DNA from: an uncultured virus (IMG/VR IMGVR_UViG_3300021960_000064)
Lineage: Duplodnaviria > Heunggongvirae > Uroviricota > Caudoviricetes
Strand: one strand, 5' to 3'
Virus record (IMG/VR): IMGVR_UViG_3300021960_000064
Length of the DNA: 64,000 nucleotides
Shown: one piece after another, positions 1 to 64,000 of the stretch
How the letters are laid out: each line of letters opens with the position of its first letter
Numbering within the stretch: the first letter of the stretch is position 1
Made by a program: the position numbers and the translations under genes
The notes under the pieces: generated by a model
Database searches by the model: none
Seen by the model: only the letters and a program-made list of their open reading frames with translations
Told to the model about the DNA's origin: nothing

Positions 1-93
1 GTTACTGTGAACACGAGATAAGTGGAAATCTATTTGACTTTCGCCCATTGCTACTATTGCTACATGTTTGCCTTTAAGTTCTGGTATTTTCAT
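1..93 (-). CDS. Hypothetical protein of the virion module, N-terminal fragment truncated by window edge (MKIPELKGKHVAIVAMGESQIDF...)
   Basis: ATG at 93 overlaps the TGA of the 90..740 gene (ATGA coupling); frame is open to position 1. Confidence 0.7.
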   Translation of the reverse strand, partial: MKIPELKGKHVAIVAMGESQIDFHLSRVHSN

Positions 94-740
94 GCTTGTG
101 GTTCTCTCCTTAATTCATCGTACCTGTATTGGTCTCTAGTTGATTTAGCTTCACCAAGATTTTTTAATCCTAATAAAGCTTCTTGAAACTTTGATTCGTA
201 TGCTGGTATTGCTTCATAATTTTTGAGATACGTGCATGCTTCGACTAAACTGCCATATAAAATAGCATTAGGAGCATTTTTAGACAGCCATGTTGTTTCA
301 CTGCCTGTGGTGGTAGTGAGTGATGCTGGTCTATAGTAGTAATGCAGTTCAACTTCGTAGGCTGAATCTGGGGTAGGTGCAACTATAAAAGTATTGTCGT
401 CAAATTCTGCGTAATATTTTGGTAGTCCTGTTGTAGATGAATTAGGAGTAAAATCTCTAATGAAAGAAACTTGTTTTAATAATAAAAAACTATAATTACT
501 ACTGCTGTCTATTACAGCTAAACTAAACGGTGCTAGGTAATCAGTAGGTGTTTCTAAATAAGTTCCTGAAGATGTAAGGTTTCCAACTTGATTTTTTCTA
601 AAATCATCTAGTTGTACGTTTTTAAATATACGTTCTTCTGCTGTTGTAATAAACGTAGGTAGGTTAGTTACAAAACTAGACTCTGAACTTTCTAAGTAAT
701 CTTGTATGGCTGTTTTTAAAGTTGTGTATGAAAAACTCAT
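90..740 (-). CDS. Putative head-tail adaptor/connector protein
   Basis: 216 aa; 'G.PKYYA...VAPTPD..Y.VELHYYYRP.SL......WLS.NAP..LYGSL.EA' pattern typical of podovirus adaptors; lies downstream of the capsid genes. Confidence 0.65.
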   Translation of the reverse strand: MSFSYTTLKTAIQDYLESSESSFVTNLPTFITTAEERIFKNVQLDDFRKNQVGNLTSSGTYLETPTDYLAPFSLAVIDSSSNYSFLLLKQVSFIRDFTPNSSTTGLPKYYAEFDDNTFIVAPTPDSAYEVELHYYYRPASLTTTTGSETTWLSKNAPNAILYGSLVEACTYLKNYEAIPAYESKFQEALLGLKNLGEAKSTRDQYRYDELRREPQA

Positions 741-1462
741 GATGTATATATTATACCTCCCATTCCACTATGATTAGTACAATAATAGTATAGAGTTGGT
801 GCTCCAGATGCTACTTCAATCTGTGTGTAGGCTCCTGAACTTCCTGGAGTTCCACTAGTTGTAACACCTGTTGTGTATTCAGTTCCACCCCCATGTGTAC
901 CGTTTGAAGTGGTGGAAAATCTTAAAGGATGATTACTGTTAGTACTGTCTGACTGATCAAACTTATATGTTTGCCCTTCTGTTACTGTTAAAGCTGCAGC
1001 TCTAGAACTATCTATATAAAAATAATTAGCTCCTAAATAACTAGCTACTGTTACTGTGTATGTTGTTACACTAGGGCTAGGGCTAGGACTAGGCGTTGCG
1101 GCTACTCCTGATATTGTTATTTCTCCTACACTTCCAGTTATAGTAGGCACATTATACAAAGAACCTATTGTGTTACTATTTTCTGCCCACATGATAGGAG
1201 AACTTACACCTAGTGAATTTTTTGGGTTAGAAATTATAACATGACCTTGTCCTGTAGTAGGTGCTGGGATTGTAGGTCTTGGTTGATGAAGGGACTCTGG
1301 ATCAGTGACTTGATGAGATGGTTCTAACTGAGGTGATTTAGGTTCGTAACATTCACTACAAACCTTAAATCCAGTCCATTCTTTTTTAAGCTCTAAATAA
1401 GCTACATCAAAACCACATCGATCACATATCGCTCGTGCGTATTTACCCTGAGCGTAAGCCAT
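737..1462 (-). CDS. Virion protein: N-terminal CxxC/CxxC zinc ribbon, Pro-Ser linker, C-terminal cupredoxin-like domain
   Basis: CDRCG...CSEC; PSPSPSPS; 'NHPLRFST...LYYYCTNHSGMG'. Confidence 0.55.
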   Translation of the reverse strand: MAYAQGKYARAICDRCGFDVAYLELKKEWTGFKVCSECYEPKSPQLEPSHQVTDPESLHQPRPTIPAPTTGQGHVIISNPKNSLGVSSPIMWAENSNTIGSLYNVPTITGSVGEITISGVAATPSPSPSPSVTTYTVTVASYLGANYFYIDSSRAAALTVTEGQTYKFDQSDSTNSNHPLRFSTTSNGTHGGGTEYTTGVTTSGTPGSSGAYTQIEVASGAPTLYYYCTNHSGMGGIIYTS

Positions 1463-2133
1463 TAATAGAATCTCCTAGAAGGCGTCAACATTAATGAAGC
1501 CCTGTTTCTATCCTCGTCTGCTGCTAATTTAAAATCTTGTTCGTATTGTTGTTTTAATATCCCTGCTTTTTGAGGATTCTTTTTTAATGCGATATAATAA
1601 GCCAGTCCACTTACCATACAAGGTATAAATCTTGAAGGTATTTCAGGATTTTCAGCGGAAGTATTAACATCATCAATACGTTGTATTCTGTAAGAAACTA
1701 ATTTGTAGTTAGAACTGTCTGGTGTTGGCCATATATTTATAACTGGTGTAATTTGTCTATCTACGAAATATTGAGTAGGTCTAGCTTGAGTAGTTTTATT
1801 AGGAATATTTAAAAATTCTTGCCTACCTATTCTGTCTATTTCAATATCTGTTGAAGGACTGGTGCTACTGTCTCGTATAACAGCAGAAAGTATATCAATA
1901 TCAAATGTATTCATATTGTATTGATTTGTACCTTGAACTAAATCTAAAGAAATTTCTTCTATAGTCCAAAGATTAACACCTCTGTTTGCCCAGTCTGCAA
2001 ACATAATGTTTAAAGAACGTCTAGCAGTTCTAGCATCGTAACCTGTACGTTGTTCTAGTCCTGCTAGTTCGTAAGCCTCTTCTATAGTGTCAGCTATATC
2101 CAAGGCAAAAGTTTTAGTGCCTGAGAAAGCCAT
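1462..2133 (-). CDS. Putative head completion/tail tubular (adaptor) protein
   Basis: 223 aa; 'ARRSLNIMFADWANRGVNLW...RPTQYFVDR..WPTPD...GLAYY' pattern; position in head operon. Confidence 0.6.
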   Translation of the reverse strand: MAFSGTKTFALDIADTIEEAYELAGLEQRTGYDARTARRSLNIMFADWANRGVNLWTIEEISLDLVQGTNQYNMNTFDIDILSAVIRDSSTSPSTDIEIDRIGRQEFLNIPNKTTQARPTQYFVDRQITPVINIWPTPDSSNYKLVSYRIQRIDDVNTSAENPEIPSRFIPCMVSGLAYYIALKKNPQKAGILKQQYEQDFKLAADEDRNRASLMLTPSRRFY

Positions 2134-2137
2134 TTAT

Positions 2138-2542
2138 TTAAAACTCTTTAAATAAAGTTAGTACAATAACATACGAATCACCACTTGAGTGACCTGTAGT
2201 TGTTAATAGTATGTCGCCTGTTTTTCCACTACCTGAGGTGTTTCTGATTCCACCAAACTCTGAAAAATCTTCATCAGTCGTGTAATCTGCATTTAGATCC
2301 CAACAGATAGTATTAGTAGTAGCATCCCACAAAAGTTTGATACTCATACCAAAAGTTGAATAAACGATTTTAGCTAACCTAACACCTGTACATGTTGCTC
2401 CATCACTAGATCTAGTTGCTAAACCACTTACATCAACTTTATTTACTGCTGCCTCACCTGAACCATCGGATGTGTTGGTCAGCTGTATAACAACTGACCT
2501 ATCACTATCTGACAGAGTGGTTGAAGTTACTGCGTCTGCCAT
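2138..2542 (-). CDS. Putative virion structural protein
   Basis: 134 aa beta-rich ORF in structural operon, with RBS. Confidence 0.5.
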   Translation of the reverse strand: MADAVTSTTLSDSDRSVVIQLTNTSDGSGEAAVNKVDVSGLATRSSDGATCTGVRLAKIVYSTFGMSIKLLWDATTNTICWDLNADYTTDEDFSEFGGIRNTSGSGKTGDILLTTTGHSSGDSYVIVLTLFKEF

Positions 2543-2556
2543 ATTAAACTCCTATA

Positions 2557-3063
2557 TTACGCGTCAGCGAATGGTGTAACTAAAGTTCCTGACCCTAAAA
2601 TAATTCCTTCTACTGAGTATTTAGCACTTCCCATAGCAGTAACTTTAACGATACTACCTACAAGTCCGCCTTTAGTAGTTCCATTCATTGTGATAACATC
2701 GTTAGATGCACCAGAAATAAAAGTTTTACCTGTTGCGTCAGATACACCAGTGTAAAGTCCACCCACAAACTTATCTGTGCCATCTGTTAAGATGTCCATG
2801 TCAGTTGCTGCAGTTTCTACTACAAAAAAGAATGATGCTCCTAAGTTATTTAATTGATTAGGGTCATCATTACTTCCTGGAGCAGTAGCAACGATAGTAG
2901 GTAAAGTAAATTTACCATCCGCATCGTTAGTTGTTAATATTTTCCCTGCATGGGCTGCTACTGTTAAAGTAGTGTCTGCAGTTAAACTAACAACGTTAGC
3001 ATTACCTGCTGAAATAAATCCTGCCAATGATTTGACTGGACCTGAAAAAGTTGATTTAGCCAT
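2557..3063 (-). CDS. Putative capsid decoration/structural protein
   Basis: 168 aa G/T/A-rich, 'MAKSTFSGPV' start, strong AGGAGG RBS, first gene after MCP. Confidence 0.5.
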   Translation of the reverse strand: MAKSTFSGPVKSLAGFISAGNANVVSLTADTTLTVAAHAGKILTTNDADGKFTLPTIVATAPGSNDDPNQLNNLGASFFFVVETAATDMDILTDGTDKFVGGLYTGVSDATGKTFISGASNDVITMNGTTKGGLVGSIVKVTAMGSAKYSVEGIILGSGTLVTPFADA

Positions 3064-3084
3064 AATTTCCTCCTACGGAAATAA

Positions 3085-3126
3085 GTTCTACTGTCTTGGC
3101 TTGTCTGCTAGGTCAGTCTGTAGAAC
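3085..3126 (-). ncRNA. Candidate structured 5' leader element
   Basis: GUUCUAC/GUAGAAC stem enclosing a CUG-ACCUAG-CAG hairpin and three AGAC motifs, just 5' of the RBS of 2557..3063. Confidence 0.35.
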
Positions 3127-3173
3127 AAGTTAATAAAATCCTAGATATCTTATTGTATAGTACTTTTCACAAT

Positions 3174-3202
3174 AAAAAAAGGGGAACATTAAGCTCCCCT
3201 TT
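3174..3202 (-). terminator. Rho-independent terminator after major capsid gene
   Basis: Minus strand AAGGGGAGC-TTAAT-GTTCCCC-TTTTTTT. Confidence 0.8.
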
Positions 3203-3235
3203 AAAGATACGTTAGTATCAGAATCAACCAGAACT

Positions 3236-4144
3236 TTAAGCTCCTGGAGAACCGTACATTCCACGCCAGTCACTAAAGCCGAAAGAGTATCTCTCTCTAG
3301 CTTTGTATCTTACGTTTCCTGTTTCGAAGTCACCTTCCATGCCTGTTGCCATAGGAGATCTTACGAAATGCTTCATCCCGTTAGGGGCATCGGTTTTAAT
3401 GAAGAAGGCATCTGTATCTGTAAGATAATGATTTACAACATAGCCATCAGGAAGCATTCCCATGCTTCTCATAGCGTTGATGTCATTATCAGATGTGCCA
3501 ACTCTTCCTGGAGTTTTTAAAACTCTATCAGCCACAAATTGAAGTTGAGGTGGTACAATCAATTTTCTTGCTTGTACATTAATTTTAATACCTCTTTCAT
3601 CAGTTAACGCAGCAATATCAATCATTGCGTTTTCTAATGAAGTTTCATTCAAGTCTGCTGCTGTGCTAGGTTCGTTAGATCCGTCTCCGCCTGTCAAGGT
3701 AGGGTGATCGGTAGCGAATAACTCTTTACCGTCGCCTCCTGGAAAGCTGGAATTAAATCCATTGTTTAACACGTTTGCTGCTTTGACTTGCTTTGTGCTT
3801 GCCATGGAACGTGCAAGAGCTTTTGTGTATCTTGCTGAAAGTGAGTCATAGAGGTTATCCTCTATAGCTTCTTCAGTAAGAGCAAATGCTAATGCTACTG
3901 TTTCATGTGAGTAACGAGATGTGTAAGTCTCTTGTGCTGTATCGTAGGTAACTGCGGCACCTTCTCCTTTTACAGGAGCTTGTGCGAAACCTGATAACAT
4001 CACTTCCTCTTCAAAAGCTCTATCTGAGTTTTCTGAATCGAAGATTTCTGCATGCTCGTTTTCGTAACGATCGTATTCAAGACCAAAAAGTGCGTTCAGT
4101 CCTGGCTCGAGTTCCTTAACTAGTTGTGCTCTATTTATTGCCAT
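3236..4144 (-). CDS. Major capsid protein (HK97 fold)
   Basis: 302 aa 'MAINRAQLVKELEPGLNALFGLEY...EEAIEDNLYD...YKARERYSFG.SDWRG'; follows scaffold gene; terminator downstream. Confidence 0.9.
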   Translation of the reverse strand: MAINRAQLVKELEPGLNALFGLEYDRYENEHAEIFDSENSDRAFEEEVMLSGFAQAPVKGEGAAVTYDTAQETYTSRYSHETVALAFALTEEAIEDNLYDSLSARYTKALARSMASTKQVKAANVLNNGFNSSFPGGDGKELFATDHPTLTGGDGSNEPSTAADLNETSLENAMIDIAALTDERGIKINVQARKLIVPPQLQFVADRVLKTPGRVGTSDNDINAMRSMGMLPDGYVVNHYLTDTDAFFIKTDAPNGMKHFVRSPMATGMEGDFETGNVRYKARERYSFGFSDWRGMYGSPGA

Positions 4145-4156
4145 TTATATCACCTT

Positions 4157-4696
4157 TTATGAATTACCGAAAACAGACGCTGGGAATGAAACATACATTC
4201 TTGCATACTGTCCGATAGAGTTGTCAGGTCTATCCACGAAACCGTGGACCAAAGCAATTCCGCTACTTGTAGTAGCTGTTACTGCTTCTTTAGATCTGCC
4301 TGTTGAAGTATCACCTGCGGTAGTTGTGATAGTATTTGTTGTACCGATAGATGCTTGTGTAGGAGTTGCACTTCCTTGTGCCTCATATACAATATCTGGA
4401 TCGGCATAAACAAACGCTTTCGCATTCGCAGAACCTAGAGTAGCTGTGCTTCCCTCCCAATTTTTCGAGAAGACAACTGAGCCATCAGTGGCTCGATATT
4501 CTACTCCGTAGAACACGCCAAGGGGAGTACCTGTTGCAGTACCCTGAATTACTAGACCACTAGCAAGATTAACAACATCACCAGAGAAGATTGCTCCTGT
4601 GGTTCCTGATGCTATTGCAAATTCAGAAGGTCTAATAGTTCCACCTGACATATGATACGCTGGAGTAAAACCATTTGGGTCATTTACATTCGCCAT
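4157..4696 (-). CDS. Putative minor capsid/cement protein
   Basis: 179 aa G/T/A-rich ORF directly upstream of MCP. Confidence 0.55.
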   Translation of the reverse strand: MANVNDPNGFTPAYHMSGGTIRPSEFAIASGTTGAIFSGDVVNLASGLVIQGTATGTPLGVFYGVEYRATDGSVVFSKNWEGSTATLGSANAKAFVYADPDIVYEAQGSATPTQASIGTTNTITTTAGDTSTGRSKEAVTATTSSGIALVHGFVDRPDNSIGQYARMYVSFPASVFGNS

Positions 4697-4738
4697 TTAT
4701 TTCACCTTTATATAAAATATGTGTTACAGAGAATAATT

Positions 4739-5218
4739 CTATTCTCCACCTGTTCCAAACGTAACCTTACTTGTTCTACTAGGACTACTAATAGGCATAA
4801 TAGGGTTACTCTCTCGCATAAGATTGTTATCAACAGCTTCCATTTGTTCATTGGCTAGACGAGAATAATAGTTGCGTCTTTCCATAACTGTTTCCTTAGG
4901 CATCTTTGCGAGTACTAAGCCACCAACTCCTATAACTCCAGCGTGTCTTCCTTCATCAATTGTAGGAGATTCAAAATCAGGGTGTTCTTCTGCTCTCACA
5001 GGTTCCCAACCTTCTCGAATACGTTTTGACATATTCGCTTTATCATCTTGCCCTACCATCGACTCACGAAGCCATCGATAGATATAGCCCTCTGGTGGAG
5101 TGGGTGCGTCTAATAAAGACGGTGGACTCCATGGTTTTCTTCGAGCTTGAGATTCTCGACCTTCTGCAGATCTGGAGGTTCGATCTGTGTTAGTAGTTGT
5201 GTTTTTTTCTTCTACCAT
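4739..5218 (-). CDS. Conserved head-module protein
   Basis: 'PWSPPSLLDAP..PEGYIYRWLR...EGWEPV...GGLVLAKMP' between scaffold and capsid genes. Confidence 0.55.
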   Translation of the reverse strand: MVEEKNTTTNTDRTSRSAEGRESQARRKPWSPPSLLDAPTPPEGYIYRWLRESMVGQDDKANMSKRIREGWEPVRAEEHPDFESPTIDEGRHAGVIGVGGLVLAKMPKETVMERRNYYSRLANEQMEAVDNNLMRESNPIMPISSPSRTSKVTFGTGGE

Positions 5219-5227
5219 TTTTTACTC

Positions 5228-6148
5228 CTATTTGATATGCTTAGCATATTCTTCTAGTGGCACACCTAATCTTTTTGCTATTGCTACTTGACTCGGTGTG
5301 AGTTGTACTTTTCTACGTGAACGTGACCTAGTTGTAGTAGAACCTCTACTAGAACCTGCGACTACTTCGTTCACAGTATTCGTTGATACTTTTCCTAATT
5401 TATGAGGAAACGCATCAGCCATTCTTTTGTCCACTTCTGAATAATAATCATCAGAAGTTGGATCATAACCTTCTTGCTCAACTAGTTGCCTATGAAAAGC
5501 AAAGGCACTTGTTGTCATTGCTACATCCGAACCAAACCATTCATTATTTGAAGCCCACGCTCTCGCTTTTGGGTCTTCCTGTATTTGAGGGGCTTGTTGT
5601 GTTTGAGGTTGAATTTGTTCAACCTTTTGTACAACCTGCTCTTCACTTACAGATTCAACTTCGGTTTTTGGTGCTACTCGTTTTAGACTTTCTTCTTCGA
5701 CCGCCAACTTGGCTAAATCTTGTTGAGCTTGTATGAGGGAGTCTGTATCTCCGCTCTCATATGCTTTTCTATACCTGTCTTGAGCACCTTGAAGTTCTGA
5801 ACTTACTCGGTTCTTATATTCATCATATAGGTTTTGATCAGTTTTTGAAAGTTTATTTTTTGTTTTATTTAAATCTTCCTGAACGCTTTTAGCATATTCA
5901 ATTGCTGCTTGCTCTCTACGTTCAGCTTCACGGATCTTAAAAGTGAGTTTACCTATACGTTTTTTTACAGACTCGCTATAGTCTTCAATTTCACTTTCAG
6001 TTTCTTCATCGCTTTCACCTTTAGCTTCAGATTTCTCTTCTACCTCAGGTTTTTCTTCAACAACAGATTCTTCCTCTGTTTCAGATTCACTTTCAGGAAG
6101 TTCTACTTCTGTCAGTTCTTCTGTTTCGTTTTGCATAGCTTCTGCCAT
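5228..6148 (-). CDS. Capsid scaffolding protein
   Basis: Acidic N-terminus, coiled coil, C-terminal 'LTPSQVAIAKRLGVPLEEYAK' helix pair; position between portal and MCP. Confidence 0.7.
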   Translation of the reverse strand: MAEAMQNETEELTEVELPESESETEEESVVEEKPEVEEKSEAKGESDEETESEIEDYSESVKKRIGKLTFKIREAERREQAAIEYAKSVQEDLNKTKNKLSKTDQNLYDEYKNRVSSELQGAQDRYRKAYESGDTDSLIQAQQDLAKLAVEEESLKRVAPKTEVESVSEEQVVQKVEQIQPQTQQAPQIQEDPKARAWASNNEWFGSDVAMTTSAFAFHRQLVEQEGYDPTSDDYYSEVDKRMADAFPHKLGKVSTNTVNEVVAGSSRGSTTTRSRSRRKVQLTPSQVAIAKRLGVPLEEYAKHIK

Positions 6149-6175
6149 GTTTTACTCCTTTGTTGCGTGATTCTA

Positions 6176-6637
6176 TTAAGCTGAGGTAACGTCTTCTGGG
6201 TTGTTAACTACAGCTAAAATATCATCATCGTTTAATAAACGCAGATCGCCACCTTCAATTTTGATTCGTGCACCTGCATACCTGCCAAATATCACCCAAT
6301 CTTTAGGCTTACACCAAGCTCCCTCAGGGAACTTGTTTTTATCTCTATAAGCATCTGGACCAAGTGAAACTACATACCCAACATTAGTACCAATACGTTC
6401 TTTTTCTAATGTGGAGTCTGCTAAATATATTCCGCCTTTCGTTTTTTGTTTACGACTAAACGGTAATATCATAATTCGATAACCTGTGGGGGTTGGTAAT
6501 TTTTCTTGAAGAGAACTATCTTCCTCCATTTTTTCTGGAGTAAACGCTTCTTCTTTTTCTGATTCGGTTTCTATAAACCTTTCGACTGTGTTTGGTATTG
6601 GCTCGCCACCTTTACCAAAACTTTTTACTTCTTTCAT
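6176..6637 (-). CDS. groES: GroES-like co-chaperonin
   Basis: 'PTGYRIMI....KTKGGIYL...GYVVSLGP...DWVIFGRYAG.....LLNDDDILAV' Cpn10 signature. Confidence 0.85.
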   Translation of the reverse strand: MKEVKSFGKGGEPIPNTVERFIETESEKEEAFTPEKMEEDSSLQEKLPTPTGYRIMILPFSRKQKTKGGIYLADSTLEKERIGTNVGYVVSLGPDAYRDKNKFPEGAWCKPKDWVIFGRYAGARIKIEGGDLRLLNDDDILAVVNNPEDVTSA

Positions 6638-6810
6638 TCTTCATCCTTTCCTTTTAGCAGGTCACTTATTAAAGTTTCCGTAAACGACAGACCTGATATT
6701 TCGCCTACGATTTTTTGATAACTTTCAAAATCTTGCACTCCGCCAGCAGCGAGTGTTTCTGTTAATTGTTGTTGTCTTTCTGCAATTAACTTTCTTAATT
6801 TTTCTAACAT
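6634..6810 (-). CDS. Small hypothetical protein (58 aa, MLEKLRKLIAERQQQL...), absent from ORF track
   Basis: ATG 6810, TGA 6634 overlapping the groES ATG. Confidence 0.7.
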   Translation of the reverse strand: MLEKLRKLIAERQQQLTETLAAGGVQDFESYQKIVGEISGLSFTETLISDLLKGKDEE

Positions 6811-6815
6811 CTAAA

Positions 6816-7073
6816 TTATTTTCTTCTCGATTTAGCTCCAGAACACTTCCATCTTTTTCTCGATAGATTGTTAGGTGTGTTCGGATCGTTTCGTTTTTTC
6901 TTCGATAACCTTTTCTTTATACCTAAACTTCTTGCACAATAAGAGTCGCCTTTAGATGTTCCTGGTTTAACTCTAGGACCACCACCTTTGGCTCTTCCTG
7001 CTTGTCCGTAACTAACTCTTTTACCAGATTTAGTTACTTTAACTTTTGCTTTACCTCTTCTTGGTTTAGCCAT
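6816..7073 (-). CDS. Small basic protein
   Basis: Likely start MAKPRRG; 'SYGQAG...KGDSYCARS....DPNTPNNLSRKRWKC'. Confidence 0.6.
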   Translation of the reverse strand: MAKPRRGKAKVKVTKSGKRVSYGQAGRAKGGGPRVKPGTSKGDSYCARSLGIKKRLSKKKRNDPNTPNNLSRKRWKCSGAKSRRK

Positions 7074-7320
7074 GGTTTTGTGATCTTCTACGATTAGCAT
7101 TTCCTGCTATTACGTCGCCACCTTTATTCATCATTTTAAAATCTTGACCGTCAATTCTACCATTCTTGTTTTTATCAAGTTTCTTTTGACCACCATGAAG
7201 TCCGCCACCGTGAGACATTTTAACACAGTTGTCTACAGTTCTACCACCTTTCTTTTTGGTGCCCATAAGTTTGTAGCCTTTCCAACATGCTTTACCGTCT
7301 AATCCTTTTTTCTTAGCCAT
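7066..7320 (-). CDS. Small basic protein with MxxGG motifs and EF-hand-like loop
   Basis: 'CWKGYK..GTKKKGGRTVDNCV', 'LDKNKNGRIDGQDF', 'MNKGG'. Confidence 0.6.
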   Translation of the reverse strand: MAKKKGLDGKACWKGYKLMGTKKKGGRTVDNCVKMSHGGGLHGGQKKLDKNKNGRIDGQDFKMMNKGGDVIAGNANRRRSQNHG

Positions 7321-7541
7321 TATTTATTGTACCCCTTGCCTTTAGTTGCTGCTCCGCAACCTCTAGCCATACCTCGTTTCTTTTTAGCTCCGCCACCACG
7401 ATTCATTTTCATGGGGTCGCCTCCACGATTCATTCTGGCTTTTCCTTTAGCTGGAGTTTTTTTCTTTTTTGGTTTTTGGATTTCCAAAAACTTTTTCATG
7501 TCTTTATTAGACACTGCTCTTCCTCTGTTCTTACCTGGCAT
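7320..7541 (-). CDS. Small basic protein with MNRGG repeats
   Basis: 73 aa, K/R/G rich, translationally coupled. Confidence 0.6.
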   Translation of the reverse strand: MPGKNRGRAVSNKDMKKFLEIQKPKKKKTPAKGKARMNRGGDPMKMNRGGGAKKKRGMARGCGAATKGKGYNK

Positions 7542-7735
7542 TATGGTCTCCTTAAATGTTTTTTGGCGTTAGTCATTGACCCACCATTAGTTTTCTTTAC
7601 CATGTCAGAATCTTTCATTATAGACCCATCTGGCATTTTATGATAGCCCTCAGGCACTTCACCACCGTTATTCATTCTTCTACGGTTTGCGTTACCACCC
7701 ATCATCTCTTCAAATTGTGCTTTATTTAACATCAT
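7541..7735 (-). CDS. Small protein with MxxGG motifs
   Basis: 64 aa coupled to the portal stop; 'GYHKMPDGSIMKDSDM'. Confidence 0.6.
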   Translation of the reverse strand: MMLNKAQFEEMMGGNANRRRMNNGGEVPEGYHKMPDGSIMKDSDMVKKTNGGSMTNAKKHLRRP

Positions 7736-10128
7736 TGACCTCTTGAGTCTGTATCTGATTTTCTAACATCATTTAGTATATCACGATAATCTTTTCTCAT
7801 ATCACTTTTTTCTTTCACCATAGCTTCTTCTCTTTCTTGAGCTATTCTCATTTCTGCTATAGCTTCGTTTGATTGAATCTTAGTCATATCTATTTGAGCT
7901 TTTACCATATCGCTTTGAGCTTTTTGTGCTATCTCTTGTTCTTTTAGCTGAACTATAGGATCTATTTTAGCTTCCGCCATAGCTTCTGCCATAGCCTGAG
8001 CTTGACCTGTAACTACTTGTGTAGCTTGAGCTGCCATTCCTGCTATTTGGTTCATAACTTCTGGTGGCATTTGACCTTCACCTAGTTCTGGAAGTTGTTG
8101 ACCCATAGCTTGTTCTATTTGCTGTTTATATAACATAGCTTGATGTTCTTGTATGTTGGCAGAAATTGCTGTTAATGCATTTTTGTTTTGTGCTACCATA
8201 GGGTTTTGTACAAAAGATGAATGCGATGTTATATAAGCATCATGATTTTGAAACGGATACGCTTTAATAGGTTGACCTGTCATTGCTGCTTGTTGTTCTG
8301 TTATAGGATCACGTGGTGGTATTTCCGCTTGAGGAGGTAATATTAAATCTATGTTCTTAACTTCTAGAGCTTCGTACATACGTTTATAGGCTTCTCGTAA
8401 ATCGTGTATTTGTGGTGCTGCCTGTGCCATTTGTAATTCTTGTTGAGCTAACATTACCCTTTGTGCCATACTAAAGATATTAGGGTCACTTACAGGAATA
8501 ACATCTACTCTGTCATCAAAGTCTGTTGCTTTTATTTCGTTACTAGCTCCTGGTACACTATATGGGTAAACAGGCGGTAAACTCTTAGAAAATATATCTG
8601 CTAACAGTTTAAATTCTTTTCTTTGTGCGTAATGAAGCCTTTTATGTATAGCTGACATTACTTTAGTGCCACGTTCTAACATAGCAACTGTTGTTCCTAC
8701 AGGTAGTTGTTGAGAGCCAATATCACCTACATTCATGTCTGCAATACTAGCAAATCGTCTTCCAGAGTCAATAATTACAGCTAATAACTGACTTAACACG
8801 CTACTAGGCTCTTTATAAGGTAAAGGCATCAATGCATCACGAATTACACCACCTGGAACATCAACATCTCTAAATTCTCCTGGTCTAATCGGTTCATCTT
8901 CACCTTGTACACGCATTCCACGTGCTTTAAAGCCTGCAGGTAGATTACTTAGTGTACCAGCGTCGATTAATTGACGTAAAACTGATGTAGCCGACTTAGT
9001 TAAGCCTCCAATCATGTGAATTAACCCAAAACCGTAAAAACCAAGACCTGGAAGGAATTTATAGTGTACAAAATACTCCTTTTTACGAAATAAATCGTCA
9101 TTTTCGTTCCAATTACGTCGTATAGAGAGTATTTCACTCTTATCTTCTAGTATAGTTACCACATAAGGTACAGCAAAACCGTAATTATCGTCATCTTCAA
9201 GCTCTAAATCAACATGAAGCTCTAAAACGGTGTATTCATCGTAGTCTGTGATAGGTTTAGTTATGCCTTGTAGCTCATCTATCTTCTCTTTTGCTTCGTT
9301 ATAGTCTAAATCAGCAGTTTCACCTATTTCGGTTTGCCTATATGAACCAGCTAATTGTAATTTTTTAAGATCGTTACCAGTCATACTCATTACATGAGTA
9401 AATCTTGGGCTTGTTTCTAGGTCTGTAGTTTCGTAGGCTACTACTAAGTCTTCAGCTTTTACTAATCTACTTGTAGCTCTACCTAATAAATTGTCGTAAT
9501 AAACTTTTTTGAATGCACTACCAGCTAAAGGTAAATAAAACAGTAAGCTATCCATCTCAGGATCATACTCTTTCATCACATCTGTGATTTGATAATTCAT
9601 AAATTCTTTTACACGTTGACTCTGTGCCATAACTTCAGGGCTTTCGTTGCCCATCACTCTAGTTTTGACTGGTCCGCCTGCTGGTAAAAGTTCTTTGTAT
9701 GCTTGTGCTTGAAACTGTGTAACAGCTTCTGCTAAAAGTGGATGATTTACGCCTGTAGCTCCAGGAAAAGGTTGTTCCCTTTCTTCTATTTTGATTCCTA
9801 AAAGATCTAGTCCTTTAGTAAATACGTCAAGCCAATCTCTACGAGATTCTTTGTCCTGTTCATATGCATCTAGTAGTTCGTTCGCTAGTGTGTTAAGCGA
9901 TGAGGAATCTAATACCTCGGCAAGATTGACCTGATGTTCAGGTACCATACTCTCTTCTTCATCAAAAAGAGGTATCATTTGACCATCCGCTCCTAATTCA
10001 AACGCAGGTGCCATTTGACCACCAATATCCATTTCTTCTGGAAGCTCGACTTCCATAGGTTGTTGCATTTGTTCTGGTGCAACTTCCATTAAAATATCTT
10101 GTAGGGGGTTTTGTTTTTCGATTGCCAT
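7732..10128 (-). CDS. Portal protein (P22 gp1-like)
   Basis: 798 aa directly after TerL; 'HPLLAEAVTQFQA', 'LPLAGSAFKKVYYD', 'GFYGFGLIH', Q-rich C-terminal helical region. Confidence 0.88.
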   Translation of the reverse strand: MAIEKQNPLQDILMEVAPEQMQQPMEVELPEEMDIGGQMAPAFELGADGQMIPLFDEEESMVPEHQVNLAEVLDSSSLNTLANELLDAYEQDKESRRDWLDVFTKGLDLLGIKIEEREQPFPGATGVNHPLLAEAVTQFQAQAYKELLPAGGPVKTRVMGNESPEVMAQSQRVKEFMNYQITDVMKEYDPEMDSLLFYLPLAGSAFKKVYYDNLLGRATSRLVKAEDLVVAYETTDLETSPRFTHVMSMTGNDLKKLQLAGSYRQTEIGETADLDYNEAKEKIDELQGITKPITDYDEYTVLELHVDLELEDDDNYGFAVPYVVTILEDKSEILSIRRNWNENDDLFRKKEYFVHYKFLPGLGFYGFGLIHMIGGLTKSATSVLRQLIDAGTLSNLPAGFKARGMRVQGEDEPIRPGEFRDVDVPGGVIRDALMPLPYKEPSSVLSQLLAVIIDSGRRFASIADMNVGDIGSQQLPVGTTVAMLERGTKVMSAIHKRLHYAQRKEFKLLADIFSKSLPPVYPYSVPGASNEIKATDFDDRVDVIPVSDPNIFSMAQRVMLAQQELQMAQAAPQIHDLREAYKRMYEALEVKNIDLILPPQAEIPPRDPITEQQAAMTGQPIKAYPFQNHDAYITSHSSFVQNPMVAQNKNALTAISANIQEHQAMLYKQQIEQAMGQQLPELGEGQMPPEVMNQIAGMAAQATQVVTGQAQAMAEAMAEAKIDPIVQLKEQEIAQKAQSDMVKAQIDMTKIQSNEAIAEMRIAQEREEAMVKEKSDMRKDYRDILNDVRKSDTDSRGQ

Positions 10129-10130
10129 GG

Positions 10131-11648
10131 TTAATAATAACTTACTTTCTGTCTAGGATATAGTTCTTCTTCCTCATAATCGCTAGGTAGTTTGACGAAC
10201 CCACCTTGCCTAAATCTTAACAACGCTTGAGTAGTTGAATCTACTAAATCGTCGTGATCTCCAGCAGGGAAAGCAGCACACTCTTCTCTAACTTCGTTAG
10301 CCCACTTAGTATCTGGTGCCCATACCATTCCTGATTCAAATAATGGTGCAGCAGCATTCACTCTAGCTACCTTATCATTTCCCTTTGATGGAGTAAAGTT
10401 TTGTACTGGTATTCCTATGTTGCGTAATTCTTGTGTAAGTGGTAGTCCACTGGCTTTAGCTTCTATAATTACACAATCAGGTGTCCACTCATTGTATTGA
10501 TCTAAAGCTACACCTTTAAGTTCAGGGAAACTATATCTACCTTTTACACAATCTAACAAAATAATATGTGGACTTGTACCGCTATAAAACTCATCACCTA
10601 TTTTTCCTTCAGGGTAAAACACACCCCATGTAGTAATAGCTGAATAGTCTGCCATTTGACTTTTTAAAAATGCTGTGTCGTAACTTTGTATTAAGTAATC
10701 ACATCTTGGTGGTTTTTCTTTTTCCCACTCATTCCACCATTCACGTTTTATAAGTGCCCCTTCTTCTGACGTAGGGTTCTGCATGTATTGAGCGTGCCAC
10801 TTTGGTCCGCCACGTAAACTAGCTTTTACACTTTCTATTTCTTCTAGTGACCAAAACTCTGGCCATAAAGGTTTACCACTAGGCAATATAGCTGGTAGTT
10901 CTATAACTTCCCATTGATCTGCTTTTGGGTCTCGTGCTGCATCTTTTAATAATTTACCTGTTAGGTCATTGATGTTCCAGCGAGTCATCACTATAACAAT
11001 GGCACCTCCTGGCTGTAACCTCTGCCTTGGACCAGAAGTGTACCACTCGTAAGTATCTTCCATGGACTTTGGGTTCATAGCATCTTGTTCACTATGAGGG
11101 TCATCAATAATAAATAGGTCGGCTCCCCTTCCTGCTAACGCACCTCCGACACCAGCAGCATAGTACTCGCCCTTTAGTTTTGGATTACTCTTCATTTGAG
11201 TTTCCCATTTACCTGCTGCTTTTGAGTCTGGGTTTATTAATACATCAGGAAAAACTTTTTGAAAATCTTCCGTTAGCATTAAGTCACGAATCTTTCTACC
11301 AAACTTAACTGCTAAATCTGCGGTGTGAGTTGCTTGTAGTATTTTTAAATTAGGGTTACGACCTACTAAATACGCAGGAAAGTAATGAGAAGCAAACTCA
11401 CTTTTAGTGTGCCGAGGTGGCATGTTAATAATAAGCCTTTTGATTTTACCGTTAGCGATACGGTCAAACGCGTCTGCCATCTTTTTATGATGAGCACCAC
11501 CTATGAACGATGGCCATTGGCTTTTGACAAAGTTTAAAAAACTATCTTGAGAAGTTTCAATCTCCTCAATCTCTTTTAACCTTTCAGTAAGTTCTAAGTG
11601 TTCCTTGAGGACATCCTCAGGTAGCTGTTCTAATAGTTCTTTTTTCAA
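10131..11648 (-). CDS. terL: Terminase large subunit
   Basis: Walker A-like 'MPPRHTKS', 'GRGADLFIIDDP', 'MTRW', nuclease motifs 'SYDTA' and 'HDDLVDS'. Confidence 0.93.
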   Translation of the reverse strand: MKKELLEQLPEDVLKEHLELTERLKEIEEIETSQDSFLNFVKSQWPSFIGGAHHKKMADAFDRIANGKIKRLIINMPPRHTKSEFASHYFPAYLVGRNPNLKILQATHTADLAVKFGRKIRDLMLTEDFQKVFPDVLINPDSKAAGKWETQMKSNPKLKGEYYAAGVGGALAGRGADLFIIDDPHSEQDAMNPKSMEDTYEWYTSGPRQRLQPGGAIVIVMTRWNINDLTGKLLKDAARDPKADQWEVIELPAILPSGKPLWPEFWSLEEIESVKASLRGGPKWHAQYMQNPTSEEGALIKREWWNEWEKEKPPRCDYLIQSYDTAFLKSQMADYSAITTWGVFYPEGKIGDEFYSGTSPHIILLDCVKGRYSFPELKGVALDQYNEWTPDCVIIEAKASGLPLTQELRNIGIPVQNFTPSKGNDKVARVNAAAPLFESGMVWAPDTKWANEVREECAAFPAGDHDDLVDSTTQALLRFRQGGFVKLPSDYEEEELYPRQKVSYY

Positions 11649-14065
11649 GAGTATTTAAGATTCATTAAAGGTTGTTTAATTTCTCCACCTGTATTTTTAC
11701 GGAGAACAGTAAAAGCCTCTCGTATTTCTGGTGTCATTTTTATTCTTAAAAATTCTTGACCTGCGTTATCAAGATACTCTTCAAACGGAAGTTTAATATT
11801 GTAGTCTTGCTCTGCTTGTTTTATTGCTTTGAGTCTGAGGTCTTTGTATTGTTTACCTCGATTGATTTGTTTTGTTTGATACGCATCTTTATAATCTTCA
11901 AAAAATAAACCAAACGCACGATCTTCGCCAGGAGTGGAATCTACGAAATCTCTAGCGTTATCTGGTAAAAGATCTGAAGCTGTGCCTGCCTGTCTTGTTA
12001 CTGCTTTACCATTACTGGGAAAAAGAATGTCTGTTGCGTTATTTTGTACAGCATCTTGTATAGAAATTTTTGTGCTAGTATTAAACCACTGACTTACCAT
12101 AGGTAAGTCATCTATTACAGGTTCAGAGTCTGGAATTGCTTTTCTAAGTTCTTTCCTTAATGACCTTTCTAAATTGTTTGCGTTTTCAACTCTTTTAAGA
12201 TCATAGTCTTCAAACTTTCGTAAAATTCTTTTTCGTGTAGTTTCTAACTTTATATTTTGTGCTACGTTATCTGTAGTATCAAACGGTCCATTTATACCGA
12301 TTTCATCATACAAGGTTCCAGTGTTTCTGTACGTGTCGTCATAATATTTTTGCCACAGCTGAGCAAATTTTGGTTTAGGTATTCTACTAAATCTGTCTTC
12401 ATACATGTTTGTTAAATACGGAGTTCCGTAGGGTTGAACATTGTCTAAAAAATCTGCTGCTGCTTCTGGGCTCATGTCTATAAACTTATTTACATTGCTT
12501 TTAGGTTCAAAAATAGGATTAAGATTTTCTATAAATCTATCAAAATCACGTTGTGCGTTAGCCTCCATACCTTGAACTACAAAACTTTCGTAATCTTTTA
12601 ATACTCCTTTAAGTTGTGTCGTTTCTTGCCCCATTGTCCCAGGAATTTTTAAAATATTGTCGGTAGAAGTTAAAACTCCTGCTGTGTCACTTATCTCATA
12701 CGCAAGCATGTTTTCATCATCTGGAAAATTTAGTCTAGCCGACGCTCTAATTTTTTCTGGATCTTTTGTAAAAGTGTAGGGAGATTGAGTTTCACTAGCA
12801 ATCAATACTCTAGAACCGTCTCCTTCTCCAAAAAAGTCATCATATATGTGAGACCTATTGTGGAATATATTATTGTCAAGTTCTCCGAGTGTAATTTCTT
12901 TAGGTATTTCGTCAGGAGATTTACCAAAATATTGAAAACCTGCACCTACTTCAGTATGACCGCCACTCTGTTCAAAAGTTTTGTTTGCTATGCCTTCTAT
13001 TTCAGGGTCACCAGCTAAACGAGAGTTAATAGCAAATTGAGAATTAATTGTTAAGTTTGGCATTTTTCTTTCTGCTGCTTCTTGTAAAGAACGTGGTGCG
13101 TCATATTTAGGAACAAATGGGCTGTGATATGTGTAAGATAATTCGTCAGGCATGTTTCTTGAAAAAAAGTCATCCATAAATTGTCCAGAATACGTGCTGC
13201 GTGTTTCTGAAAATCTAGGATTATTTTGATTTATTAAATCTAATAACTCTTGCTTCGTCATTTTTTCACTTAGGTTAGCTACTTTATTAGGGGACGTTTC
13301 TGCTAACGTTTTAGTAAACTCTTCTATTTGACTTACAACATTTTGATTGTATGTATTTTTACCACCACCTTTTATGCCTTGTTTTCTGGCTAAGTTTAAC
13401 ATTTCCTGCATAGAATATTTTTTGTTTGGATTATCAAACCCTGGAAGTTCTTCTATGGCTTTTTCTAATGTGGTTACAGCAGGTCGTTCTCTTTTTAAAT
13501 TTTTGTACATCTGCTCTTGATTGAATACATACTCTTCTGAAAAACTGTCGAGAGTATCAGCAACAGGACTTTGATCATTCAAGCCTCTTTTGTACTGTTC
13601 GTTGTACATCTCTTCGCCTCTTTCTTCTACATCAAACCGCATTCCCCTAGCTACAGGTCTGCCTGGAATAAGAGGCAAAGCTGCCATGGTGTGGTAACCA
13701 AGAGCAGGTAACGTTTCCCCTTGCTCCATTAAATAGTTACCTTGTTTATAGTCGAGTATTTCTGCTGCTCCAGGAGTCATAGATATAACATCTGTCAATC
13801 CACGTGCTGTTTGATGAGCACGGTACGGATCTTGAAAGGTTGACGGTCCATATTTTTGTAATGCATTAAATAAATTTTTTTCTACTTTACCGTATGGACT
13901 TTCGTCTTCTTTTACAGGTACAATTCTATCGATTGGTGGAGAAGTAGGAATAGCTTTAGCATTCTTTTTATTTTCTAAATTCATTCTTTGCAACTTACGA
14001 AGAATATCTTCTGGAGATTGTGAGTCTCCGTATTTGTATCTTAGTAGTTCTTCAAGAGTGGCCAT
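11645..14065 (-). CDS. Large hypothetical protein, possibly internal virion/ejected protein
   Basis: ~806 aa from likely start MATLEELL; C-terminus 'KNTGGEIKQPLMNLKYS' resembles that of 44345..46495. Confidence 0.5.
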   Translation of the reverse strand: MATLEELLRYKYGDSQSPEDILRKLQRMNLENKKNAKAIPTSPPIDRIVPVKEDESPYGKVEKNLFNALQKYGPSTFQDPYRAHQTARGLTDVISMTPGAAEILDYKQGNYLMEQGETLPALGYHTMAALPLIPGRPVARGMRFDVEERGEEMYNEQYKRGLNDQSPVADTLDSFSEEYVFNQEQMYKNLKRERPAVTTLEKAIEELPGFDNPNKKYSMQEMLNLARKQGIKGGGKNTYNQNVVSQIEEFTKTLAETSPNKVANLSEKMTKQELLDLINQNNPRFSETRSTYSGQFMDDFFSRNMPDELSYTYHSPFVPKYDAPRSLQEAAERKMPNLTINSQFAINSRLAGDPEIEGIANKTFEQSGGHTEVGAGFQYFGKSPDEIPKEITLGELDNNIFHNRSHIYDDFFGEGDGSRVLIASETQSPYTFTKDPEKIRASARLNFPDDENMLAYEISDTAGVLTSTDNILKIPGTMGQETTQLKGVLKDYESFVVQGMEANAQRDFDRFIENLNPIFEPKSNVNKFIDMSPEAAADFLDNVQPYGTPYLTNMYEDRFSRIPKPKFAQLWQKYYDDTYRNTGTLYDEIGINGPFDTTDNVAQNIKLETTRKRILRKFEDYDLKRVENANNLERSLRKELRKAIPDSEPVIDDLPMVSQWFNTSTKISIQDAVQNNATDILFPSNGKAVTRQAGTASDLLPDNARDFVDSTPGEDRAFGLFFEDYKDAYQTKQINRGKQYKDLRLKAIKQAEQDYNIKLPFEEYLDNAGQEFLRIKMTPEIREAFTVLRKNTGGEIKQPLMNLKYS

Positions 14066-14396
14066 CTTTGTGTAGGTTAATAAAGTATTCTGCGTCAACT
14101 AAAGCTAACGGTTTACTTTTGTTTCTTTTTATTATAACTAGACTTTCCACATTTTTACTAGTATTACTTGAACATTGTTCATAGGCTTTCCAGACGTTTA
14201 CTGCTTCTTGGTTTTTACACTCAATAGAATAAGGGAATATCTTTTTAGTTTGTACGCCCATAATAAGGTCTTCACCGCTACTGCCCATAGGTCTAGATTC
14301 TATATCTTCTGGGTCCACGGACAATAGTTCTATGAGTTTGTCTCTCACCCACTGTTGTAGTCTGCGTCCTTTGGCTTTTGCTGAGCTAGTTTTTAT
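14052..14396 (-). CDS. PD-(D/E)xK Holliday-junction-resolvase-like endonuclease, probable ATA start
   Basis: '(I)KTSSAKAKGRRLQQWVRD...GEDL....IECKNQE'; in-frame extension above the GTG at 14348. Confidence 0.65.
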   Translation of the reverse strand: MKTSSAKAKGRRLQQWVRDKLIELLSVDPEDIESRPMGSSGEDLIMGVQTKKIFPYSIECKNQEAVNVWKAYEQCSSNTSKNVESLVIIKRNKSKPLALVDAEYFINLHKDGHS

Positions 14397-14527
14397 TTGC
14401 CTTGTCCTCTGTATTTAGTACGCTTTTTATTTTTATTCGTACCTGCACCATGGCTGAGTCTTGAGTCGCCTATAGAAGTTTTCTTCTTGACGTGCGTAAT
14501 TTTTTCTTTAATCCACTGTTTCGGCAT
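14393..14527 (-). CDS. Small basic protein (44 aa, MPKQWIKEK...KTSIG...KYRGQGK), absent from ORF track
   Basis: Open frame ATG 14527 to TAA 14393; fills the gap between neighbours. Confidence 0.6.
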   Translation of the reverse strand: MPKQWIKEKITHVKKKTSIGDSRLSHGAGTNKNKKRTKYRGQGK

Positions 14528-14864
14528 TACGCATAAGTTTAAACTGTTTACGAGCAAGAACCAAATTTTTTCTATTTTGCATTATGAGAGCAGGGACCAC
14601 GGTCGACTTATAACCGTCTATGGGATGTGACCAAAACCACTCTGCATCAGGGTGGCTGATTTGTAGTTCTTGTGCCATGGACTCTAGTGCGTCGCGATCT
14701 GTCGAGGTATGACATTTGAACAGAACAGCGTCGTAGTGTTTTAATTGTAAGTAGAGTATGTCAATTAATTCTGTTGAGTATTTCAGTACAGGTATTTTAC
14801 CAGCGTCAAAACTTTTTAGGCTAAAAGGACAGACGTCTATTATGGATTCAAAGTATTCTCTCAT
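14508..14864 (-). CDS. Hypothetical protein, first gene of late operon
   Basis: 118 aa 'YFESIIDVCPFS...WFWSHP'. Confidence 0.6.
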   Translation of the reverse strand: MREYFESIIDVCPFSLKSFDAGKIPVLKYSTELIDILYLQLKHYDAVLFKCHTSTDRDALESMAQELQISHPDAEWFWSHPIDGYKSTVVPALIMQNRKNLVLARKQFKLMRNAETVD

Positions 14865-14903
14865 TCGTAAAAAAATTTTTGCAAAATATTTGCAACTAGG
14901 TCA

Positions 14904-14931
14904 ATGATAGGCGAAAAGCCGAAAAAGTAAA
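14904..14931 (-). promoter_or_regulatory. Putative promoter of packaging/head operon
   Basis: TTTACT-N16-TATCAT on minus strand upstream of 14864. Confidence 0.4.
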
Positions 14932-14993
14932 GTTTATATGTTATGAGCGTCCGAATCTTACTTGCATGCTGCCGTCGACAGTTGTGTGTCATA

Positions 14994-15252
14994 AAGGGGG
15001 GTGGGGGGTCTTCTCTGTGTCGCTCTGCGGCACTCTTGTCTGTTGTTCTGTCTTGTCTGTCTTGTCTGCGTTGTGGTCCAGCTCTGCTGGTCCGTGCGAG
15101 CGAAGCGAGCCAGTCATGCGTGCGTCAGCACGCCACCGTGCCTGGACCATCATCCAGGGGGGGGGGGGGGGGGGGGCGACTCCTAATGGATTCAGTAGTG
15201 GTGTGTGTGCGAGCGAAGCGAGCACCGAGCACGGACGTGACGACACACCGAC
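14994..15252. other. Non-coding TC/TG-saturated block 1 with G-runs; probable genome end/pac neighbourhood
   Basis: GGGGGGTGGGGGG, (TGTCT)n-like tract, GCGAGCGAAGCGAGC x2, G20 at 15157-15176; at the divergence point between late operon and plus-strand genes. Confidence 0.5.
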
Positions 15253-15257
15253 AAAAA

Positions 15258-15292
15258 AGTAAGTACTTACTAACTAAAAGTAAGTACTTACT
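15258..15292. repeat. Tandem 14-bp perfect palindromes AGTAAGTACTTACT (21-bp period)
   Basis: 15258-15271 and 15279-15292; third copy at 15893-15906. Confidence 0.9.
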
Positions 15293-15329
15293 AACCTAAA
15301 AAATAATAGTAAATAAAGTAAAAAAAGTC

Positions 15330-15358
15330 TAGGCGTATTAGTATATAAGTAGTATAAT
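15330..15358 (+). promoter_or_regulatory. Putative promoter of first plus-strand gene
   Basis: Perfect TATAAT at 15353-15358, AT-rich upstream tract, poor -35 (TAGGCG). Confidence 0.55.
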
Positions 15359-15425
15359 TTTTATATTAGCTACTAAAGGGCGGTACTAATAACTACTTAA
15401 CTAGCCCTAAATAAAAGGTAAAAAT

Positions 15426-15695
15426 ATGGCTACTAATAAAGCTAAAAACCTAAACCCTAGCGTAAAACCTAGCGTTACCCCTACTACTACTATTACGCCT
15501 AGTAATATAGCTAGTACTAACCCTAAACTTACTTTTATTAGCGGTAAAGCTAGGGCTACTCATAATAATACTAGGGCTAAAAGCGTAAACGGTTATACGT
15601 ACGCTAACGCCCTAAGTCACTACGCTACGCTAGGTTTTAAAAAGGTAGATTTAAACTACGATATTTTTAAAATTAAAAGCCTTAGTACTAGCTAA
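15426..15695 (+). CDS. Small basic early protein, paralog 1 (N.R.K...DLNYD family)
   Basis: 89 aa; AAGG RBS; terminator; highly similar to 16037..16264. Confidence 0.85.
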   Translation: MATNKAKNLNPSVKPSVTPTTTITPSNIASTNPKLTFISGKARATHNNTRAKSVNGYTYANALSHYATLGFKKVDLNYDIFKIKSLSTS

Positions 15696-15701
15696 CTAGG
15701 T

Positions 15702-15726
15702 AGGGGGGCGTAAGCCCCCTTTTTTT
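15702..15726 (+). terminator. Rho-independent terminator
   Basis: GGGGGC-GTAA-GCCCCC-TTTTTTT. Confidence 0.9.
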
Positions 15727-15739
15727 ATAAACTAAATAA

Positions 15740-15889
15740 TGATCATGATCTATGTTCCATGGTTGGGGGATGATGGTTCTTTGGTTCTTTGGTTTCTTCA
15801 TGTTCTTCAGATCGTGATCTGTGTCTTCTGTCTGTCTTGTCTTCGTTTGTGGTCCGCCGAAGGCGGACGATTCTTCGCGGACGCGAACA
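15740..15889. other. Non-coding TC/TG-saturated block 2
   Basis: GATCATGATC start, TTCTTTGGTT repeats, TGTCT tract, hairpin GTCCGCC-GAA-GGCGGAC; no TA from 15753 to 15894. Confidence 0.6.
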
Positions 15890-15892
15890 AAA

Positions 15893-15906
15893 AGTAAGTA
15901 CTTACT
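15893..15906. repeat. Third AGTAAGTACTTACT palindrome
   Basis: Same flanks (ACAAAA...AACCTAAAA) as the 15258-15300 copies. Confidence 0.9.
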
Positions 15907-15942
15907 AACCTAAAAAGATTTTAAATTAATTACCGATCATGC

Positions 15943-15971
15943 TTTACTTTACTTTAGATCGTTAGTATACT
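15943..15971 (+). promoter_or_regulatory. sigma70-like promoter with GATC at spacer position 9-12
   Basis: TTTACT-ttactttaGATCgttag-TATACT. Confidence 0.75.
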
Positions 15972-16036
15972 ACTAGTATAAAGTAAGTAAGGGCTCCGTC
16001 CTTTTAAAATTAGCTCACTTAATATAGGTAATATCT

Positions 16037-16264
16037 ATGGCTACTAATAAAGCTAAAAAAACTCAGTCTATCGCTCCTAGCGTTAGTACTGGTAAATTAA
16101 CCTTCGTCCCTGGTAAAGCTAGGGCGGATCATAATAACGCTCGTGCTAAAAGCGTTAATGGTTTAACCTACGATCAAGCGTTAGCTCATTATGCTACGCT
16201 CGGTTTTAAAAAGGTTGACCTTAACTACGATTTAAATAAAATTAAATCGCTCAAGTTAGCGTAA
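16037..16264 (+). CDS. Small basic early protein, paralog 2
   Basis: 75 aa; MATNKAK start; nearly identical core to 15426..15695. Confidence 0.85.
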   Translation: MATNKAKKTQSIAPSVSTGKLTFVPGKARADHNNARAKSVNGLTYDQALAHYATLGFKKVDLNYDLNKIKSLKLA

Positions 16265-16270
16265 GCTCAA

Positions 16271-16299
16271 AGGGGGGTCAATAGCCCCCCTCTTTTTTT
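16271..16299 (+). terminator. Rho-independent terminator
   Basis: AGGGGGG-tcaatag-CCCCCCT-CTTTTTTT. Confidence 0.85.
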
Positions 16300-16310
16300 A
16301 ATTTTAATTA

Positions 16311-16439
16311 GACCTGCATGGTCCATGCACCACGATCGGTGGATTGGGATTCTTTGGTTCTTTGGTTCTTGGACCACGATCGGTGGATCATGGTTCTTTG
16401 TCCATATGTTTTGTGCCTTGTGTCTCTGTCCGTGGTTTC
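16311..16439. other. Non-coding TC/TG-saturated block 3
   Basis: ACCACGATCGGTGGAT x2 (16329-16344, 16373-16388), TTCTTTGG repeats, several CATG/GATC; only one TA. Confidence 0.6.
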
Positions 16440-16696
16440 TATATAGGGAACTCTGGAGAGGTCTATGTCCTCATTAAAATCCAACACATGTTTTATCTCG
16501 ACTACACCACGAACCACCCACCACGTACCCTATTACCTCTTCTTAGCCAATAGGTCGCTAATAGCCTAGCCAATAACCATAATAGAAGGAGTAGTGGAGA
16601 GTCTTCAGTCCTTATGCCCTATTGGCATATTGGCTAAAGTGCTTGAAAATTGAAAAAAGATTTATAGTTTTTCCAGATTACTATAATAGAAATGGG

Positions 16697-17020
16697 TTAT
16701 TGAGCTTTAATATACCACGCTGGTAAGTCGTCAGTAGATATTTGAAGGACTTTTTCTTCATCAATAGTGTTAATAACTATCACCGAGGCAACGTCCACTT
16801 CTAAAGGTTCTTCTTGCTCGTTATCATTTAAAAGGTCAAATTCCCATTCGTTATATTCACCCCAAAACCTATCCTCAGCCACTATGGCTTGTTCCATGAG
16901 TTCGTGGCTACCTGTATATAATAGTTCTTTAGTGCCTAGTAGCTCTGTGACTTTTGCGGTAATAAGTTCACTGTCGTTCACCTCATTACCATTTATTACT
17001 TCTAGTTTAAACCAAATCAT
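16697..17020 (-). CDS. Hypothetical acidic protein
   Basis: 107 aa, coupled to upstream gene. Confidence 0.6.
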   Translation of the reverse strand: MIWFKLEVINGNEVNDSELITAKVTELLGTKELLYTGSHELMEQAIVAEDRFWGEYNEWEFDLLNDNEQEEPLEVDVASVIVINTIDEEKVLQISTDDLPAWYIKAQ

Positions 17021-17292
17021 GACATGTTCTGGTGTCTGAATACATACGCTTGGTGTTCATCAGCATAGGTATAGTGGCAGATAAATATATACTCGTCAGT
17101 CATAAAGGTATATAAATGAATACCGTTTACGTCGCCATGGTCTTTGAAGTTATGTTGTTTCATCTTAGCTTCATCAGACAGTATAGCGTTCACAACTACC
17201 GCAATATCTGCAGAGTCATCCATGGCTTCATCAACATAGTCGTCGTGAGATTCCCACGTAAACCAGTCACCAAATTTAATTTTATTGTTCAT
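17017..17292 (-). CDS. Hypothetical protein (likely start MNNKIKFG)
   Basis: AAGGAG RBS and promoter directly upstream of ATG 17292. Confidence 0.65.
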   Translation of the reverse strand: MNNKIKFGDWFTWESHDDYVDEAMDDSADIAVVVNAILSDEAKMKQHNFKDHGDVNGIHLYTFMTDEYIFICHYTYADEHQAYVFRHQNMS

Positions 17293-17325
17293 AACTTTTA
17301 CTCCTTTATAATTAGTTATATAACT

Positions 17326-17354
17326 ATTATAAAAAACATCAAAAGGATGGTATA
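17326..17354 (-). promoter_or_regulatory. sigma70-like promoter with GATG at spacer position 9-12
   Basis: TATACC-atccttttGATGttttt-TATAAT. Confidence 0.6.
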
Positions 17355-17356
17355 GG

Positions 17357-17605
17357 TTAGTCATATATTAAGGAAGCAAGAGTTTTATTATTGTAGTGAC
17401 TATCAATAACATGAATATCAAAATCAAGTATAGGTAGCCACACATCATTAATAATATGAAAAGACTCGGCGAAATCATTAAACGCATTTTCTTTAGAACC
17501 GTGGTCGTCAACAATTCCCATAACAGGCTCATCAGGGTAGCCACGATGCCACCTAAAATCTTCAGGGTTACCATGTTTACGCTTACTCTTTATAAAGTAC
17601 CTCAT
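17357..17605 (-). CDS. Hypothetical protein
   Basis: 82 aa ORF, coupled to upstream gene. Confidence 0.55.
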   Translation of the reverse strand: MRYFIKSKRKHGNPEDFRWHRGYPDEPVMGIVDDHGSKENAFNDFAESFHIINDVWLPILDFDIHVIDSHYNNKTLASLIYD

Positions 17606-17775
17606 AGAACAGTTTGGTCCCAGCCGTCACGCAGTTCTTGTTGCCACATACTAAGCTCGTACACAGCGTTTATCTTGTACATATTATTAGCGAACTCATC
17701 AAAGGTCTCGGCACCTTCTAGAGCAAGCTCAGCGTCTGATTCAAATTGTATTACTAAGTCTTTTAATCTACTCAT
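17602..17775 (-). CDS. Hypothetical protein (57 aa, MSRLKDLVIQFESDAE...), absent from ORF track
   Basis: ATG 17775 with GAGG RBS; TGA overlaps next ATG. Confidence 0.55.
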   Translation of the reverse strand: MSRLKDLVIQFESDAELALEGAETFDEFANNMYKINAVYELSMWQQELRDGWDQTVL

Positions 17776-17938
17776 CTTTTTCCTCGGTTACTGATTCTAC
17801 TTCTACTGAAGTTGATATAGGACTATCGGCACACCAACCATAAACTTCGCCATGTTGTTCAGCGTGTTCTTCATTCTCAGCCTCTACAGTTATGTAGTGC
17901 GTATTAGTGACTATTACTTTTACTTCATACTTTTTCAC
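17768..17938 (-). CDS. Hypothetical protein (56 aa, MKKYEVKVIV...VEAENEEHA), absent from ORF track
   Basis: GTG overlapping the upstream TGA; 'Y.V......V.A.S/N.E.A' motif also in 23233..23544. Confidence 0.55.
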   Translation of the reverse strand: MKKYEVKVIVTNTHYITVEAENEEHAEQHGEVYGWCADSPISTSVEVESVTEEKDE

Positions 17939-18135
17939 ATTAGCCCCTCTAATAAATCACCATAACCCACGGAGTCAGCACCCCACATATCGGCAGCTAA
18001 TTCTTTATAGATTTTTTGGTGTTCTTTATTACCTGCGAGGCTGGTTACTACCTCCTCGCTACCGTCTTCACGTTCTATAATTAAGAACCTAGTGCCACGG
18101 TCAATAGAAAATACTTCATACTTAGTTATACTCAT
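17935..18135 (-). CDS. Hypothetical protein
   Basis: 66 aa coupled ORF. Confidence 0.55.
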   Translation of the reverse strand: MSITKYEVFSIDRGTRFLIIEREDGSEEVVTSLAGNKEHQKIYKELAADMWGADSVGYGDLLEGLM

Positions 18136-18386
18136 GGCGTTACCCTCAATATAATAGGTTTAGCACCTAAGTCTACTTTAATATAGGTCATAGGTAGTTC
18201 GCCGATACCGTCAACTTCTTCAAAGCGTTCACACTCGTAAACCTTAGAAAATGACGTAGTACCCGAACCCATAATTCTCCAAGGCATATCCTCTAGAGCG
18301 TCAACGTTCTTACATATTTGAACGTCGCTACCTTTACCGAATATATCCTTGAAGTTAGTTTTTGAATACGTAATTGTATTACTCAT
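18132..18386 (-). CDS. Hypothetical protein
   Basis: 84 aa; AAGGAG RBS; promoter at 18414-18442. Confidence 0.65.
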   Translation of the reverse strand: MSNTITYSKTNFKDIFGKGSDVQICKNVDALEDMPWRIMGSGTTSFSKVYECERFEEVDGIGELPMTYIKVDLGAKPIILRVTP

Positions 18387-18413
18387 AATTTACTCCTTTT
18401 AAGTTATATATAA

Positions 18414-18442
18414 ATAATAGGTATGATCATTTTCCGTGTAAA
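18414..18442 (-). promoter_or_regulatory. sigma70-like promoter with GATC at spacer position 9-12
   Basis: gactATCc-TTTACA-cggaaaatGATCatacc-TATTAT. Confidence 0.8.
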
Positions 18443-18453
18443 GGATAGTCATT

Positions 18454-18541
18454 AAAATATTTTAAAACGGTCAGACCGTTTGATGTAAAGGGGTAAAGGG
18501 TAGGTAGGGCTAGTTTAATCAACGCCTTAAAAACGCTCACA
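18454..18541. repeat. Dispersed non-coding element, copy 1 (GGGGTAAAGGGTAGG core)
   Basis: Shares core and flanks with 27002..27088. Confidence 0.7.
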
Positions 18542-18560
18542 TTAAGCCCTATATAACCGA

Positions 18561-18752
18561 TCATAACTTACCTTTATAGGAAGCCTTACGCCTTTTAGCA
18601 AGAACTGAGTCGTAACCTTGATCATAATCATGACCATAAGGTCCGTAAAAGTCTGAACCGTTTTTACGTTCGCGACCGTTAGTCGCATCTCTTACTCCGT
18701 AAGCAAAAGCGTTTTCTGCCTGTTGCTCTGGAGTGGGTTTATCATACATCAT
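18561..18752 (-). CDS. Hypothetical protein
   Basis: 63 aa; GGAGG RBS. Confidence 0.55.
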   Translation of the reverse strand: MMYDKPTPEQQAENAFAYGVRDATNGRERKNGSDFYGPYGHDYDQGYDSVLAKRRKASYKGKL

Positions 18753-18754
18753 AG

Positions 18755-18955
18755 CTACCTCCCGATAGTTTTAGTATCTTCTAAAGTTATATATTGGTAC
18801 GCTCCCTTATTATAAATGGGGGCGACCTGTTTCTTACGCACTTCTGCTAGGCGTTGAGCCACCTCATCACCACAAGCGAGACACGTGCGATACCCCAACT
18901 TATAACGGTTGGGGTGTATAGGTTCTTCACACTTTTTACAATAATGATGGGTCAC
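18755..18955 (-). CDS. Small zinc-finger protein
   Basis: CKKC...CLAC, 'APIYNKGAYQYI'. Confidence 0.6.
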   Translation of the reverse strand: MTHHYCKKCEEPIHPNRYKLGYRTCLACGDEVAQRLAEVRKKQVAPIYNKGAYQYITLEDTKTIGR

Positions 18956-19274
18956 TATAATTATGTACTCCTACGCCCATAAAGAACATTTTTGCGGTTT
19001 CTCGTTTAATAAGCTCACCATTGTGCATAACGTTTATCGCCTCGTGTTTATTAGCACTTTCTAAACAGTCAGCACAAAACACTGATTCTTTATTAATACC
19101 TGGGAACTCACTGTTAGTCATAGTTACTAACCATGTATCTAAGGGTAGTGAGCGGTGGCGTTTAACACCGCTAAATTGATTTTGACCTAGTGCTTGACAA
19201 CCGTCACAATAGTCAACATACCGACCAGCAGTAGTAATAGTTACTACTGCGTTATTTACTACGTCGTCACTCAT
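18936..19274 (-). CDS. Hypothetical protein with two CxxC motifs
   Basis: CDGC...CADC. Confidence 0.55.
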   Translation of the reverse strand: MSDDVVNNAVVTITTAGRYVDYCDGCQALGQNQFSGVKRHRSLPLDTWLVTMTNSEFPGINKESVFCADCLESANKHEAINVMHNGELIKRETAKMFFMGVGVHNYSDPSLL

Positions 19275-19531
19275 GACCTTTTACCTAGTTTATATTCAAG
19301 CACGGTAGGGGCATTATTAAACTCATCCCATAGTTCTTGACCTATATCGTCATAGTTTACAACAGCTTTACTATTACAGCGAGTAACGTACTCACCCCCT
19401 ACTTGATTACGCCCTAACCTAGAATGGTTTAACGCCTTACGAGTATGGACATAGAGTCCGTCAGTTTTTAAAGTTAGAAAAAGATTATTTTCTAACTGCC
19501 TAGTACCAATAGTTTTAATTAATTGATCCAT
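19271..19531 (-). CDS. Hypothetical protein
   Basis: 86 aa; GGAG RBS; promoter at 19577-19605. Confidence 0.6.
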   Translation of the reverse strand: MDQLIKTIGTRQLENNLFLTLKTDGLYVHTRKALNHSRLGRNQVGGEYVTRCNSKAVVNYDDIGQELWDEFNNAPTVLEYKLGKRS

Positions 19532-19576
19532 AATACATCTCCAATAAAAGTTATTAACAATTTAATAACTACTTAA

Positions 19577-19605
19577 ATAATATTAATGATGCTTATGAGT
19601 GTAAA
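19577..19605 (-). promoter_or_regulatory. sigma70-like promoter with CATC at spacer position 9-12
   Basis: gattATCc-TTTACA-ctcataagCATCattaa-TATTAT. Confidence 0.8.
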
Positions 19606-19624
19606 GGATAATCATAAATGACTT

Positions 19625-20014
19625 TTATAAGCCATGTTCGTCGTAATATTCAGCAGGACCAGTAACTCCGTTTTCTGATTCTTCAGAGTCAGCATTAAAA
19701 TAAATATGATCTTCATCAGCAGAGTCGACTTGGTCAGGATATTCATTATTACTTACTACTTTTTCTGACCTGAATATATCCGCCATGTGGGTAAACTCAG
19801 ACTTAGCAGTATCACCATAATAATAATGAACTATATAAGCATATTCTTCATCTTCAGCCACCATAATACCTATACCATTTATACCACCTAACTCCTTGAA
19901 GCGTTCTATATTGTTGTTAACTATAGTAGCTATAGATACACCATCGTCCATTGATTGGTAAATATCGTTAGGTATTTCCTCCCAACAGATAAATAATTTA
20001 TTTAACGATTTCAT
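19625..20014 (-). CDS. Hypothetical acidic protein
   Basis: 129 aa, D/E rich. Confidence 0.6.
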   Translation of the reverse strand: MKSLNKLFICWEEIPNDIYQSMDDGVSIATIVNNNIERFKELGGINGIGIMVAEDEEYAYIVHYYYGDTAKSEFTHMADIFRSEKVVSNNEYPDQVDSADEDHIYFNADSEESENGVTGPAEYYDEHGL

Positions 20015-20211
20015 ATTGAATCTGGAAACGGCTTCCAGTAATCGGTGAGTATTGATTTTTTAGTTACGCCATTAGACATAACGCAAGGTTCACAAGGGTC
20101 ACCATTCATTAAGGGTTTATTACTAACAGTGACACAATAACATTCTTTACAACGTTTTTTAAATTTATAATCAGGCACGTTACGGTCTTGAACATATTTT
20201 AATTTACGCAT
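20011..20211 (-). CDS. Small Cys-rich hypothetical protein
   Basis: CKEC..CEPC; AGGAGG RBS. Confidence 0.6.
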   Translation of the reverse strand: MRKLKYVQDRNVPDYKFKKRCKECYCVTVSNKPLMNGDPCEPCVMSNGVTKKSILTDYWKPFPDSI

Positions 20212-20245
20212 TTTATTCCTCCTTAGTTATTTATTTACTATATAA

Positions 20246-20274
20246 ATAATAAGGTTGATGTTAGTGAGTGTAAA
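20246..20274 (-). promoter_or_regulatory. sigma70-like promoter with CATC at spacer position 9-12
   Basis: gactATCc-TTTACA-ctcactaaCATCaacct-TATTAT. Confidence 0.8.
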
Positions 20275-20370
20275 GGATAGTCACATAGGGTGATTATCGT
20301 CAGACATAAACCAAGCAATGAATAGTAGCACAGCTATAATCAAGATGATGGTGTTAATAAGTTGTCCCAT

Positions 20371-20820
20371 TTATTTTTTCCTATCGGTAGTGTGTGGTTT
20401 AGAAACTACTCGGTCACGCAAACCACTGGTGCTGAAACTATGATTTCTAGAGGTGAAGTAAATTTCTCCAGACTCCCTACTTATCTCCATACCTGTAAAC
20501 CCACGGTCTCTGTAGTCATCCCCTACGAATCTTATATCTATATGGGTGGACTCTAATAAATCACAGAGACTCAGTTCGGTATCATAAGGCAGTATTTCAT
20601 CTACATACTTTATGGCTTGTAATTGTACATACCGTTCATACATGGATTGTACAGGTTGGTTCTTTTTCTTTCGATCTATAGTCGGGTCAGTCTGTAGACC
20701 CACAATAAGGTGGTCACAGTTTTCTTTAGCTTCTTTAAGCATAACAATATGACCAGCGTGTAGTAAATCAAACGCACCACAGGTAAATCCTATCTTAGCT
20801 ATCTTTTTTGAATAATCCAT
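20371..20820 (-). CDS. Cytidylyltransferase (glycerol-3-phosphate cytidylyltransferase/TagD-like)
   Basis: 'GFTCGAFDLLHAGH' HxGH motif, 'IVGLQTD', 'R.HSFSTS.LR'. Confidence 0.85.
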   Translation of the reverse strand: MDYSKKIAKIGFTCGAFDLLHAGHIVMLKEAKENCDHLIVGLQTDPTIDRKKKNQPVQSMYERYVQLQAIKYVDEILPYDTELSLCDLLESTHIDIRFVGDDYRDRGFTGMEISRESGEIYFTSRNHSFSTSGLRDRVVSKPHTTDRKK

Positions 20821-21121
20821 TTTCTAGTGTACCTGTACGGTCTTTGATTTCTTCATATGCTGCTAATAGACACTCGTCAAGAGTTAAATCTTTTTGTTTA
20901 GCTAATACAATCAGGCACACGAGACAATCACCAATACCGTCTTTTAGTGACCACATATCATCATATGCTAAAGCCTTAGCAGTTTCACCTACTTCTTCAA
21001 CTAGCTTGAGCATCTGCATTTCTGGTCTAACGTCGGCGGTCAATAAACCACGCATTCTAGCCCACTCTTCAATTTGAAAAACTAACGTACCCATTAATAA
21101 TTGATTATTTTCTAAGCTCAT
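20795..21121 (-). CDS. MazG-like nucleotide pyrophosphohydrolase
   Basis: 'KLVEEVGE...KDGIGD...ECL..AY.EIKDR'. Confidence 0.85.
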   Translation of the reverse strand: MSLENNQLLMGTLVFQIEEWARMRGLLTADVRPEMQMLKLVEEVGETAKALAYDDMWSLKDGIGDCLVCLIVLAKQKDLTLDECLLAAYEEIKDRTGTLENGLFKKDS

Positions 21122-21327
21122 TTGAGTTTACTCCTGTTACTTTTATTCATTTCATTAAAACGATTTAATATCTCGGCTTGTTTACCGCATTGTTCATAGT
21201 CTAGAGGGTCTTTAAAAGCTATACAAATACCATTACCTTCTACTGCTGTCCAGCTTTCAGTGTCATCATTGTATATCCAGTTAAGCCTACGATTTCTAGC
21301 GTAAATACTATCTGCTGTATGTGTCAT
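21118..21327 (-). CDS. Hypothetical protein
   Basis: 69 aa coupled ORF. Confidence 0.5.
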   Translation of the reverse strand: MTHTADSIYARNRRLNWIYNDDTESWTAVEGNGICIAFKDPLDYEQCGKQAEILNRFNEMNKSNRSKLK

Positions 21328-21530
21328 AGACTCTCCAGTATTTCTGTATGAGGTTTTTTGCGTTTATCGCTATACTCATACTCAACTCTATTCTTGTAGC
21401 CTTTGTGCCTAATAACATTTGGCTTACCTATTTCTTCCCTTTGCCAACCTATGCTCGTAAGAGTATTATCTTCTTTCTCTTGTTTTAGCTTTTGGTTTTG
21501 CTCTTCAACTTTATCTTTATACTGTGTCAT
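21324..21530 (-). CDS. Hypothetical protein
   Basis: 68 aa coupled ORF. Confidence 0.5.
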   Translation of the reverse strand: MTQYKDKVEEQNQKLKQEKEDNTLTSIGWQREEIGKPNVIRHKGYKNRVEYEYSDKRKKPHTEILESL

Positions 21531-21934
21531 GAATGTAACCCCTCTAATATATCTACAACAAGTTTAGGTTCTTGCCTTGTACCTTCTGGTATAAATCTAA
21601 CTAACTCGTCTTCTACCCTTTTTATATCTAGGGTAGTACCTGTAGTATCACCTTCTTGGTCATACCCAGCTATAACGGACTTACCCACGTAAAACTGGTG
21701 TTTACCAGCGTAATAACGGTCGTCAATACTTACCCAATGAAATAATCTTTGGGGGTCACGAAACAAACCGTCGTCATCTAGTATTAACATATTCTCGTCA
21801 TCTAGATTTACAATAGTTATAATAGAACAATCCATAAACTTTTTACACTCGTCTATAAAGTTCTCGCTATCATACTCATCTCCCCTGATTTTTTCTTTAT
21901 AAGGGTCAATAGTAATTACTCTTAATTTACTCAT
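21527..21934 (-). CDS. Hypothetical protein (DUF3846-like)
   Basis: 'IDP...LDDDGL....G..VI.G.D.EGD' pattern; AGGAGG RBS. Confidence 0.55.
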   Translation of the reverse strand: MSKLRVITIDPYKEKIRGDEYDSENFIDECKKFMDCSIITIVNLDDENMLILDDDGLFRDPQRLFHWVSIDDRYYAGKHQFYVGKSVIAGYDQEGDTTGTTLDIKRVEDELVRFIPEGTRQEPKLVVDILEGLHS

Positions 21935-21968
21935 ACTTGCCTCCTACGGCTTTTATTATTAAAAATTA

Positions 21969-21997
21969 ATAGTAGGTTTGATGTTTTATAATGTAAA
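21969..21997 (-). promoter_or_regulatory. sigma70-like promoter with CATC at spacer position 9-12
   Basis: gagtATGc-TTTACA-ttataaaaCATCaaacc-TACTAT. Confidence 0.8.
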
Positions 21998-22039
21998 GCA
22001 TACTCAGGGGCGTCATTACCCCCGAGTCTGCAAAGGTAG

Positions 22040-22312
22040 TCAAACAATCTCAAGAGTCTTGACACGTTCAATGTCATATTTGAGATCTGTCATGGTATAC
22101 AACCCAGTAGCTATCGCTTCTTTGATTGTTTTACCACTCACTGCTTTAACACGCTCATTGTTGCTTTCAGCAGTTACTTTTTTCCCAGTCGCTTTGACTA
22201 CAGCTTCTGGGTCGTATTTGCCAAACTTCACTTTTGGTGTTACTTTGGCAACCGCACTTTGTTTCTTAGCAGAAACAAGTGAAGGTTTTTTAAGGGCTGT
22301 TGTTTTAGCCAT
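22040..22312 (-). CDS. Small basic protein, distant paralog 3 of the N.R.K...DLxYD family
   Basis: 'NNERVKAVSGKT..EA...G.....DLKYDI'; own promoter (22363-22391) and downstream hairpin (22002-22027). Confidence 0.7.
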   Translation of the reverse strand: MAKTTALKKPSLVSAKKQSAVAKVTPKVKFGKYDPEAVVKATGKKVTAESNNERVKAVSGKTIKEAIATGLYTMTDLKYDIERVKTLEIV

Positions 22313-22404
22313 AATATACTCCCGTGTATACTAACTAGTTTACGAAATTATAAACTATATATAGGGTATATACGCTCAGTATAAATGTAAAGGATAATCA
22401 GAAA

Positions 22405-22740
22405 TTATTTTTTGTTGTTTAAATCTCTAGCATGCCACATTTGCATCAAGCCATCACGGACTTTTTTGTTTTCATGTTCTCTGCATTTTTGTGCGTTGAC
22501 TTCTTCAAAGATTTCGGCTTTAGCTATAATGTCTTGCGGTATGCCATAATCTTCTATACGTAAAACATCTCTAAGACCTTCTACCATACCTCTAGGACCA
22601 GCAGAAACATCACCTTCCGCATAGGGTGAGTGATACATTTCTTCTTTACAGTCGTCACAAAATTTATAGCGATTAGTTTCTGCACCGCAGATAGCACAGG
22701 TAGGATATTTTTTAGCAGGCATCCTTAACTCTAAGACCAC
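22405..22740 (-). CDS. Hypothetical protein with N-terminal zinc finger
   Basis: CAIC...CDDC. Confidence 0.55.
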   Translation of the reverse strand: MVLELRMPAKKYPTCAICGAETNRYKFCDDCKEEMYHSPYAEGDVSAGPRGMVEGLRDVLRIEDYGIPQDIIAKAEIFEEVNAQKCREHENKKVRDGLMQMWHARDLNNKK

Positions 22741-23000
22741 AGTCCTCGCACTCTAGCACAGAGTCAAGCGTGCCATCTTTATTAATAGTATAAGAATTAG
22801 AAAATTTATGACAATTAAATTCATCTTCTTTAGCATGGGCATACCCACAATGAGTACAAGTACTTCCTAATTCTGTAGTCATGATTCTTCCTCAGAACAA
22901 TCAGGGCAAGGTTGTTTGTTAGACCAAAGCCACGTTTCTTGTTCTTCATCTCTACGCAGATCAACTGTAAAACCTGAGCCATAACATTTAGTACACTCGC

Positions 23001-23204
23001 TCATGACTCTAGTAGTTTATCTACAGCTTCTTTATACATATCGCCTATACTAAGTGCGAATTTAATATTGCTTAACGCACCAGATATCATGCCACCACGC
23101 ATAAGGTCAGTTTCTTTTTCTAGTAGTTCTTGTACAGCTTTTTCTATTACTCTCATAGACTCTTCAACGTCTTGAGATATTTTTTTATTACCTGTTTCTA
23201 ACAT
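23001..23204 (-). CDS. Hypothetical protein
   Basis: 67 aa; AAGGAG RBS. Confidence 0.55.
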   Translation of the reverse strand: MLETGNKKISQDVEESMRVIEKAVQELLEKETDLMRGGMISGALSNIKFALSIGDMYKEAVDKLLES

Positions 23205-23232
23205 AAGTTACTCCTTTTTAGTTATAAATTAA

Positions 23233-23544
23233 TTATAAACCTGATGGGTTAGAATCGCTAATATCGTCGTAGTTACAGGTTTTAACGTCATAGACGTCTA
23301 CATGGCGTGTAACAAGATCGTTAGGGTCAATATCTGTAGTGGTGTAGACTACGTTGCTTTGAATTTCTTCAAGGGTAACTCGTTTCTCCACACGTTCAAA
23401 CTGACCAGCGTTGGCTTTACGCAAAGCCTGCTCAGGTGAGTTAGCACGGACAGGATACAAGTCTACTTGAATCAAAGTAAGAGGTACATAGTATGTCTTC
23501 AAGTTAGTGTTTTCGCTTACGAGTGTGAGTTTTGGTTTCTTCAT
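23233..23544 (-). CDS. Hypothetical protein
   Basis: 103 aa; AAGGA RBS; preceded by structured element. Confidence 0.6.
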   Translation of the reverse strand: MKKPKLTLVSENTNLKTYYVPLTLIQVDLYPVRANSPEQALRKANAGQFERVEKRVTLEEIQSNVVYTTTDIDPNDLVTRHVDVYDVKTCNYDDISDSNPSGL

Positions 23545-23568
23545 GTTTATTCCTTATGTAAAATTAAG

Positions 23569-23642
23569 TGCCTAGTGTGATAGTGAAGTTACTGGAGGAC
23601 AATAGTCGGACCTTCACTACCTCTTGCCAGTATCACTAGGCA
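23569..23642 (-). ncRNA. Structured RNA motif, copy A
   Basis: UGCCUAGUG/CACUAGGCA and GGUAGUGAAG/CUUCACUAUC stems, UGUCCUCCAGU loop; second copy at 39387..39455. Confidence 0.65.
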
Positions 23643-23794
23643 AATACTGTTTAACTTGCCGACTTTGCCAAACAAAATAGGTAGGTAGTCAAGCTAATAA
23701 ACGGAAAAACTTTCTAGGGGGGAAGTTTAACCCTTAACTACCTATTTATATTAAGCCTTAAATCTTAAAAGAAATAAAGGACAGTGGGGTAAAT

Positions 23795-23990
23795 AAAATA
23801 AAAGTCGTGGCGAGGATTTGGTGGCATTTATTTAGTCCTCATTAAGCAGTCGTGTCGACATTACCATACTGCACCACTAAGTTAAACTGCGTTTTATGGC
23901 GACTTGAGTTTCACACTTAGCCACTTATGGATTCTTCACCTCTTACAAAGTAGCGTTTTCCTTCTCGGCGACTTTCGGCTTACGCTTAAC
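23795..23990 (-). ncRNA. Candidate ~190-nt non-coding RNA
   Basis: AAAGUCG/CGACUUU terminal stem followed by U-rich tail, internal stems with G-U pairs, TTTACA box upstream, no ORF. Confidence 0.45.
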
Positions 23991-24036
23991 CTAGTAGTAT
24001 TAAGCCTACCATCGTAAATATTGTAAAGCATGGTGT

Positions 24037-24744
24037 TTACTCAAAGTTACCCATGAGCCAAAATACAAGCAAGTATCTATCCCCTTCTTCAACAGGTAGT
24101 CCACGATGCATGTGGCTAAAACTAGGAAACATTAAAGCTGTACCGCTGGGTAAGGGGTCTACAATCCCTTTACGGTGAAACTCAGTTCCTCCACCTTTAT
24201 ACCCACTAGTATTCAGAGGCACCACAACACTAAGATCTGCAGACGTATCATGATGCCAAGCACCCTGTTGTTTTTTGGCTATGTTATAGTTAGCCAACTG
24301 TATACTCCCAGGACGCACGGAGTATCTTTGCCACAACGCCATAAATGCAGGGTTGAGGTAGTTAAGAGCTACTGACCACAGATTATCAAATAAGGGTGGG
24401 CAGTTATCGTGAAGAGTGATTTCTGGTATTTGACGTAAAAAATCTTCGTCAGAGTTAGGTTCAAAACCAAGATAATGTTCCATGTGTTCTATTTCATCTA
24501 ACATCATAGTGCAAAACTCTTGAGTAAATAAAGGCATCGTAAAAACATCTGGTAATACTTCTGTTACATATTCTTGTATAGGTGTAATGAGATCTTTTTG
24601 TCCTTCGTGTATTTCGTATTGTTCAATATCATTCTCGGAGTCTTGTACAAGGGCGAGGGTAGTTTTATCCACGAGCCACTCTCCCTGAACGCCTAGAAGC
24701 GAGTTTTTTAACCGATAAGGCATTATTTGTTTGATGTTTGACAT
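24037..24744 (-). CDS. 2OG-Fe(II) oxygenase (prolyl/lysyl-hydroxylase-like)
   Basis: 'WHHD...GGGTEF...HMHRGLPV..GDRY' HxD..H..R triad. Confidence 0.85.
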   Translation of the reverse strand: MSNIKQIMPYRLKNSLLGVQGEWLVDKTTLALVQDSENDIEQYEIHEGQKDLITPIQEYVTEVLPDVFTMPLFTQEFCTMMLDEIEHMEHYLGFEPNSDEDFLRQIPEITLHDNCPPLFDNLWSVALNYLNPAFMALWQRYSVRPGSIQLANYNIAKKQQGAWHHDTSADLSVVVPLNTSGYKGGGTEFHRKGIVDPLPSGTALMFPSFSHMHRGLPVEEGDRYLLVFWLMGNFE

Positions 24745-24916
24745 TATTTTTTCTTCCGTTTAGCTAGTCTTTCTTGTTTCTTTTTACTGGGTCTGTTAAC
24801 AGCGAACCCCATAATTTTGCCAGAATGTAGTGCTTTACTGGCAGCTGATCTTATTTCTGGGTATTCAGCTTCTACTGCGTTATCCATATAAAAAATCATC
24901 TCAACTACGTCTTTTG

Positions 24917-25501
24917 TCATATCCCTGACCTAAAAGTGAGGTTGACTCTTTCTTGAGCTAACTCTAAATCACTTACAGCGTGAGTAGAATACATTTGATT
25001 ATGACCGTCAAACATAATAACGTCGCCATGTTCTAAAATATAGTGTTTTTCATCTATTATAAAATTCTCTGTTATGGCGTCTATCTCACTGGTATTCGGT
25101 TGTTTTTTGATTGGGTTTTGATAAGTACGTTGTACAAAAACTCGAGGACCACCAAAAGATATAGAAACTACGACATCTTCTAAAGTAGGAACTGTGTCAG
25201 AATGATGCGGAATGCCTTTACCGTCTAGACCATAAAAACCACAGAGACAAAAATTAAATACGATGTCTCTTTTAAAATAACGTGAGGCTACATTCTCCGC
25301 AGCATACTTGATAAGCTCCATAGGATGTGTCCAAAGCTCAGGTTCATACAACTTACCAGCATAGTTAAAACTAGCATCTCCAAAACCACGTGTTGGTCTA
25401 CCTTTTACCATAGCACCGTCAAATAGTCTTTCTCTAGGAGCATCCCATTTATCTATTTTGTGGTCAAAGCCACCGAACAAACTTTTTCTATAGAATATCA
25501 T
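24917..25501 (-). CDS. AlkB-family 2OG-Fe(II) dioxygenase (likely start MIFYRKS)
   Basis: 'FNYAG...HHSD....SISFGGPR.F...LEHGD...HAV.....RVNLTFR'. Confidence 0.8.
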   Translation of the reverse strand: MIFYRKSLFGGFDHKIDKWDAPRERLFDGAMVKGRPTRGFGDASFNYAGKLYEPELWTHPMELIKYAAENVASRYFKRDIVFNFCLCGFYGLDGKGIPHHSDTVPTLEDVVVSISFGGPRVFVQRTYQNPIKKQPNTSEIDAITENFIIDEKHYILEHGDVIMFDGHNQMYSTHAVSDLELAQERVNLTFRSGI

Positions 25502-25976
25502 CGTCTTTTTCGTCAAAATCTTCACCTTCGATAATAGTGCCCATAGGTAATATGCCACCTGTATCGTGATAAATTTCTTTCATACGTTCTAGTATTTGAT
25601 CTTTGTTCATAGTCTCAACTTTATTGACTACAAGCTCACTACGATTAATATATAGACCTGCTGCCTTACCCCTAGCAACTTCTGCACCAACCGCAGCAGA
25701 CCACGCACCATTACGCATAGCCCCTTCTCTTATATCTTTTAAATCTGTGAGGTGAGTAGCTAAATCTAGACTCGCTTTTTTACTGGCTCTATTTTGTAAG
25801 GCTTGTATTTTTTCTTGTACTAATGGGTTCTCATCACTCGTTAACACGTAACCAGCTTTAGTTGCGTTCTTTTCACTGTAGCCTGCATCAATAGCAGCAT
25901 CTTTTTTAGACATGCCTTTAGCTACATTCTGTGCGAATTTTTCTTGTTTAGGAGTAAGTTTTTGTTTCTTTGTCAT
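25488..25976 (-). CDS. Terminase small subunit-like HTH protein
   Basis: 'LTPKQEKFAQ.......DAAIDAGYS...A...G..L'. Confidence 0.7.
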   Translation of the reverse strand: MTKKQKLTPKQEKFAQNVAKGMSKKDAAIDAGYSEKNATKAGYVLTSDENPLVQEKIQALQNRASKKASLDLATHLTDLKDIREGAMRNGAWSAAVGAEVARGKAAGLYINRSELVVNKVETMNKDQILERMKEIYHDTGGILPMGTIIEGEDFDEKDDDIL

Positions 25977-26142
25977 TTACGTTTTTGAATGTAAGAAGTA
26001 ATTTAACATATTTTTCTCTTCTGTCTTCCCACTCTTCTGTAGATTCTTCTAAATTAAACATAAACAAAAGTTCAATAGGGATAGCATATACATGTGTAAG
26101 CCATTTTTCTAGATCATTTTGTGACATACCCCATAGTATAAC

Positions 26143-26496
26143 CTAGTTGATTGATTTAACTTCACTAGCATTATAATCATATACAGATAATTTTTTGTAC
26201 ACTTCCATAGGACAATCTAATATTGCTTTCATAACCATGCCTTGATCATCGTATGGACCGATAACTTCTACTCGCATATGAGGCTCAGTTATTTTACCTT
26301 CAGCACGCTCATGTATTATAAGGGGAAACACAGGGTATTTAACATCTCTAGGGTCATAACCAAACTTACGAACACTTTCATAAAACTTGCCTAAATTAAG
26401 AGTTCTGTTATAGTTATTCGCTATGGCTTCTGAGTTAGCTTGTTCTAACTGAGTAGCATTCATAATCTTTATTTCATGTTTCATGCAGTTCTCCAT
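26143..26496 (-). CDS. Hypothetical protein
   Basis: ~113-117 aa ORF. Confidence 0.55.
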   Translation of the reverse strand: MENCMKHEIKIMNATQLEQANSEAIANNYNRTLNLGKFYESVRKFGYDPRDVKYPVFPLIIHERAEGKITEPHMRVEVIGPYDDQGMVMKAILDCPMEVYKKLSVYDYNASEVKSIN

Positions 26497-26750
26497 ACTC
26501 TCAACATTTTTATATCACCTGCTTCACCGTTACCATCTTCGTAAGTAGTTCTACTTACATAGACTCTATCATTTCTTTTGCCATACGCACTGGCAGCAAC
26601 TCTAAACCGAGTAACTTCTCGTTCGTTATTATCAAAAGGAATAGCTTTGCTATCTCCTATTTCAAAATCTGCGAAGTGCCATTTAATTTTAAAGGGTGGG
26701 CGAGGAATCTCAATGCCTTGTTGGAGTGTGCTCATAATTGCCTCCTTCAT
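26481..26750 (-). CDS. Hypothetical protein
   Basis: 'GIEIP....WHF..FEIGDS......RVWR' pattern seen in small phage proteins. Confidence 0.6.
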   Translation of the reverse strand: MKEAIMSTLQQGIEIPRPPFKIKWHFADFEIGDSKAIPFDNNEREVTRFRVAASAYGKRNDRVYVSRTTYEDGNGEAGDIKMLRVWRTA

Positions 26751-26934
26751 CTTTATAAAACCAGCTTGTAACTTCTACTTCTGATACCTGAATAAAATCA
26801 GGGTTGTATTTTTCATCTATTAAAACACACTCAGCGTTGATATCTTTTTCTTTCATAACTGTGCGAGCTTCGATATCACCACCAAAACTTCCGTAAGAAA
26901 TAGTGTACATTGTGTTTATTTTCTGGGCTTCCAT
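26710..26934 (-). CDS. Hypothetical protein
   Basis: 74 aa; AGGAG RBS; promoter at 26963-26991. Confidence 0.6.
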   Translation of the reverse strand: MEAQKINTMYTISYGSFGGDIEARTVMKEKDINAECVLIDEKYNPDFIQVSEVEVTSWFYKDEGGNYEHTPTRH

Positions 26935-26962
26935 ATATCTCCTATTTATATAATAAAGGTAT

Positions 26963-26991
26963 ATATTAATACTGATCTTATACGAAGTATA
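26963..26991 (-). promoter_or_regulatory. sigma70-like promoter with GATC at spacer position 9-12
   Basis: TATACT-tcgtataaGATCagtat-TAATAT. Confidence 0.6.
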
Positions 26992-27001
26992 TAAAAATCT
27001 A

Positions 27002-27088
27002 AAAATATTTAAGGCGTTTTAAGGCGTTGATGTATTAAGTAGGGGTAAAGGGTAGGGTATTTAAATCAAAGGCTTAAAAACGGTCACA
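27002..27088. repeat. Dispersed non-coding element, copy 2
   Basis: CGTTTTAAGGCGTTGAT ... GGGGTAAAGGGTAGG ... ATCAAAGGCTTAAAAACG. Confidence 0.7.
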
Positions 27089-27094
27089 AGGGCT

Positions 27095-27358
27095 TTAATT
27101 TACAGAGTCGGTATAAAAAGGTATTTTAAAAACTCTAGTAAATTGATACTTACTAGACCCTGTTTTACTCTTTAACGCTTTTACAACCGACCTAGCTATT
27201 TGATCTTTATGAATAATTAGCCAGTCATTTAAGTCATCTCCATGTATAGCTTCGGGATGTTTTTTATCTAGCCTGAGTAAGAGTCGAGCAGGTGTTCCAT
27301 CAACCACGTTCGGGTTATAGTAAACCATTTCCCAAATCGTTTCATACTGTGGGTTCAT
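27095..27358 (-). CDS. Hypothetical protein
   Basis: 87 aa coupled ORF. Confidence 0.55.
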   Translation of the reverse strand: MNPQYETIWEMVYYNPNVVDGTPARLLLRLDKKHPEAIHGDDLNDWLIIHKDQIARSVVKALKSKTGSSKYQFTRVFKIPFYTDSVN

Positions 27359-27900
27359 ACTTTTTTGATATAGCCTAGTTTTATATCATATTTTATATCA
27401 TTAAGGGTAAGTACGCCCTTGTTTAACACATCTTTTATGGTTTTAATTTTATTGTATTGTTTCATACGTTCTTTATTTTTAGCCGACATAGGCATTTTAT
27501 CAGTTCGTATTAATTTTTGACTAGTGTCGTAGGGATCACGAGCACTAACCTCTTTACAATAATTATTCGGTTTAGGTATATCTGTTTGAGTTTTATAACT
27601 GCGTTTCATATCAATGTCCTCTGGTTTGATAGCCAGTTTATAAAAAAGATTCCAAAGTTTTATTTGACAATCTTTAGGGTTTTTAAAAGTTTTAATTTTG
27701 CGTTTAGCAAATGTATTATATGCTTCAATTGCTTTACTCTCTGGTGAAATACAATTTTTAGCTGACATAAATGCAGGGTCACCTATACGTGGATGACCCT
27801 CAACAATTTTATGTAGCTCTGTCATATCGACTTTCACCACCCTTGAATAATCAGGGGTGGTGAAACATAGAAACTCTATAGAGTTATGCTGCTTCTGCAT
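27355..27900 (-). CDS. Hypothetical protein with C-terminal N.R.K...DIKYD domain (paralog 4)
   Basis: 'NKERMKQYNKIKT.......G.....DIKYDI'. Confidence 0.6.
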   Translation of the reverse strand: MQKQHNSIEFLCFTTPDYSRVVKVDMTELHKIVEGHPRIGDPAFMSAKNCISPESKAIEAYNTFAKRKIKTFKNPKDCQIKLWNLFYKLAIKPEDIDMKRSYKTQTDIPKPNNYCKEVSARDPYDTSQKLIRTDKMPMSAKNKERMKQYNKIKTIKDVLNKGVLTLNDIKYDIKLGYIKKV

Positions 27901-28912
27901 ACTCTATAGCTTTAGTCATAGCTTTAGTTTTTAAACTAGCTCTACCGCCAAACCAAGCGTTGTGCATTGCTGCGTCACGGTCATGACCCCACTTATGGTC
28001 TACGACAAAGGTAACAGCATTCATAGCACCCCACCAAGTACCTTTACTTGATTTAAGGTTAGCTCCTGGTTGCTGCTCTAACGCCTCATACACTTTACTA
28101 GGGGCACTTTGAAACTCGTCAAGCATACTCGCACGTGCAGCGTAGGCTTTCTCGTTTTTAGTGTTCTCTAGTATTTTCTGCTGCATAGCTAACTTAGGTT
28201 GCATTAAGTCGGCTATATAACTAATAACGCTATTTTCATTGTACTGTCGACTACAGAGATATTCTGCTGCTTCTTTGTACTCTTTCATACGGTCACTAGC
28301 TAGTCCTAACGCTTGTTCTGCACTCAGGATAAGGTCAGCGTCAAACACTTTAGTATGTGGCATTCTAAAATGTGGCTGACTTTTATCAGCTAACGCCATA
28401 CTCAACGTGTTATTACATACTACCCTAATAGGCGTAAACCTAATCTCGTTAGCTTTACCCCACTCGTGACTCACAGACACAAGCAAGTTACCTAACACCC
28501 TATCATCTCCAGGAAGCGTAAAACTGTCATCAATTTCCGCTAGTCCCCAGATTTGTCTACCGTCTTTTAATGAGCCTGCGGTTGACATACTCATATTACC
28601 AGCGTCAGTAAACTTCTTAAAGAAGGTAAACGCATCACGGTTTTGGGTTGGTATAAACTTTGGTCCGCAAGGTCCAAAGACTTGATTATCACTATCTCTT
28701 ACGAGTAGTGAGTGGTTAGGTGCCATGATAAGGTCTTTCGACTTATCAGAGTCTGCGTGGTCATAAGTAAATATGTCACGTTTACTAACTGACCAATCAA
28801 GACCAGCTTGCACTAACATTTCCTCAGGCGTTAAGTTGCCATCAACTTTTACGCCTAGCCCATGCCAAGGTACTTCCCCTGCATAAGCCATTGTTTCTAC
28901 GGCTGCTGCCAT
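27884..28912 (-). CDS. DUF932 family protein
   Basis: 'AYAGEVPWHGLG...AGLDW.V...TAGSL.DGR.IW..A...TPIRVVCNNTL'. Confidence 0.85.
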   Translation of the reverse strand: MAAAVETMAYAGEVPWHGLGVKVDGNLTPEEMLVQAGLDWSVSKRDIFTYDHADSDKSKDLIMAPNHSLLVRDSDNQVFGPCGPKFIPTQNRDAFTFFKKFTDAGNMSMSTAGSLKDGRQIWGLAEIDDSFTLPGDDRVLGNLLVSVSHEWGKANEIRFTPIRVVCNNTLSMALADKSQPHFRMPHTKVFDADLILSAEQALGLASDRMKEYKEAAEYLCSRQYNENSVISYIADLMQPKLAMQQKILENTKNEKAYAARASMLDEFQSAPSKVYEALEQQPGANLKSSKGTWWGAMNAVTFVVDHKWGHDRDAAMHNAWFGGRASLKTKAMTKAIEYAEAA

Positions 28913-28977
28913 AATATTCTCCCGTTATATTAACCGACATTGGTTAATAACTTACCCTTATATAAGTAAGTAAATTA

Positions 28978-29006
28978 ATATTAGGGTAGATCAACTAATG
29001 ATAAAA
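28978..29006 (-). promoter_or_regulatory. sigma70-like promoter with GATC at spacer position 9-12
   Basis: gattATCc-TTTTAT-cattagttGATCtaccc-TAATAT. Confidence 0.7.
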
Positions 29007-29064
29007 GGATAATCACTAAGTTTTTTAAGACGCTGTTTGAAAAAAATATGTGCAAAAATTTTGG

Positions 29065-29487
29065 TCAGGATTTAATCTTGTACACACCTGCTTGTATCAA
29101 GAGATCTCTATTTTGTAAATGTGCGTCAGCGATTTCTTTCTTACTCTGACCTGTGTATGTGACAGCGTAATGGTTAAGAGTTAGTTGGTTATTTAAGTTA
29201 ATACCATCAGCTATAACTGAACCTAAAACTCTACCAAATTTACCTCGTGAGTCTTTTAGTTTAGTTTGAATAACAATATTTTCTGCGTTCTTTATTTTAG
29301 TAGAAAGATATTCTTTGGCGAGTAAGCCACGAGCTTTTTCTTCAAGATCACGAGTCCTGCTTTCAGGTGTGTCAATACCGTAGAGACGGACGCGAGTACG
29401 ATAAAGAATATCAAAGCCGAGATCCAAAACAACGTCAATAGTGTCGCCATCAACAATTCTTTCGACTTTGCAATTATAGTCATACAT
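29065..29487 (-). CDS. Thermonuclease (SNase-like)
   Basis: 'VDGDTID...RVRLYGIDTPE...GKFGRVL'. Confidence 0.9.
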   Translation of the reverse strand: MYDYNCKVERIVDGDTIDVVLDLGFDILYRTRVRLYGIDTPESRTRDLEEKARGLLAKEYLSTKIKNAENIVIQTKLKDSRGKFGRVLGSVIADGINLNNQLTLNHYAVTYTGQSKKEIADAHLQNRDLLIQAGVYKIKS

Positions 29488-29687
29488 TATTTTTTCTTAC
29501 GAGGTTTACGTTTTTTCTTCGGCACAGTTTTATAGGCTTCATTTACGTTTGGTGTGCTAGGGTCATCAGCAATATACCTGCCTTTTTTATTTCTAGCTCT
29601 AACAGTTTCTGTTTCATGTAGAGGATTTGGTAACTCTACAGAAGACAGGGGTGTGAAAAATTTTAATACTTTTTTAAACCAACTCAT
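29487..29687 (-). CDS. Small basic hypothetical protein
   Basis: 'RARNKKGRYIADDPSTPNVNEAY'. Confidence 0.6.
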   Translation of the reverse strand: MSWFKKVLKFFTPLSSVELPNPLHETETVRARNKKGRYIADDPSTPNVNEAYKTVPKKKRKPRKKK

Positions 29688-29928
29688 TTTTTCTCCTATT
29701 ATGCTCTTCTTGAGCTTCTCTTTTTTGTCTAGGAAGGTAATCTTCCCAACACCTTAAAACAATTAACTTTTTTTCACAATCTGTAAAAGTATTCCAGTCT
29801 CTTATTTCTGAAGCAGTTCTACCACAACCTTTACAAGTTCTGGTCATGCCATAAGTGACTGTGCACACACCGATACATGGAGAGTTAGCTAACCCTGTAG
29901 TTTCATGTAGCCTTGTTTGTGACATCAT
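29674..29928 (-). CDS. DUF1289-like Cys-rich protein
   Basis: 'SPCIGVC.....CKGCGRT..EI..W'. Confidence 0.7.
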   Translation of the reverse strand: MMSQTRLHETTGLANSPCIGVCTVTYGMTRTCKGCGRTASEIRDWNTFTDCEKKLIVLRCWEDYLPRQKREAQEEHNRRKNELV

Positions 29929-30223
29929 TTTTACCTTTTATAAGCCGAACGTTTTTATTCCTAAGCCATTCTCGTAAAAGTTTGTTCCTTTCTATTGTAC
30001 TAAGGTTTGTGTCTTGAAGTAAAGTTTTATGTTTTTGAGTATACATGTTATATCCTGCGTAATAATCACCGTTGCCTAACTCATTAAACCTTACAATCTG
30101 CCAAGCCCTCTGTTTAGTCATGTTATAGCGTACACCTATTTCTTCAAGCGTGCACTCACTATTGAGTGAAAGCATAAATATTTCAAAATATTTTTTTCGT
30201 CTATCTGTTCTTTTACCTACCAT
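29903..30223 (-). CDS. sigma70 region-4-like HTH DNA-binding protein
   Basis: 'TLEEIGVRYNMTKQRAWQI'. Confidence 0.65.
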   Translation of the reverse strand: MVGKRTDRRKKYFEIFMLSLNSECTLEEIGVRYNMTKQRAWQIVRFNELGNGDYYAGYNMYTQKHKTLLQDTNLSTIERNKLLREWLRNKNVRLIKGKNDVTNKAT

Positions 30224-32099
30224 TATAAAACTCCTTGTAGTTTTCTACAGCTGTGCCCCAACTATGACCTATCTCTGCGTCCACTTTGTTAGGTACAACT
30301 AAAGGAACACAATCTGCCATAATCTGTATAATCTTTTCACAATCTTCTATGCTACTCACTGAGATATCTAGCTCATCATGTATCTGTGTATGAGGTAGAA
30401 TGCCTTCTTTGTACAATTCAACCATAGCTTTTTTAGTCATATCTGCAGCTGAACCTTGTATTAATCTATTCATAGCTTTGTATGTAAAAGCACGTTTAAT
30501 ATCTTCACCGTATTTTTCTAAAGCATCTGAATGGGGTAAAGGAGTTTCTCTATCAAATCTAGGTTCAAATAAATTAAACCTACACTTACGCCCTAAAACA
30601 GTAGTGATAAATCCACGGTTATTACCTAGCCTAGCACACTGATCTCTTAAACCTTTTATAAAAGGTACACGCCTATGAAACGTATCAAATAATATCTCCG
30701 CTTCTTGAGGAGAAATATCTAATTGAGATATAAGTTTATCTTTTCCCATGCCATAACTAAGACCAAGATTAATAATCTTAGCTTCTTTACGGCTTATATT
30801 AGCCATGTCTGCTACTACTTGATGAAAGTCTGCGTCCTTGTTTTTATAAGCGTCCACTGCGTCTGCTGCACCTTCCTGCTCGGTAATTGAAGCGTAGTGT
30901 ACAGTAAGTCTAGGCTCTTGTTGAGAGTAGTCAAAAGCTCCCCAATGCATATCTTTTTCAGGCACAAATATACTTCGTATGAGTGGACCGATTTCATCAT
31001 GTCTTGCTGGTACTTGTTGTAAGTTAGGGTTGCTACTACTAAATCTACCTGTCACAGTGCCACCACGGTCGGAGCGTAGCGGATGAAGTTCTCCATGTAT
31101 TCTGCCCTTGACGTTGTGTTCTAAAACCATCTTATCTATAAATGTTGTTCTAGCTTTATTTAGTTTACGTGCTCTTGCTATGTCATTAGCTAGTTTATGG
31201 TCGTGAGATTCTAACCAGTCTCCACTAAAAGAAGGGGCATTAGTTTTAGGAGTTCTTGGGTAACTAAGACCTGCCCTGTCAAATACTGTAGCTACTGATT
31301 TTGCTGCCCATAAATCTGGAGTGACACCATATTCTTTGTGTATACGTTGCAGTATAGAACGTTCTTCACTCATTAACTTTTTACTTACTACTTCAGCTCT
31401 ATCCATATCAACAGGAACACCTTTCCATCTCATGTCTAGTAGAATAGGAATTAAACTGGTTTCAAGTTCATAAATTTTCTCTACGTTTTCACTCTTCAAC
31501 CCTTCTTTTAAAATACCCCAAAGTTTTAAAGTGAGTGCTGCATCTTGTTCTGCATACTTACCTACATACTTAGCTGGTAGCTTATACATTTCAGACTTAG
31601 GATTTATCTTATAGGCTTTTGCTGCTTCTTCAAGTAGTGTCTCATCTTTTACCTCTCCCACATATCTTTGCCCTAATTTATTTAGTGAATACCCATATTG
31701 ATTTTCATCAACTAAAGGTGCAGCAAACATAGTGTCGTGTATTTTACCGCCAACATGAACACCCATTCTTCTAAGCCACCCCATGTCATATAAAGAATTA
31801 TGAAAAATCTTATCGTTTTCGTGTATAAGTTCTTTCTTTAACCACTCAGTCACTACTCTTTTATCTAAGTTACCTCCACCCACATGTTGTATAGGTAAGT
31901 AGATAGCAAACTTTTCTGTAGCTATAGCTATACCAGTTACATAACCTTGCCCTTCAAACGCCCAAGACGGTCCATGAGACATGAGTAAAGGGTCGTAAGT
32001 TTCTAAGTCTATAGCTACTTCTTTAAACTGACTAAGCTCAGGTAAACTAGTAGGGGGTAGCCAATCAGTTTCAGGTGTAAATAAAGAAGGTTGCATCAA
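30213..32099 (-). CDS. polA: Family A DNA polymerase with 3'-5' exonuclease domain
   Basis: ExoI 'DLET', 'TGRFSS.NPNLQQ', motif A 'DYSQQEPR', motif B 'R..AKIINLGLSYG', motif C 'IHDEL'. Confidence 0.95.
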   Translation of the reverse strand: MMQPSLFTPETDWLPPTSLPELSQFKEVAIDLETYDPLLMSHGPSWAFEGQGYVTGIAIATEKFAIYLPIQHVGGGNLDKRVVTEWLKKELIHENDKIFHNSLYDMGWLRRMGVHVGGKIHDTMFAAPLVDENQYGYSLNKLGQRYVGEVKDETLLEEAAKAYKINPKSEMYKLPAKYVGKYAEQDAALTLKLWGILKEGLKSENVEKIYELETSLIPILLDMRWKGVPVDMDRAEVVSKKLMSEERSILQRIHKEYGVTPDLWAAKSVATVFDRAGLSYPRTPKTNAPSFSGDWLESHDHKLANDIARARKLNKARTTFIDKMVLEHNVKGRIHGELHPLRSDRGGTVTGRFSSSNPNLQQVPARHDEIGPLIRSIFVPEKDMHWGAFDYSQQEPRLTVHYASITEQEGAADAVDAYKNKDADFHQVVADMANISRKEAKIINLGLSYGMGKDKLISQLDISPQEAEILFDTFHRRVPFIKGLRDQCARLGNNRGFITTVLGRKCRFNLFEPRFDRETPLPHSDALEKYGEDIKRAFTYKAMNRLIQGSAADMTKKAMVELYKEGILPHTQIHDELDISVSSIEDCEKIIQIMADCVPLVVPNKVDAEIGHSWGTAVENYKEFYNGR

Positions 32100-32180
32100 T
32101 ATCCTCTAACTTTGATGTAGATCAAGACAGCCATAATAATGTTAAATAATAAAAATAATCCCACAACTATACCTATAGCC

Positions 32181-32549
32181 TCAAGTATCATTTTGTTGTT
32201 TATTTGCTTCTTCTAGTACTTGTGCTGTAAAAGACTCAACTAATAATAGATACCTTCTAAGGTCACGTATGTCATCTAGTAAACCAGTATCTGTAGTGTC
32301 AGCAAAAATAGCAGCAAACATATCATAACCTTGTTTATTAGTTTGGTTTTCTATCCTATCCCACTTACGTGCTAACATCATAAAAGCACCTATGCCACCA
32401 CGTTTACGCCAACTGTCACCGTAAGATACTTCAGCGTTTTTTAAACACTCTATATCCTGCTCGGTTAGGTTTTTAATTCTATCAAAATCTGCTGCCATAC
32501 TTATTACTCCTTTATTCGTGTCTACTAGGGCAAATATTTTGTTTACCAA
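32181..32549 (-). CDS. Nucleotide-modification-associated (Nmad1/DUF1599-like) all-alpha pyrophosphatase
   Basis: 'SYGDSW...G......RKWDRI.N.......DDIRDL..Y'; adjacent to the thymidylate synthase homolog. Confidence 0.6.
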   Translation of the reverse strand: MVNKIFALVDTNKGVISMAADFDRIKNLTEQDIECLKNAEVSYGDSWRKRGGIGAFMMLARKWDRIENQTNKQGYDMFAAIFADTTDTGLLDDIRDLRRYLLLVESFTAQVLEEANKQQNDT

Positions 32550-33195
32550 AGTAACACCATTTACATTTAAACTGGGAAGGTCTAGCAGGGAACTCCTCAG
32601 TCGTCGTCATTTCTACAGCCCTAGCGTTTAGTCTTTCACGCTTGGCGTTTACTGTTTCTTTATCGTATTGATACCTATCTAACTTACCATGGTCTAAATA
32701 CCACAGCTCAGTAGTTATAGTTTCTAACTCTGGTAGCCTTTTAAAAACTATAGAAGCATACAGCTCACACTGTTCTCTATGACCTTCTTGATTACCATCA
32801 TACCTACCTGTTTTAAAATCAATTACCCTAGCGTTTTTATCACCTTCAACATGAACAAAAGCATCTACTTTAGCTCTACCCCATGTATCGTGATCAAACC
32901 AACCTGTGGGTTCCCATTCAGTAGTAAAAGCCCAGTCACCTTCACAAAGTACATGCCCTTTTAAATGCATATCTTTTAATAGGTCAAAGGCTTCTTCAAA
33001 ATCCTGTAGGGCTTTAGGTATCTCATCATACCTACCCCTTATATATTCTTCACATTCTTTATGAATATCTTTACCTCTGTCCATGGCTTTATTGCCAGGT
33101 TCTTTTATTCTTTCTATGTACGCATACTCTGCTTTCTTTGGGCACCCTTCAAATGTTTTGAGTCTACTATAAGACCACTGTGGTATATTAGCCAT
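32512..33195 (-). CDS. PD-(D/E)xK exonuclease (Cas4/RecB-like)
   Basis: 'WSYSRLKTFEGCP', 'KVD...IDFKTG', 'QCELY', C-terminal CKWC..C. Confidence 0.85.
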   Translation of the reverse strand: MANIPQWSYSRLKTFEGCPKKAEYAYIERIKEPGNKAMDRGKDIHKECEEYIRGRYDEIPKALQDFEEAFDLLKDMHLKGHVLCEGDWAFTTEWEPTGWFDHDTWGRAKVDAFVHVEGDKNARVIDFKTGRYDGNQEGHREQCELYASIVFKRLPELETITTELWYLDHGKLDRYQYDKETVNAKRERLNARAVEMTTTEEFPARPSQFKCKWCYFGKQNICPSRHE

Positions 33196-34211
33196 TACTT
33201 TTCCTTGTTTTTGATCGCTTTATTTAGCCAGTCAAACCCAGCAGTGCACCAATCAGTAGCCTCACACCTTTGAACTTCAACCAACGCCTCTTCGTACTCT
33301 TCTTTCTTATAACAGTACCAAGCATCCTGCAGTGAACAGGCTACGTCGGTAAAAAAATCATCCGTAAATTCCATTTCTTGAAAAGGTTTACGGTCCAAAA
33401 AATTAACTAAATCTGTATCCCATGTAAAAGAATCTACTGACATCATAGGATAAGGATTAATAGATTTATTTTCGTATGGGTTAATACTTTCTTTCATATT
33501 GTAGTAATCAAAAGCATCCTCTGCTTCTAATTTAGCATGCATGTCCTCAAATACATCAGTGTATGCATGGAAACTATCACTTATTTGAGTATACTTACCC
33601 ACATGCAACATTAAAGCACTAGCCACATACTCATGTAACATAGACATATGAACTGCATTAGCACCAAACGTTCCCCAAATTATATCATTTGACCTATTAC
33701 TTACTGTCATTAACAACTCATCATCTCGTACTTTAAAATAGATAACAGTATTACAAGGAACATCAACACCTGCTCTATTTAAATCAACTAACGGATCCCA
33801 CATTTGAACAACGCAACGTCTATCGTTAGGATCTGCTTGTAATCTTTGAATAACTACTTCTATTTGATCACCGCCAAAGTGTTCACGCCACCTATAACCA
33901 TAGGCACCGTGTAAAACAACACCATCATCACTATATTCTTTCATGCGTTTATTGTATTTAACCACATAATCTAAATCGTTACGACCGCCAAGCATCCATA
34001 AACTTTCCATAAAATGGAAGAAAGGATTAGCTTTACGAATAGGTTCGAATAAAACTCTTTCAGTAGGATTATGATATACAGTAGCCACAGGACACGGAGC
34101 TTCTATAACTTGACCTACACGACTACCTTTGACATCATCTCTAAACTCATTGAGTACGTCTAGACCTCTTATAAAACCATCATTTACATTTCTACAATTA
34201 ATAACTAACAT
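33195..34211 (-). CDS. Thymidylate-synthase-family enzyme, probable dUMP hydroxymethylase
   Basis: 'GAYG.RW...DQ', catalytic 'PCN', 'RSNDIIWG...AN' (Asn at the dUMP-specificity position), 'H.Y'; modification-cluster context. Confidence 0.8.
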   Translation of the reverse strand: MLVINCRNVNDGFIRGLDVLNEFRDDVKGSRVGQVIEAPCPVATVYHNPTERVLFEPIRKANPFFHFMESLWMLGGRNDLDYVVKYNKRMKEYSDDGVVLHGAYGYRWREHFGGDQIEVVIQRLQADPNDRRCVVQMWDPLVDLNRAGVDVPCNTVIYFKVRDDELLMTVSNRSNDIIWGTFGANAVHMSMLHEYVASALMLHVGKYTQISDSFHAYTDVFEDMHAKLEAEDAFDYYNMKESINPYENKSINPYPMMSVDSFTWDTDLVNFLDRKPFQEMEFTDDFFTDVACSLQDAWYCYKKEEYEEALVEVQRCEATDWCTAGFDWLNKAIKNKEK

Positions 34212-34220
34212 TCATATCTC

Positions 34221-34994
34221 CTAAAATAGTTCACCGTTTTCAGCACCTTGTTTTAATGCTTTTTTCCACATAACTTTTACGTCCTTACGAATCGCACCAC
34301 CCCAAGCAGTTTTAGTTTCTTTTTCTACTACTGTTACTACCTCGGGGTGTAACTTAGCTAATAACTCTGCACCTTCGGACTGCACATCTAAAGTACGCCA
34401 CTCACTACAGCCACCAGCAGCATTAGAACTACCTTGACCTTGAGCATAGTAATAACTTATCTTACTAGGATATCCTTTTTTAAGAAGTTGTAAATTAATA
34501 TCAAAATCTTCCATGACTCTAGTTCTTGCTAACTCTACACCGTCAAACTTATCTAAGTTGTAGGCTAGTAACCTCATGTACCTTGTAGTTTCTACTGATA
34601 GAGCCTCAACTCTATTGTTGCCTTCCCTAGCACTTACGCCACAGTGAGCATAGTCATCAAGCCATACATCTAATAGCCCAAATAACGCAGGGTATTCCTC
34701 AGGTTCAAGGTATCTTAAATGCCAGTCGTTAGTAGCTTTACGAATATAGAAACGTAAGTCATCATCTAACATAACTATTTTATTGTCGTCAGTGTTGTCA
34801 TGAATAAACTTACGCTTAGTAGCTATATCATGAACGGTGTCATCACATACCATAATTTTACAATCATAAGCTGAGTATAAATCTTTCTCATGCTCGTCTA
34901 CTACTAGTGTTACCTCTTTGCGTAATTCTTCTGGAAAGAAAGACAAGGTTACTTGGCTGTCTGCCCTACCTCTTGTAGGAATAAAAATTCTCAT
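34221..34994 (-). CDS. GT-A glycosyltransferase (TET-associated/GREB1/JGT-like)
   Basis: 'IFIPTRGR', 'MLDDD', 'EDFD..LQ', 'NAAGGC'. Confidence 0.75.
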   Translation of the reverse strand: MRIFIPTRGRADSQVTLSFFPEELRKEVTLVVDEHEKDLYSAYDCKIMVCDDTVHDIATKRKFIHDNTDDNKIVMLDDDLRFYIRKATNDWHLRYLEPEEYPALFGLLDVWLDDYAHCGVSAREGNNRVEALSVETTRYMRLLAYNLDKFDGVELARTRVMEDFDINLQLLKKGYPSKISYYYAQGQGSSNAAGGCSEWRTLDVQSEGAELLAKLHPEVVTVVEKETKTAWGGAIRKDVKVMWKKALKQGAENGELF

Positions 34995-35839
34995 TTATTT
35001 ACCTTATATTTTGCACGTGGTCTGCCTTCACCCAAACGTGTACGTTCATATTTATCGAACTCGCAAAGGCAGTGTTCAATATCTCTCATTTCTAGTGGTA
35101 GCATATGCCCTTGTAAATATTCAGGGGAGCAATCTAGTAACACTTTCATCTCAAAATTTAATTGTGGCTTCTTAATCGTTTTATTAAGTTCTCTATGGTG
35201 TATTCTATTTAAGCCACGCTGAGCTCCAGGTCCAGGGTTAGCCCAAGTCATAATATCTTTAGCGTTTCTTAACCACTTAGTGTGACGTAAATCAGTCACT
35301 ACCTCGTAAGCCATGAACCCGCTAAACCCAGCGTGTTTTTGATACCCTTTCCATGTTTCTTCTAACGAATCTTTTATCATAGGTGGGTGGTGTTCATATA
35401 AAGGTGTGAGTATTTTATCTATAGTTTGTTCTATTTTAGTACCACCTAACGTGCCTGTCAACATGTACGCACCAGTATATACTTTTTCTTTTCTATCCAT
35501 TCTACCTTGCATTATAGCTTTTAAACGTTTAGGATTCCAATGCTCAGGAAAACCTAACTCTTCTAAAGTGTCTGGCCAATTAATTTGCCTAGCCATAGAC
35601 ATAGCAAAAGGTAGGTTAGGGTGGTCGGCATAAGGTTCTCGCCAGTTGACTCGTATCCATTCTGTAACTCTATCTAGTTCACGATATACATTACAAAAAC
35701 TATACTCAGTTAGTATGGCATCACTAGTCCACGGATAAGACACGCCATTTTGGCGACGTAGATATACAATATGACGTTCGTTTAAATAATTAAAAAACTT
35801 TTGTATTTCTTCTTGATTCATACTGCTTCCTTTACCCAC
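34991..35839 (-). CDS. aGPT-Pplase1 / 5hmdU DNA kinase helical domain protein (stand-alone)
   Basis: 'ERH.VY..R....PWT.D.IL..Y.FCNVYRELDR', 'GFMAYEVVTDL', 'GPGA.RGL', 'IEHCLCEFDKY'. Confidence 0.8.
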   Translation of the reverse strand: MGKGSSMNQEEIQKFFNYLNERHIVYLRRQNGVSYPWTSDAILTEYSFCNVYRELDRVTEWIRVNWREPYADHPNLPFAMSMARQINWPDTLEELGFPEHWNPKRLKAIMQGRMDRKEKVYTGAYMLTGTLGGTKIEQTIDKILTPLYEHHPPMIKDSLEETWKGYQKHAGFSGFMAYEVVTDLRHTKWLRNAKDIMTWANPGPGAQRGLNRIHHRELNKTIKKPQLNFEMKVLLDCSPEYLQGHMLPLEMRDIEHCLCEFDKYERTRLGEGRPRAKYKVNK

Positions 35840-36312
35840 CAGTTAGGTTTAGGTGTACATTTATTCCACTGGGCGTAATGCTTTTCGTTAATTAAATAAT
35901 TACGATAGGCTTTTACTGGGTCAGAGTCTTTGTACTGGTCGGGCATAGCTTGGGGCATGGGAGTAAGACCAATATCAGGCATACCTACAGGTGCTTGACA
36001 TAACTTATCATTAAGTTTAACAAAACTAAGGTGTTGCCTATCGTACCTAGTTTCGTATTCTTTACATAAAGCATAAAAATGATAGTAAAGCCACGTATAG
36101 TTTTGTACTGATTCCCTAGCCCATATAGTACAAGGGTGATTAAGATAGGCTTTTTTATAAATACCGTTAAGGTCACACCACTCCTCACCGTTATGTACAC
36201 GGTGGGCAGTTGAAAGCATTTGAGCACTTTCTAAAGGCATTTTGACTACTAGTTTATCTGGTAGACAGATGGCAGCTTTAGCTGGGTCTGTATTTACATA
36301 AAATATATTCAT
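35818..36312 (-). CDS. Pyrimidine-dimer DNA glycosylase (DenV-like) family protein
   Basis: 'MNIF...D...AA....DK.VVKM.LESAQMLS', 'NHPCT.W', 'AMP.QYK..D.V.AYR.Y'. Confidence 0.7.
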   Translation of the reverse strand: MNIFYVNTDPAKAAICLPDKLVVKMPLESAQMLSTAHRVHNGEEWCDLNGIYKKAYLNHPCTIWARESVQNYTWLYYHFYALCKEYETRYDRQHLSFVKLNDKLCQAPVGMPDIGLTPMPQAMPDQYKDSDPVKAYRNYLINEKHYAQWNKCTPKPNWWVKEAV

Positions 36313-36365
36313 AGTTATCTCCTATAACATTAAAATTTTACTTTACTTGTTTAGTAAAAGTAAAG

Positions 36366-37865
36366 TTAAATCATAACCTTAAATTCTTTTCTCGTCTTAC
36401 CTTGTATAATGTGTAAGTTTTGTTTTGTTCTTGTTACACCGACATAGAAGGCTCGACACTCGTTATCAGGGCTTTTGTACAACTCGTCAAAAGTTCTAGT
36501 AGCCATGTCTGTTATTAATACTACATTCTCACACTCGCCACCTTTTGTAGCATGTATAGTGTTCAATTTAATTCGTGAAGAATTTACTTTTTGGTGCTTA
36601 CGCAAACAAGATATAATGTACTCCCTTTGAGCGTCTCCAATTAACTCAAATGCTTGATGCCATATAACATCTATCATGAGTCCATAGTTTTTCTTTAACT
36701 GTTCGATACTTAATAATGTATCTGGGTCAGCTTGTTTTAAAGTTTTAAACCCAGTTCTTACACCCTTACCAGTTTTCATGTAGCCATATACTTTCTTAAT
36801 TCTAGAGGCTTCTATACTTTCCCCTTTGCGTAATAATTCCCAGTCTAAGATAGCTTTGATTAAGTTTTCTGTTACTGAAGGCTTATTGTTTTTAGTGTAG
36901 AAATATCCAGCAGTTCTAAGGTGTTGCTCAACGTTATTTAACAGATAATTATTACGTGCTAAGAAAAGCCACTCACCCTCACTGTAGTCTATATGTTCAT
37001 AGCTGTTGTGGTAAGTAACACTTCCTTCATCTTCTCTAGGAATCCAAGTTTTATGTCTTCTCTTTTTAATACGCTTAACTATGTTAAGAGCTACATCATG
37101 CACTTTCTTAGGTACTCTGTAACTTTGCTCTAGGTATATTTCTTTACCAGCTAAATTAATAAAGTGATCCGTGTCAGCTCCTGCCCATTTATATATTGCT
37201 TGATCATCATCACCTGCTATATAAACATGTTCTAAATCTTGTGCAAGTTTATGAACACATTTCCATTGTAGAGCTGATAAGTCTTGAGCCTCATCTACAA
37301 TCAACGCTTTTAACGGTGGACGTGTATCAAAATCAACAAAGCCAGAAAGCATATCTGTGTAGTCCATTAAGAAATTAGTTTGTTTAAAATTATTGTAGCT
37401 ACTACAGAACCAATCAAAATGAATCCAACTTAAATCACCTTGAGCCACGTTCCACGCATCTCTATAACTTTTACAGGTATTACGTGCCATGTTTTCTAGG
37501 AATAACATATTGTCCCCTAGACTATTTAACGCCATTAAATTTTCACCGTCCCAAGCTGAGTTAATACGTTCACCTACTAACTTACTAAACGCTCTTAAAT
37601 CTTTACGGTCTAGTATGTCCGACTTACTTAGTCCTTGCCAAAAATAACATAGAGAGTGTATAGTTCTAAAATATATAAGTTGGTCTTGTTCATAATCAAA
37701 CTTATCTACAGCTCTGGTTAGAGCTTCAGTTGCAGCTTTTTTAGTAAACGCAAGATATGCTAATTCGTAAGGTTGTATGTCTTCTTTAAATAGTTCTTCT
37801 ACCTTATTAAGTAAGAACGTTGTCTTACCAGTTCCAGGTGGTCCAAGAACTATGTTCCAACTCAC
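36366..37865 (-). CDS. SF1 (UvrD/Rep-like) DNA helicase
   Basis: 'GPPGTGKT', 'DEAQD', 'GDDDQAIY', 'QSYR', 'TIHATKGGE', 'YVGVTR'. Confidence 0.92.
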   Translation of the reverse strand: MSWNIVLGPPGTGKTTFLLNKVEELFKEDIQPYELAYLAFTKKAATEALTRAVDKFDYEQDQLIYFRTIHSLCYFWQGLSKSDILDRKDLRAFSKLVGERINSAWDGENLMALNSLGDNMLFLENMARNTCKSYRDAWNVAQGDLSWIHFDWFCSSYNNFKQTNFLMDYTDMLSGFVDFDTRPPLKALIVDEAQDLSALQWKCVHKLAQDLEHVYIAGDDDQAIYKWAGADTDHFINLAGKEIYLEQSYRVPKKVHDVALNIVKRIKKRRHKTWIPREDEGSVTYHNSYEHIDYSEGEWLFLARNNYLLNNVEQHLRTAGYFYTKNNKPSVTENLIKAILDWELLRKGESIEASRIKKVYGYMKTGKGVRTGFKTLKQADPDTLLSIEQLKKNYGLMIDVIWHQAFELIGDAQREYIISCLRKHQKVNSSRIKLNTIHATKGGECENVVLITDMATRTFDELYKSPDNECRAFYVGVTRTKQNLHIIQGKTRKEFKVMI

Positions 37866-39367
37866 AACATATCCTCTGTAAAATCATGAGCGTCTAGAGT
37901 TTCATCTCTATACTCAAACTCAGGTATGTACCAGACGTTAGTACCCCTACCTTTTAAATTCCAGAACACATGTTTAGCGTTAAGGTCTCTTAGTTTACTG
38001 GCAATCTTATTTGTTTCTAGTTCCGTAAACCTGTGTTTAATAAGAAACTCTTTTAAGTCTTTTATTCTAAAATAGGTTTTACCTTCTTCAGTGAATGGTT
38101 TACCTAATAATACTTCTTCCCTTGTACTAGCTTGAGCTAGGTCACTACAGAAAGATTCTAGTAGCTCAATAAACTGACCGTCTAATGAAACATCTGTACT
38201 AACTTCTATTATTTCCATACCATTGTCCATAAGAGTTTGTATTTGTGCTTGCCATGCACGTTCATTAGTTCTAGGTGGCATAATATTTAAAGTTTCCATA
38301 CAACTACGTTGAAACTTAGTTTGATTTTGTAGTTGTTCAGTAGTAAGTTCAAGCCTTTTATCATCAATAGATAAAAACCAAAGGGGTGGCTTAGAATCTA
38401 ATTTAGCTAGACTAGAAAAAGTAGGTGCAGTGTTGCCTTTACCTACGCCAAACTTACACGTTCTACATTTTTGTACGTCGCAGTAAGAACGGATAGGTTC
38501 ATCATTACATTTATAGTTATATTCTTTTTTATCTAATGTGCTAATTAAAGTTAGTACTTCTTTAGCTGGTAAAGGTGGGCTTACAAATTTACGATTATAT
38601 TCTTCTATGTCAGTTTGCCATACGTCAGGAGAAGCTTGTTTTAAATATACCCCCACGTTAAACAAACCATTATTACGAGTACCCTCAGGAAAACCCTGTT
38701 TGAGTAATGTTTTTAAACAAGGTGGTCCACCTTCCATTTCCTCTAGTTCTGGTACGCAAAGTTCTAGTAACTCTTCGCCAGTTACCTTACGACTATTAGC
38801 AAAAGCAATAAACTGCTCAGGAGTAAGCGACTCACCCTTAACATTAAACGCATATCTTATAGAAGTTTCACCACCAAAATATGGCATGTTCAACCAGCTA
38901 CCTATATCACCACGGTCAACTAATACTTCCCTTTGTTTAGGAAATATTTCTACACCGCCATAACCAAGACCTGCTGCTAACTCTCTAAGTTTATCTTGCA
39001 TATCTCCTGCACTTACCCAATCAGTAGTAAAACAGAAAATATGAGCACCACCACTTTTACTTCTACAAACTACTAAAGGTACTTTAAAAGATTCTACTTT
39101 CTTTACTAACTCTGGTAAGTCTAAGGGATAAGTATCTACATCAACTACTCCCCACTTAACTAGGTTATCTTCATTGATAGGAATTATACCTAGCCCAAGT
39201 TTACCTTCAAGATGTGACTTCCAATTATCTAAATTGGCTCCGATAGTTTTAATTGTTTTGGCTACGCCTTGTTGTTTTTGACCTGTGTTTTCACTATTGA
39301 TAGTGAAAGTACCGTGAGCTCTTTTTGACCCTGCAAATAACTCACTAAATTGTTCTACTAAATCCAA
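37862..39367 (-). CDS. Archaeo-eukaryotic primase (primpol) with PriCT-like domain
   Basis: 'DVD', 'RSKSGGAH', 'LNMPY', 'PPC....EGTRNNGLF'. Confidence 0.75.
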   Translation of the reverse strand: MDLVEQFSELFAGSKRAHGTFTINSENTGQKQQGVAKTIKTIGANLDNWKSHLEGKLGLGIIPINEDNLVKWGVVDVDTYPLDLPELVKKVESFKVPLVVCRSKSGGAHIFCFTTDWVSAGDMQDKLRELAAGLGYGGVEIFPKQREVLVDRGDIGSWLNMPYFGGETSIRYAFNVKGESLTPEQFIAFANSRKVTGEELLELCVPELEEMEGGPPCLKTLLKQGFPEGTRNNGLFNVGVYLKQASPDVWQTDIEEYNRKFVSPPLPAKEVLTLISTLDKKEYNYKCNDEPIRSYCDVQKCRTCKFGVGKGNTAPTFSSLAKLDSKPPLWFLSIDDKRLELTTEQLQNQTKFQRSCMETLNIMPPRTNERAWQAQIQTLMDNGMEIIEVSTDVSLDGQFIELLESFCSDLAQASTREEVLLGKPFTEEGKTYFRIKDLKEFLIKHRFTELETNKIASKLRDLNAKHVFWNLKGRGTNVWYIPEFEYRDETLDAHDFTEDML

Positions 39368-39386
39368 CAGTTTCTCCTTTAAAAAA

Positions 39387-39455
39387 GCTAGTGTGGTGAG
39401 AGCCCTAACTGGAGGACAGGAGCTTGGAGGCTCTACACCTTACAGCATCACTAGC
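39387..39455 (-). ncRNA. Structured RNA motif, copy B
   Basis: GCUAGUG/CACUAGC and GGUG-AGAGCCU/GGGCUCU-CACC stems, UGUCCUCCAGU loop. Confidence 0.65.
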
Positions 39456-39493
39456 AAGACTGAAATAAATCCCAAGCCCTGTCTAACAGATTA

Positions 39494-40276
39494 TTAGAAT
39501 GGTGCTTCTGACGTACTTTCGTTATCATTTGACTGGGATAAATTTACTTCACCCACAGTACTAGCAAAGTCTTTTGCTGCTTGATAGAAGAACATTTCAT
39601 CTTCTCCTAACGGTCCATCTAATGTTATATTCCAACCAAACCAAGTACCACGGTCGTTAGACTCAGCTTTGGTTTTCATAACATACTTATGGCTAAAACT
39701 TGCAGGGGTAAACACTTTATCTCCCGAACGCATTTTTATACTCGCCATAACAGAGTTCCAAGTACGAGACTTTTTAAGCTGAGTACCAGCCATAGCAATC
39801 ATCGCACTGTCATAACTACCGTCTTCACTCAAAGACAACACAAAGTGTGTCGCTGAAGTTTGTATATAGTTACCATTCTCTAACATATCTCTACCCATGT
39901 TATCTTTAGTAGTTTTAGACAAGATACTAGCGTCATCGTGTTGAGCTACTAGCCCACCCCCAGACTCTCTTGGTCCCCACTCTAAAAATAAACGCTTATA
40001 AGCCACAGGTAATGCTACCAATGGATTATCGTTTGTATAGAGTTTACCAGTGACAGTATTTATAATGTCACCAGCACTTGCACCTTCGACATACTTACCG
40101 TCGCTCTTCATTACCTCTGGGCTCATAGCCTGAAGTACTTTTAAGCGAGGTATAGTAATATCCTCGGCAGTCAACGTTTCTAGCCCACTGTTAGCATCTT
40201 CTATAAAAGCAGATGGTACAGCTACACTAGTATTTTCTTTTTCGCTTATAGCGTTTTCACTTTTTTCTTTACTCAT
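39494..40276 (-). CDS. Putative ssDNA-binding/annealing protein
   Basis: 'IPRLKVLQ..SPE', acidic tail ending 'EAPF'; replication operon. Confidence 0.6.
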   Translation of the reverse strand: MSKEKSENAISEKENTSVAVPSAFIEDANSGLETLTAEDITIPRLKVLQAMSPEVMKSDGKYVEGASAGDIINTVTGKLYTNDNPLVALPVAYKRLFLEWGPRESGGGLVAQHDDASILSKTTKDNMGRDMLENGNYIQTSATHFVLSLSEDGSYDSAMIAMAGTQLKKSRTWNSVMASIKMRSGDKVFTPASFSHKYVMKTKAESNDRGTWFGWNITLDGPLGEDEMFFYQAAKDFASTVGEVNLSQSNDNESTSEAPF

Positions 40277-40806
40277 TTTTTTATTACCTTAGTTTTTTGA
40301 CCTATGTAAACATTAAAAGTTTCTAAAGGCAGGTCGGAACCTTTTTCCACTTGTTCCCTTACAAACGCTTTCAACGTCATAGGTTCGACATGCTTTTTTT
40401 GAGCCGTCTTATACCCATCTGTATCTAGAGTTTCTAAGAGCTTCTTAGCAGAGTCGTCTTCTTCCCTGCCAAAACTTACTGAAACTGTGTTTTTAATAAT
40501 ATCACTAAAGCCATTTTCATCTAGCCAAGCGAATGCTTCTTCACGGTTTTCATCTGTTATACGTGCTGAATAATAAGTTGAGGTAGTGATTTTATTACCG
40601 TCTTTAAGGGTAATTTCACTTAAACCTAATTCACTCAGCATATTAGGTATAATTATTTCGCTTAACTCTCTGGTCTTAGCTTTTAATTTACCCATTTGTT
40701 CTTCTAAATCAGCAAACCTAGACAATAGTTCGCCTAGCTCTTCTGATCTGTTAGTTAGTTCTTTTAAACTAATGTCGTTTATATTTTTTTCTTCTGGTTC
40801 AAACAT
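40273..40806 (-). CDS. Conserved replication-module protein
   Basis: 'AFAWL..NG..DIIKN.V......VEPMTLKAFVRE'. Confidence 0.6.
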   Translation of the reverse strand: MFEPEEKNINDISLKELTNRSEELGELLSRFADLEEQMGKLKAKTRELSEIIIPNMLSELGLSEITLKDGNKITTSTYYSARITDENREEAFAWLDENGFSDIIKNTVSVSFGREEDDSAKKLLETLDTDGYKTAQKKHVEPMTLKAFVREQVEKGSDLPLETFNVYIGQKTKVIKK

Positions 40807-41110
40807 TTGTAGTTACCTCCACGCAGTAATATTGATGTTCTCGGTTATCCCACTTTAATAATTTAGCCCTACCTCTATTATTTTGTAAAGCAAAATGTAC
40901 GCATACACCAATCGCAGCAGGATCACCTATTAAAAGTAAATAGTCATCATCGGAAAAGTCTTTAAGTTTTTTACGAACCATACCAACAGTTGGTCCAGGG
41001 CTGAACATTAAATCAGGGTTGTCACCAAGTATAAAATCAAACTCACCATACTTTGAAGCAGAGAGAATGTTTTTATTTGCACTTGGCTTTTGAACTACAT
41101 GTACTGTCAT
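40799..41110 (-). CDS. Hypothetical protein
   Basis: 'A..YG......L.DF..DDYLLLIGDP'. Confidence 0.6.
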   Translation of the reverse strand: MTVHVVQKPSANKNILSASKYGEFDFILGDNPDLMFSPGPTVGMVRKKLKDFSDDDYLLLIGDPAAIGVCVHFALQNNRGRAKLLKWDNREHQYYCVEVTTNV

Positions 41111-41217
41111 CTTGTTTCTTTTATCTTAAAGTTGGGCTACTTTTTACAGTAGCCCCATATTCACGGGAGATAACTATGAATAATTAATTACCTATATATA
41201 AATAATTAAGTAAATAA

Positions 41218-41246
41218 ACTATACGCCTGATGTTATAAAAAATAAA
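41218..41246 (-). promoter_or_regulatory. sigma70-like promoter of replication operon, CATC at spacer position 9-12
   Basis: TTTATT-ttttataaCATCaggcg-TATAGT. Confidence 0.65.
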
Positions 41247-41557
41247 GCCCTATGTTTATTTATAACCTATCACTATATAGGGAGATAGAAATTAAATATT
41301 TTTTAAAACGCAAAAGTAAGACTAATAGCCAATAGCGGTAATAGGGTTCGTGTAACGTTATATATTTAAAGACGTCAAAGGGTATTAGCAAAACCTATTG
41401 ACTACCTATTGGCATAAAACACGTAATAGTATTTTAGAATTAAGTAGAAGTAGTTTATAGTTATATATAAGTAAGGGTAGTAAGTCCTGGACAAATAGAT
41501 CAGGCTACAACGGTTAAGTTACGGCTTAACACCCTTACTTACTAAGAAACGAGACAA

Positions 41558-43003
41558 ATGACAGAATTTATATTTAAGACAGATCCTTATGATCATCAAC
41601 GCCAAGCCTTAACTGAGTCTTGTGATAAAGAAGAGTATGCTCTTTTTATGGAGATGGGTTGTGGTAAATCTAAAGTAGCTATAGATAACTTTGTACATCT
41701 GTATGGTCAAGCTAAAGTATATAATGTTTTAATTGTAGCCCCTAAAGGTGTTTATAATAATTGGATAGCTAAAGAAATACCATCACACATGCCAGACCAT
41801 GTTACACACGACATAGTAAAGTGGCAAAGTAATCATACTAAGAAATTTGAAAGAGAAATGTCTAAACTTTTTGAGTTTGACCATAAACTAAAAATCCTTG
41901 TTATGAATATAGATGCCTTTAGTACTAAAAAAGGTTGTCAATATGCTAGTAGGTTTATACAACATAATAAAACTATGTTTATAATCGACGAAAGCACAAC
42001 TATAAAAAACCCTGAAGCAAAACGCACAGCTAATTGTGTAAGGTTAGGTAAGTATGCACATTACAAAAGAATCTTAACAGGTTCACCTATCACTAAAAGT
42101 CCACTAGATTTATATAGTCAGTGTATGTTTTTAGATCCAGCAATATTAGGCTTTAGTAGTTTTTATTCTTTCCGTGCAAGATATGCAGACTTAGTAGAAA
42201 AACGTGGACACGGTAGAACTTTTAAGTTTGTTGCAGGATATAAAAATTTAGAAGAACTTAATGAAACTTTAGAAAAGTTTAGCCATAGAGTTTTAAAGAA
42301 AGACTGTTTAGATCTACCTGAAAAAGTTTATATGCGTAGAGAAATACAAATGACACCTGATCAAGCTAAAGCATATAAAGAATTACAAAACTTTTCAGTG
42401 ACACTTTTAAAAAATTCTAAAACTGTAACCATAAACCATGTAATAACGCAAATCATACGTTTGCATCAGATTTCATGTGGATTCACAGTAACCGATGACG
42501 GAGTTACTACCGAAATATCTTCTCAGAGGCTTCCAGAATTGCTCTCTATTATAGAAGAAACTGATGGAAAGATGATTATTTGGGCAAACTACAGATATGA
42601 CATACAACGTATAGAAAAAACCTTAAAAGAACTTTATGGTAATAATTCAGTAGGAACTTACTACGGTGGAGTTGAACAAGAAGAACGTGAAAGGGTAATT
42701 GAAGAGTTTCAAAACCCAGACAGTCCTCTTAGATTTTTTGTAGGTAATACTCAGACTGGTGGTTACGGTATAACATTGACTGCTGCTAGTACGGTGGTGT
42801 ATTACAGTAACAACTATGATTTAGAAAAACGTCTACAATCAGAAGACCGTGCTCATCGTATAGGTCAAACTAATAAAGTTACTTACATAGATATTGTTTG
42901 TGAAAAAACAGTAGATGAAAAAATAGTAAAAGCATTAAGGAAGAAACAATCTATTGCTAGTTTAGTTCTAGGTGAAGATCGTATTACTGACTGGTTAGTC
43001 TAG
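41558..43003 (+). CDS. SNF2-family (SF2) helicase
   Basis: 'MEMGCGKS', 'IIDES', 'LTGSP', 'QSEDRAHRIGQ'. Confidence 0.92.
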   Translation: MTEFIFKTDPYDHQRQALTESCDKEEYALFMEMGCGKSKVAIDNFVHLYGQAKVYNVLIVAPKGVYNNWIAKEIPSHMPDHVTHDIVKWQSNHTKKFEREMSKLFEFDHKLKILVMNIDAFSTKKGCQYASRFIQHNKTMFIIDESTTIKNPEAKRTANCVRLGKYAHYKRILTGSPITKSPLDLYSQCMFLDPAILGFSSFYSFRARYADLVEKRGHGRTFKFVAGYKNLEELNETLEKFSHRVLKKDCLDLPEKVYMRREIQMTPDQAKAYKELQNFSVTLLKNSKTVTINHVITQIIRLHQISCGFTVTDDGVTTEISSQRLPELLSIIEETDGKMIIWANYRYDIQRIEKTLKELYGNNSVGTYYGGVEQEERERVIEEFQNPDSPLRFFVGNTQTGGYGITLTAASTVVYYSNNYDLEKRLQSEDRAHRIGQTNKVTYIDIVCEKTVDEKIVKALRKKQSIASLVLGEDRITDWLV

Positions 43004-44343
43004 CGTTTAAATAACTCATTAACAGCTTGTTGTGGGACAAGAGAAGTTACTCCCGAACCAAAGACAGGGAATAATAAATCTCCGTACAACTGGCTATTTC
43101 TTATAGAAGGATCTAAATTTTGAATTGATCGATTCCTTAAATAATCTCTGTTTCTGTTGTCTGCAAAAACATTATCCATTTGAAACTGAACGTTAGCTGG
43201 CATAGTGTAATTATTAGATGCCCCATAACCGTAGTCTATTGGTTGTTGAATATTAGGTTGAGCAAAACGACTTATGTATTCACCTGCTTGTAAACCAGAC
43301 TGTGTTCCTTGTGGGCTTGTAGCACTATACACAGGTTCATTGGCTTGTGCTGTAGCTTGTGCGTCAGCTGGGTCTTGAGCCAAAAATCTTAAAAATGTGT
43401 CATTGTATTGTTGATTTAATCTAGCTAAGTCTGCACCTGTTGTGGGTGTCAACGTTGGATTAGCAACTGAACTTATCTCTTCGTCAGTAAGACCTGCATC
43501 AGTACCTGTAATTAAATTCATATCTTCAGCTGGTGTTGGTGGAAGGACAACTTGAGGTAAACTACCTATACCAGATGTATCTACTACTGGAGGAGCTGGT
43601 GCTGGTGCTGGTGCTGGTGCTGGTGTTGGCGATGGAACTACTTCCTCAGCAACTTCCTCACTTACTACTTCTACAACTGGGTCTTTAACAGGAGCAACAG
43701 GCATAACTGGGGCTGTAGTTTTTATTTCATCTTCTATTTCCTCTTCTACTGGATCTGTAAACACGGTTGGTATACCAAACATTTGGTCTTTTAACCCAGC
43801 TAATATGTCGTTATAGTTTAAAGTAACTCCAGGAATAGCTCCTAGACCACCACCTAAATCTATACTAGGCGTAGTAAAAGATCCGTCACCAGAAAACATA
43901 GGAATGCCTTCTTTAGACATATTAAGTATTTCTGCAGCTTGTTCTCTAGTTAGTGGTGAACCACCGTCTGCATATCCACGCAAATTTTTAAGTGTATCTG
44001 CCATGCTTTGGTTTGCTTCATTCATTCTTCTTGTATTTCCACCCATGCCTTGTGTCATTTGCAATTCTTTATCAATCATCTTAAGTTCATTAAGCAATGC
44101 CTTAAAAGTTTTTGGATTATCATCTAGAAACTCTCCTCTGTAATAACCCTTTTTAATACTCTCATTTATGTCTCTTCTTCTATCGTGCAAGTTTTCAACC
44201 GCTTCACTTGGATGTCCGTATGGATATTTAGGAATGCCAACAACTTCAACATCAACAGTCTCTGTGTTTTCAGCATCTGTTGGTGTTCCACCGTCTTGCA
44301 TACGCATTAGGGGTTGGTTTTTAAATCTATCGTAAATACTCAT
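43000..44343 (-). CDS. Putative internal virion/ejection protein
   Basis: MQDGG/YADGG motifs, PAPAPA linker; last gene of tail operon. Confidence 0.5.
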   Translation of the reverse strand: MSIYDRFKNQPLMRMQDGGTPTDAENTETVDVEVVGIPKYPYGHPSEAVENLHDRRRDINESIKKGYYRGEFLDDNPKTFKALLNELKMIDKELQMTQGMGGNTRRMNEANQSMADTLKNLRGYADGGSPLTREQAAEILNMSKEGIPMFSGDGSFTTPSIDLGGGLGAIPGVTLNYNDILAGLKDQMFGIPTVFTDPVEEEIEDEIKTTAPVMPVAPVKDPVVEVVSEEVAEEVVPSPTPAPAPAPAPAPPVVDTSGIGSLPQVVLPPTPAEDMNLITGTDAGLTDEEISSVANPTLTPTTGADLARLNQQYNDTFLRFLAQDPADAQATAQANEPVYSATSPQGTQSGLQAGEYISRFAQPNIQQPIDYGYGASNNYTMPANVQFQMDNVFADNRNRDYLRNRSIQNLDPSIRNSQLYGDLLFPVFGSGVTSLVPQQAVNELFKR

Positions 44344-44344
44344 A

Positions 44345-46495
44345 TTAATAATTATACTTTAATTCTATTAGTGGGCTACCGCCTTTGTTCAGTTCTAATC
44401 CTTCTAAATTTATGCTCATGTCAGGAGTAGATATAGGTAACGCACTTGGTTGGTCTGGTTCTGCTTTACTAGTACCGCCTTCTTCTTGTCCATAGTATCT
44501 GCCTAATGCTCTAGCATTAGTCATAAAGGCTTGATTTTCTAAAAACTCTCCACGTTTTATTCTTTTATATAGTTTTTCTGGATTAAGAATCATTTCCTCA
44601 AAACTACCTTTTCTAACTTTACGCCTTACTTGATTTACAGCAGTGATTACCCTACCAGGACGAGTAAAAATTCCGACGTATGCCCTTGCTAAATTAGTAG
44701 TCATCGTCATTAGTTCATCATCACCTATTTTACCACCAACAGACTCTACATTAACACTTTTAATTATTTTATTGTAAGTGTTTAAACCGCTAACAAACTC
44801 GTCTCCAAACACAACTCTGAGACCTTCTCCATGTTGTTGTAAGTATTTACTAATAGCTTCAGGGCTATTGCTTCCTTTTTCTATAAAGTCTCTATAGATT
44901 AATTTTTGAAAATCAGCAATAGATTCTTCTGGTAAAACTTTTAATAATGTTTGTGTATTACTTATTCTACCGTCTTTCCATATTTCATCAAACAATGCTT
45001 CTGGTTCATTTCGATTCATAGCACTTTTTAATTTAAAAGCTAGAGCTTTTTCATCTGTGGGCAAGTTTTTTATATCTTCTAAATCTACATCATTTATAAT
45101 TCTATTGCCGAAACTTTGTTTTAATACAACAGGATCACCTAAATCCAGTATAACAGGATTCACCCCTGTCTCTTCAAAAATTTCATCGTAACCTTGTTTA
45201 ATAACATTTTGTTGCCCAATAACGCTACGTTCAATGTCTACAGCAGTTTCAGCTGAAAGATCAACTTCTCTTTGAAGTATGCCTCTTTGTACTCTCGTTC
45301 CTACATCACTTACGCCCATTACTTGTGGAGTTGTAAGTGTATCAATCACAGCTGCTCCAGCACTAGTGCCAGTTTTTTGTAAATCTTGAGTTGTTTCCCA
45401 TGCATTTACGAAAGTCTCTTTGTCTATACCTATGCTAACAGGGTTAGCCCCCATAAATTTAGCAAAAGTTGCGAAAGCTGCATTACCACCTAATGACCAT
45501 GCAGCAACAACTTTAGAATCATCTATAGCTGTTTGCATTATTTTTTCTGGTGTATAAGTTTCGTCTAATATGCCACGTTCTTTCATACCTTTAAGGTTTT
45601 GATAGCGCCACATAAAGTGAGCCATGGTCTCTCCACCAACTGTAAAAGTTAATGGTGCACCATAAAAACCAGCTGTAGCACCTGCTGCTGTGCCTGCTAA
45701 TTGAAAAAATCCATTGTCTGTTATCGCAGTTGTGCCAGCTAATCCAAGACCACCCCCAACAACACTGCCTTGTACTGGACCAACCGTAGTACCATAAGCA
45801 AACCCTGCTAATCCTGCAGCAATTTCTAAAGCTAACGGTTCCATAACTGCTGTAACATCTGGCCAATCAATACCTGGAGGAGAAACAAATTGTTTGTTTC
45901 CAGTTTCTGGGTCTGTGTAAAGTACTCTATTAGTACGTGGCTCTATTTGTAAATTTAATTGTTCTAAAGTTGATCCAGGGTATGCTTCTAATAACAAGGC
46001 TTTTAATCCTCTGTCTCGTTGGTCAGCTGGTAAATACGCTGCATCTTTTTGTACTTGATACGGTGCACCTTTATCAACATTTATACCAGAACGTTCTACA
46101 GCTTGTATCTCAGCTGTGCGAGGAGAATACAGTTCTTTTAAATTTAAACCGAATGATTGTTGGTCTTCCCTAAGTGGTTGATCGCCAGGAATACCAAGAC
46201 GTATAAGATCTCTTACAGCGTCGATTGGGTTTAAATTAAAATATCTATCTTTTACACTATTCGGTTTACCTAATATTGTGTCGAACACATCTGGACTGAG
46301 ATTAGGAAATTTATCCATTAAATAATTTTTTACGTCAGGAGAAATAAGTTCTCTTTTTTGTGTTTTAGGACCATACCATCCAGGTTCGATTGTTTGTTCT
46401 GGTGGTGGTAAGACCATACCAGGAGGTCTACTATTATCTAGTATTAGCTTTTCGTCTATAACCTCATCAATATCTATAATATCATTTTGTGCCAT
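44345..46495 (-). CDS. Putative ejection (DNA transfer) protein
   Basis: 716 aa with a Gly/Ala-rich hydrophobic segment; position typical of podovirus core proteins. Confidence 0.55.
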   Translation of the reverse strand: MAQNDIIDIDEVIDEKLILDNSRPPGMVLPPPEQTIEPGWYGPKTQKRELISPDVKNYLMDKFPNLSPDVFDTILGKPNSVKDRYFNLNPIDAVRDLIRLGIPGDQPLREDQQSFGLNLKELYSPRTAEIQAVERSGINVDKGAPYQVQKDAAYLPADQRDRGLKALLLEAYPGSTLEQLNLQIEPRTNRVLYTDPETGNKQFVSPPGIDWPDVTAVMEPLALEIAAGLAGFAYGTTVGPVQGSVVGGGLGLAGTTAITDNGFFQLAGTAAGATAGFYGAPLTFTVGGETMAHFMWRYQNLKGMKERGILDETYTPEKIMQTAIDDSKVVAAWSLGGNAAFATFAKFMGANPVSIGIDKETFVNAWETTQDLQKTGTSAGAAVIDTLTTPQVMGVSDVGTRVQRGILQREVDLSAETAVDIERSVIGQQNVIKQGYDEIFEETGVNPVILDLGDPVVLKQSFGNRIINDVDLEDIKNLPTDEKALAFKLKSAMNRNEPEALFDEIWKDGRISNTQTLLKVLPEESIADFQKLIYRDFIEKGSNSPEAISKYLQQHGEGLRVVFGDEFVSGLNTYNKIIKSVNVESVGGKIGDDELMTMTTNLARAYVGIFTRPGRVITAVNQVRRKVRKGSFEEMILNPEKLYKRIKRGEFLENQAFMTNARALGRYYGQEEGGTSKAEPDQPSALPISTPDMSINLEGLELNKGGSPLIELKYNY

Positions 46496-46497
46496 TA

Positions 46498-48939
46498 TTA
46501 ATTACCTGTCTGCGGAGCTTTTTGTAAGAATATTTTAAACGCTATCATTTCTTCTTCTGATAAATTCATTACTAGGTTATCAAAATAAGCGTTTAATTCT
46601 GGTGGTCGGCTTCTTAATGCAGTGTATTTATTAAGTATTTCTCTAAAAGTGCCTTCTAGTTCAGTGTTCGTTTGTAAATCATAGTCTTTAGTAAATCCAA
46701 ACTGTTGTCCTGTTTGACTGTCCATGGTAATTCTAGGATTGTAAGCTATGACATTATCATTGTCTTCGTCTACACTTTTGTCAACTACAAAAGTATTAGG
46801 TGTAATTAATTCACCAGGATTACCCAAACCATATGTGTAAGAAGTTTGATATTTTGTTTCATACTCATCAAGTTCTGATAATGTTTTAGCTACATTACCT
46901 TTAAGAGCTTCTATTCTAGTTTCATCAGGTTGATCATTTTCGTCAGTGATTCTGATTAAGTTAGTTGGTTTTATTAATTGCTTTAAGGCGTTTCTGTTTC
47001 TATTAATTAAGTTACGTCTGAATCTATTTGAAATATCAATAAAAGCGTTAAGTGATCTAGCTTGACCACCTTGTAGTTTGATAAACGATATCATATCTCT
47101 ATCAGAAATAGCTCTTAAATCTAAACCACCTTTGTTAGGAGAATAAGTTGATGCTCCTACTAAAGCTAAATCAAATAAAGCTGCATCTAATGCATCTCCT
47201 ACTACACCATTGTCTTCAAAAAACTTAGCTAAAGGACTTTCTCTAAATTCTGCATAACCTTCTGAGTTAGTAAAATTAGTAAACAAAGCATCTTTAGTTA
47301 CTTTTTCGTCTCCAATATAAAAAGTAGCACCACCGTTTTTAGCGTCACCACCTAACACATTACTAAAAGCCTCAAAATTAATTCTTAGAGAATCTACAAA
47401 TCTAGTTGCAGTACCTGCAAGATTATTGAAAGGTAAATCTTTTGCACCAGGATTAGCTTCTAAAAACTCTTTTAATATTCTATCTTGCTCTCCTGCTGAG
47501 CTAAAATAATTGAATACTGCTTGTTGAGTAGCGTCTGCTACACCTACTAACTCGTCATAGGCTTTTATGCCTTTGCCTTTTAATAAACGTTGCATGCCAG
47601 CTGAACCACTAGTAAAAGCAACTTCACCGTCTGCTCCCATAACGAAATTAAAACCACCGTCGTCTCTATATGCGTCAGGGTTAGCTATAAGTTGTTCCAT
47701 GGTTACTAATTCTTGCTCGCCTGTAGATTTGTTTATAACAAATTTAGGTGCACCTCCAGGAATTCTTGTAAGGTCAAAACCTAATTCTTGTTGTGCTGTG
47801 TATTGATCAGGTGTTAACCATTTATTATCTTGTTGAACACCATCTTTATTTTTTATGCTGTATAATGTTAAATTTGTTGGGTCTTTGTGCCCTTCTCTCA
47901 ATGTCGCTCCACCTTGTCTAGCAGGATCCCAAGCGTTGATTGCATCTTGATCCATCATTGTATGTAAAATGCCACCATCTTGAGTGTACACACTCATAGC
48001 TTGAACATCTGCATTTTTAGCAGGTCTTATATTTTCTGGGAAGTTTTTAGCGTACAGACTAAAAGCTGAATCAGATAAGGGTATAGTTAATTTATCTGTA
48101 AATTCACTATTATTACTTACGTCGTACATTTTAGGAGCTTTTAAACTTTGATCTCTTAACGCTTTATTAAGTGCTGCTTTATTTTTAAAGTCTAACATAC
48201 CAAACTGCATTACTAAGTTATTGTAATCACTATACTTTTGTCTGTCTTCTGCTCGTAATTCTTTTTTGTAATTTAACTCACCTGATTTTTTAGCTGTAAA
48301 ATAAGCTAAAGCACTTTCACTTAAAGCTGTGCTCCAATCATCTCCTTCAGCACCAGATTTAATTAGCTTAGAAGCTAACATTAACCACGGCAGACCTTCA
48401 CTTGGTTTTGGTATATCCTCATTGTATTTTAATTTACCTTGTAATAATTCTGCTGCTGCGTAAATTTGATCCATATCAAAGTCTGTAGGATCTGACGCCA
48501 GTATTTCGCCTTTGGTTTTTATAATGTTTTTTACATCTTTTTCATTACCAGAAGCTAACATTTGAATAGAATCAATTTGACCTGTCTCTTGTCTTTTATC
48601 TAATACAGGTAATACTTCACCTGGGTTAGCTGGATCTGCACCTATATCTTCAACTAGATAGTCGGCTACATCTTGACCTACTAACGCCCCCATCTCTTCA
48701 TTCATAGGGACACTCGGTATACCACTGGGCATCGTTTGAGACAGTTGTCTTCCTGCATTTATAGTAGCAGGCACATTACTTTGTTGAAAACTTGAATCTA
48801 GACCTTGGCTTTGTAACATAGCAGTAACACGCTCTCTAGGTATGCCAGTCTCTTTTATAATAGTTTCCATAGGAATATTACGATCGAGCATGTCCGATGC
48901 TTTTTGTTCGTTTAGAAATCTTAACGGATCAATTGCCAT
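46498..48939 (-). CDS. Putative ejection (DNA transfer) protein
   Basis: 813 aa; same cluster. Confidence 0.55.
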   Translation of the reverse strand: MAIDPLRFLNEQKASDMLDRNIPMETIIKETGIPRERVTAMLQSQGLDSSFQQSNVPATINAGRQLSQTMPSGIPSVPMNEEMGALVGQDVADYLVEDIGADPANPGEVLPVLDKRQETGQIDSIQMLASGNEKDVKNIIKTKGEILASDPTDFDMDQIYAAAELLQGKLKYNEDIPKPSEGLPWLMLASKLIKSGAEGDDWSTALSESALAYFTAKKSGELNYKKELRAEDRQKYSDYNNLVMQFGMLDFKNKAALNKALRDQSLKAPKMYDVSNNSEFTDKLTIPLSDSAFSLYAKNFPENIRPAKNADVQAMSVYTQDGGILHTMMDQDAINAWDPARQGGATLREGHKDPTNLTLYSIKNKDGVQQDNKWLTPDQYTAQQELGFDLTRIPGGAPKFVINKSTGEQELVTMEQLIANPDAYRDDGGFNFVMGADGEVAFTSGSAGMQRLLKGKGIKAYDELVGVADATQQAVFNYFSSAGEQDRILKEFLEANPGAKDLPFNNLAGTATRFVDSLRINFEAFSNVLGGDAKNGGATFYIGDEKVTKDALFTNFTNSEGYAEFRESPLAKFFEDNGVVGDALDAALFDLALVGASTYSPNKGGLDLRAISDRDMISFIKLQGGQARSLNAFIDISNRFRRNLINRNRNALKQLIKPTNLIRITDENDQPDETRIEALKGNVAKTLSELDEYETKYQTSYTYGLGNPGELITPNTFVVDKSVDEDNDNVIAYNPRITMDSQTGQQFGFTKDYDLQTNTELEGTFREILNKYTALRSRPPELNAYFDNLVMNLSEEEMIAFKIFLQKAPQTGN

Positions 48940-48947
48940 GTTTTATC

Positions 48948-50159
48948 CTATGTTGGTCTAGTAGCACCGTAAATTGCTGCTGCTGTACCTATGCCTTGCA
49001 TTAATGAATTACTAGGGCTACTAGTACTAGATTGAGTTAAGTTAGTTCCGCCTAACGCTGGGGCGAACCCTGCAGCAGTTTGACCAAATTGACTAAAGAG
49101 CTGAGTAGGTAAGTTATATTGACCTACAAAGTTTTGATAGTTCATATCTAAGTTAGCTTGATCTAATCCACGTTGCATTCCGCCTATGCCTAATAAAGTT
49201 TGAGTATCTTGGTTTTGTAACCCAGCTAAACCTTGACCGAAACCAGCTAACTGACCGCCTACGTTAGAGCCAAACTGACCTAACCCTAGCCCTGTGGTAG
49301 CTATATCTCGCCCTACTCCACCATATATATTACTTAACCCTGTTCCTAACGCTCCAAGTCCTCCAGCGACGTTACCTTGTTGACCAGCAAAATTACCGTA
49401 TAACTGTGCATTTTGAAGCTGTCTACGTTGTTGCTGTTCGAATGCTTGTTGTGCTTGATTTTGAGCTTGACTAAATCCACCAGCACGTATTCCGCCAACT
49501 GCTTCTGTTGCACCACGACCAAACTGTCGTGCTATCTCTTCTTGATTTAATCTACCTCTACTCCCACCAAACGCACCACTAGCCACTTGATTTGCTCTAT
49601 CTTGTACAGAAGCTATACCAAACTGCCTATCTATATCTTGTAGAGTTTGATCTACTACTTGGTCTTCAAAAGGATTAAAATACCCTTGAGCCATTCCTGG
49701 ATTAAAAGTGTTTGTACCTTGTGAACCTAAATTTTGAGCTGTTCTAAATTGTCCAGGTAACCCCCTTAACATTCCTGCTGCTTCTCTTACCGCACCTGCC
49801 CCTTCCTGACCAGCTTGTTGCATGTATTGAGTACCTATGTCACTGGCTCTTCTTACGTCTGACACACCTTGCTCGGCTAGTTGTTCACCTCTTCTAAAAA
49901 ACGGTTGATAACTACCTATGCCTTCTGCTGCATTTTGAAACCCTTGTCGTTCTGCCCCGCTAAACCCAGCTATACGTGGGTCTGTGTAATTAAACGGAGA
50001 ACCTCCCTCTTGACCCATGCTCTGTAATTTATTAACAAGGTCTTGATTCATCAACGGCATTATTCCAGGGACATTGGCTCCTGGCACACCAGCAAAAAAC
50101 TGTTGTAAATATGCTGGTGGTAAACTTTCCTGTCTTGTGTAAGCTGTCTCTGTAGCCAT
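48948..50159 (-). CDS. Putative ejection protein (Q/G/A-rich)
   Basis: 'YFNPFEDQVV....GAFGGSR' and glycine-zipper-like segments. Confidence 0.6.
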   Translation of the reverse strand: MATETAYTRQESLPPAYLQQFFAGVPGANVPGIMPLMNQDLVNKLQSMGQEGGSPFNYTDPRIAGFSGAERQGFQNAAEGIGSYQPFFRRGEQLAEQGVSDVRRASDIGTQYMQQAGQEGAGAVREAAGMLRGLPGQFRTAQNLGSQGTNTFNPGMAQGYFNPFEDQVVDQTLQDIDRQFGIASVQDRANQVASGAFGGSRGRLNQEEIARQFGRGATEAVGGIRAGGFSQAQNQAQQAFEQQQRRQLQNAQLYGNFAGQQGNVAGGLGALGTGLSNIYGGVGRDIATTGLGLGQFGSNVGGQLAGFGQGLAGLQNQDTQTLLGIGGMQRGLDQANLDMNYQNFVGQYNLPTQLFSQFGQTAAGFAPALGGTNLTQSSTSSPSNSLMQGIGTAAAIYGATRPT

Positions 50160-51112
50160 TATGCTCTTCCTATGCCCATACTTTGAGCTTTGTTTTCATT
50201 TCTATCCATCATAGCGTATAGATTAGCTATGCCTGTGTCGTGGTTTCCGTTACCTATACCTGTTACTGCTTGTTTAGTCATCACGAACTCACCGTCCGCT
50301 AGTAGTGCAGGTACAGTATCTTCATCACCAGAACCTTCTGGGTCATTTATATCACCACCGTTTTCTCTTAAATCCATTTGAGGTATAGAACCACCGTCCA
50401 TTAACTTAGCTATTCCGCCCCCAAACTTAGCTCCTATAGGCTGTTGTTGAAACTCAGGAAAAGCAATATCACCGTAACCTTGATCTAATAAACCAGCGTA
50501 GGTTTGGTTAATAGGGTCATACCCAGCAAAGCTAGAAGCTAATGCATTACCACCTCCAGGTAGTCCTACAGGTATGCCTGCTGTACTATATGCGTTACTT
50601 AATGTAGCTGGTGTTAAACCTCTGGTAAGATAAGGATTTGTTGCTGCTGGCATTTGTGCGTTACCTTCTTCTGCCCCTAACCCACTTAACATTGATCCTC
50701 CAACAGCTGTAACTCCTGCTTTTTGTAAAGGAGTTAAAGAACTAAAACTTAACCCTAAAGGTGTTGTACCATAAGATGTTCCAGTAGCTAAATTTGAGCC
50801 TAAAGAACCTAAATTTTGAAAAAATCCGCCTATACCTTGTTTAGTAGCTGTTGGTGCAGTTCTAGATAAAAAACTTCCACTGCCAGGAGTTATGGTGTCT
50901 GGTGTAATACCAGCCCCTACTGCCATATGAGCACCACCGTAAACTTTAGCTGCACTCGTTAATGAATCTTTAAAACTTCTGCCTTCTGCTGTTGAACCTA
51001 TACCTTGTCCTATAGCAGCACCTGCTGGTCCACCGACTACAAACCCTACAACCGTGGCGATATCTCGTAAGTTTTTCTTAAAGAACTTTCCTACTTTTTT
51101 TAATCCACCCAT
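50159..51112 (-). CDS. Putative ejection protein with C-terminal 'G...D.VPA.LADGEFV' domain
   Basis: Gly-rich N-terminus; 'MDGG....GSGDEDTVPALLADGEFVM'. Confidence 0.6.
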   Translation of the reverse strand: MGGLKKVGKFFKKNLRDIATVVGFVVGGPAGAAIGQGIGSTAEGRSFKDSLTSAAKVYGGAHMAVGAGITPDTITPGSGSFLSRTAPTATKQGIGGFFQNLGSLGSNLATGTSYGTTPLGLSFSSLTPLQKAGVTAVGGSMLSGLGAEEGNAQMPAATNPYLTRGLTPATLSNAYSTAGIPVGLPGGGNALASSFAGYDPINQTYAGLLDQGYGDIAFPEFQQQPIGAKFGGGIAKLMDGGSIPQMDLRENGGDINDPEGSGDEDTVPALLADGEFVMTKQAVTGIGNGNHDTGIANLYAMMDRNENKAQSMGIGRA

Positions 51113-51242
51113 TTACTTTTCCCTGGCTTTCTTTTTAATTTCACGTTCGTTCATCAAAAGTCTGAGGTCATGCCACCTGTAAAACTGTTTATTAACATCA
51201 TCCCAAAACCATCCTTTAAAATCTTGTTGTTTTGTCATTGGA

Positions 51243-51719
51243 TCAGTCATTGTTACTATTATTGTATATCAAACTTACCCAATTAAGAAAGGTTTTTTGA
51301 TCTTTATTGTGTTTCATATAGTTTACCCTTTTACAAACGAGTTGTATATTGCTTATAACGTATTGACCTTCTGGGTCTATACGGTCTATTGATATGTTTG
51401 TCTCTCCTATTTCAGCGTGTGTTCTTACATGCGTCATTTCTACTCCTGAAAGAGCACATTTACCTTCTTGATTGAGATACAGTTGATATATTTCTTTTTT
51501 TCCTATGTCCCACTTATGTCCTTGTTTTTTACGACTGTATCGTAGTTGTACTACTAAGTTACGAATATAACTTTTAGGACTGCGATTCACTCGATGTACC
51601 GCTTGAGCTGTTTTACATTTTAAACATTGACGACGTTTGTGTTTTTGATCAAAAAATATAAAAAGTTTGACTTTTTTACAATCAACACAACGGTGATTAA
51701 TTTTGTTGAGTTGTAACAC
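51243..51719 (-). CDS. HNH-like endonuclease with N-terminal CxxC motifs
   Basis: 'GKCALSG..M....ISIDRIDP...Y...NIQLVC..VN.MK'. Confidence 0.7.
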   Translation of the reverse strand: MLQLNKINHRCVDCKKVKLFIFFDQKHKRRQCLKCKTAQAVHRVNRSPKSYIRNLVVQLRYSRKKQGHKWDIGKKEIYQLYLNQEGKCALSGVEMTHVRTHAEIGETNISIDRIDPEGQYVISNIQLVCKRVNYMKHNKDQKTFLNWVSLIYNNSNND

Positions 51720-52020
51720 TTACCGTGCCCAAACTAGCTGTAGTAGAGTAGCCAGAGTTTGTAGCGTAAAATTGAGACGTAAATAAATCTCTCCATAAAG
51801 TACCATCCCAACATTGTAATGTATTAGTATTTGTATTAAATACTAAAGAGCCGATATTAAAGAACCCTTCATTTCTTTCTACCGTATTCATTTGACGTGT
51901 ATTATCAGGGTCGAACTGCCCTAAGTTGAGTTCTAGTACACGTACTAAACGGTTATACGTATCAGATTCTACCTGAGGAGACAAACTGATGGGTAAACGT
52001 GTAGGCAGTAGTTTGCTCAT
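51697..52020 (-). CDS. Putative tail protein
   Basis: 'GSLVFNT.T..LQ.WDG..W' motif. Confidence 0.55.
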   Translation of the reverse strand: MSKLLPTRLPISLSPQVESDTYNRLVRVLELNLGQFDPDNTRQMNTVERNEGFFNIGSLVFNTNTNTLQCWDGTLWRDLFTSQFYATNSGYSTTASLGTVSVTTQQN

Positions 52021-53900
52021 CTACGTCCATCAGGTTGTACATTAAGTCTTGTAGCTCCTAAACGCCACCCAACATTATCATTACCAGAACTACCAGCGTC
52101 GTCATCAGATTCAAGTCTAAATGTTATTTGTCTAGCTCTAGCTCGTATATCTGCTTTTGAAGTATCTGCAGCAATTTGACTTGTACTAGCTGTAGTTAAT
52201 GTATCTCCTGGATAATCTCTAGTTTTTAATACCAGATTAACTTTACCTGAACTGCTGTTGCTCAAGAATTTAATATCTGGAATAATTCTGTTAATAAAAG
52301 CAAAATTTTCACCATCATCTATATCAACATCACTACTTTCTATAAACACATTTGTCATAGGACTGCCGTCATTATCATAACCAAACTCTTGTTCATACAA
52401 GTAACTACCTGTCGTAGCTCTAGGATAATTTTCTACACCAGAATCTAACCATGCTGTTCTATTTAACTGACCTATAGTCCAGACTTTTTCTGCGTAATTG
52501 TAAATAACATAACGATCAATATCATCAGAACTAGCGGAAGGGTAAAACCAACCTACTTCATTAAATTCACTATTATTGAAAGCAAACACTTTAAAAGCCT
52601 GACCTGGATTAAAGTCATCAAATACATAACTCAAGACACTACAAGGTATTTTTTGCACTGATCCGTTATATACATAAAAACTATCGTAACCCATCCAGTA
52701 AACTCCACTAGAACTGCTAATAGCTCCCTTAGGACTTACAAGACCACTACTGTCATTAATTAAATTTAAACCGAATGTAAACGGTGGTCCAATAAACTGC
52801 ATAGAGTATAAAGCTGTATCAGTCCAGATCAATACTTCTTGTCTAGCTTTTACACCTCCGATAATTTGACTACCTTCAGAAAGTCTTAAACTACCTGCTG
52901 TGTTTGTATTACTGGGATTAAAGTCAAGTGGATTTTCTTGATCACTAAAAGCTATGAGCATAGGATCAATAACTCCTGTTCTAGAACTACCTGATATAGC
53001 ATCAGCTCCTAAAACTATAACATGTCTATCGGTTTCGCTAACAAGAACTTGTAGCCCTAGTGTAGGAACTAAATCTGCTCCGCTTTGTGTGGCTAAGTTA
53101 TAAGCTCTTGTTGTCACACCGTTAGTCGCGTCCCAATAATATACTCCTCCGCCACGTGGATTTATAAGTAAGTCCTCACCGAAATTATCGTGTGACCAAA
53201 GTCTTAACTGATTACCTAAAGTTAAAGCAGTTGTGCTGCCCCATGTACTGTCTCCCCAAAGCCCTACACCCCAACCTGTAGAAGTAACAAAAATATCTAA
53301 TCCTATGGTAACTTGATAAGCCCCTACTGTAGATCCACCACCGTTTCCGCTGTCACCTGCTGCTGCTAAAACTGTAGCTCCACTTGTATCTTTAGCTTCT
53401 ATCGTATAGGAGTTAGCATTTACAATCGTGGCTATTTCATATTCTTGATTTAACACAGCAGCAACAATATTTCCACCTAGACTAACTGCTCCACTATAGG
53501 TAACAAAGTCACCAACTACTGCTCCGTGTGCTGTATCACTAACTGTAATTGTAGCATCTCCGTTGCCTACTTTAGCAAAAGTAACATCCCCAGCACTAGT
53601 GGTAGATCTTAAAGGAGTTATATCGTTAAAAGTTGAACCTTCTTCTATGTAGTATTTTTTGTTTGTGCCTAACCCTAAAAGTTTTGTGCCTGCTAAAGTA
53701 AGCCAACCGTGTAAAGCTCTACATGTACCTAAAAACGTAGTGAGGTTATCTTTACGCCAACCACCTATTTTTTGTGGTCTGCCTGCTTTGAACCTAACTA
53801 AGTTAGCATCAAACCAACCGCCCTCATTATCGTAATCGGTACCTTCTCTAGATACTCCTGGACGAAAAACAAATTTGTTAAGTGGCATTTTGACCCTCAA
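52017..53900 (-). CDS. Tail hub/head-closure (P22 gp10-like stabilisation) protein
   Basis: 627 aa beta-rich; 'FSDQE', 'EVGWFYPS', 'RARARQ', 'WRLG..R...QPDGRR'. Confidence 0.7.
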   Translation of the reverse strand: MRVKMPLNKFVFRPGVSREGTDYDNEGGWFDANLVRFKAGRPQKIGGWRKDNLTTFLGTCRALHGWLTLAGTKLLGLGTNKKYYIEEGSTFNDITPLRSTTSAGDVTFAKVGNGDATITVSDTAHGAVVGDFVTYSGAVSLGGNIVAAVLNQEYEIATIVNANSYTIEAKDTSGATVLAAAGDSGNGGGSTVGAYQVTIGLDIFVTSTGWGVGLWGDSTWGSTTALTLGNQLRLWSHDNFGEDLLINPRGGGVYYWDATNGVTTRAYNLATQSGADLVPTLGLQVLVSETDRHVIVLGADAISGSSRTGVIDPMLIAFSDQENPLDFNPSNTNTAGSLRLSEGSQIIGGVKARQEVLIWTDTALYSMQFIGPPFTFGLNLINDSSGLVSPKGAISSSSGVYWMGYDSFYVYNGSVQKIPCSVLSYVFDDFNPGQAFKVFAFNNSEFNEVGWFYPSASSDDIDRYVIYNYAEKVWTIGQLNRTAWLDSGVENYPRATTGSYLYEQEFGYDNDGSPMTNVFIESSDVDIDDGENFAFINRIIPDIKFLSNSSSGKVNLVLKTRDYPGDTLTTASTSQIAADTSKADIRARARQITFRLESDDDAGSSGNDNVGWRLGATRLNVQPDGRR

Positions 53901-54318
53901 ACATATCTGATTCTGCTTCTCTTCTTCTTACTAAACCTTCTAAAATTTTTCCACCTGCTTTGTTCCAACGTTTCATTTGAGCTGGAACTTCATCATATTT
54001 TCCTTCATTTAAAATTCGTAGCATACTAGATTTTTTTAAATTGTTTGGTCCTAAATTGTAAACCCAAGAAACTAAAGCATCAAATTGACATTGATTTATA
54101 GGTACAGTTACTAAAGAGTTGATATAATGTTCGTATTCCTCTTCAAGTTCTCGCCATAACATAAATTCTGCTTTTTCTTCTGACCACTTGTCACCTTCTT
54201 GTACGTCCTTAGTATGACCATAACCTATAGTCCATACACCTGCGGCACATTGATATGCTTCAAGTTCACAACCTTCGAAAGATTTTATGAGTTCATACCC
54301 AGCGTCTGAAATATGCAT
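53878..54318 (-). CDS. Endolysin, GH24 lysozyme (likely start MHISDAG)
   Basis: 'EG....AY.C.AGVWTIGYGHT', 'QFDALVSW.YNLG', 'GLVRRR.AE'. Confidence 0.9.
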   Translation of the reverse strand: MHISDAGYELIKSFEGCELEAYQCAAGVWTIGYGHTKDVQEGDKWSEEKAEFMLWRELEEEYEHYINSLVTVPINQCQFDALVSWVYNLGPNNLKKSSMLRILNEGKYDEVPAQMKRWNKAGGKILEGLVRRREAESDMFEGQNAT

Positions 54319-54560
54319 TAAATTGCTACTATTCCTGTCAAAGATGCCAGCAAGAGTGTCGCCATAAAACCCAAAGTTCCAAACATTGCCATCTTTAATG
54401 TTCCGTTTAGATCGTTCATTTCTTTTTTTATATCTGCTGTTTCTGCAAAAATAGTTTTCCATCTTTCCTCGCATTTTGCTTCATGTGCTCGTAAATCTGA
54501 CGCTACATCATGTGCTGTTTTTCTATTCGCCATCTTTATCAGGAGTATTAGAAGCACCAA
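54318..54560 (-). CDS. Small membrane protein (lysis module)
   Basis: 'HEAKCEERW' coiled coil plus C-terminal TM helix. Confidence 0.55.
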   Translation of the reverse strand: MVLLILLIKMANRKTAHDVASDLRAHEAKCEERWKTIFAETADIKKEMNDLNGTLKMAMFGTLGFMATLLLASLTGIVAI

Positions 54561-55008
54561 AATAGAAAGAAATTACAGCACTTGCTAGACCTCCTAAATA
54601 ACCTAGCACTAAGTTAATTAATGCTTCGCTGTTTTGCTCTGGTGGTTGTAGTGTCACTAAAAATATGTAGCCCATAAACCCACCTACAACAACTGTACCC
54701 ATAATTCTAGCTGTCCAGTCTTTACTAAACTTGCCTCTAGCGTCAGCTTTATCTTGAACTTCTAGTTTAAATACATCTACTTCTAATTCTTTCATGTGTA
54801 ACTCAAAACTTTGTTCTGCTTTTTTAAGCTCAAGCATTTGTTCAGGAGTAGCTGATTGAATAGCTTTATTAATAGATTTAGGATCTGATTGACAACCTAA
54901 CACACCTGCGATAACCGATGCTGCTTGACCACCTAACGGACCACCTAAAGCTGAACCGAGTGTTGGGGCTAAAGCTCCAACCATATTTTTTATTAAATCA
55001 AACTTCAT
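54523..55008 (-). CDS. Putative holin
   Basis: 'APTLGSALGGPLGG', two TM segments, 'ISFYFGAS'. Confidence 0.6.
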   Translation of the reverse strand: MKFDLIKNMVGALAPTLGSALGGPLGGQAASVIAGVLGCQSDPKSINKAIQSATPEQMLELKKAEQSFELHMKELEVDVFKLEVQDKADARGKFSKDWTARIMGTVVVGGFMGYIFLVTLQPPEQNSEALINLVLGYLGGLASAVISFYFGASNTPDKDGE

Positions 55009-55009
55009 A

Positions 55010-55351
55010 TTACCCCGCTAGTGGATTACCACTTTCTAGTTTAGATATCTCTTTATCAAGACTAATTAAATCGGCTTTAATTGTAGCGATATCTGTTTTA
55101 ATTTCTGTAACATCTGGTATGTTTAAATTGTCAATTTCTTTTTCTAAAAATTGAACAGCTGTTTCAATCTTACCAAACCTTTCTTCTATAACTTTTTGTG
55201 CTTGTTCAGTATCGCCTATACCACCAATCTTAGCTTCAAGGTTATCTATTCTATTAACATAAGTAGCACCAGTATAGCCAAAACCAGCGAGGGTTGTTAC
55301 AATACCAGCTAAAGCGATTACTTGTGTTGTTTTATTTTCAAACCAATTCAT
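55010..55351 (-). CDS. Membrane-anchored coiled-coil protein
   Basis: N-terminal TM helix, heptads, C-terminal 'NPLAG'. Confidence 0.55.
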   Translation of the reverse strand: MNWFENKTTQVIALAGIVTTLAGFGYTGATYVNRIDNLEAKIGGIGDTEQAQKVIEERFGKIETAVQFLEKEIDNLNIPDVTEIKTDIATIKADLISLDKEISKLESGNPLAG

Positions 55352-55359
55352 ACATTCTC

Positions 55360-57510
55360 CTATAAATTAGGTTGCATTTTTTTCAATTTAGATAAAGTAT
55401 CTATACTTTGACTTGCTAAACCGTAGAATGCTTGAGTATTATCATTTAATATTTTAGTATATATTACACGTTCTGAATACCATTTTTCTTGATCTGGTAG
55501 AGAAACTGTTTGGTATTGATTAAAGTCAGGAACATAGCCTATTAAAGCTATTAGTTTAGATTCATCTCCGTACTCTCCTGTATCTTGTTGTTTTTGTTCT
55601 ATTTCTTCTTGCTGTGCTTCTATATTTGCAGCAATAATTTTATCTGCTATTTGATCTGCTTCCGAAGTTGTTGATACATCTGCTACAGCAGTAACGATTT
55701 CATTTTGAACATTTTGTACTTGTATATCAGCAACAAGTACTTCTGCTGTTGTTTCTACATCGGTGTCTATATTTGAAATACTTGTAGATGAGGATACTGT
55801 ATCAGTTACACTCATAGTTAATGTTTGATTTGTTTGAGCTGAGGAAGAAGCAAATTGATCTGACATACTTGGCGAACTACTCGTACTTATTCCTGTGTTA
55901 GAAGAAGAACTTACTGAGTTACCTGCAGCAACACTATTGCCTGTAGCGTGAACAGAATTACCAGAGTTAGTACCACTAACACTTTGATTTGCGGTTATTA
56001 TTGTAGAAGCAACCACACGTAAAGCAGTTGCTTTACTAATAGAGCTTTCTCCTTTTATATTTTCTCTTTCAGTTATTTGAAATTCTTCTTGAAACTTTTC
56101 TTCTGTTACTTCTTCTCTTTCTATACGTTCTTCTTCTACTTCAGCCTCAGCCATGCGTTCTTCTATGGCTTCAAAGACTTCCTCAACAGCTTCCTCTTCA
56201 AATATTTCTTCTATAAACTCTTCTTCTGGATCATCAAGATCTGCAAGTTCATCTTCCATCCTTGTCTCTTCCTCAAACCATTCTTCCAGTTCTTCAATAG
56301 TTTCTAATTCTATAAACGTGTTTGGTTCTGCGTAATCTTCTACTAAAAATGTTTCTTGAAAGACAAACTCATCAATCAATAACTCTTCTATCGGCATAAA
56401 AATTTCTTCTTCATGCATAGGTAAGTCATGCGTCGGTTCAAAAGGCTCGTAATATTCTTCTTGAGAAAATACCTGTTCAAAAATTATTTCTTCTTCAAAA
56501 ATAAACTCTGGCTCTTCAAACCTTTGCTCTTCAAATTCAAATACAAATTCTTCAAACATTGGTTCTTCTTCGTACCCAAATTGTTCTTCTTCCTCGTAAC
56601 CATAATCAAACTGTTCTTCTTCTTGAAAATAACCTATATCTTGTTCTTGTCTGTACCCTTGACAAAATGGTCCGTATTGTGGATCTAAGTCACATTGTTG
56701 ATCATCATATGCTTCCCAGTACAAAGGACAGGACTCACTATAAAGAGAGCTTATATTACATTGTTGTGTTAATAAAGCACTTGAATAACCACTACAACTT
56801 GAATTATTTAAAGGGTTGCTACAGTCAATACCATTACCGCTCCCAGTACCATACAAAGAACCACCATTTTCTAAGTTTTGATTTTTGTCAGTACTGTTCC
56901 AGTTTGTATTTACACAGCTACTAGAGTTAGTTGTGCCTGTGTTACATTCATCGTGATATAAGTATGTATAAACTTCAGAGCTATCATTACCTATTTCACC
57001 AATAAAAACATCGTGATTAATAATATTTAATGCACCGTATCTATACTCAAAGGTATCGTTAGTCCACAGTATGACTTCAAAACTATTGTCAGACGCACGA
57101 TTGTATTCCCGCATATTGTACCAACCAAACACAGTTTTGTCACTAAAACTCTTAGCTAACATACTTGAACCATTATCTCTTATAAGGTCAGTCCAAAAAG
57201 GTAGTAAGGTGTAAGTGTATTGATTAGCTAAAGGATCAGGTGTATAATCATTACAAAATGCTCCAGAAGTTTTAAAATGAAGACAACCGTTCGTGGCTAT
57301 TCTGCCTTGTGTAAAAGCCTGACCATAAAAATCAAAAGTGAAACCTAAGTTAAAAGCTGCAGATACTTGATCGTCTCCTGCGTTAAGGTTAGTAGTGTTT
57401 GATTGATTAGTTAAATCTATTAAAGATTGATTACTTTCGTATATGTACTGACTAAAAACATTTACACTAAGCAAACAAGCTACTGCGTAGCATAAAATTC
57501 TTTTTTGCAT
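55360..57510 (-). CDS. Secreted protein: NIDO-like domain, Cys-rich repeats, very acidic and Ser-rich regions
   Basis: Signal peptide; 'GDD......LGFTFDFYG......TNG', 'PFWTDL'; E/F-rich middle. Confidence 0.6.
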   Translation of the reverse strand: MQKRILCYAVACLLSVNVFSQYIYESNQSLIDLTNQSNTTNLNAGDDQVSAAFNLGFTFDFYGQAFTQGRIATNGCLHFKTSGAFCNDYTPDPLANQYTYTLLPFWTDLIRDNGSSMLAKSFSDKTVFGWYNMREYNRASDNSFEVILWTNDTFEYRYGALNIINHDVFIGEIGNDSSEVYTYLYHDECNTGTTNSSSCVNTNWNSTDKNQNLENGGSLYGTGSGNGIDCSNPLNNSSCSGYSSALLTQQCNISSLYSESCPLYWEAYDDQQCDLDPQYGPFCQGYRQEQDIGYFQEEEQFDYGYEEEEQFGYEEEPMFEEFVFEFEEQRFEEPEFIFEEEIIFEQVFSQEEYYEPFEPTHDLPMHEEEIFMPIEELLIDEFVFQETFLVEDYAEPNTFIELETIEELEEWFEEETRMEDELADLDDPEEEFIEEIFEEEAVEEVFEAIEERMAEAEVEEERIEREEVTEEKFQEEFQITERENIKGESSISKATALRVVASTIITANQSVSGTNSGNSVHATGNSVAAGNSVSSSSNTGISTSSSPSMSDQFASSSAQTNQTLTMSVTDTVSSSTSISNIDTDVETTAEVLVADIQVQNVQNEIVTAVADVSTTSEADQIADKIIAANIEAQQEEIEQKQQDTGEYGDESKLIALIGYVPDFNQYQTVSLPDQEKWYSERVIYTKILNDNTQAFYGLASQSIDTLSKLKKMQPNL

Positions 57511-58559
57511 TGTTTGTCAGTTTTAGTTTTTCTTGTGTAAGTTTTTTTAACTAATCCTACAACATCTTTATTTATTTTAGATCTATTTGGATTAGCTTCG
57601 TGTGTACATTTAGTAATGAACTCTTTTTCAGCATCTTCTACATCAGGTCTTTTAGATTGGTTTTTAGCCCACTCTGCTGAAGCTTCTTTACCTATCTTAC
57701 CTTCGTATGGACAAGGTGTGCCTGCCATTTTCATAGCTTTGAAAACTCTTTCATCCTGACATAACAAACTAACTGAGGCTACTTTCATACCCATATCATA
57801 TAAATATTTAGAAAGTTTGAGCCTTTCACAGTTTTTATCTGTTACTGTTTTACCACCAGAAAAACCAAATACTTGACCTTGAAAAGCTCCACTTACACCA
57901 GTAGTACATAAGTCTTGTGAATAACTCATTATAGAAGGAGCAATAGCAGAGGCTGGTGGTGCCTCACTTTTTATATTTTGATTTATGGTTTGAGTAGAGT
58001 TGGACTCGTTAATGTTTCTATTAGTGTTATTAGACTGTGTGTTGTTATTATTGGTATTAGTATTATCAGTAGTAACATTAGAATCCGAAGTAGATTGATT
58101 GACATTAGTGTTGTTGTTAGTATTTGTATTGTTACTAGTAGAATTACTATTGTTATTAACGTTTTGATTTACCGTTGAGTTTACAGTAGAGTTTGATGTA
58201 GAGGTTGAAGTGTTATTATTGTTGTTTGTATTAACACTTACAGAATTATTAGTATTGGTATTATTACTGGTATTAACATTTGTAGAAATGTTATTATTCG
58301 TGTTCGTGTTCGTGGAGTTATTCGTATTCGTGCTATTATTTGTGTTGGTGTTTGTGTTAACATTAGTATTGCTGTTGGTGTTGTTGTTTGTGTTGTTGTT
58401 TGTGTTGGTATTTGTAGTCACCGTAGTATTAATAGTAGTCAAACCATTGTCTTCACAATACTGAGTACCCGAAGTACAGGTGCCTGTTTGATCACTAACA
58501 GCGTGTAGCGAAAAAAATAAAGGAGCTACTAATAAAAACTTTTTTAAATCTATATTCAC
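57480..58559 (-). CDS. Secreted Asn/Thr low-complexity protein with Cys-rich C-terminal domain
   Basis: Signal peptide; (NT)n tract; 'PPASAIAP...DLC..G.S.A.Q....D.NCERLK....AGTPCP'. Confidence 0.65.
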   Translation of the reverse strand: MNIDLKKFLLVAPLFFSLHAVSDQTGTCTSGTQYCEDNGLTTINTTVTTNTNTNNNTNNNTNSNTNVNTNTNTNNSTNTNNSTNTNTNNNISTNVNTSNNTNTNNSVSVNTNNNNNTSTSTSNSTVNSTVNQNVNNNSNSTSNNTNTNNNTNVNQSTSDSNVTTDNTNTNNNNTQSNNTNRNINESNSTQTINQNIKSEAPPASAIAPSIMSYSQDLCTTGVSGAFQGQVFGFSGGKTVTDKNCERLKLSKYLYDMGMKVASVSLLCQDERVFKAMKMAGTPCPYEGKIGKEASAEWAKNQSKRPDVEDAEKEFITKCTHEANPNRSKINKDVVGLVKKTYTRKTKTDKQCKKEFYATQ

Positions 58560-58711
58560 ATATGAATTATATCATGTGAGAATATAGAAAGTTATTATTT
58601 TTTAAATTTAGCTGTAATTTTATTCCAAAGCTCAGGTTTGAATTTTTTTACAGACCAAGCTATAATCACTACTGCTATTGCTAATGGTATTAATATATCC
58701 ATATTTTACTC

Positions 58712-59251
58712 CTATGAAGTTGGTGGGGTTGGCCACTCACCCAGAGGTCTTACTGGTGGTGTGGCATCGTTATACACATATAGTGCTGCCAAAGCATCTA
58801 CATTTGCAACTGCATTAATTTTTGTTTTCATGCTTGATGCTGCTGTTCTGACTGCTACCCTGTAGTCTAGCCAATCTGAAGGTATAGCTTTAGAACTTTC
58901 TGCATTTCTAACCACCATCCAATCATTAGGTTTTAGTAAGCTATAAGCTTGATTATCTATTGTTTCACAATGACTTGTTTTTAAGGTGTCTAAATCTCTT
59001 GCTGTGGCTGTTCCATAACTTGCAGTTACCTTATTACTAGCAAATGTAAACGATTGATTTGTGTTGTTATAATACCCCCCATTTTTAAGGTTGGTATTAT
59101 CTACTACGACTTCATAAACACCTATGGCTTTGAGTTCTGCCTCTGACCAAAGGCTATGAATATTGCTAGGATATTGAATGTCTCCTATGGTTAATTGTGA
59201 AGGTTTACTATAAACCTTACTTATATTTCCTGATTCTACTAATGCCCACAT
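58712..59251 (-). CDS. Tail fibre assembly/chaperone-like protein
   Basis: 'LL..NDWMVVR..E....IP.DW..YR.AVR'. Confidence 0.6.
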   Translation of the reverse strand: MWALVESGNISKVYSKPSQLTIGDIQYPSNIHSLWSEAELKAIGVYEVVVDNTNLKNGGYYNNTNQSFTFASNKVTASYGTATARDLDTLKTSHCETIDNQAYSLLKPNDWMVVRNAESSKAIPSDWLDYRVAVRTAASSMKTKINAVANVDALAALYVYNDATPPVRPLGEWPTPPTS

Positions 59252-59272
59252 AATTTATTCCTCATTTTTTTA

Positions 59273-60379
59273 TTAACTTGCACAAGCAGGCACTCCGCCA
59301 CTTGTAACCATTGGATGAATAGCTATAGCAAGATAGGCATATGTACCACCTGATGCGTTTTCAGCAGCACCACCTAAAAGAACCTTGAATCCATTGGATA
59401 ACATATCTATTTCTCCATATGCTCCTGCTTGATCATTTGTGTTTGCTTTTAAAGTGCAGTCATTTAGATTAAATAAGTTGCCAATATTATTACCACTACC
59501 TGCATTGGTTCCTAATTTGTAACTATGTATTACCCAATTATCAGTTGTATCAGTCCTTTTTATCATTACAAATGATGGGGTAAAGCCGAGATATACAAAT
59601 GGACCATTATCATTAGTTCCATTACCAACATACTTACCACTTTTAGAAAAACCCTGCACATTAGCCATCGCCCAAAAAACAAGATTACCGCTATTTTGGT
59701 TTACTTCCAAAGCATTCCCAAGTGTAAACACACTGGTTGTTGGTTGTGAATACATAAGAGCATTTGAATTGTTAGGCACTGTATTTTCATTTAGTGTCTG
59801 CATACCGCCATTAGCAGTTTCAGCACCTTTCATATAAACTTTGCCATCTTCAGTTCTTGAAAAAGATCGTATAAATATCCAATCAGGTTTTAATCCTAAT
59901 CCATGCCCAAAAGAAGTATCGGAAGTACCATTGCCTACATAAGTTCCGCTTGAAATTTTTGCATCACTATTAATCTGTATAGATGTATTGACATCTCCAT
60001 CACTGTTTGTGCTTAAAGTTCCTTCATTCATTTTGAATTGCCAGGCTATATACTTATCTCCATTAGTATTTGTTCCACTGTTTGTCCCAAGCGTGAAGCC
60101 ATCTGTATCAAAACTTTTGACTGTGGTTGTATCGTAAAGTCTTGCACCATTAGCATCTGTTTCGTAATACAAAGCTGCACTTATAGCACCGCCACCTGTT
60201 CTCCATGAACTGGTTCCCCAGTAATAACCTGCCGCAGCATCTTGTTTTTTAATCCACAAAATATCTGGCTTTAAATTATTTTCATTGCCATTAGTTAATG
60301 CTCTATCATCTGTTCCATTTCCTGTATAAGTCATTGTAGTAAAATGATCTTCAGGTCTGTCTATTGTTGTATAAGCCAT
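59273..60379 (-). CDS. Tail fibre/receptor-binding protein
   Basis: Repeated 'Y.GNG......G..PD.VWIK' units. Confidence 0.65.
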   Translation of the reverse strand: MAYTTIDRPEDHFTTMTYTGNGTDDRALTNGNENNLKPDILWIKKQDAAAGYYWGTSSWRTGGGAISAALYYETDANGARLYDTTTVKSFDTDGFTLGTNSGTNTNGDKYIAWQFKMNEGTLSTNSDGDVNTSIQINSDAKISSGTYVGNGTSDTSFGHGLGLKPDWIFIRSFSRTEDGKVYMKGAETANGGMQTLNENTVPNNSNALMYSQPTTSVFTLGNALEVNQNSGNLVFWAMANVQGFSKSGKYVGNGTNDNGPFVYLGFTPSFVMIKRTDTTDNWVIHSYKLGTNAGSGNNIGNLFNLNDCTLKANTNDQAGAYGEIDMLSNGFKVLLGGAAENASGGTYAYLAIAIHPMVTSGGVPACAS

Positions 60380-61789
60380 TTATCCATGCTCCGCTAAATT
60401 TTTTGAACACAAAGCATAAAAACCAGACGGCACAGCATATTCAAAGTTGCCATATCCGTTGGCATCGCTGTTGCCACTTGATATAGAAATTAAAGTATAA
60501 CCACCAAAATTACATTTCCAAGTAATATTACTATAGCCAGTTACACCCATTGTTATAACATCAGTCCAAGCATCGCCAAGACTAGAACTTGTGTTCCATG
60601 TAGCACCATTCGCAGGCGTGCCACTATTATCTGATGACATCCAAGTGCCGTTTACAGAAAAATTTATTTTTCTATCGTCCATGTTCAAACCAATACCAAT
60701 AATGTCATTGGCACTATATGAAGCACCCCAAAAATCACCAGTCCTATTTAGCAAAGCTCCATCTGAGCCTCTTAAACCAACTGACCTATTTTGATTACCA
60801 CCTGCATAACCTAAATAATAACCAGTATGGTTTTGCGGTATATATCCATCCTCAACATCAACTATACCAATAAAAGATGTGGTTGAATTGCAGCTGAACT
60901 CTGCATACCACTTGCCTGTTGTAACTGCTATAGATGAAACTGCTGTTTGATAATTGCTATTTATATAAAATTGTACTGCACCATTAGCTACATTTGTGCT
61001 TGCAGCTTTGGGATGTAATTGGTTAAAGGTTGCAAAGTTATTGGTTGGTGTGTCAGTCGCTTGATCTGCGGATGAGATGTTGGTTTCAGTAAAGTCTGTA
61101 CCACCATTAGCATCATTACCCATGTTAGAGGAATCTTTAAAATCTAAATATGCTCCATTAGTACCAAAAGTTAAACCACTTACATCTATAGGAATCCAAA
61201 TACCTGTGTCACTATCAAACTCTCCTAAGTCTGTATGTGCAGCTTTAGTGTCATCTAAATAAACAAACTCAGATAAATAACCACTCATGTCTGCATCTGC
61301 CGCAGCTCCTCCTTTACCTACATAAATATTAGTAGTCCAATCAAATAATGAATTTTGTCCAGGCACTACAGAAACAGAAAATGATGTTTCCAAAACACCA
61401 TTAACATAAATTTGTGTTCTTTCACTTGCTGTTGAAAGTCTTGTATCTACAAGAAAAGCAAAATGATACCAAGCATTCGTATCACGAAAAACTCTATTGG
61501 TTTTATAGCGCATAGCATATGCACCTTCCCATGAGTAAAACTCTAATTCATCAGAACTTGTAAATTGAATAATAACTTCGTTGTCGCCACTTGCACCTGC
61601 TCCTACAAGTCTTTGTGCACCTAAGGCTGTTCTTTTTAACCAAAAACTAATTGTAAAACAATCTCTGCTTTGACTTGATAGAGATTTATGTAAACCTTCT
61701 GAAAGACCATCTTCAAATGCACAAGAGTTATCTACATCATACCCAGTAGATACGCTACCTCGATTAGCTGTTCTCTGTAGGGTTTCCAT
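60380..61789 (-). CDS. Tail fibre protein with LamG-like and SPRY-like domains
   Basis: 'FTISFWLKR', 'AWYH', 'GKWYAEF', 'PSGFYALCSKNL'. Confidence 0.7.
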   Translation of the reverse strand: METLQRTANRGSVSTGYDVDNSCAFEDGLSEGLHKSLSSQSRDCFTISFWLKRTALGAQRLVGAGASGDNEVIIQFTSSDELEFYSWEGAYAMRYKTNRVFRDTNAWYHFAFLVDTRLSTASERTQIYVNGVLETSFSVSVVPGQNSLFDWTTNIYVGKGGAAADADMSGYLSEFVYLDDTKAAHTDLGEFDSDTGIWIPIDVSGLTFGTNGAYLDFKDSSNMGNDANGGTDFTETNISSADQATDTPTNNFATFNQLHPKAASTNVANGAVQFYINSNYQTAVSSIAVTTGKWYAEFSCNSTTSFIGIVDVEDGYIPQNHTGYYLGYAGGNQNRSVGLRGSDGALLNRTGDFWGASYSANDIIGIGLNMDDRKINFSVNGTWMSSDNSGTPANGATWNTSSSLGDAWTDVITMGVTGYSNITWKCNFGGYTLISISSGNSDANGYGNFEYAVPSGFYALCSKNLAEHG

Positions 61790-61790
61790 G

Positions 61791-62771
61791 TTAGGTTTGA
61801 GCCATATTTTGACTTCTGCCTATTTCTTGCCATACAGAGCCATTGTATCTAAATGCAAATATATCTGTTTTAGAAGCTGTAGCAGTAACAGTAGGAGCTG
61901 TACTTGCTGCAAACTCGAATACTGTATTCCAAGCAACTGTCCTAGCTGTCCCACCTTGAGCTATCTCAATACTAATAATAGCTCCCTCTACTGCATTACT
62001 TGGTGCAGAGAATGTTGTGTTTTCAACTGTTACATAATATGCATTCGCTGCTGCTCGTGCATCCCAAGCTGTTGCATTAGAGCTTGAAGTAATAGCTACT
62101 TGGCTAATATTAGCTGAAGTAGAAGCTGTAACTTTTTTAGGCATTGTTACAAACTGATCCTCATCTACTGATATAGCTGGTGTTGTACCAACTGTTGAGC
62201 CTAGTCCTATAACTAAATCATCAGCACTATCATCTAATCCCACATAAAAATCTTGGGCATTGCCATCAAAAACTATTTTAGTATCTTCTGCTGTAGCATC
62301 ACCAATAGTTAAAGTAGTTCCGTTAATTGATAAGCTATCTGTAACTGCTAAATCAGTGAATACATCTAATACTGCTGCTCCACTTCCTGCTCCGTCTAAT
62401 TGAACTACTGCTACTTTTCCAGCAGCAATAGTCACATTGGCTCCAGAGCCTTGCGATATAATTATATTTTGCGATCCACTAGTAGCGTTTTCAATAATTT
62501 GCACACGCTTCATAGTGTTTGGACCAATCGTAATGGTACAAGCTGAATCTAGAGTACCTGTGTATTTAAGATAAAAGGCTCTTCCTGCGTCTGCTGTTCC
62601 ATCTGCTACTGTCGTAGCGTGAGTGTCTGCATTAGTGGTAATAGCTTCAGTACCTATGCCTAGAGCTTCACCAATTAATTCCAGATTAGTATTAGTAGAA
62701 GTACCCCAAGTTCCGCTTTCGTCACCTGTGCTGATTTCCTTGAGTCTTAAATTGTTAACGTAGGTTGCCAT
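61791..62771 (-). CDS. Tail fibre proximal protein
   Basis: 'TGDESGTWG..TN.NL..I' N-terminus; T/A/G-rich. Confidence 0.6.
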   Translation of the reverse strand: MATYVNNLRLKEISTGDESGTWGTSTNTNLELIGEALGIGTEAITTNADTHATTVADGTADAGRAFYLKYTGTLDSACTITIGPNTMKRVQIIENATSGSQNIIISQGSGANVTIAAGKVAVVQLDGAGSGAAVLDVFTDLAVTDSLSINGTTLTIGDATAEDTKIVFDGNAQDFYVGLDDSADDLVIGLGSTVGTTPAISVDEDQFVTMPKKVTASTSANISQVAITSSSNATAWDARAAANAYYVTVENTTFSAPSNAVEGAIISIEIAQGGTARTVAWNTVFEFAASTAPTVTATASKTDIFAFRYNGSVWQEIGRSQNMAQT

Positions 62772-62826
62772 AATTTGTTCCTATATTGTATATAATAAAT
62801 CAAAAAGAGAAAAGTTTATAGTTTTA

Positions 62827-63465
62827 TTATGCTGCAATTTCTCTCCAGTTTGCTGTTTGGTCATCCTTAACAGGCGACCAAATATTAAGTGTACTTACTA
62901 CTCCTGTAGCTGATACACCTGTTAATGTAACATTAGCTGTAATAATAAAAGTTGGATCTCCAACCAATCCAACAGTATTACCAAATACATTTATCACAAA
63001 TCTATTATCAGTTTGAGTAGTTGCAGTACCTAAAGCTGATGTTCCAGCTTGTCCTGTTGGAGTTTGAATAGCTTTTCCTGTAACAGTTAAAGAACCTACT
63101 CCACCAGTAGCTCCTAAACCTGAAGGACTTACATTGGCTTCTGCATCAGTTGTAGCTGTTCCTAAAGCAGAAGTTCCTGCTAAACCTGAAACATTTAAAG
63201 TGTTGTTTGAAACTGTGGTTGCTGTTCCTAAAGCAGAAGTTCCTGCTAAACCATTGACTCCAATTTTACCACCTGCCTCTACTGCTACGCCACCATTAGT
63301 AGCAGTTACGCTTAAACCTGTAAGAGTAATTGTTGCTGCTGCTTTTGGTGTTACAGTTCCGAGAGCAGATATTGCTGCTGAAGGTGCAGTAAGTGTAAGT
63401 GGTATAGGTTCTCCCCATGTGAGTTGACCCCACGTGCCTCTACCCCAACCGTTAACAATAGCCAT
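62827..63465 (-). CDS. Structural protein with internal ~22-aa repeats
   Basis: 'GWGRGTWG..TWG', 'G.AGTSALGTATT' x3. Confidence 0.6.
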   Translation of the reverse strand: MAIVNGWGRGTWGQLTWGEPIPLTLTAPSAAISALGTVTPKAAATITLTGLSVTATNGGVAVEAGGKIGVNGLAGTSALGTATTVSNNTLNVSGLAGTSALGTATTDAEANVSPSGLGATGGVGSLTVTGKAIQTPTGQAGTSALGTATTQTDNRFVINVFGNTVGLVGDPTFIITANVTLTGVSATGVVSTLNIWSPVKDDQTANWREIAA

Positions 63466-63471
63466 TTAAGG

Positions 63472-63900
63472 CTAGGCGATTCTTATAATCGCTGTGCTGG
63501 CTGCTGCAGCAGGAAATACAATAGTAAAGTCTCCAGCGGTAGATGTTTTATCGCCACCAAAGTCAATTGTTGCTACTGATCTATCAGCATTTGTGTCGTT
63601 ATAAATTAAACAACCTCTAGCAGTAACAGTCGCTGTACCAAATGTTAAATCAGCAAAGTCAGTAAAACCTGTAGTTCCTGAACTTGTTGGATTAATATTT
63701 GTTAAAGCTGAACCACCTGCAGTATAATTTGTCCCTGATGATTCTTGACTTGTACTGTACGCTGTAGTAGTAGCACCCATTGTTGCTGAACTAGTGTATA
63801 AAGCTAATTTAAATGAATTACCACCAGACGCTAAAAAATTATGTTTAGCTTCTAATAGTTCTTTCTTAAAACTAGTCGTAAGTGTTGATGATATTGCCAT
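63472..63900 (-). CDS. Putative tail structural protein
   Basis: 'SFKKELL...H.F......FKLALYTSSA...Y.AGG..L...DFGGDKT.TAGDFTI.FP'. Confidence 0.65.
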   Translation of the reverse strand: MAISSTLTTSFKKELLEAKHNFLASGGNSFKLALYTSSATMGATTTAYSTSQESSGTNYTAGGSALTNINPTSSGTTGFTDFADLTFGTATVTARGCLIYNDTNADRSVATIDFGGDKTSTAGDFTIVFPAAAASTAIIRIA

Positions 63901-63901
63901 G

Positions 63902-64000
63902 TTAAAGTTCCTTTAATATTTTAGCTAGGTCTTCGTGACCTTGTGTGCCTAATAGGTTAGCCATTGTACATCGCTCACTGTTCATTGCACATTTAATATG
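63902..64000 (-). CDS. Hypothetical protein, C-terminal fragment truncated by window edge
   Basis: Open frame ...SERCTMANLLGTQGHEDLAKILKEL* ending next to the 63900 ATG. Confidence 0.55.
   Translation of the reverse strand, partial: HIKCAMNSERCTMANLLGTQGHEDLAKILKEL

Follow-up and report, generated by a model that had tools for sequence, protein, structure and literature searches.

Why should three non-coding blocks with almost no TA alternate with two small genes of nearly opposite composition in the genome of an uncultured phage? The question arises in a 64,000-nt window, by which we mean the whole stretch of DNA analysed, and this is nearly the entire circular genome (~64.8 kb, with assembly ends that overlap by 1.8 kb). 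The block feature is real and conserved, and the best way to view it is as one of the two halves of an early cassette patterned for modification. Throughout, TS stands for TG or TC counted on either strand.

Genome context and layout of the cassette

By gene content and synteny, the phage is assigned to the marine podoviruses of the HTVC023P type: terL, PolA, an AEP primase, UvrD and SNF2 are present together with the synteny, and the best terL matches are psg01, HTVC027P and DSL-LC04 (61-62% identity). Gene direction is leftward almost throughout, the exceptions being the two small genes. These lie in a cassette of ~1.5 kb, between the early genes and the late operon, in which the three blocks are the spacers. 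The features are, from left to right:

14870..14891, minus strand: A/T motif, conserved and lying upstream of the late operon, which runs leftward; a candidate late promoter
14994..15157, plus strand: block 1, with an A-poor top strand (TG 21, TC 19, TA 0) and short hairpins at 15078, 15094 and 15120
14996..15008, plus strand: G-tract GGGGGGTGGGGGG at the left cassette edge, a pattern seen across family loci
15158..15177, plus strand: second G-rich tract, a homopolymer in the window through consensus error
15207..15225, plus strand: GC-GAA-GC mini-hairpin with tandem GA mismatches, second copy
15255..15738, plus strand: unit 1, with an almost TS-free promoter, RBS AAAGGT at 15414 (no GA), gene and terminator
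15258..15292, no strand: AGTAAGTACTTACT, a 14-bp palindrome present twice where block and unit meet; a candidate operator
15426..15695, plus strand: gene 1, encoding an 89-aa basic protein (pI 10.3) that has no E, Q, C or W
15702..15721, plus strand: intrinsic terminator 1
15739..15890, plus strand: block 2, a GATC/CATG part, then TGTCTT/TCTTTGG repeats, then a GNA-loop hairpin at 15854
15891..16310, plus strand: unit 2, TS-poor, with -35 TTTACT at 15943, -10 TATACT, gene 2 and a terminator at 16271-16291
15893..15906, no strand: third copy of the palindrome
16037..16264, plus strand: gene 2, encoding a 75-aa paralog of the gene 1 protein
16311..16439, plus strand: block 3, CATG/GATC words and TTCTTTGG repeats, TA 1
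16440..16700, no strand: CCAATA/TATTGG repeat region, putatively origin-like

The A/T motif at 14870..14891 is shared with relatives that lack the modification cluster described below, and repeats like those of the CCAATA/TATTGG region also occur near 41250-41370. The G-tract pattern is found at 83 of 106 family loci compared with 6 of 171 control loci, and similar tracts occur in psg01 and L191. An RNA run (X18) yielded nothing but thin pieces over the cassette, too little to count as evidence of expression.

Could the layout be an artefact of assembly? For one detail it is. The run of 20 G at 15158-15177 in block 1 must be a consensus error, because the X3 and X12 contigs differ there, with T/T/A/A at 15167/15170/15173/15176; at loci L001 and L002 this second G-rich tract is a mixture of G, T and A. 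The rest stands, as a single X3 contig covers 14182-16759 with 4 differences from the window.

The genes between the blocks avoid TS

The TS depletion between the blocks is a stronger signal than the blocks themselves. Unit 1 contains 8 TS where 106 are expected, which bears out the initial annotation's description of the gene units as the compositional mirror image of the blocks, and unit 2 has 46 where 95 are expected. Gene 1 itself has 7, compared with the 46 ± 5 expected by genome codon usage. Among relatives, all 40 distinct pairs (57 with duplicates) have less TS in gene 1 than in gene 2 (medians 0.05 and 0.255). In 32 distinct units, each of the eight NTS contexts is reduced to 0.06-0.29 of background, and in an unbiased scan of dinucleotide classes none is more extreme in the genome than T before C or G. 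Even the start codon appears affected, since gene 1 of some relatives has no ATG and instead an apparent ATA or ATT after a GA-free RBS (L028; L078/L055). Substitutions within the TS-free units are A<->T in 44 of 75 cases. Low TS (z -2.1 to -6.1) also marks six of the nine further intergenic stretches tested, in keeping with avoidance; against it, three AT-rich control loci get down to TS fractions of 0.08-0.09. At the level of sequence, the pattern shows that TS is selected against in the units.

Promoter elements were counted in the same way. The TS-free -35 element TTTACT stands to TTGAC at 4:1, 5:0 and 2:0 in M6, Sonora and phiJL001, and at 1:5, 0:3 and 0:1 in HTVC027P, psg01 and DSL-LC04 (first 50 kb only for HTVC027P and psg01); the window itself has 4:4.

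The palindrome at the block/unit border is present at 91 of 106 family loci and at 0 of 171 control loci. As a 16-mer it was found at 48 viral loci, 18 with the small-gene family and 30 without any family gene, so by itself it is not diagnostic of the cassette. At all 18 loci that have the gene family, composition steps from TS-rich to TS-poor across it.

The blocks keep TS while their sequence changes

The initial annotation's TA counts of 0, 0 and 1 in the three blocks are exact. TA-free runs of 192, 144 and 96 nt, all in the blocks, are the three longest in the window, and because the next run measures 93 nt, block 3 is unexceptional by this measure alone. Mononucleotide shuffles of block windows picked after the fact predict 4.6-7.2 TA per block (deficit p 0.005, <0.0001 and 0.004 for blocks 1-3) and give p values of 0.0005, 0.004 and 0.0004 for the both-strand TS excess. 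Top-strand TS is 22-24 per 100 nt in each block, compared with a mean of 12.6 ± 3.7 over 100-nt windows. To call the blocks TS-saturated, as had been done, overstates the case: counted on both strands, TS climbs to 34-37 per 100 nt at its peaks, only ~1.5 times the genome mean (22), and values of 32-36 are found in several other windows. The blocks stand out instead by their top-strand bias and by T-runs that nearly all end in C or G. TS autocorrelation has periods of 2, 4, 6 and 8 nt and no helical-repeat peak. The GATC and CATG words said to build all three blocks are a property of blocks 2 and 3, and not of block 1 (GATC 0, CATG 1).

The blocks are non-coding, as proposed: of 73 indels among block-2 copies, 62 have a length that three does not divide and so break the frame. 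Whole-block folding is mostly weak (z -0.8 to -2.3, with one hairpin region at -4.0), and Rfam gave nothing at gathering score, its three matches (E 0.19-0.97) lying far below that threshold.

Conservation of composition rather than of sequence, a prediction of the initial annotation, is what the relatives exhibit. Among 40 distinct block-2 copies of 120-268 nt, identity falls as low as 0.44 and TS stays at 26-37 per 100 nt. The repeat word varies among close relatives (TGTCTTTG, TTTCTTCG, TGTCCTTG, GATCATG), again with TS kept. A substitution after T is a C<->G change in 25 of 60 cases in the blocks, compared with 40 of 635 in terL and none of 10 in the control tracts; elsewhere in the blocks, 14 of 74 substitutions are of this kind. 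The counts come from related genomes in which events are not independent. In the blocks of the cassette clade TG is about as frequent as TC, which together with the frequent C<->G swaps is a pointer to selection on TS itself. We therefore read TS as selected for in the blocks, on the evidence of these substitutions.

The usual anatomy is also retained. GATC/CATG words are followed by T-rich repeats, then by one to four short GC hairpins and usually by the palindrome, and this three-part order is kept across 20 divergent representatives. The hairpins occur in all 40 block-2 copies, and those with GNA or GNNA loops number 70 on the top strand and 1 on the bottom. DNA hairpins of the GC-GAA-GC type, or with GNA loops, are stable, and GNA-loop hairpins serve in N4 promoters and priming sites. 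TS content explains neither these hairpins nor the palindrome, and the hairpins suggest a further, single-strand role of the blocks.

Chance could be considered as a source of such tracts. Variable repeat copy number, frequent indels and the G20 error are all in keeping with neutral slippage repeats or an assembly artefact, but this explanation is largely refuted and scarcely credible in view of the anatomy shared by the divergent representatives, the TS-keeping substitutions and the independent spanning contig.

Relatives without the modification cluster carry TA-free repeat tracts on an A-poor strand at the same place (110-223 nt, similar GC), before the rightward promoter and after the rightward operon. 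The CAAGC-type tracts of HTVC027P and psg01 thus share position, A-poor strand and lack of TA with the blocks, but such control tracts are TG-only, lie on the opposite strand and have neither a TS excess nor C<->G swaps. The TS z is 2.6 to 5.8 in six of six clade tracts and -0.3 to 1.4 in seven of seven hand-picked control tracts. Since the cluster-less relatives carry non-TS tracts there, the blocks have the look of an ancestral tract that was retuned to TS.

Do the blocks, then, simply continue an older function? They may be an ancestral HTVC023P-type cis-element, that is, packaging-initiation repeats or single-strand priming sites beside the origin, with no reader protein. We consider this unlikely, if far from negligible, and think no better of the corollary that TS tuning merely keeps essential DNA beside bare units protected. 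The control tracts, with their strand-biased short repeats in the same place, are what it would predict, as are the top-strand hairpins in every block-2 copy and the origin-like repeat region that adjoins the cassette. Block polarity, moreover, follows genome direction from the G-tract and not the adjacent gene (L028, L092). Contig depth is raised over the cassette (118 compared with 73-81 in X3, 22 compared with 5-15 in X7), which fits too, but strain collapse can yield such differences, and depth from contigs alone, with no raw reads, is unable to separate a terminal repeat from strain collapse or amplification bias. Against a cis-element, strand polarity is reversed relative to the control tracts, and the repeat word changes between close relatives while TS stays, which makes the blocks unlike a sequence-specific terminase site.

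Modification genes and predicted chemistry

Three genes of a thymine modification cluster lie elsewhere in the genome:

33195..34211, minus strand: dUMP hydroxymethylase ortholog, 46% identity to M6 gp58 over 336 aa
34221..34994, minus strand: TAGT (PF20691) glycosyltransferase, 44% identity to phiJL001 gp22
34991..35839, minus strand: PF18723 protein, ortholog of M6 gp55 and, despite the Pfam name, not of the kinase gp54

The cluster is already in print. According to the main text of PMC9599517, HTVC023P-type podoviruses of clades V, VIII and IX carry genes labelled there TS and aGPT-PPlase1, in part with a glucosyltransferase, and the window has both the phage group and the gene cluster in common with them; the words intergenic, dinucleotide, noncoding and promoter are absent from that main text.

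M6 gp54, the 5-hmU kinase, had no tblastn match at E<=1 in the genome, nor at E<=1e-3 in any of 57 cluster loci, a search in which Sonora matched at 68%; M6 gp51 (Pplase2) had no match in the genome or in the 57 loci. The phage may have a very divergent 5-hmU kinase. In M6 the kinase is gp54, and gp55 is described as dispensable for the first steps (in the accessible text of PMC8989533). A TS preference of thymine hypermodification is reported for M6, ViI and phiW-14 (PMC6449724, in the part available). With kinase and Pplase2 undetected here, that published rule concerns another pathway, and as the PF18723 gene is an ortholog of gp55 rather than gp54, we infer the TS specificity of the phage's enzymes from its own sequence. 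To judge from gene content, the phage probably coats its thymines with sugar, the likely product being glycosylated hydroxymethyl-U.

How closely do cassette and cluster travel together? All 15 terL-upstream regions with terL at 84% or above have the small-gene family, and none of the 43 others does. Long records yielded the hydroxymethylase in 5/5 and 4/5 cases, the miss being a distant, 67%-complete record, and a mixed set yielded it in 2 of 32 records; there it was absent from seven clade fragments (29-66% complete), and the single hit among eight near-complete records was a clade member. TAGT is present in 5/5 records and PF18723 in 2/5, with three misses that are fragments. On this distribution the cassette pattern is linked to the modification cluster, although the match amounts to one evolutionary event because it sets one clade against the rest. 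The TS-directed thymine hypermodification proposed earlier is supported by the cluster, the top-ranking dinucleotide class, the composition that persists as sequence drifts and the TS-keeping substitutions; the TA-free biased tracts are less telling, as they also occur without the cluster.

Small basic proteins and their relatives

The genes 1 and 2 belong to a family of small basic proteins (pI 9.6-10.3) that would bind DNA, and the genome holds two further members:

22040..22312, minus strand: paralog 3, with no TS avoidance (69 TS, 52 expected)
27355..27900, minus strand: paralog 4, a two-domain form homologous to phiJL001 gp18

The gene 2 protein is modelled with a beta-three helix-beta core (residues ~20-75, pLDDT ~90; mean 83.5). 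Pfam and PHROGs have no family for the small proteins, a PDB sequence search with them gave nothing significant, and Foldseek found no PDB match at E<=0.001. The ESM Atlas returned three unnamed viral clusters at 0.79-0.83 and no usable named match; in a VIA fold comparison the best Z was 3.9, with several winged-helix rows at Z 2.5-3.1, none of it significant. No phage in INPHARED matched paralog 3 at E<=1.

One link leads to a cultured phage. phiJL001 gp18, which carries the small-protein domain, is the third viral fold match of the small protein (E 0.38), and its gene sits directly upstream of the phiJL001 PF18723 gene. Paralog 4 aligns with gp18 at a pairwise E of 8e-8 over 122 columns, and its profile includes gp18 as the only match (E 8.8e-5) among 4699 six-frame segments from 7 control records. 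The small-domain profile also places gp18 first of the 4699, at a weak E of 0.015 and an hhalign probability of 2%; the phiJL001 genome has no second match to this domain. By these profiles, the small domain is tied to thymine modification clusters in a second lineage. M6 gp49, tried as another relative of the small domain, was set aside when profile comparison gave no match in this domain; gp49 and gp18 are alike in their N-terminal part.

A proposed modification-patterned early cassette

What, then, would the cassette do? In our main reading, to which we give even odds (about 50%), the blocks are the non-coding boundaries of an early cassette in which modification is set by dinucleotide content and the first gene stays unmodified and readable by host RNA polymerase. 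Going by the genes, T would be replaced by hydroxymethyl-U and then receive a bulky group, probably a sugar added via TAGT; going by the sequence, that group would go to T before C or G. The promoter, RBS, codons, amino acids and, in two relatives, start codon of gene 1 are under selection to avoid TS, and the cause may be that host RNA polymerase can thereby start and finish gene 1 on incoming DNA. The constraint appears graded, strictest in gene 1, intermediate in gene 2 and relaxed in paralog 3. Blocks that stand where unmodified HTVC023P-type phages have repeat tracts on an A-poor strand would, because they have been retuned to keep TS around TS-free units, be the densely modified edges of those bare units. 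Most likely they would be a place of loading or titration for the cassette's own small basic protein, and they would additionally shield bare DNA and damp read-through. The idea of loading sites, one of several roles suggested by the initial annotation, has thus gained a candidate protein, the small basic domain related to phiJL001 gp18.

Bulky groups in the major groove are reported to block bacterial RNA polymerase at promoters (PMC11550810, accessible text). The bare first unit may also dodge modification-dependent defences, given that Brig2 is described as targeting phages with modified T (bioRxiv 2025.10.29.685425, in the part available).

More tentatively, and as something less likely than not, we suggest that the phage writes an epigenetic map into its dinucleotides, in which bare gene 1 makes a reader of glycosylated hydroxymethyluracil, which loads on the blocks and licenses progressively more modified DNA. 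Just as tentatively, such a reader could bootstrap transcription or protection, first of gene 1, then of gene 2 and finally of the remaining genome.

Kinetoplastid base J forms dense patches at unit borders and is found at termination sites. The blocks might, by analogy, be passive roadblocks in which clustered modified T halts RNA polymerase, so that the bare units are insulated from the long early operon that runs leftward and read-through does not reach the late genes. Leftward transcription does use the TS-rich top strand as its template, blocks 2 and 3 come after intrinsic terminators, and phage GT-A enzymes of the TAGT type structurally resemble the base J glucosyltransferase (accessible text of bioRxiv 2023.12.21.572611). 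This is nevertheless improbable, as ordinary genes at ~22 TS per 100 nt need to be transcribed and the blocks are just ~1.5 times denser; in the more distant relatives L149 and L137, where gene 1 is inverted, the blocks are, moreover, strand-symmetric.

Do the blocks mark a genome end or a stop in injection, as was proposed from T5? T5-like phages are described as injecting a first segment before the remainder (PMC10644984, accessible text), and the first-step-transfer region of T5 resembles the cassette as an early segment shaped by motif content, with non-coding repeats and palindromes. A lack of sites in that segment lets T5 evade host restriction, whereas the motif avoided by the cassette is apparently the phage's own modification target. 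Hairpins, palindromes and the rise in TS from gene 1 through gene 2 to paralog 3 would suit a bare cassette that enters first, with blocks that halt ejection until gene 1 is made. We hold this to be highly improbable. The 40 mapped contig ends are spread over 13.7-17.3 kb, contigs continue through both flanks, and contig ends from this circular, contig-only assembly gave no position for a physical genome end. The T5 analogy is therefore unsupported, because the genome ends could not be placed. Block 1 would, in addition, come ahead of gene 1, block number, position and gene orientation differ among relatives, and in L149 the inverted gene 1 abuts the G-tract directly.

Relation to known systems

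Against this background, M6, YuA, ViI and phiW-14 share with the window a dUMP hydroxymethylase, a gp55 ortholog and the TS dinucleotide class, and M6 and Sonora also the TS-free -35 TTTACT. The four differ in using 5-HMUDK and Pplase2, while the window has the TAGT glycosyltransferase, with kinase and Pplase2 undetected; M6 and Sonora, for their part, have mild local TS dips only (ratio 0.57-0.59, compared with 0.02 in the window). phiJL001, a phage of Alphaproteobacteria, has the same three enzymes and no kinase match (gp18, gp19, gp22 and gp24 being the relevant genes), and differs as a siphovirus of 62% GC. It counts against our main reading in having the same cluster yet no TS-free unit (longest run 19 nt). 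Kinetoplastid base J resembles the probable glycosyl-hydroxymethyluracil of the window and its related GT-A enzyme, but here hydroxymethyl-U would come from the nucleotide pool, with placement by dinucleotide content rather than JBP targeting. Carin-5 is described as a myovirus with another pathway (PMC12686479, accessible text). TS-free genes or TS-rich spacers were not found described in the literature searched, whose coverage left most subscription papers outside, and within that literature a modification-patterned early cassette appears undescribed.

Little is settled about how an unmodified host polymerase comes to read the first genes of phages with bulky modifications. The cassette offers a testable answer, namely a first unit that does without the target dinucleotide. 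The cassette also suggests that genome composition by itself can reveal which sequence an uncharacterised modification enzyme prefers, here in a kinase-less pathway of hydroxymethylase and TAGT that is a candidate phage base J, and it yields a candidate reader domain for modified thymine that is tied to the cultured phage phiJL001. If the reader proposal is true, the cassette would be a phage counterpart of CpG islands and their methyl-binding protein, built on a base-J-like mark.

TS avoidance in promoters and gene 1 orthologs

In the T-hypermodifying Mesyanzhinovviridae, the -35 hexamer TTTACT, which is free of TS (T followed by G or C, the inferred target of thymine modification), is preferred over TTGACA-type hexamers, based on four sites in phage M6 (355, 31904, 40133 and 52542) and five in phage Sonora (30261, 46075, 50895, 52982 and 58901). 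TS-low promoter regions (fraction 0.08-0.09) also occur about 3.1-3.3 kb upstream of terL in the AT-rich control phages L307, L327 and L333; dUMP hydroxymethylase was not found in these three, for which the records are incomplete.

ATG is absent from the orthologs of gene 1, the nearly TS-free small basic-protein gene, in relatives L028 (766-1100, - strand), L078 (~980) and L055 (~238), and ATA or ATT is apparently their start codon. About 600 nt of L028 contain a single TS. Some relatives (L003, L108) have an additional small ORF with its own terminator inserted between gene 1 and block 2, a TS-rich non-coding spacer.

Repeats, the G-rich tract and assembly

Strand-biased CAAGC repeat tracts occur between terL and terS in L111 (HTVC027P), L112 (psg01), L260 and L263, immediately 5' of TTGACA promoters and 3' of the rightward operon. 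The corrected G-rich tract (window 15158-15183; L002 and L088) contains GGTGGTGG, which is similar to Chi-type motifs. Several assemblies break at this tract (window 15158-15183; L002, L088). The 1.8 kb terminal overlap (genome 64841-66628) matches the contig start with mismatches: the assembly is circular and a mixture of strains.

Two regions in the window flank the early and replication genes:
16500-16650, CCAATA/TATTGG repeats
41250-41370, CCAATA/TATTGG repeats

Two regions of short repeats are likewise present in M6 and in phiJL001, one 5' of the helicase gene and one 5' of terS. Such paired regions are possibly origins.

Other genes in the window

The window also encodes:
24037-24744 and 24917-25558, two 2OG-Fe(II) oxygenases adjoining terS, one AlkB-like (PF13532)
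20371-20820, cytidylyltransferase-like gene (PF01467)
20795-21121, adjoining MazG gene

The cytidylyltransferase-like gene beside MazG could provide an activated donor, for modification of either DNA or a surface.

Follow-up and report, generated by a model that had tools for sequence, protein, structure and literature searches.

A complete transcription unit in the genome of an uncultured HTVC023P-type phage, marine or estuarine, has been almost entirely stripped of thymines that precede G or C, on both DNA strands, and this one gene unit probably stays plain DNA that host machinery can read. The unit, here called the island (plus strand, 15253..15739, 487 nt), lies in a stretch of 64,000 nt, referred to below as the window, and corresponds to the whole of transcription unit 1. 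We write TS for the dinucleotides TC and TG, and SA for GA and CA, the reverse complement of TS. With a base content of A194, T137, C84, and G72, the island would be predicted to hold 105.8 of these dinucleotides and holds 8 (TC 3, TG 1, GA 2, CA 2), in agreement with a preliminary description of this DNA that had counted 8 in a unit of ~487 bp where about 100 were predicted.

Neither composition nor codon choice, either of which the preliminary description had allowed as a possible cause of the depletion, accounts for it. Across 10,000 mononucleotide shuffles of the island, the TS/SA count averaged 106.0 (sd 7.6) and never fell below 71, and the coding sequence (15426-15695) contains 7 TS/SA compared with 48.2 +/- 4.9 under a synonymous-codon null based on the codon usage of the window's 41 long ORFs (minimum 29 in 5,000 samples); the observed counts miss the two nulls by 8-13 sd. 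A dynamic-programming search over all synonymous codings of the encoded 89-aa protein sets the attainable minimum at 5, the same number that had been described as forced by the code, and indeed five of the 8 dinucleotides derive from the start codon ATG and from two codons each for His and Asp. Outside the gene, 1 TS/SA occurs in the 173 nt that precede the ATG, where 31.1 are expected, and the 44 nt past the stop codon hold none, with 10.4 expected. Counting both strands, 8 of the island's 331 T (2.4%) stand before G or C, compared with 35.7% elsewhere in the window, and 200-nt segments of the island contain 1-7 TS/SA, whereas no segment elsewhere falls below 17 and the average over the window is 44.6. 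The five longest TS/SA-free runs of the window (133, 99, 80, 76, and 56 nt) are all in the island, and the longest outside it reaches 50 nt. The edges are abrupt, the final dinucleotide on the left falling at 15252 and the earliest on the right at 15740, exactly where a sharp boundary had previously been placed. TC/GA and TG/CA are purged equally, and no other dinucleotide is depleted save AT (0.53), with TA (1.82) and CT (1.99) enriched. These counts support a purge that works on double-stranded DNA and is symmetric between the strands, extending over operator, promoter, gene, and terminator.

The purged stretch matches a promoter-to-terminator unit. At the upstream edge stand two exact copies of the perfect palindrome GTAAGTACTTAC (15259-15270 and 15280-15291, in the region 15258..15292), which we infer to be an operator and which may pair as a single hairpin (-17.9 kcal/mol, z -4.9); the palindrome considered as a putative operator is AGTAAGTACTTACT. 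The same GTAAGTACTTAC palindrome is found at the island edge in loci L002, L006, L008, L011, L016, and L021. A putative sigma-70-type promoter follows (15330..15370, plus strand), with TATAAT at 15353-15358 and no canonical -35 element, and a scan for consensus promoters reported none in unit 1. The consensus -35 hexamer TTGACA contains TG, GA, and CA, and is therefore impossible in TS-free DNA. At the promoter position, relatives have TTTACT separated by 16-18 nt from TATAAT or TATACT, and, judged by its sequence, this TTTACT may serve as the -35 element, being the nearest TS-free version of TTGACA. Counts of TTGAC-type versus TTTAC-type promoters across genomes are small and confounded by composition. 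The unit closes with an intrinsic terminator identified by a terminator scan (15702..15728, plus strand; 8-bp stem with 6 GC pairs, 4-nt loop, T run), whose fold energy is -16 kcal/mol. A hairpin in the 5'-UTR of unit 1 was also considered and rejected, as it folds no better than shuffled sequence (z -0.02). Short contigs from RNA libraries (4 of 4) cover parts of 15338-16635, one of them matching 15418-15626 with zero mismatches, at a depth of ~2 that could reflect DNA carry-over; they leave 14400-15337 and 16636-17000 bare, which at this depth says nothing on expression either way.

The DNA on either side of the island is rich in the very dinucleotides that the island lacks. The left flank (14990..15252; 63% GC), with 79 TS/SA compared with 61.2 expected, ranks among the five densest TS/SA regions of the window, and includes a run of 20 G (15157-15176) and the conserved G-rich motif ATAAGGGGGGTGGGGGGT (14993-15010), also present in L002, L003, G003, and G006. 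Immediately to the right lies a dense spacer (15740..15890; 54 TS/SA, 37.4 expected) that contains 4 GATC sites and the hairpin GTCCGCC-GAA-GGCGGAC (15852-15868), with comparable TS-dense spacers in L002-L004. Beyond the second unit described below, the right flank (16291..16460) is again dense (51 TS/SA, 41.5 expected) and contains repeated CCACGATCGGTGGAT as well as the promoter-like motif CTATATAGGGA (16439-16449). Partial depletion, with observed/expected ratios of 0.41-0.46, extends to four more intergenic regions of the window that bear promoters, and no region with a ratio below 0.5 was found in HTVC027P, G008-G012, or M6. Genome-wide avoidance on the template strand was not seen in long ORFs.

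The amino acid content of the encoded protein is consistent with a cost imposed by the purge. The 89-aa product (15426..15695, plus strand; identified as an ORF and referred to as the long paralog) is basic, with a pI of 10.3, and has no Glu, Gln, Cys, or Trp, while Ser is encoded by AGC or AGT at all 10 positions, features that the preliminary description had already recognized. Residues that cannot be coded without TS/SA (M, H, Q, D, E, C, and W) make up 5.6% of the protein, compared with 23.6% in long ORFs. It belongs to no Pfam or PHROG family, and its own family comprises 34 representatives among 1.84 billion proteins. An AlphaFold2 model with a mean pLDDT of 84.6 gave no Foldseek match in the PDB or BFVD at E <= 0.001, and a sequence-profile search of the PDB returned a best E of 0.65. 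VIA-align placed residues 43-89 against the winged helices of MecI, BlaI, ArgR-N, and MCM-C, weakly (Z 2.9-3.6), and its best row overall was likewise weak (Z 5.0). The ESM Atlas and a tblastn search of 50,697 phage records yielded nothing usable on function, and a homodimer prediction scored 0.00, a value that weighs neither way on binding. The protein is possibly a DNA-binding regulator.

A second unit (15891..16291, plus strand) follows and encodes a 75-aa short paralog (16037-16264, plus strand). It has a third copy of GTAAGTACTTAC ahead of it, an exact match (15894-15905), a promoter-like site found by the promoter scan, TTTACT-17-TATACT (15943-15971, plus strand), and a terminator found by the terminator scan (16271-16291, plus strand), and T-ending codons are frequent in it as in unit 1. 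Unit 2 is partly depleted, with 45 TS/SA compared with 91.9 expected over 15891-16290, and its coding sequence has 29 compared with 44.2 +/- 4.2 under the codon null, where 10 would be the possible minimum. By strand, TS in this coding sequence is at the expected level (20 compared with 19.1), whereas SA is reduced (9 compared with 24.5 +/- 3.1), so that depletion in unit 2 concerns only GA/CA on the coding strand, that is, TS of the template strand. The preliminary description had contrasted a clean copy with a modifiable one; unit 2 is indeed less purged, but the contrast as drawn was too simple, since unit 2 is still depleted for coding-strand GA/CA. A third, distant paralog (22046..22312, minus strand; hmmsearch E 2.1e-8) is not depleted, with a TS/SA density of 0.247 and TS and SA counts of 30 and 38 compared with 21.0 and 31.1 expected. 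This unpurged paralog is an internal control, and the adjacent paralog is only partly purged.

The TS-free unit and its small gene recur in relatives whose island DNA is only ~61% identical. Twelve island cores (266-633 nt), with DNA identity down to 61%, contain 6-11 TS/SA compared with 59-136 expected, and the positions at which pairs of cores differ fall in TS/SA in 1-7 cases where 13-64 are expected. In unit-1 genes of different lineages, TS and SA are both depleted in 10 of 10 (TS 1-8 compared with 16-20 expected, SA 3-11 compared with 21-31). In the lineage of L011, L013, L016, and L023, the gene is inverted relative to its neighbor and the depletion is kept. Because the depletion persists at ~61% identity and in either orientation, we conclude that selection maintains the TS-free unit. 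At 5 of the 26 small-gene loci, no island was seen (L010, L012, L022, L024, and L025); the L010 contig stops 345 nt beyond the small gene, and in L025 (G006) a run of N occupies precisely the position expected for unit 1. Of the complete contigs, only that of G003 has its ends at the locus, and their overlap is 90-94% identical, which corresponds to wrap-around with strain variation and not to a physical end, and lends no support to the earlier suggestion that the island is among the first DNA to enter the cell. Many IMG/VR contigs break near the island locus, for which poly-G, repeats, and microdiversity account equally well as physical ends.

Every island-bearing record with enough genome to judge (the window, G002, G003, G004, G005, G017, and G020) also encodes a 5-hydroxymethyldeoxyuridine (5-hmdU) DNA kinase. 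The preliminary description had pointed to relatives without modification genes as a place where equal depletion might be found; the island occurs in none of four kinase-negative whole genomes (G009, G011, G012, and HTVC027P), and the small gene is absent there too. All islands belong to one subclade (TerL 87-89% identical), and the association of island and kinase is thus phylogenetically non-independent. No island was found in six cultured kinase-bearing phages, namely M6, PaMx11, Pam3, SH-Ab 15599, RHph_I72, and Sonora (first 60 kb), or in two kinase-bearing relatives, G008 and G010. These eight genomes imply that the island is this lineage's own solution rather than a general need of hypermodified genomes. 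In G007, a 62%-complete fragment with the full cassette, the small gene is divergent and not depleted (density 0.18).

The window phage, whose TerL is 55-62% identical to those of HTVC023P, HTVC027P, 023Pt_psg01, and DSL-LC04, encodes a thymidine-hypermodification cassette (33195..36312, minus strand), as identified by Pfam and PHROG searches. It consists of a thymidylate-synthase homolog (33195-34211; PF00303, E 2e-21; phrog_5131, E 4e-117), a TAGT-like glycosyltransferase (34221-34994; PF20691, E 4.6e-18), the 5-hmdU DNA kinase (34991-35839; PF18723, E 4.4e-45, 154.7 bits against a cut-off of 25), and a Pyr_excise-like protein (35818-36312; PF03013, E 2.5e-10), all on the minus strand. In terms of the 5-hmdU pathway of thymidine hypermodification (Lee et al. 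2018 and 2021), the dUMP hydroxymethylase step is present by family, as the thymidylate-synthase homolog, and so is the kinase step. Hydroxymethylation and methylation are indistinguishable from the sequence of the thymidylate-synthase homolog. Neither Pfam nor PHROGs named a family of phosphate-replacing transferases (AADT/DADT, formerly aGPT-Pplase2); going by their sequences, the TAGT-like or the Pyr_excise-like neighbor could be the partner transferase. The best match of the kinase in Pseudomonas phage M6 is 41.7% identical over 98% of its length. Among the window's 44 ORFs of at least 150 aa, to which the scan for base-modification genes was confined, there is no modification system other than the thymine cassette.

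Published work on related phages provides a context in which the purge would make sense. According to the passages matched of PMC6449724, sites that resist restriction in M6, ViI, and phiW-14 are enriched for TS, a specificity proposed to come from the kinase, and in those of PMC13458397, alpha-dapT of SH-Ab 15599 prefers TG, occurs less at TC, and is rare at TT or TA; the modification sites in both were inferred from restriction digests. Bacterial RNA polymerase is blocked at promoters by bulky 5-substituents, and 5hmU raises transcription in vitro while phosphorylation by 5-HMUDK turns it off, as PMC11550810 summarizes in its introduction. By analogy with these phages, whose kinases are ~39-42% identical to that of the window, replication in the window phage would put 5-hydroxymethyl-U in place of T, and the kinase cassette would then phosphorylate and further decorate a subset of 5hmU, presumably T followed by G or C. 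Such a kinase would find no substrate in a TS-free stretch, which would stay plain (T or 5hmU) however the remainder of the genome is modified. The earlier proposal that the island is free of hypermodified T on both strands gains from the symmetric purge and the kinase cassette, with the TS context itself borrowed from other phages.

We propose that the island is a self-contained expression cassette, with operator palindromes, a host-type promoter, a gene for a small basic protein, and an intrinsic terminator, which would retain an ordinary major groove and so would remain usable by host sigma-70 RNA polymerase and by an operator binder. In our judgment the chance is about even that the phage's own DNA-modifying enzymes do not see the cassette and that host RNA polymerase and operator-binding proteins can read it. 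If modification blocks host transcription in the window phage, as it may, the small protein could be produced from a fully modified incoming genome and its gene would escape a later, modification-driven shut-off, which is the timing of expression that this mechanism would predict. Readability by host RNA polymerase, also suggested in the preliminary description, is in keeping with the in vitro data summarized in PMC11550810, in the passages matched, and would apply here by analogy. Two points stand against the mechanism: a TS-free promoter alone would do for promoter recognition, and published in vitro data leave the both-strand purge of coding region and terminator unexplained. Moreover, as no phage RNA polymerase was identified, the host enzyme must somehow transcribe the remaining modified genome too. 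More tentatively, and at somewhat less than an even chance, a single regulatory gene may be held, amid a hypermodified genome, as a plain-DNA island with maximally modifiable insulators on either side, such that its small basic, possibly operator-binding product is made regardless of modification state and sets the infection programme.

The purge may instead reflect avoidance of damage. If host type IV nucleases or DNA glycosylases strike hypermodified T, a TS-free unit would go uncut on either strand and could be transcribed long enough to supply a counter-defence or take-over protein, and exonucleases might be slowed by the TS-dense DNA on its flanks. That single sites matter on both strands, including the non-template strand and the terminator, suits damage avoidance better than promoter recognition. 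Also in its favor are a unit that is self-contained with its own promoter and terminator and a bracket of some of the window's most TS-dense DNA that is conserved in relatives. This account is nonetheless rather unlikely in our view, because the protein has no family and no similarity to known anti-restriction proteins, because a cut genome would be lost despite one surviving gene unless DNA entry is stepwise, and because islands are absent from other hypermodifying phages. We know of no host defence against hypermodified T for the window phage. Damage avoidance could also operate jointly with the plain-DNA cassette. It is less probable again that a different reader or writer of double-stranded DNA, such as an adenine or guanine modification at SA/GA or a phage or host nuclease, unrelated to thymine hypermodification, acts at T-S or S-A. 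A T before S and an A after S are inseparable by sequence alone, and motif-specific modification of another base exists, as in the dPreQ0 modification at GA in phage iggy (abstract of PMC10484667); against this, the equal purge of TC/GA and TG/CA extends beyond a GA-only motif, the thymine cassette is the only one found among ORFs of at least 150 aa, and TS is precisely the context published for kinase-dependent modification (PMC6449724, PMC13458397).

The physical properties of the region invite a further reading as an easily melted replication origin or unwinding element, an AT-rich and adduct-free stretch flanked by GC-rich hairpin blocks and clusters of GATC, on the premise that charged thymine adducts stabilize the duplex. 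The island has 32% GC and its hairpin-bearing flanks 48-63%, GATC is enriched ~seven-fold beside it (11 in 721 nt compared with 2.19 per kb overall), and the CTATATAGGGA element, with CCAATAG/TAATAG repeats after it, lies 700 nt downstream. Melting, however, requires neither a near-zero tolerance of sites nor a purge that reshapes the amino acids of a conserved gene, and the coincidence of purge and promoter-to-terminator unit makes this reading improbable to a high degree. It might likewise be proposed that an early gene avoids restriction sites in general, since GATC (0 in the island), TCGA, TGCA, CATG, and many 6-bp sites are impossible in TS-free DNA. The purge still permits 12 of 16 palindromes of 4 bp and 34 of 64 of 6 bp, and the island, with CTAG x11, GTAC x6, AGCT x5, and AGTACT x4 among others, is richer in palindromes than the remaining window (42 4-mers compared with 26.9 +/- 6.0 and 14 6-mers compared with 6.4 +/- 3.1 in other 487-nt windows), which leads us to reject generic restriction avoidance as very unlikely. 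Least credible, at a probability close to nil, is an artefact of composition, codon bias, mutation pressure, or selection on mRNA such as avoidance of endoribonucleases. In its favor stand the AT-richness of the unit and the frequent T-ending codons, found in unit 2 too, but the shuffle and synonymous-codon nulls fail to reproduce the depletion, the dinucleotide set is closed under reverse complement, the depletion persists over ~39% DNA divergence, and a paralog 300 nt away is treated differently. Selection on mRNA is rejected by the symmetric purge of non-transcribed upstream DNA and of inverted copies.

Phage DNA hypermodification is mostly discussed as a shield against host nucleases. If the plain-DNA reading is true, base modification in phages would also constitute a cis-regulatory layer beyond armour, and local motif purges would provide a sequence-only read-out of the specificity of DNA-modifying enzymes, usable across uncultured viruses. 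The purge is evolutionary evidence, obtained without biochemistry, that what matters in a kinase-bearing marine lineage is T followed by G or C, a context that selection strips from a whole gene unit despite the cost to the protein's amino acid repertoire. The natural 487-bp unit and a synonymously recoded counterpart would form a compact test system for the effect of hypermodification on bacterial transcription, repressor binding, and modification-dependent defences, and scanning for motif-free islands could show which motifs unknown DNA modifications target in uncultured viruses.

In the openly available literature, from which subscription-only papers and supplements may differ, we found no description of a TS-free island of this sort. 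The HTVC023P-type pelagiphages of clades V, VIII, and IX belong to the same group as the window phage and bear a hypermodification gene pair that, like the window's cassette, adjoins PolA; the matched passages of PMC9599517 describe the hypermodification genes only and mention neither a depleted region nor the small gene family. The in vitro switch of 5hmU and 5-HMUDK (PMC11550810) is the mechanism assumed for the island. In the passages matched, plain 5hmU does not stop the polymerase, the templates were synthetic with every T modified, and no natural segment that escapes the switch is described. M6, ViI, phiW-14, and SH-Ab 15599 resemble the window phage in having a thymidylate-synthase homolog and a 5-hmdU DNA kinase, and the dinucleotides purged from the island are the preferred context published for them, as far as the matched passages go. 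For those phages, modification was inferred from digests, whereas the window offers the reverse evidence, an evolutionary footprint of local avoidance, and its partner enzymes, TAGT-like and Pyr_excise-like, differ from those of the published kinase phages. The first-step-transfer region of T5 has no known EcoRI sites, and gene 0.3 of T7 stands at the leading end of the genome. As in these cases, the island would be a small early unit that lacks a vulnerable motif, allowing production of a first protein; its enriched palindromes depart from restriction-site depletion of the T5/T7 type. T5 and T7 avoid the restriction sites of their hosts, whereas the motif avoided in the island would, on the best reading, be the target of the phage's own modifying enzyme.

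The depletion of TC, TG, GA, and CA dinucleotides (TG and TC, or TS, and their complement, SA) in the 487 nt from 15253 to 15739, here called the island, is real, extreme, and conserved. These dinucleotides number 8, as the preliminary description had counted by hand, against 105.8 predicted from base composition, and 10,000 shuffles gave a mean of 106.0 (sd 7.6) and never fewer than 71. The limits of the island are exact, with the nearest outside dinucleotides at 15252 and 15740, the latter being where an abrupt boundary had been described. The longest five TS/SA-free runs in the 64 kb all lie within it, and T precedes G or C at 8 of 331 positions on the two strands (2.4%) versus 35.7% in the rest of the window. 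Upstream of the 89-aa gene there is a single occurrence in 173 nt, the TC at 15328, where 31.1 are expected, and there are none in the 44 nt 3' of the stop codon (10.4 expected). The other seven are in the gene: the TG of the start codon, the CA of each of two His codons, a TC, not itself required, where each His codon meets the preceding codon, and the GA of each of two Asp codons. Dynamic programming over all synonymous codings gives a minimum of 5 for this protein, the number previously said to be forced by the code, and random codings that follow the codon usage of the window contain 48.2 +/- 4.9 (minimum 29 of 5,000), so that neither composition nor codon choice accounts for the depletion. 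The protein itself appears constrained, as had been proposed: Ser is encoded by AGY in 10 of 10 cases, Glu, Gln, Cys, and Trp are absent, and amino acids whose codons necessarily bring in one of the four dinucleotides account for 5.6% of its residues versus 23.6% in 41 long ORFs.

Judged by its sequence, the island reads as a complete transcription unit, with a perfect palindrome, GTAAGTACTTAC, in two identical copies at its upstream edge, TATAAT within an AT-rich stretch (15353-15358), the ORF (15426-15695), and a strong intrinsic terminator identified by scanning and folding (15702-15728). A consensus promoter scan detected nothing in this unit; a canonical -35 TTGACA is impossible in TS-free DNA, and at the same place relatives have TTTACT followed after 16-18 nt by TATAAT or TATACT. 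A second unit lies 3' of the first (15891-16291) and is only half depleted; it encodes a 75-aa paralog between a promoter-like site and a terminator and has one palindrome copy. Genes of this second type are low solely for coding-strand SA, equivalent to template-strand TS; in the window (16037-16264), SA is 9 versus 24.5 +/- 3.1 while coding-strand TC/TG is 20 versus 19.1 expected. Codon bias may contribute to this asymmetry, or it may come from a constraint on the template strand linked to transcription, and the same GA/CA-only pattern is seen at loci L002, L003, and L016 of relatives. A third, distant paralog (22046-22312, minus strand) is not depleted; it lies among early genes and is conserved in six related genomes or fragments (G002, G003, G005, G006, G017, and G020). 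The long and short paralog types are older than the split of the island lineages. An apparent recombinant at locus L005 (2801-3231) joins a short-type coding sequence to an upstream region and 5' leader nearly identical to those of the window's island, and it is TS-free only in the upstream part.

Both flanks of the island are GC-rich, hairpin-rich, and dense in TS/SA (79 versus 61 expected and 54 versus 37 expected), ranking within the window's five densest regions. The motif ATAAGGGGGGTGGGGGGT (14993-15010) is conserved in every lineage inspected (L002, L003, G003, and G006); further on is a run of 20 G (15157-15176), where the IMG/VR contig L001 ends. GATC is absent from the island and clusters beyond it, with 11 sites in the 721 nt of 15740-16460 (15.3 per kb versus 2.19 per kb windowwide), and GATC-rich spacers likewise flank the units of these four relatives. 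The motif CCACGATCGGTGGAT occurs twice, at ~16328 and ~16374. Another motif, CTATATAGGGA, looks from its sequence like a phage-type promoter and is present at 16439-16449 and 41273-41283, each copy being followed by CCAATAG/TAATAG-type repeats. The second copy is upstream of a helicase gene at 41558, the only other plus-strand gene, and RNA-library contigs span 16485-16635, downstream of the first. This locus may act as a promoter, specify a small RNA, or belong to an origin; among window ORFs of at least 150 aa, none was recognized as a phage RNA polymerase.

Neither Pfam nor PHROG has a family for the small protein, and it has no match among 50,697 phage records; it was found again in IMG/VR contigs, where a TS-poor island is present at 21 of 26 small-gene loci; the five others include one that ends just after the gene and one, in G006 (L150), with a scaffold gap of N at the expected site (10197-10206), with the G-rich motif block on one side and the second unit's palindrome on the other. 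The region seems hard to assemble, and G003 has ends that overlap here with 90-94% identity, indicating high microdiversity. Twelve island cores (266-633 nt), with DNA identity to the window down to 61%, contain 6-11 TS/SA versus 59-136 expected, and of the positions at which pairs of cores differ, 1-7 are in TS/SA where 13-64 are expected. TS and SA are both depleted in 10 of 10 island genes under the synonymous-codon null, and in one lineage (L011, L013, L016, and L023) the gene, though still purged, lies in inverted orientation to the second paralog. The 89-aa protein is basic (pI 10.3), and its AlphaFold2 model is confident for residues 21-89 (pLDDT 84.6). Foldseek returned no significant match for this model, and winged-helix-like alignments are weak (Z 2.9-3.6 over residues 43-89; best row Z 5.0). 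A profile of 25 members found 34 representatives among 1.84 billion proteins, none with a Pfam family, and some of 275-352 aa contain two or three tandem copies of the module (P0040, P0049, P0051, and P0052). The conserved module is roughly ...AxHN..R.K...GKTV..AL....DLxYD..xGfl. Binding of this putative regulator to the palindrome as an operator would be a guess.

The window comes from a podovirus-like, uncultured HTVC023P-type phage, with a TerL 55-62% identical to those of Pelagibacter phages HTVC027P and HTVC023P, phage 023Pt_psg01, and DSL-LC04, and its DNA is present in estuarine and marine metagenomes and viromes. Adjoining the DNA polymerase gene is a thymidine-hypermodification cassette of a thymidylate-synthase homolog, a TAGT-like glycosyltransferase, a 5-hmdU DNA kinase (PF18723, E 4.4e-45; best match in Pseudomonas phage M6, 41.7% identity), and a Pyr_excise-like protein. 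PMC9599517 notes this cassette in HTVC023P-type clades V, VIII, and IX and describes 2OG-Fe(II) oxygenases as frequent in such phages; two genes of that type (24037-24744 and 24917-25558, minus strand) stand beside a terminase-small-subunit-like ORF (25488-25976). The kinase is present in all island-bearing records with enough genome (the window, G002, G003, G004, G005, G017, and G020), the island-bearing fragments G018, G019, and G021 not including the kinase region. Relatives without modification genes, to which the preliminary description had pointed, do lack the island in 4 of 4 whole genomes (HTVC027P, G009, G011, and G012; lowest observed/expected TS/SA 0.65-0.73), but the gene is absent there as well; in kinase-negative HTVC023P, DSL-LC04, and 023Pt_psg01, nothing was seen within 10 kb of TerL. 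The kinase also occurs without an island in G008, G010, M6, PaMx11, Pam3, SH-Ab 15599, and RHph_I72, and in the first 60 of 63.8 kb of Sonora. The link is not universal, and the phenomenon is lineage-specific. As all islands fall in one subclade (TerL 87-89% identical), the association is not phylogenetically independent, and in G007, a 62%-complete fragment from that subclade in which the cassette is complete, the only homolog of the small gene is divergent and undepleted. In G008 and G010, the kinase has partner enzymes unlike the window's, suggesting that the final thymine modification differs within the HTVC023P type; these are a methyltransferase (contig L120, 13362-14201) and a GT4-like glycosyltransferase (contig L122, 1252-2571), respectively. 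Long ORFs of the island subclade are mildly depleted (TS observed/expected 0.76-0.94 versus 1.05-1.07 in kinase-negative genomes), and the subclade has partly depleted intergenic regions that probably carry promoters, four of them in the window (0.41-0.46; 18431-18610, 23611-23840, 26911-27200, and 41111-41560). Regions below 0.5 were absent from HTVC027P, G008-G012, and M6. G-rich motifs such as GGGGTAAAGGGTAGG are common to some of the four.

Composition, codon bias, mutation, and mRNA-level causes are ruled out by the nulls, the strand symmetry, the purged upstream DNA, and the inverted copies. Generic restriction avoidance is likewise ruled out, as the island is rich in palindromes relative to other stretches of the window (42 4-mers versus 26.9 +/- 6.0 and 14 6-mers versus 6.4 +/- 3.1, including CTAG 11 times and GTAC 6 times). 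It is possible that the island is an origin or unwinding element, but this would leave the near-zero tolerance of TS/SA unexplained, and it is also possible that another modification, at S-A, lies behind the purge, which would give the same sequence pattern. Because reverse complementation maps the purged set onto itself and the purge extends to non-transcribed DNA, the selective agent must read double-stranded DNA for T-S on either strand; the kinase of the phage itself is the obvious candidate for this agent. The best-supported explanation is the core idea of the preliminary description, that modifiable T is kept out of the unit; the analysis shows the purge, along with its symmetry, conservation, and fit to the unit, and that the kinase is present, with the TS specificity inferred. 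That this DNA is also among the first to enter the cell, as the preliminary description proposed, would be a conjecture. The main weakness of a mechanism based on readable DNA is that promoter recognition alone would not call for purging both strands of the coding region and terminator; this feature fits better with a competing or additional idea, namely a gene immune to damage by modification-dependent nucleases or glycosylases.

If the unit is indeed kept free of modifiable T, a TS-free island would offer the kinase no substrate and would stay plain DNA, usable by host RNA polymerase and a palindrome-binding factor whatever the modification state elsewhere; we infer early or constitutive expression of its gene. 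No such island is described in the literature searched, though supplements and papers behind a subscription may be relevant to this. By analogy with known systems, TS specificity would be expected in this clade: PMC6449724 reports TG/TC as enriched in restriction-resistant sites of M6, ViI, and phiW-14 and proposes the kinase as the origin of this specificity, and according to PMC13458397, alpha-dapT in Acinetobacter phage SH-Ab 15599 prefers TG, with TC less frequent and TT/TA rare. Modification would also be expected to inhibit host transcription here; the introduction of PMC11550810, summarizing earlier in vitro work, relates that bulky 5-substituents block bacterial RNA polymerase at promoters and that 5hmU raises transcription, which phosphorylation by 5-HMUDK turns off.

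Follow-up and report, generated by a model that had tools for sequence, protein, structure and literature searches.

A conserved four-base box in the promoter spacer of one subclade of HTVC023P-type marine podoviruses

Promoters in one subclade of marine podoviruses carry a four-base box, S-A-T-C (S, G or C), at -21 to -18, within the spacer between the -35 and -10 elements. The box has a fixed position and is conserved, whereas the remainder of the spacer drifts. The sites are predicted to be sigma-70-type promoters of non-structural (early or middle) genes. We put the chances at about even that the box represents a core-promoter element specific to the clade, one that the transcription machinery would read as DNA sequence or shape. 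Bacterial promoter spacer DNA is usually regarded as sequence-neutral, and we know of no bacterial promoter class with a conserved tetramer at -21 to -18.

The window is a stretch of 64,000 nucleotides from an uncultured virus. A sequence-only reading had listed eleven promoter sites in it, all of which exist as claimed, with a sigma-70-type alignment and a 17-bp spacer. Sites are numbered here by the first base of the -35 element and lie on the minus strand unless marked; the earlier coordinates gave the low end of each -10. Spacer positions 9-12, equivalent to -21 to -18, hold GATC at four sites (15943 on the plus strand, 18442, 26991 and 29006), CATC at four (19605, 20274, 21997 and 41246) and GATG at two (17354 and 24027, the latter with a poor -10, CTTAAT), i.e. 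a SATS tetramer at 10 of the 11. At 22391 the box is reduced to GAGC and GA alone is kept. An exact or near-exact copy of the motif GAnYAT[C/G]C described ahead of the -35 is present at 8 of the 11 sites, and the -35 takes the forms TTTACA, TTTACT, TTTATT, TTTTAT, TATACC and TATACT, never TTGACA. A search with GAYTATCCTTTACA allowing up to three mismatches gives 29 matches in the window versus 16.9 ± 3.6 in shuffles, with 0 of 100 shuffles reaching 29. The predicted sites are as follows.

15934..15971, plus strand: sole plus-strand member, GATCATGC TTTACT N8 GATC N5 TATACT, box 15957-15960; would drive small plus-strand genes from 16037
17326..17363, minus strand: promoter TGACTAACC TATACC N8 GATG N5 TATAAT, box 17337-17340 (alignment)
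18414..18451, minus strand: promoter TGA (-44 to -42), then CC TTTACA N8 GATC N5 TATTAT, box 18425-18428; exact GAYTATCCTTTACA match, 27 nt ahead of the start codon region
19577..19614, minus strand: promoter TGATTATCC TTTACA N8 CATC N5 TATTAT, box 19588-19591 (alignment and pattern match)
20246..20283, minus strand: promoter TGACTATCC TTTACA N8 CATC N5 TATTAT, box 20257-20260 (alignment and pattern match)
21969..22006, minus strand: promoter TGAGTATGC TTTACA N8 CATC N5 TACTAT, box 21980-21983 (alignment)
22363..22400, minus strand: promoter with the reduced box, TGATTATCC TTTACA N17 TACCCT, GAGC at 22374-22377 (alignment and pattern match)
23750..23787, minus strand: second-class site TTTATT N8 GATT TAAGG CTTAAT (promoter matrix)
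23999..24036, minus strand: second-class promoter-like site ATGC TTTACA N8 GATG GTAGG CTTAAT, box 24010-24013; conserved in L102 and L118, heads a 492-bp ORF-free stretch
26963..27000, minus strand: promoter TATACT N8 GATC N5 TAATAT, box 26974-26977 (alignment)
28978..29015, minus strand: promoter ahead of the DUF932 operon, TGATTATCC TTTTAT N8 GATC N5 TAATAT, box 28989-28992 (alignment)
40861..40898, minus strand: second-class site TTGC TTTACA N8 GAGG TAGGG CTAAAT, only GA of the box kept; found in the window, G002, G003, G004, G005 and G006
41218..41255, minus strand: promoter before the replication operon, in a 447-bp divergent intergenic region, TTTATT N8 CATC N5 TATAGT, box 41229-41232 (alignment)

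In orthologous promoters the central AT is held and the adjacent spacer bases vary. GATC is retained in 4 of 4 orthologue variants of the promoter at 26963..27000, and CATC of the promoter at 41218..41255 is retained in L251 and L259, with GATT in G003. Orthologues of the promoter at 28978..29015 carry GATC, GATG, CATC or CATA between a constant -35 and -10.

An excess of SATS at this spacer position over background is confirmed in the window and in three related lineages. In intergenic DNA of the window, [GC]AT[GC]-N5-TAnnnT occurs 9 times versus 1.14 ± 1.06 in dinucleotide shuffles (0 of 500 reach 9), and the four lineages give 9, 5, 9 and 6 sites against shuffle means of 1.14, 1.42, 0.87 and 0.57. 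The distance from SATS to TAnnnT provides a test that is independent of the -35. On the gene strand of intergenic DNA it peaks at 9, equivalent to N5, with 9 cases and 0-5 at each other distance from 4 to 24; among 47 pooled clade loci, distance 9 accounts for 44 cases and other distances for 3-29. A total of 12 distance-9 cases was obtained over 76 loci of other phages (L174-L249). When a window-trained matrix with the spacer masked was used to select sites in G002, G003 and G004, SATS stood at spacer positions 9-12 in 12 of 31 gene-strand matches and in 0 of 24 matches on the opposite strand. The tetramers themselves are ordinary genome-wide, with observed/expected ratios of 0.89 for GATC, 1.20 for CATC/GATG and 0.90 for CATG. 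A scan of the collection with TGAYTATCCTTTACA gave 100 matches, each of them the only one on an unrelated contig; these were taken as chance and left unused. In L251 and L252 a CATG site lies on an apparent mini-ORF start and was not counted as a promoter.

Information content was calculated from 37 non-redundant sites, and variants were counted as 35 variants in 29 orthologue groups. The -10 is of the sigma-70 (group 1) type, with T-12, A-11 and T-7 at 1.2-1.4 bits each (34, 35 and 35 of 37 sites). T-35, T-34, T-33, A-32 and C-31 are also conserved. At 17 bp the -35 reads TTTAC, TTAAC or TATAC, and G occupies -33 in 0 of 37 sites, although -35 statistics partly mirror the matrix used for site picking, which was trained on G-less sites; among 29 box-anchored sites, none shows TTGAC. 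Each position of the box has an information content of 0.7-0.9 bit, compared with 0.03-0.34 bit at the remaining spacer positions. TG at -15/-14, the mark of an extended -10, carries 0.07 and 0.13 bit, and the combination expected of ECF sigma factors (a GAAC-like -35 and a CGT-like -10 that are 16-17 bp apart, without TATAAT) is not found at these sites. An ECF-like reading (TGAAC ... GATC) was dropped, as the window sites lack AAC (TGAyTA) and a strong TAyTAT is always there; upstream TGAAC is confined to lineage G003.

GATC accounts for 11 of the 35 variants, CATC for 9 and GATG for 2; SATS is missing from the other 13, and CATA and GACC also occur at orthologous box positions. In lineage G003, the sites no more than 120 nt from a gene start comprise four GATC, three CATC and one GATG. 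The free interchange of C and G that had been proposed holds at the first base, where G:C is 13:9 among the 22 SATS variants, but fails at the last, where C:G is 20:2 (C in 8 of 10 in the window). The box is therefore asymmetric, S-A-T-C rather than a free S-A-T-S. Its best-kept position is C-18 of the non-template strand (26 of 37). S-A recurs at -43/-42 as at -21/-20, with C the runner-up at -43, and at both places it puts a template-strand T in TS context. The conserved blocks, centred at -42.5, -32, -20.5 and -10.5, are about one helical turn apart and lie on the same DNA face. Poor -35 hexamers (TATGGG, TTTTAG, TCATAT) are still accompanied by the box and -10, and G004 and L312 each have two box-plus-(-10) units in tandem, 23 bp apart. 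Among the 8 runs considered for RNA evidence, the RNA-labelled ones contain 0.05-0.09 of sampled words and exist as assembled contigs, which do not show transcription starts. Four of them were mapped, giving 16 short records; some cross promoters (e.g. 18308-18444 and 23936-24007) and may be DNA or read-through.

The window comes from an uncultivated HTVC023P-type marine podovirus. Its PolA is 49% identical to that of HTVC023P and HTVC027P and 54% to that of 023Pt_psg01. Like HTVC023P-type pelagiphages as presented in the available text of PMC9599517, it has the same genome type and a TS-plus-kinase/aGPT-PPlase cluster by PolA; that text describes thymidine hypermodification partner genes in such phages. 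The predicted cluster (Pfam PF03013, PF18723, PF20691 and PF00303) spans 33198..36312 on the minus strand and consists of the following genes.

33198-34211, minus strand: thymidylate-synthase-like protein
34224-34994, minus strand: TAGT-type glycosyltransferase
34994-35839, minus strand: 5-hmdU DNA kinase
35821-36312, minus strand: glycosylase-fold protein

A TS-family dUMP hydroxymethylase and a 5-hmdU DNA kinase by PolA, the combination that defines an M6/ViI-type system, are thus found together (PF00303 E 2e-21 and PF18723 E 4e-45 among the window ORFs), and the kinase shares 42% identity with its M6 counterpart. Indirect evidence that the DNA may carry hypermodified thymine in TS context is the purging of T-free palindromes (CCGG 0 vs 31 expected, GCGC 2 vs 53) with retention of CATG and GATC. 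CATG is tolerated by kinase-bearing genomes and occurs 0 times vs 162 expected in the kinase-less 023Pt_psg01, a contrast which hints that TG thymines may be protected in this phage group. The Pfam scan of the ORFs revealed neither a phage sigma factor nor a TF1-like protein. PHROGs searches of 30 small proteins returned nothing transcription-related, only a RusA-like resolvase and a weak DksA-like zinc-finger match. Rfam gave 0 matches at the gathering threshold over the whole window, and a near-identity DNA search of 15000-35000 against phages gave 0 matches.

Among cluster-bearing phages the box is a feature of one subclade only. Five complete sister genomes have the same kinase, thymidylate-synthase-like, glycosyltransferase and glycosylase-fold genes (the last with no match in G013), and they contain 0, 0, 5, 2 and 3 box sites vs 0.6-1.5 expected; SATS is found in 1 of 15 of their TT[GTA]AC-N17-TAnnnT sites. 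The sequence-only reading held that the same motif in relatives lacking the modification cluster would count against a role for modification. It was looked for and is missing from two kinase-less genomes and from 80 pooled loci of that clade. However, these relatives are much more distant (PolA 54% and 47%), so that absence of the box is confounded with phylogeny. The use of TTGAC vs TTTAC to mark kinase-bearing genomes was set aside, the counts being too small.

Several explanations of the box can be weighed against this evidence. That it has no function, and either survives from promoter duplication or reflects an artefact of site picking, is strongly disfavoured. The sites were originally picked by eye, and 18442, 19605 and 20274 are clearly paralogous and group together; but the box stays while flanking spacer bases vary among paralogues and orthologues, its excess persists under spacer-blind selection and in the -35-independent distance test in four lineages, and the 76 loci of other phages (L174-L249) have 12 distance-9 cases in total. 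Dam-type adenine methylation of GATC, tying promoter activity to methylation, is known from the IS10 transposase, P1 cre and Mu mom promoters, where the sites overlap the -10, the -35 or a regulator site and are strictly GATC. Alphaproteobacteria are known for methylation of GANTC rather than GATC. Such a role is very improbable here. GATC lies within the promoter as in those systems, is the commonest variant and predominates in lineage G003, but CATC is nearly as common, GATG, CATA and GACC at orthologous positions are not Dam sites either, GATC is not unusual genome-wide, and a methyltransferase domain is found in none of the 94 window ORFs scanned. The relatives, moreover, are classed as alphaproteobacterium phages in the available text of PMC9599517. 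An operator for a small phage DNA-binding protein, perhaps including the TGA block 22 bp upstream and serving later shut-off or boost, is an unlikely but more serious candidate. GATC is palindromic and the common variants retain one perfect half, two helical turns separate the GA at -43/-42 from that at -21/-20, and in the late promoters of phage P1 an activator binds at a site whose centre is near -22. Candidate binders would be clade-specific small proteins confined to box genomes, e.g. 29677-29928 (DUF1289), 23236-23544 and 18939-19274, or the following protein directly downstream of PolA.

29906..30223, minus strand: 106-aa helix-turn-helix protein, sigma-70-region-4/YlxM-like (Sigma70_r4 E 0.022, 14.7 bits, below the 24.1 cut-off)

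Against an operator, four bases fall short of a typical site, no flanking dyad is conserved, and the clade-specific proteins have no recognised DNA-binding domain. Among 32 homologues of the helix-turn-helix protein, PF04545 is found in 2 and the JGI name is YlxM-like for 4. The proposal that this protein reads the box is weakened by its distribution, which is unlike that of the box: G011-G014, in which boxes are rare, carry the gene, and G010 lacks it.

The original proposal was that a polymerase or factor reads hypermodified TS thymines of virion DNA differently from freshly replicated DNA, giving a temporal switch; we regard it as doubtful. Equally doubtful is the broader form, in which S-A-T-C and the S-A two helical turns upstream, at -43/-42, mark kinase-pathway thymines as a built-in epigenetic timer, and promoters of the subclade would fire differently on hypermodified parental and newly replicated 5hmU DNA. 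Parts of its background are borne out. TG/TC is taken as the modified context from restriction-resistant sites, with a TS share of 57% in M6, 58% in ViI and 50% in phi W-14, and the available text calls the effect on promoters a matter for future study (Flodman et al., 2019; PMC6449724); modification is called post-replicative in the accessible part of PMC8989533. With E. coli RNA polymerase at Pveg in vitro, 5hmU templates are reported to give 350% transcription and 5-HMUDK to reduce it to 37% of natural DNA (PMC6457204, available text). The window has the kinase cluster, kinase-less relatives lack the box, and kinase-bearing genomes tolerate CATG. Predicted TS thymines cluster at -44, -42, -38, -28, -22, -20, -19 and -17, are missing from -37 to -31 and are rare (at most 10%) from -16 to +1, although their absence from the -10 region follows from its being A/T only; S-A is repeated at -43/-42 and -21/-20. 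On the other side, a requirement for TS on both strands would let both ends of the box vary equally, so that its asymmetry weakens this reading; sister genomes with the cluster have few box sites, SATS is missing from roughly a third of the promoter variants in the clade, and phylogeny confounds the comparison with kinase-less relatives. Absence of CATG as a half-site rule was dropped, as only 0.8 is expected (C first in 9 of 22, G last in 2 of 22).

The reading of the box as a core-promoter element by sequence or shape is better fitted by the bias at the last base than is symmetric readout of two modified thymines. Two blocks are present beyond the -10 (TAyTAT) and the G-less, C-TTTAC-like -35, namely S-A at -43/-42 and the -20 box S-A-T-C. 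The likeliest reader would be host RNA polymerase holoenzyme, with contact where sigma-70 and the beta-prime zipper are near the spacer, at about -18 to -21. The box may act as a far-upstream "extended -10" that supports weak -35 promoters and stimulates initiation. In E. coli sigma-70, residue R451 adjoins position -18 on the non-template strand and responds to the sequence of the spacer (Singh et al., 2011; PMC3130263, available text), and the best-kept base here is likewise C-18 of that strand. The near-equal G and C at -21 and the second place of C at -43 are odd for direct base readout. Reading by host polymerase also needs different hosts or promoter strategies, because sister phages, whose hosts are presumably related, are mostly without the box.

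Comparison with known systems shows both likenesses and differences. Spacer sensing at -18 in E. coli has modest effects and no known tetramer, whereas the phage box is as informative as -35 positions and belongs to one clade. Like the TGn of an extended -10, it is a further element ahead of the -10, able to replace a weak -35; unlike it, the box lies 5 bp rather than 1 bp upstream and TG is not conserved. In contrast to Dam promoters, CATC and GATG are common. To our knowledge, no fixed modifiable position within a promoter has been described. SPO1 middle and late transcription and TF1 binding need 5hmU DNA (cited in the available text of PMC6449724), and 5hmU-derived bases, predicted here from the genes, alter promoter use there and at Pveg (PMC6457204, available text), but these effects are template-wide, unlike the fixed position of the box. 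The word "promoter" occurs 0 times in the available text on HTVC023P-type pelagiphages (PMC9599517).

A four-base spacer element is thus kept throughout a subclade of seemingly very abundant ocean phages. If polymerase reads the box directly, it would be a new promoter element and a handle on transcription in hard-to-grow hosts. If it is read via thymine hypermodification, it would be the first promoter position in nature to be set aside for a mark of this kind, and these modifications would have a regulatory role alongside anti-restriction. Either way, the promoter model can be used for annotating uncultivated genomes, and the sites provide defined templates on which the in vitro tests left to do by Flodman et al. 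could be run.

A sequence-only reading had placed a degenerate tetramer, S-A-T-S (S = G or C; SATS), at one fixed spacer position of predicted promoters in the window, and this arrangement is borne out. All 11 sites fit a common alignment of -35 element, 17-bp spacer and -10 element, in which spacer positions 9-12 (-21 to -18, the box) read GATC (n = 4), CATC (n = 4), GATG (n = 2) or GAGC (n = 1). The upstream block (T)GAyTATCC is exact, immediately 5' of TTTACA, at four sites, and degenerate forms of it are present at some others. SATS tetramers have an ordinary frequency over the window genome as a whole. When the box is sought independently of the -35 element, as [GC]AT[GC]-N5-TAnnnT on the gene strand of intergenic sequence (approximately delimited, as gene calls were crude longest-ORF calls), spacing peaks sharply at distance 9 (n = 9 vs 0-5 at other distances). 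This exceeds chance: dinucleotide shuffles gave 1.14 +/- 1.06 such cases and 0 of 500 reached 9.

Relatives were collected through a PolA search, which returned 48 loci, and five further contigs (G002-G006) were taken whole, all five encoding the 5-hmdU DNA kinase. A matrix derived from all 11 window sites, masked over its entire spacer, was scanned at a score of at least 10 against G002, G003 and G004; G005 and G006, which largely duplicate G003, were left out of this count. SATS occupied spacer positions 9-12 in 12 of 31 gene-strand matches vs 0 of 24 on the opposite strand. Distance-9 cases numbered 5, 9 and 6 in the three genomes against shuffle means of 1.42, 0.87 and 0.57, counts reached by 7, 0 and 0 of 500 shuffles, respectively. 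Pooled over 47 dereplicated clade loci, distance 9 was found 44 times vs 3-29 at other distances, the lineages being related to one another and their counts only partly independent. Among 37 non-redundant sites, the box positions hold 0.71, 0.77, 0.82 and 0.93 bit, other spacer positions 0.03-0.34 bit and -35 positions 0.09-1.5 bit; later matrices were partly trained on box-bearing sites, which affects the -35 statistics and leaves the spacer columns unaffected. Further conserved features are G-43 (26/37), A-42 (34/37) and C-36 (32/37). The -35 hexamer of relatives is frequently TTAACC or TATACC and hence no more stable than the box.

The box varies in a restricted manner. Sixty-one distinct high-scoring sites fall into 29 orthologue groups and, with each variant counted once per group, yield 35 variants: GATC 11, CATC 9, GATG 2, GAAT 2 and ten other tetramers once each. 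SATS accounts for 22 of them. Free interchange of C and G had been proposed, and it holds for the first base (G:C = 13:9) but fails for the last (C:G = 20:2), which makes S-A-T-C the actual motif. CATG is missing from the 35 variants, which is uninformative because the marginals predict only 0.8. Across seven close relatives, orthologues of the promoter at 29006 read GATC, GATG, CATC or CATA, whereas their -35 and -10 are invariant and their upstream block differs only in two bases at its far end. Change is therefore rapid in the outer box bases, and the central AT is retained. Some box sites have poor -35 hexamers (TATGGG, TTTTAG), and at two loci tandem units of box plus -10 follow each other at an interval of 23 bp, an arrangement in which the -10 of the upstream unit doubles as the -35 of the downstream one.

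Tandem overlapping predicted promoters, CATC N5 TATTAT N8 GATC N5 TAATAT
G004 (locus L253), 16489-16540
L312, 7612-7660

Other elements were observed in the same genomes. A second promoter-like class, TTTACA/TTTATT N8 GAnn TAGGG CTAAAT (or TAAGG CTTAAT), is kept in six of six clade genomes.

Second-class promoter-like sites in the window
23545-24036, minus strand: stretch with two copies
40861-40898, minus strand

Two copies stand at the head of a 492-bp ORF-less stretch (23545-24036), possibly the source of a non-coding RNA; 23795-24007 is covered by contigs of RNA libraries, although contigs cannot show a transcript. The same long hairpin occurs in two 5' leaders on the minus strand (39362-39470 and 23540-23650), one 5' of the primase gene and the other 5' of a 103-aa gene. 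Its outer stem is CUAGUG...CACACUAG, the inner stem has compensating changes, and the loop UGUCCUCCAGU, which includes the anti-Shine-Dalgarno CCUCC, is the same in both. Rfam gave no match for this hairpin, which may be a translational control element. A 14-bp palindrome, AGTAAGTACTTACT, has three exact copies (15258-15271, 15279-15292 and 15893-15906; 0.04 expected) in the region of transcription divergence, beside the sole plus-strand box promoter. It is also visible in the sister genome G010 and may serve as an operator or as the stem of a bidirectional terminator.

The window has a G+C content of 37%, and almost every gene lies on its minus strand. Pfam matches include podovirus structural genes, a family A DNA polymerase, a primase and a helicase, with four predicted modification genes between helicase and polymerase.

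Predicted thymidine hypermodification genes of the window (Pfam)
33198-34211, minus strand: thymidylate-synthase-like protein
34224-34994, minus strand: TAGT-type glycosyltransferase
34994-35839, minus strand: 5-hmdU DNA kinase (PF18723, E 4e-45)
35821-36312, minus strand: pyrimidine-dimer-glycosylase-fold protein

The kinase shares 42% identity with its counterpart in phage M6. The polymerase is 54% identical to that of phage 023Pt_psg01, 49% to those of Pelagibacter phages HTVC027P and HTVC023P and about 39% to those of M6-like Pseudomonas phages. We infer that the window belongs to one of the clades of PMC9599517, with a Pelagibacter-like host; the word promoter occurs nowhere in that article. 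Two 2OG-Fe(II) oxygenase-family genes (24040-24744 and 24920-25558, minus strand) adjoin the small terminase gene; recently described phage thymine dioxygenases prefer NTC or NTG (PMC13229309).

Kinase-bearing genomes are almost devoid of 4-bp palindromes without T. Observed vs expected counts in the window are 0/31 for CCGG, 7/65 for GGCC, 2/53 for GCGC and 8/32 for CGCG. CCGG and GGCC are likewise purged in G002-G004 and in the sister genomes G010-G013, and much more weakly in G014; GCGC and CGCG are near expectation in G002 and G011. The kinase-less relatives 023Pt_psg01 and G007 keep T-free palindromes, and 023Pt_psg01 has no CATG (162 expected). The pattern fits a thymine modification that would protect T-containing sites (CATG, through its TG, among them) and leave only T-free ones to be avoided.

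The box was compared with the modification genes across relatives. A PF18723 family search matched G002 and G003 and gave no match in 023Pt_psg01 or G007. Both kinase-less genomes have 0 box sites vs about 0.75 expected, and the 80 pooled loci of the 023Pt_psg01 clade have no distance-9 peak (14 vs 3-20 elsewhere). Relatives that lack the cluster thus showed no such motif, and this comparison does not refute the proposed epigenetic switch, although the relatives concerned are distant (PolA 54% and 47%) and apparently have TTGAC-type -35 boxes, as read by eye. A kinase search gave sister clades with five complete or near-complete genomes (PolA 77, 66, 65, 61 and 68% identical). All five share kinase, glycosyltransferase and thymidylate-synthase-like genes, and four have the glycosylase-fold gene, for which G013 gave no match. 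Their box counts are 0, 0, 5, 2 and 3 vs 0.6-1.5 expected, with a marginal excess only in G012 (count reached by 11/500 shuffles) and G014 (40/500). SATS is present in 1 of 15 TT[GTA]AC-N17-TAnnnT sites of these genomes. In the nearest outgroup, G010, TTTACA-N17-TATTAT promoters read by eye show CACC, CAAT or ACTT in the place of the box. The presence of the modification cluster does not in itself ensure that of the box. In a broader control set of 76 loci from other marine phages, which have a cytidylyltransferase gene in common, distance 9 was found 12 times in total.

The sites are predicted to be sigma-70-type promoters because of their -12/-11/-7 signature. Successive conserved blocks are separated by one helical turn and share a single DNA face, the best-kept box base is C-18 of the non-template strand, and weak -35 hexamers accompany the box. 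Sigma-70 R451 senses the non-template spacer sequence at -18 (Singh 2011, PMC3130263). The favoured reading, given about an even chance, is therefore a core-promoter element specific to the clade, which the polymerase would recognise by sequence or shape. Direct sequence readout poorly explains one feature, the near-equal G and C at -21 together with C as runner-up at -43. Modification-dependent reading explains this feature well and is kept open for that reason, although it is considered rather improbable overall. The TG/TC ('TS') context of modification is supported by Flodman 2019 (PMC6449724), solely through resistant restriction sites; that paper also cites TG modification by the M6 kinase as an unpublished result. 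In vitro, transcription by E. coli polymerase was raised on 5hmU templates and lowered by 5-HMUDK phosphorylation (Vanikova 2019, PMC6457204).

An operator for a small phage protein is unlikely, if slightly less so than modification-dependent reading. A helix-turn-helix (HTH) protein had been suggested as a reader.

Proposed reader in the window
29906-30223, minus strand: 106-aa HTH protein (Sigma70_r4 sub-threshold, E 0.022)

It has 32 homologues (PF04545 in two, YlxM-like by JGI naming in four) with an invariant helix-turn-helix stretch, and is plausibly a DNA binder. Its distribution speaks against the suggested role: G011-G014 have the gene although boxes are rare in them, and G010 lacks it. 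Genes confined to the box-bearing genomes (the window and G002-G006) lie at 14393-14864, 15426-16264, 18427-19274, 23236-23544, 29677-29928, 43003-44343 and 51116-51719, and are absent or barely present in the five sister genomes and the kinase-less relatives. They include 29677-29928 (DUF1289), 23236-23544, 18939-19274 and small plus-strand genes; a 112-aa protein of the set has weak zinc-finger matches, and domain searches found no recognised DNA-binding domain among them. A Dam-type methylation site is highly improbable, and a box without function is given an equally slight chance.

Open-access literature on pelagiphage promoters or on GATC in phage early promoter spacers yielded no description of such a box. 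A few sister-clade sites look like true members, for example CATC AACCC TATACT in G012 and GATC AACCT TAATCT at loci L266 and L268, and because of these the box module may be older and merely amplified in the window's clade.
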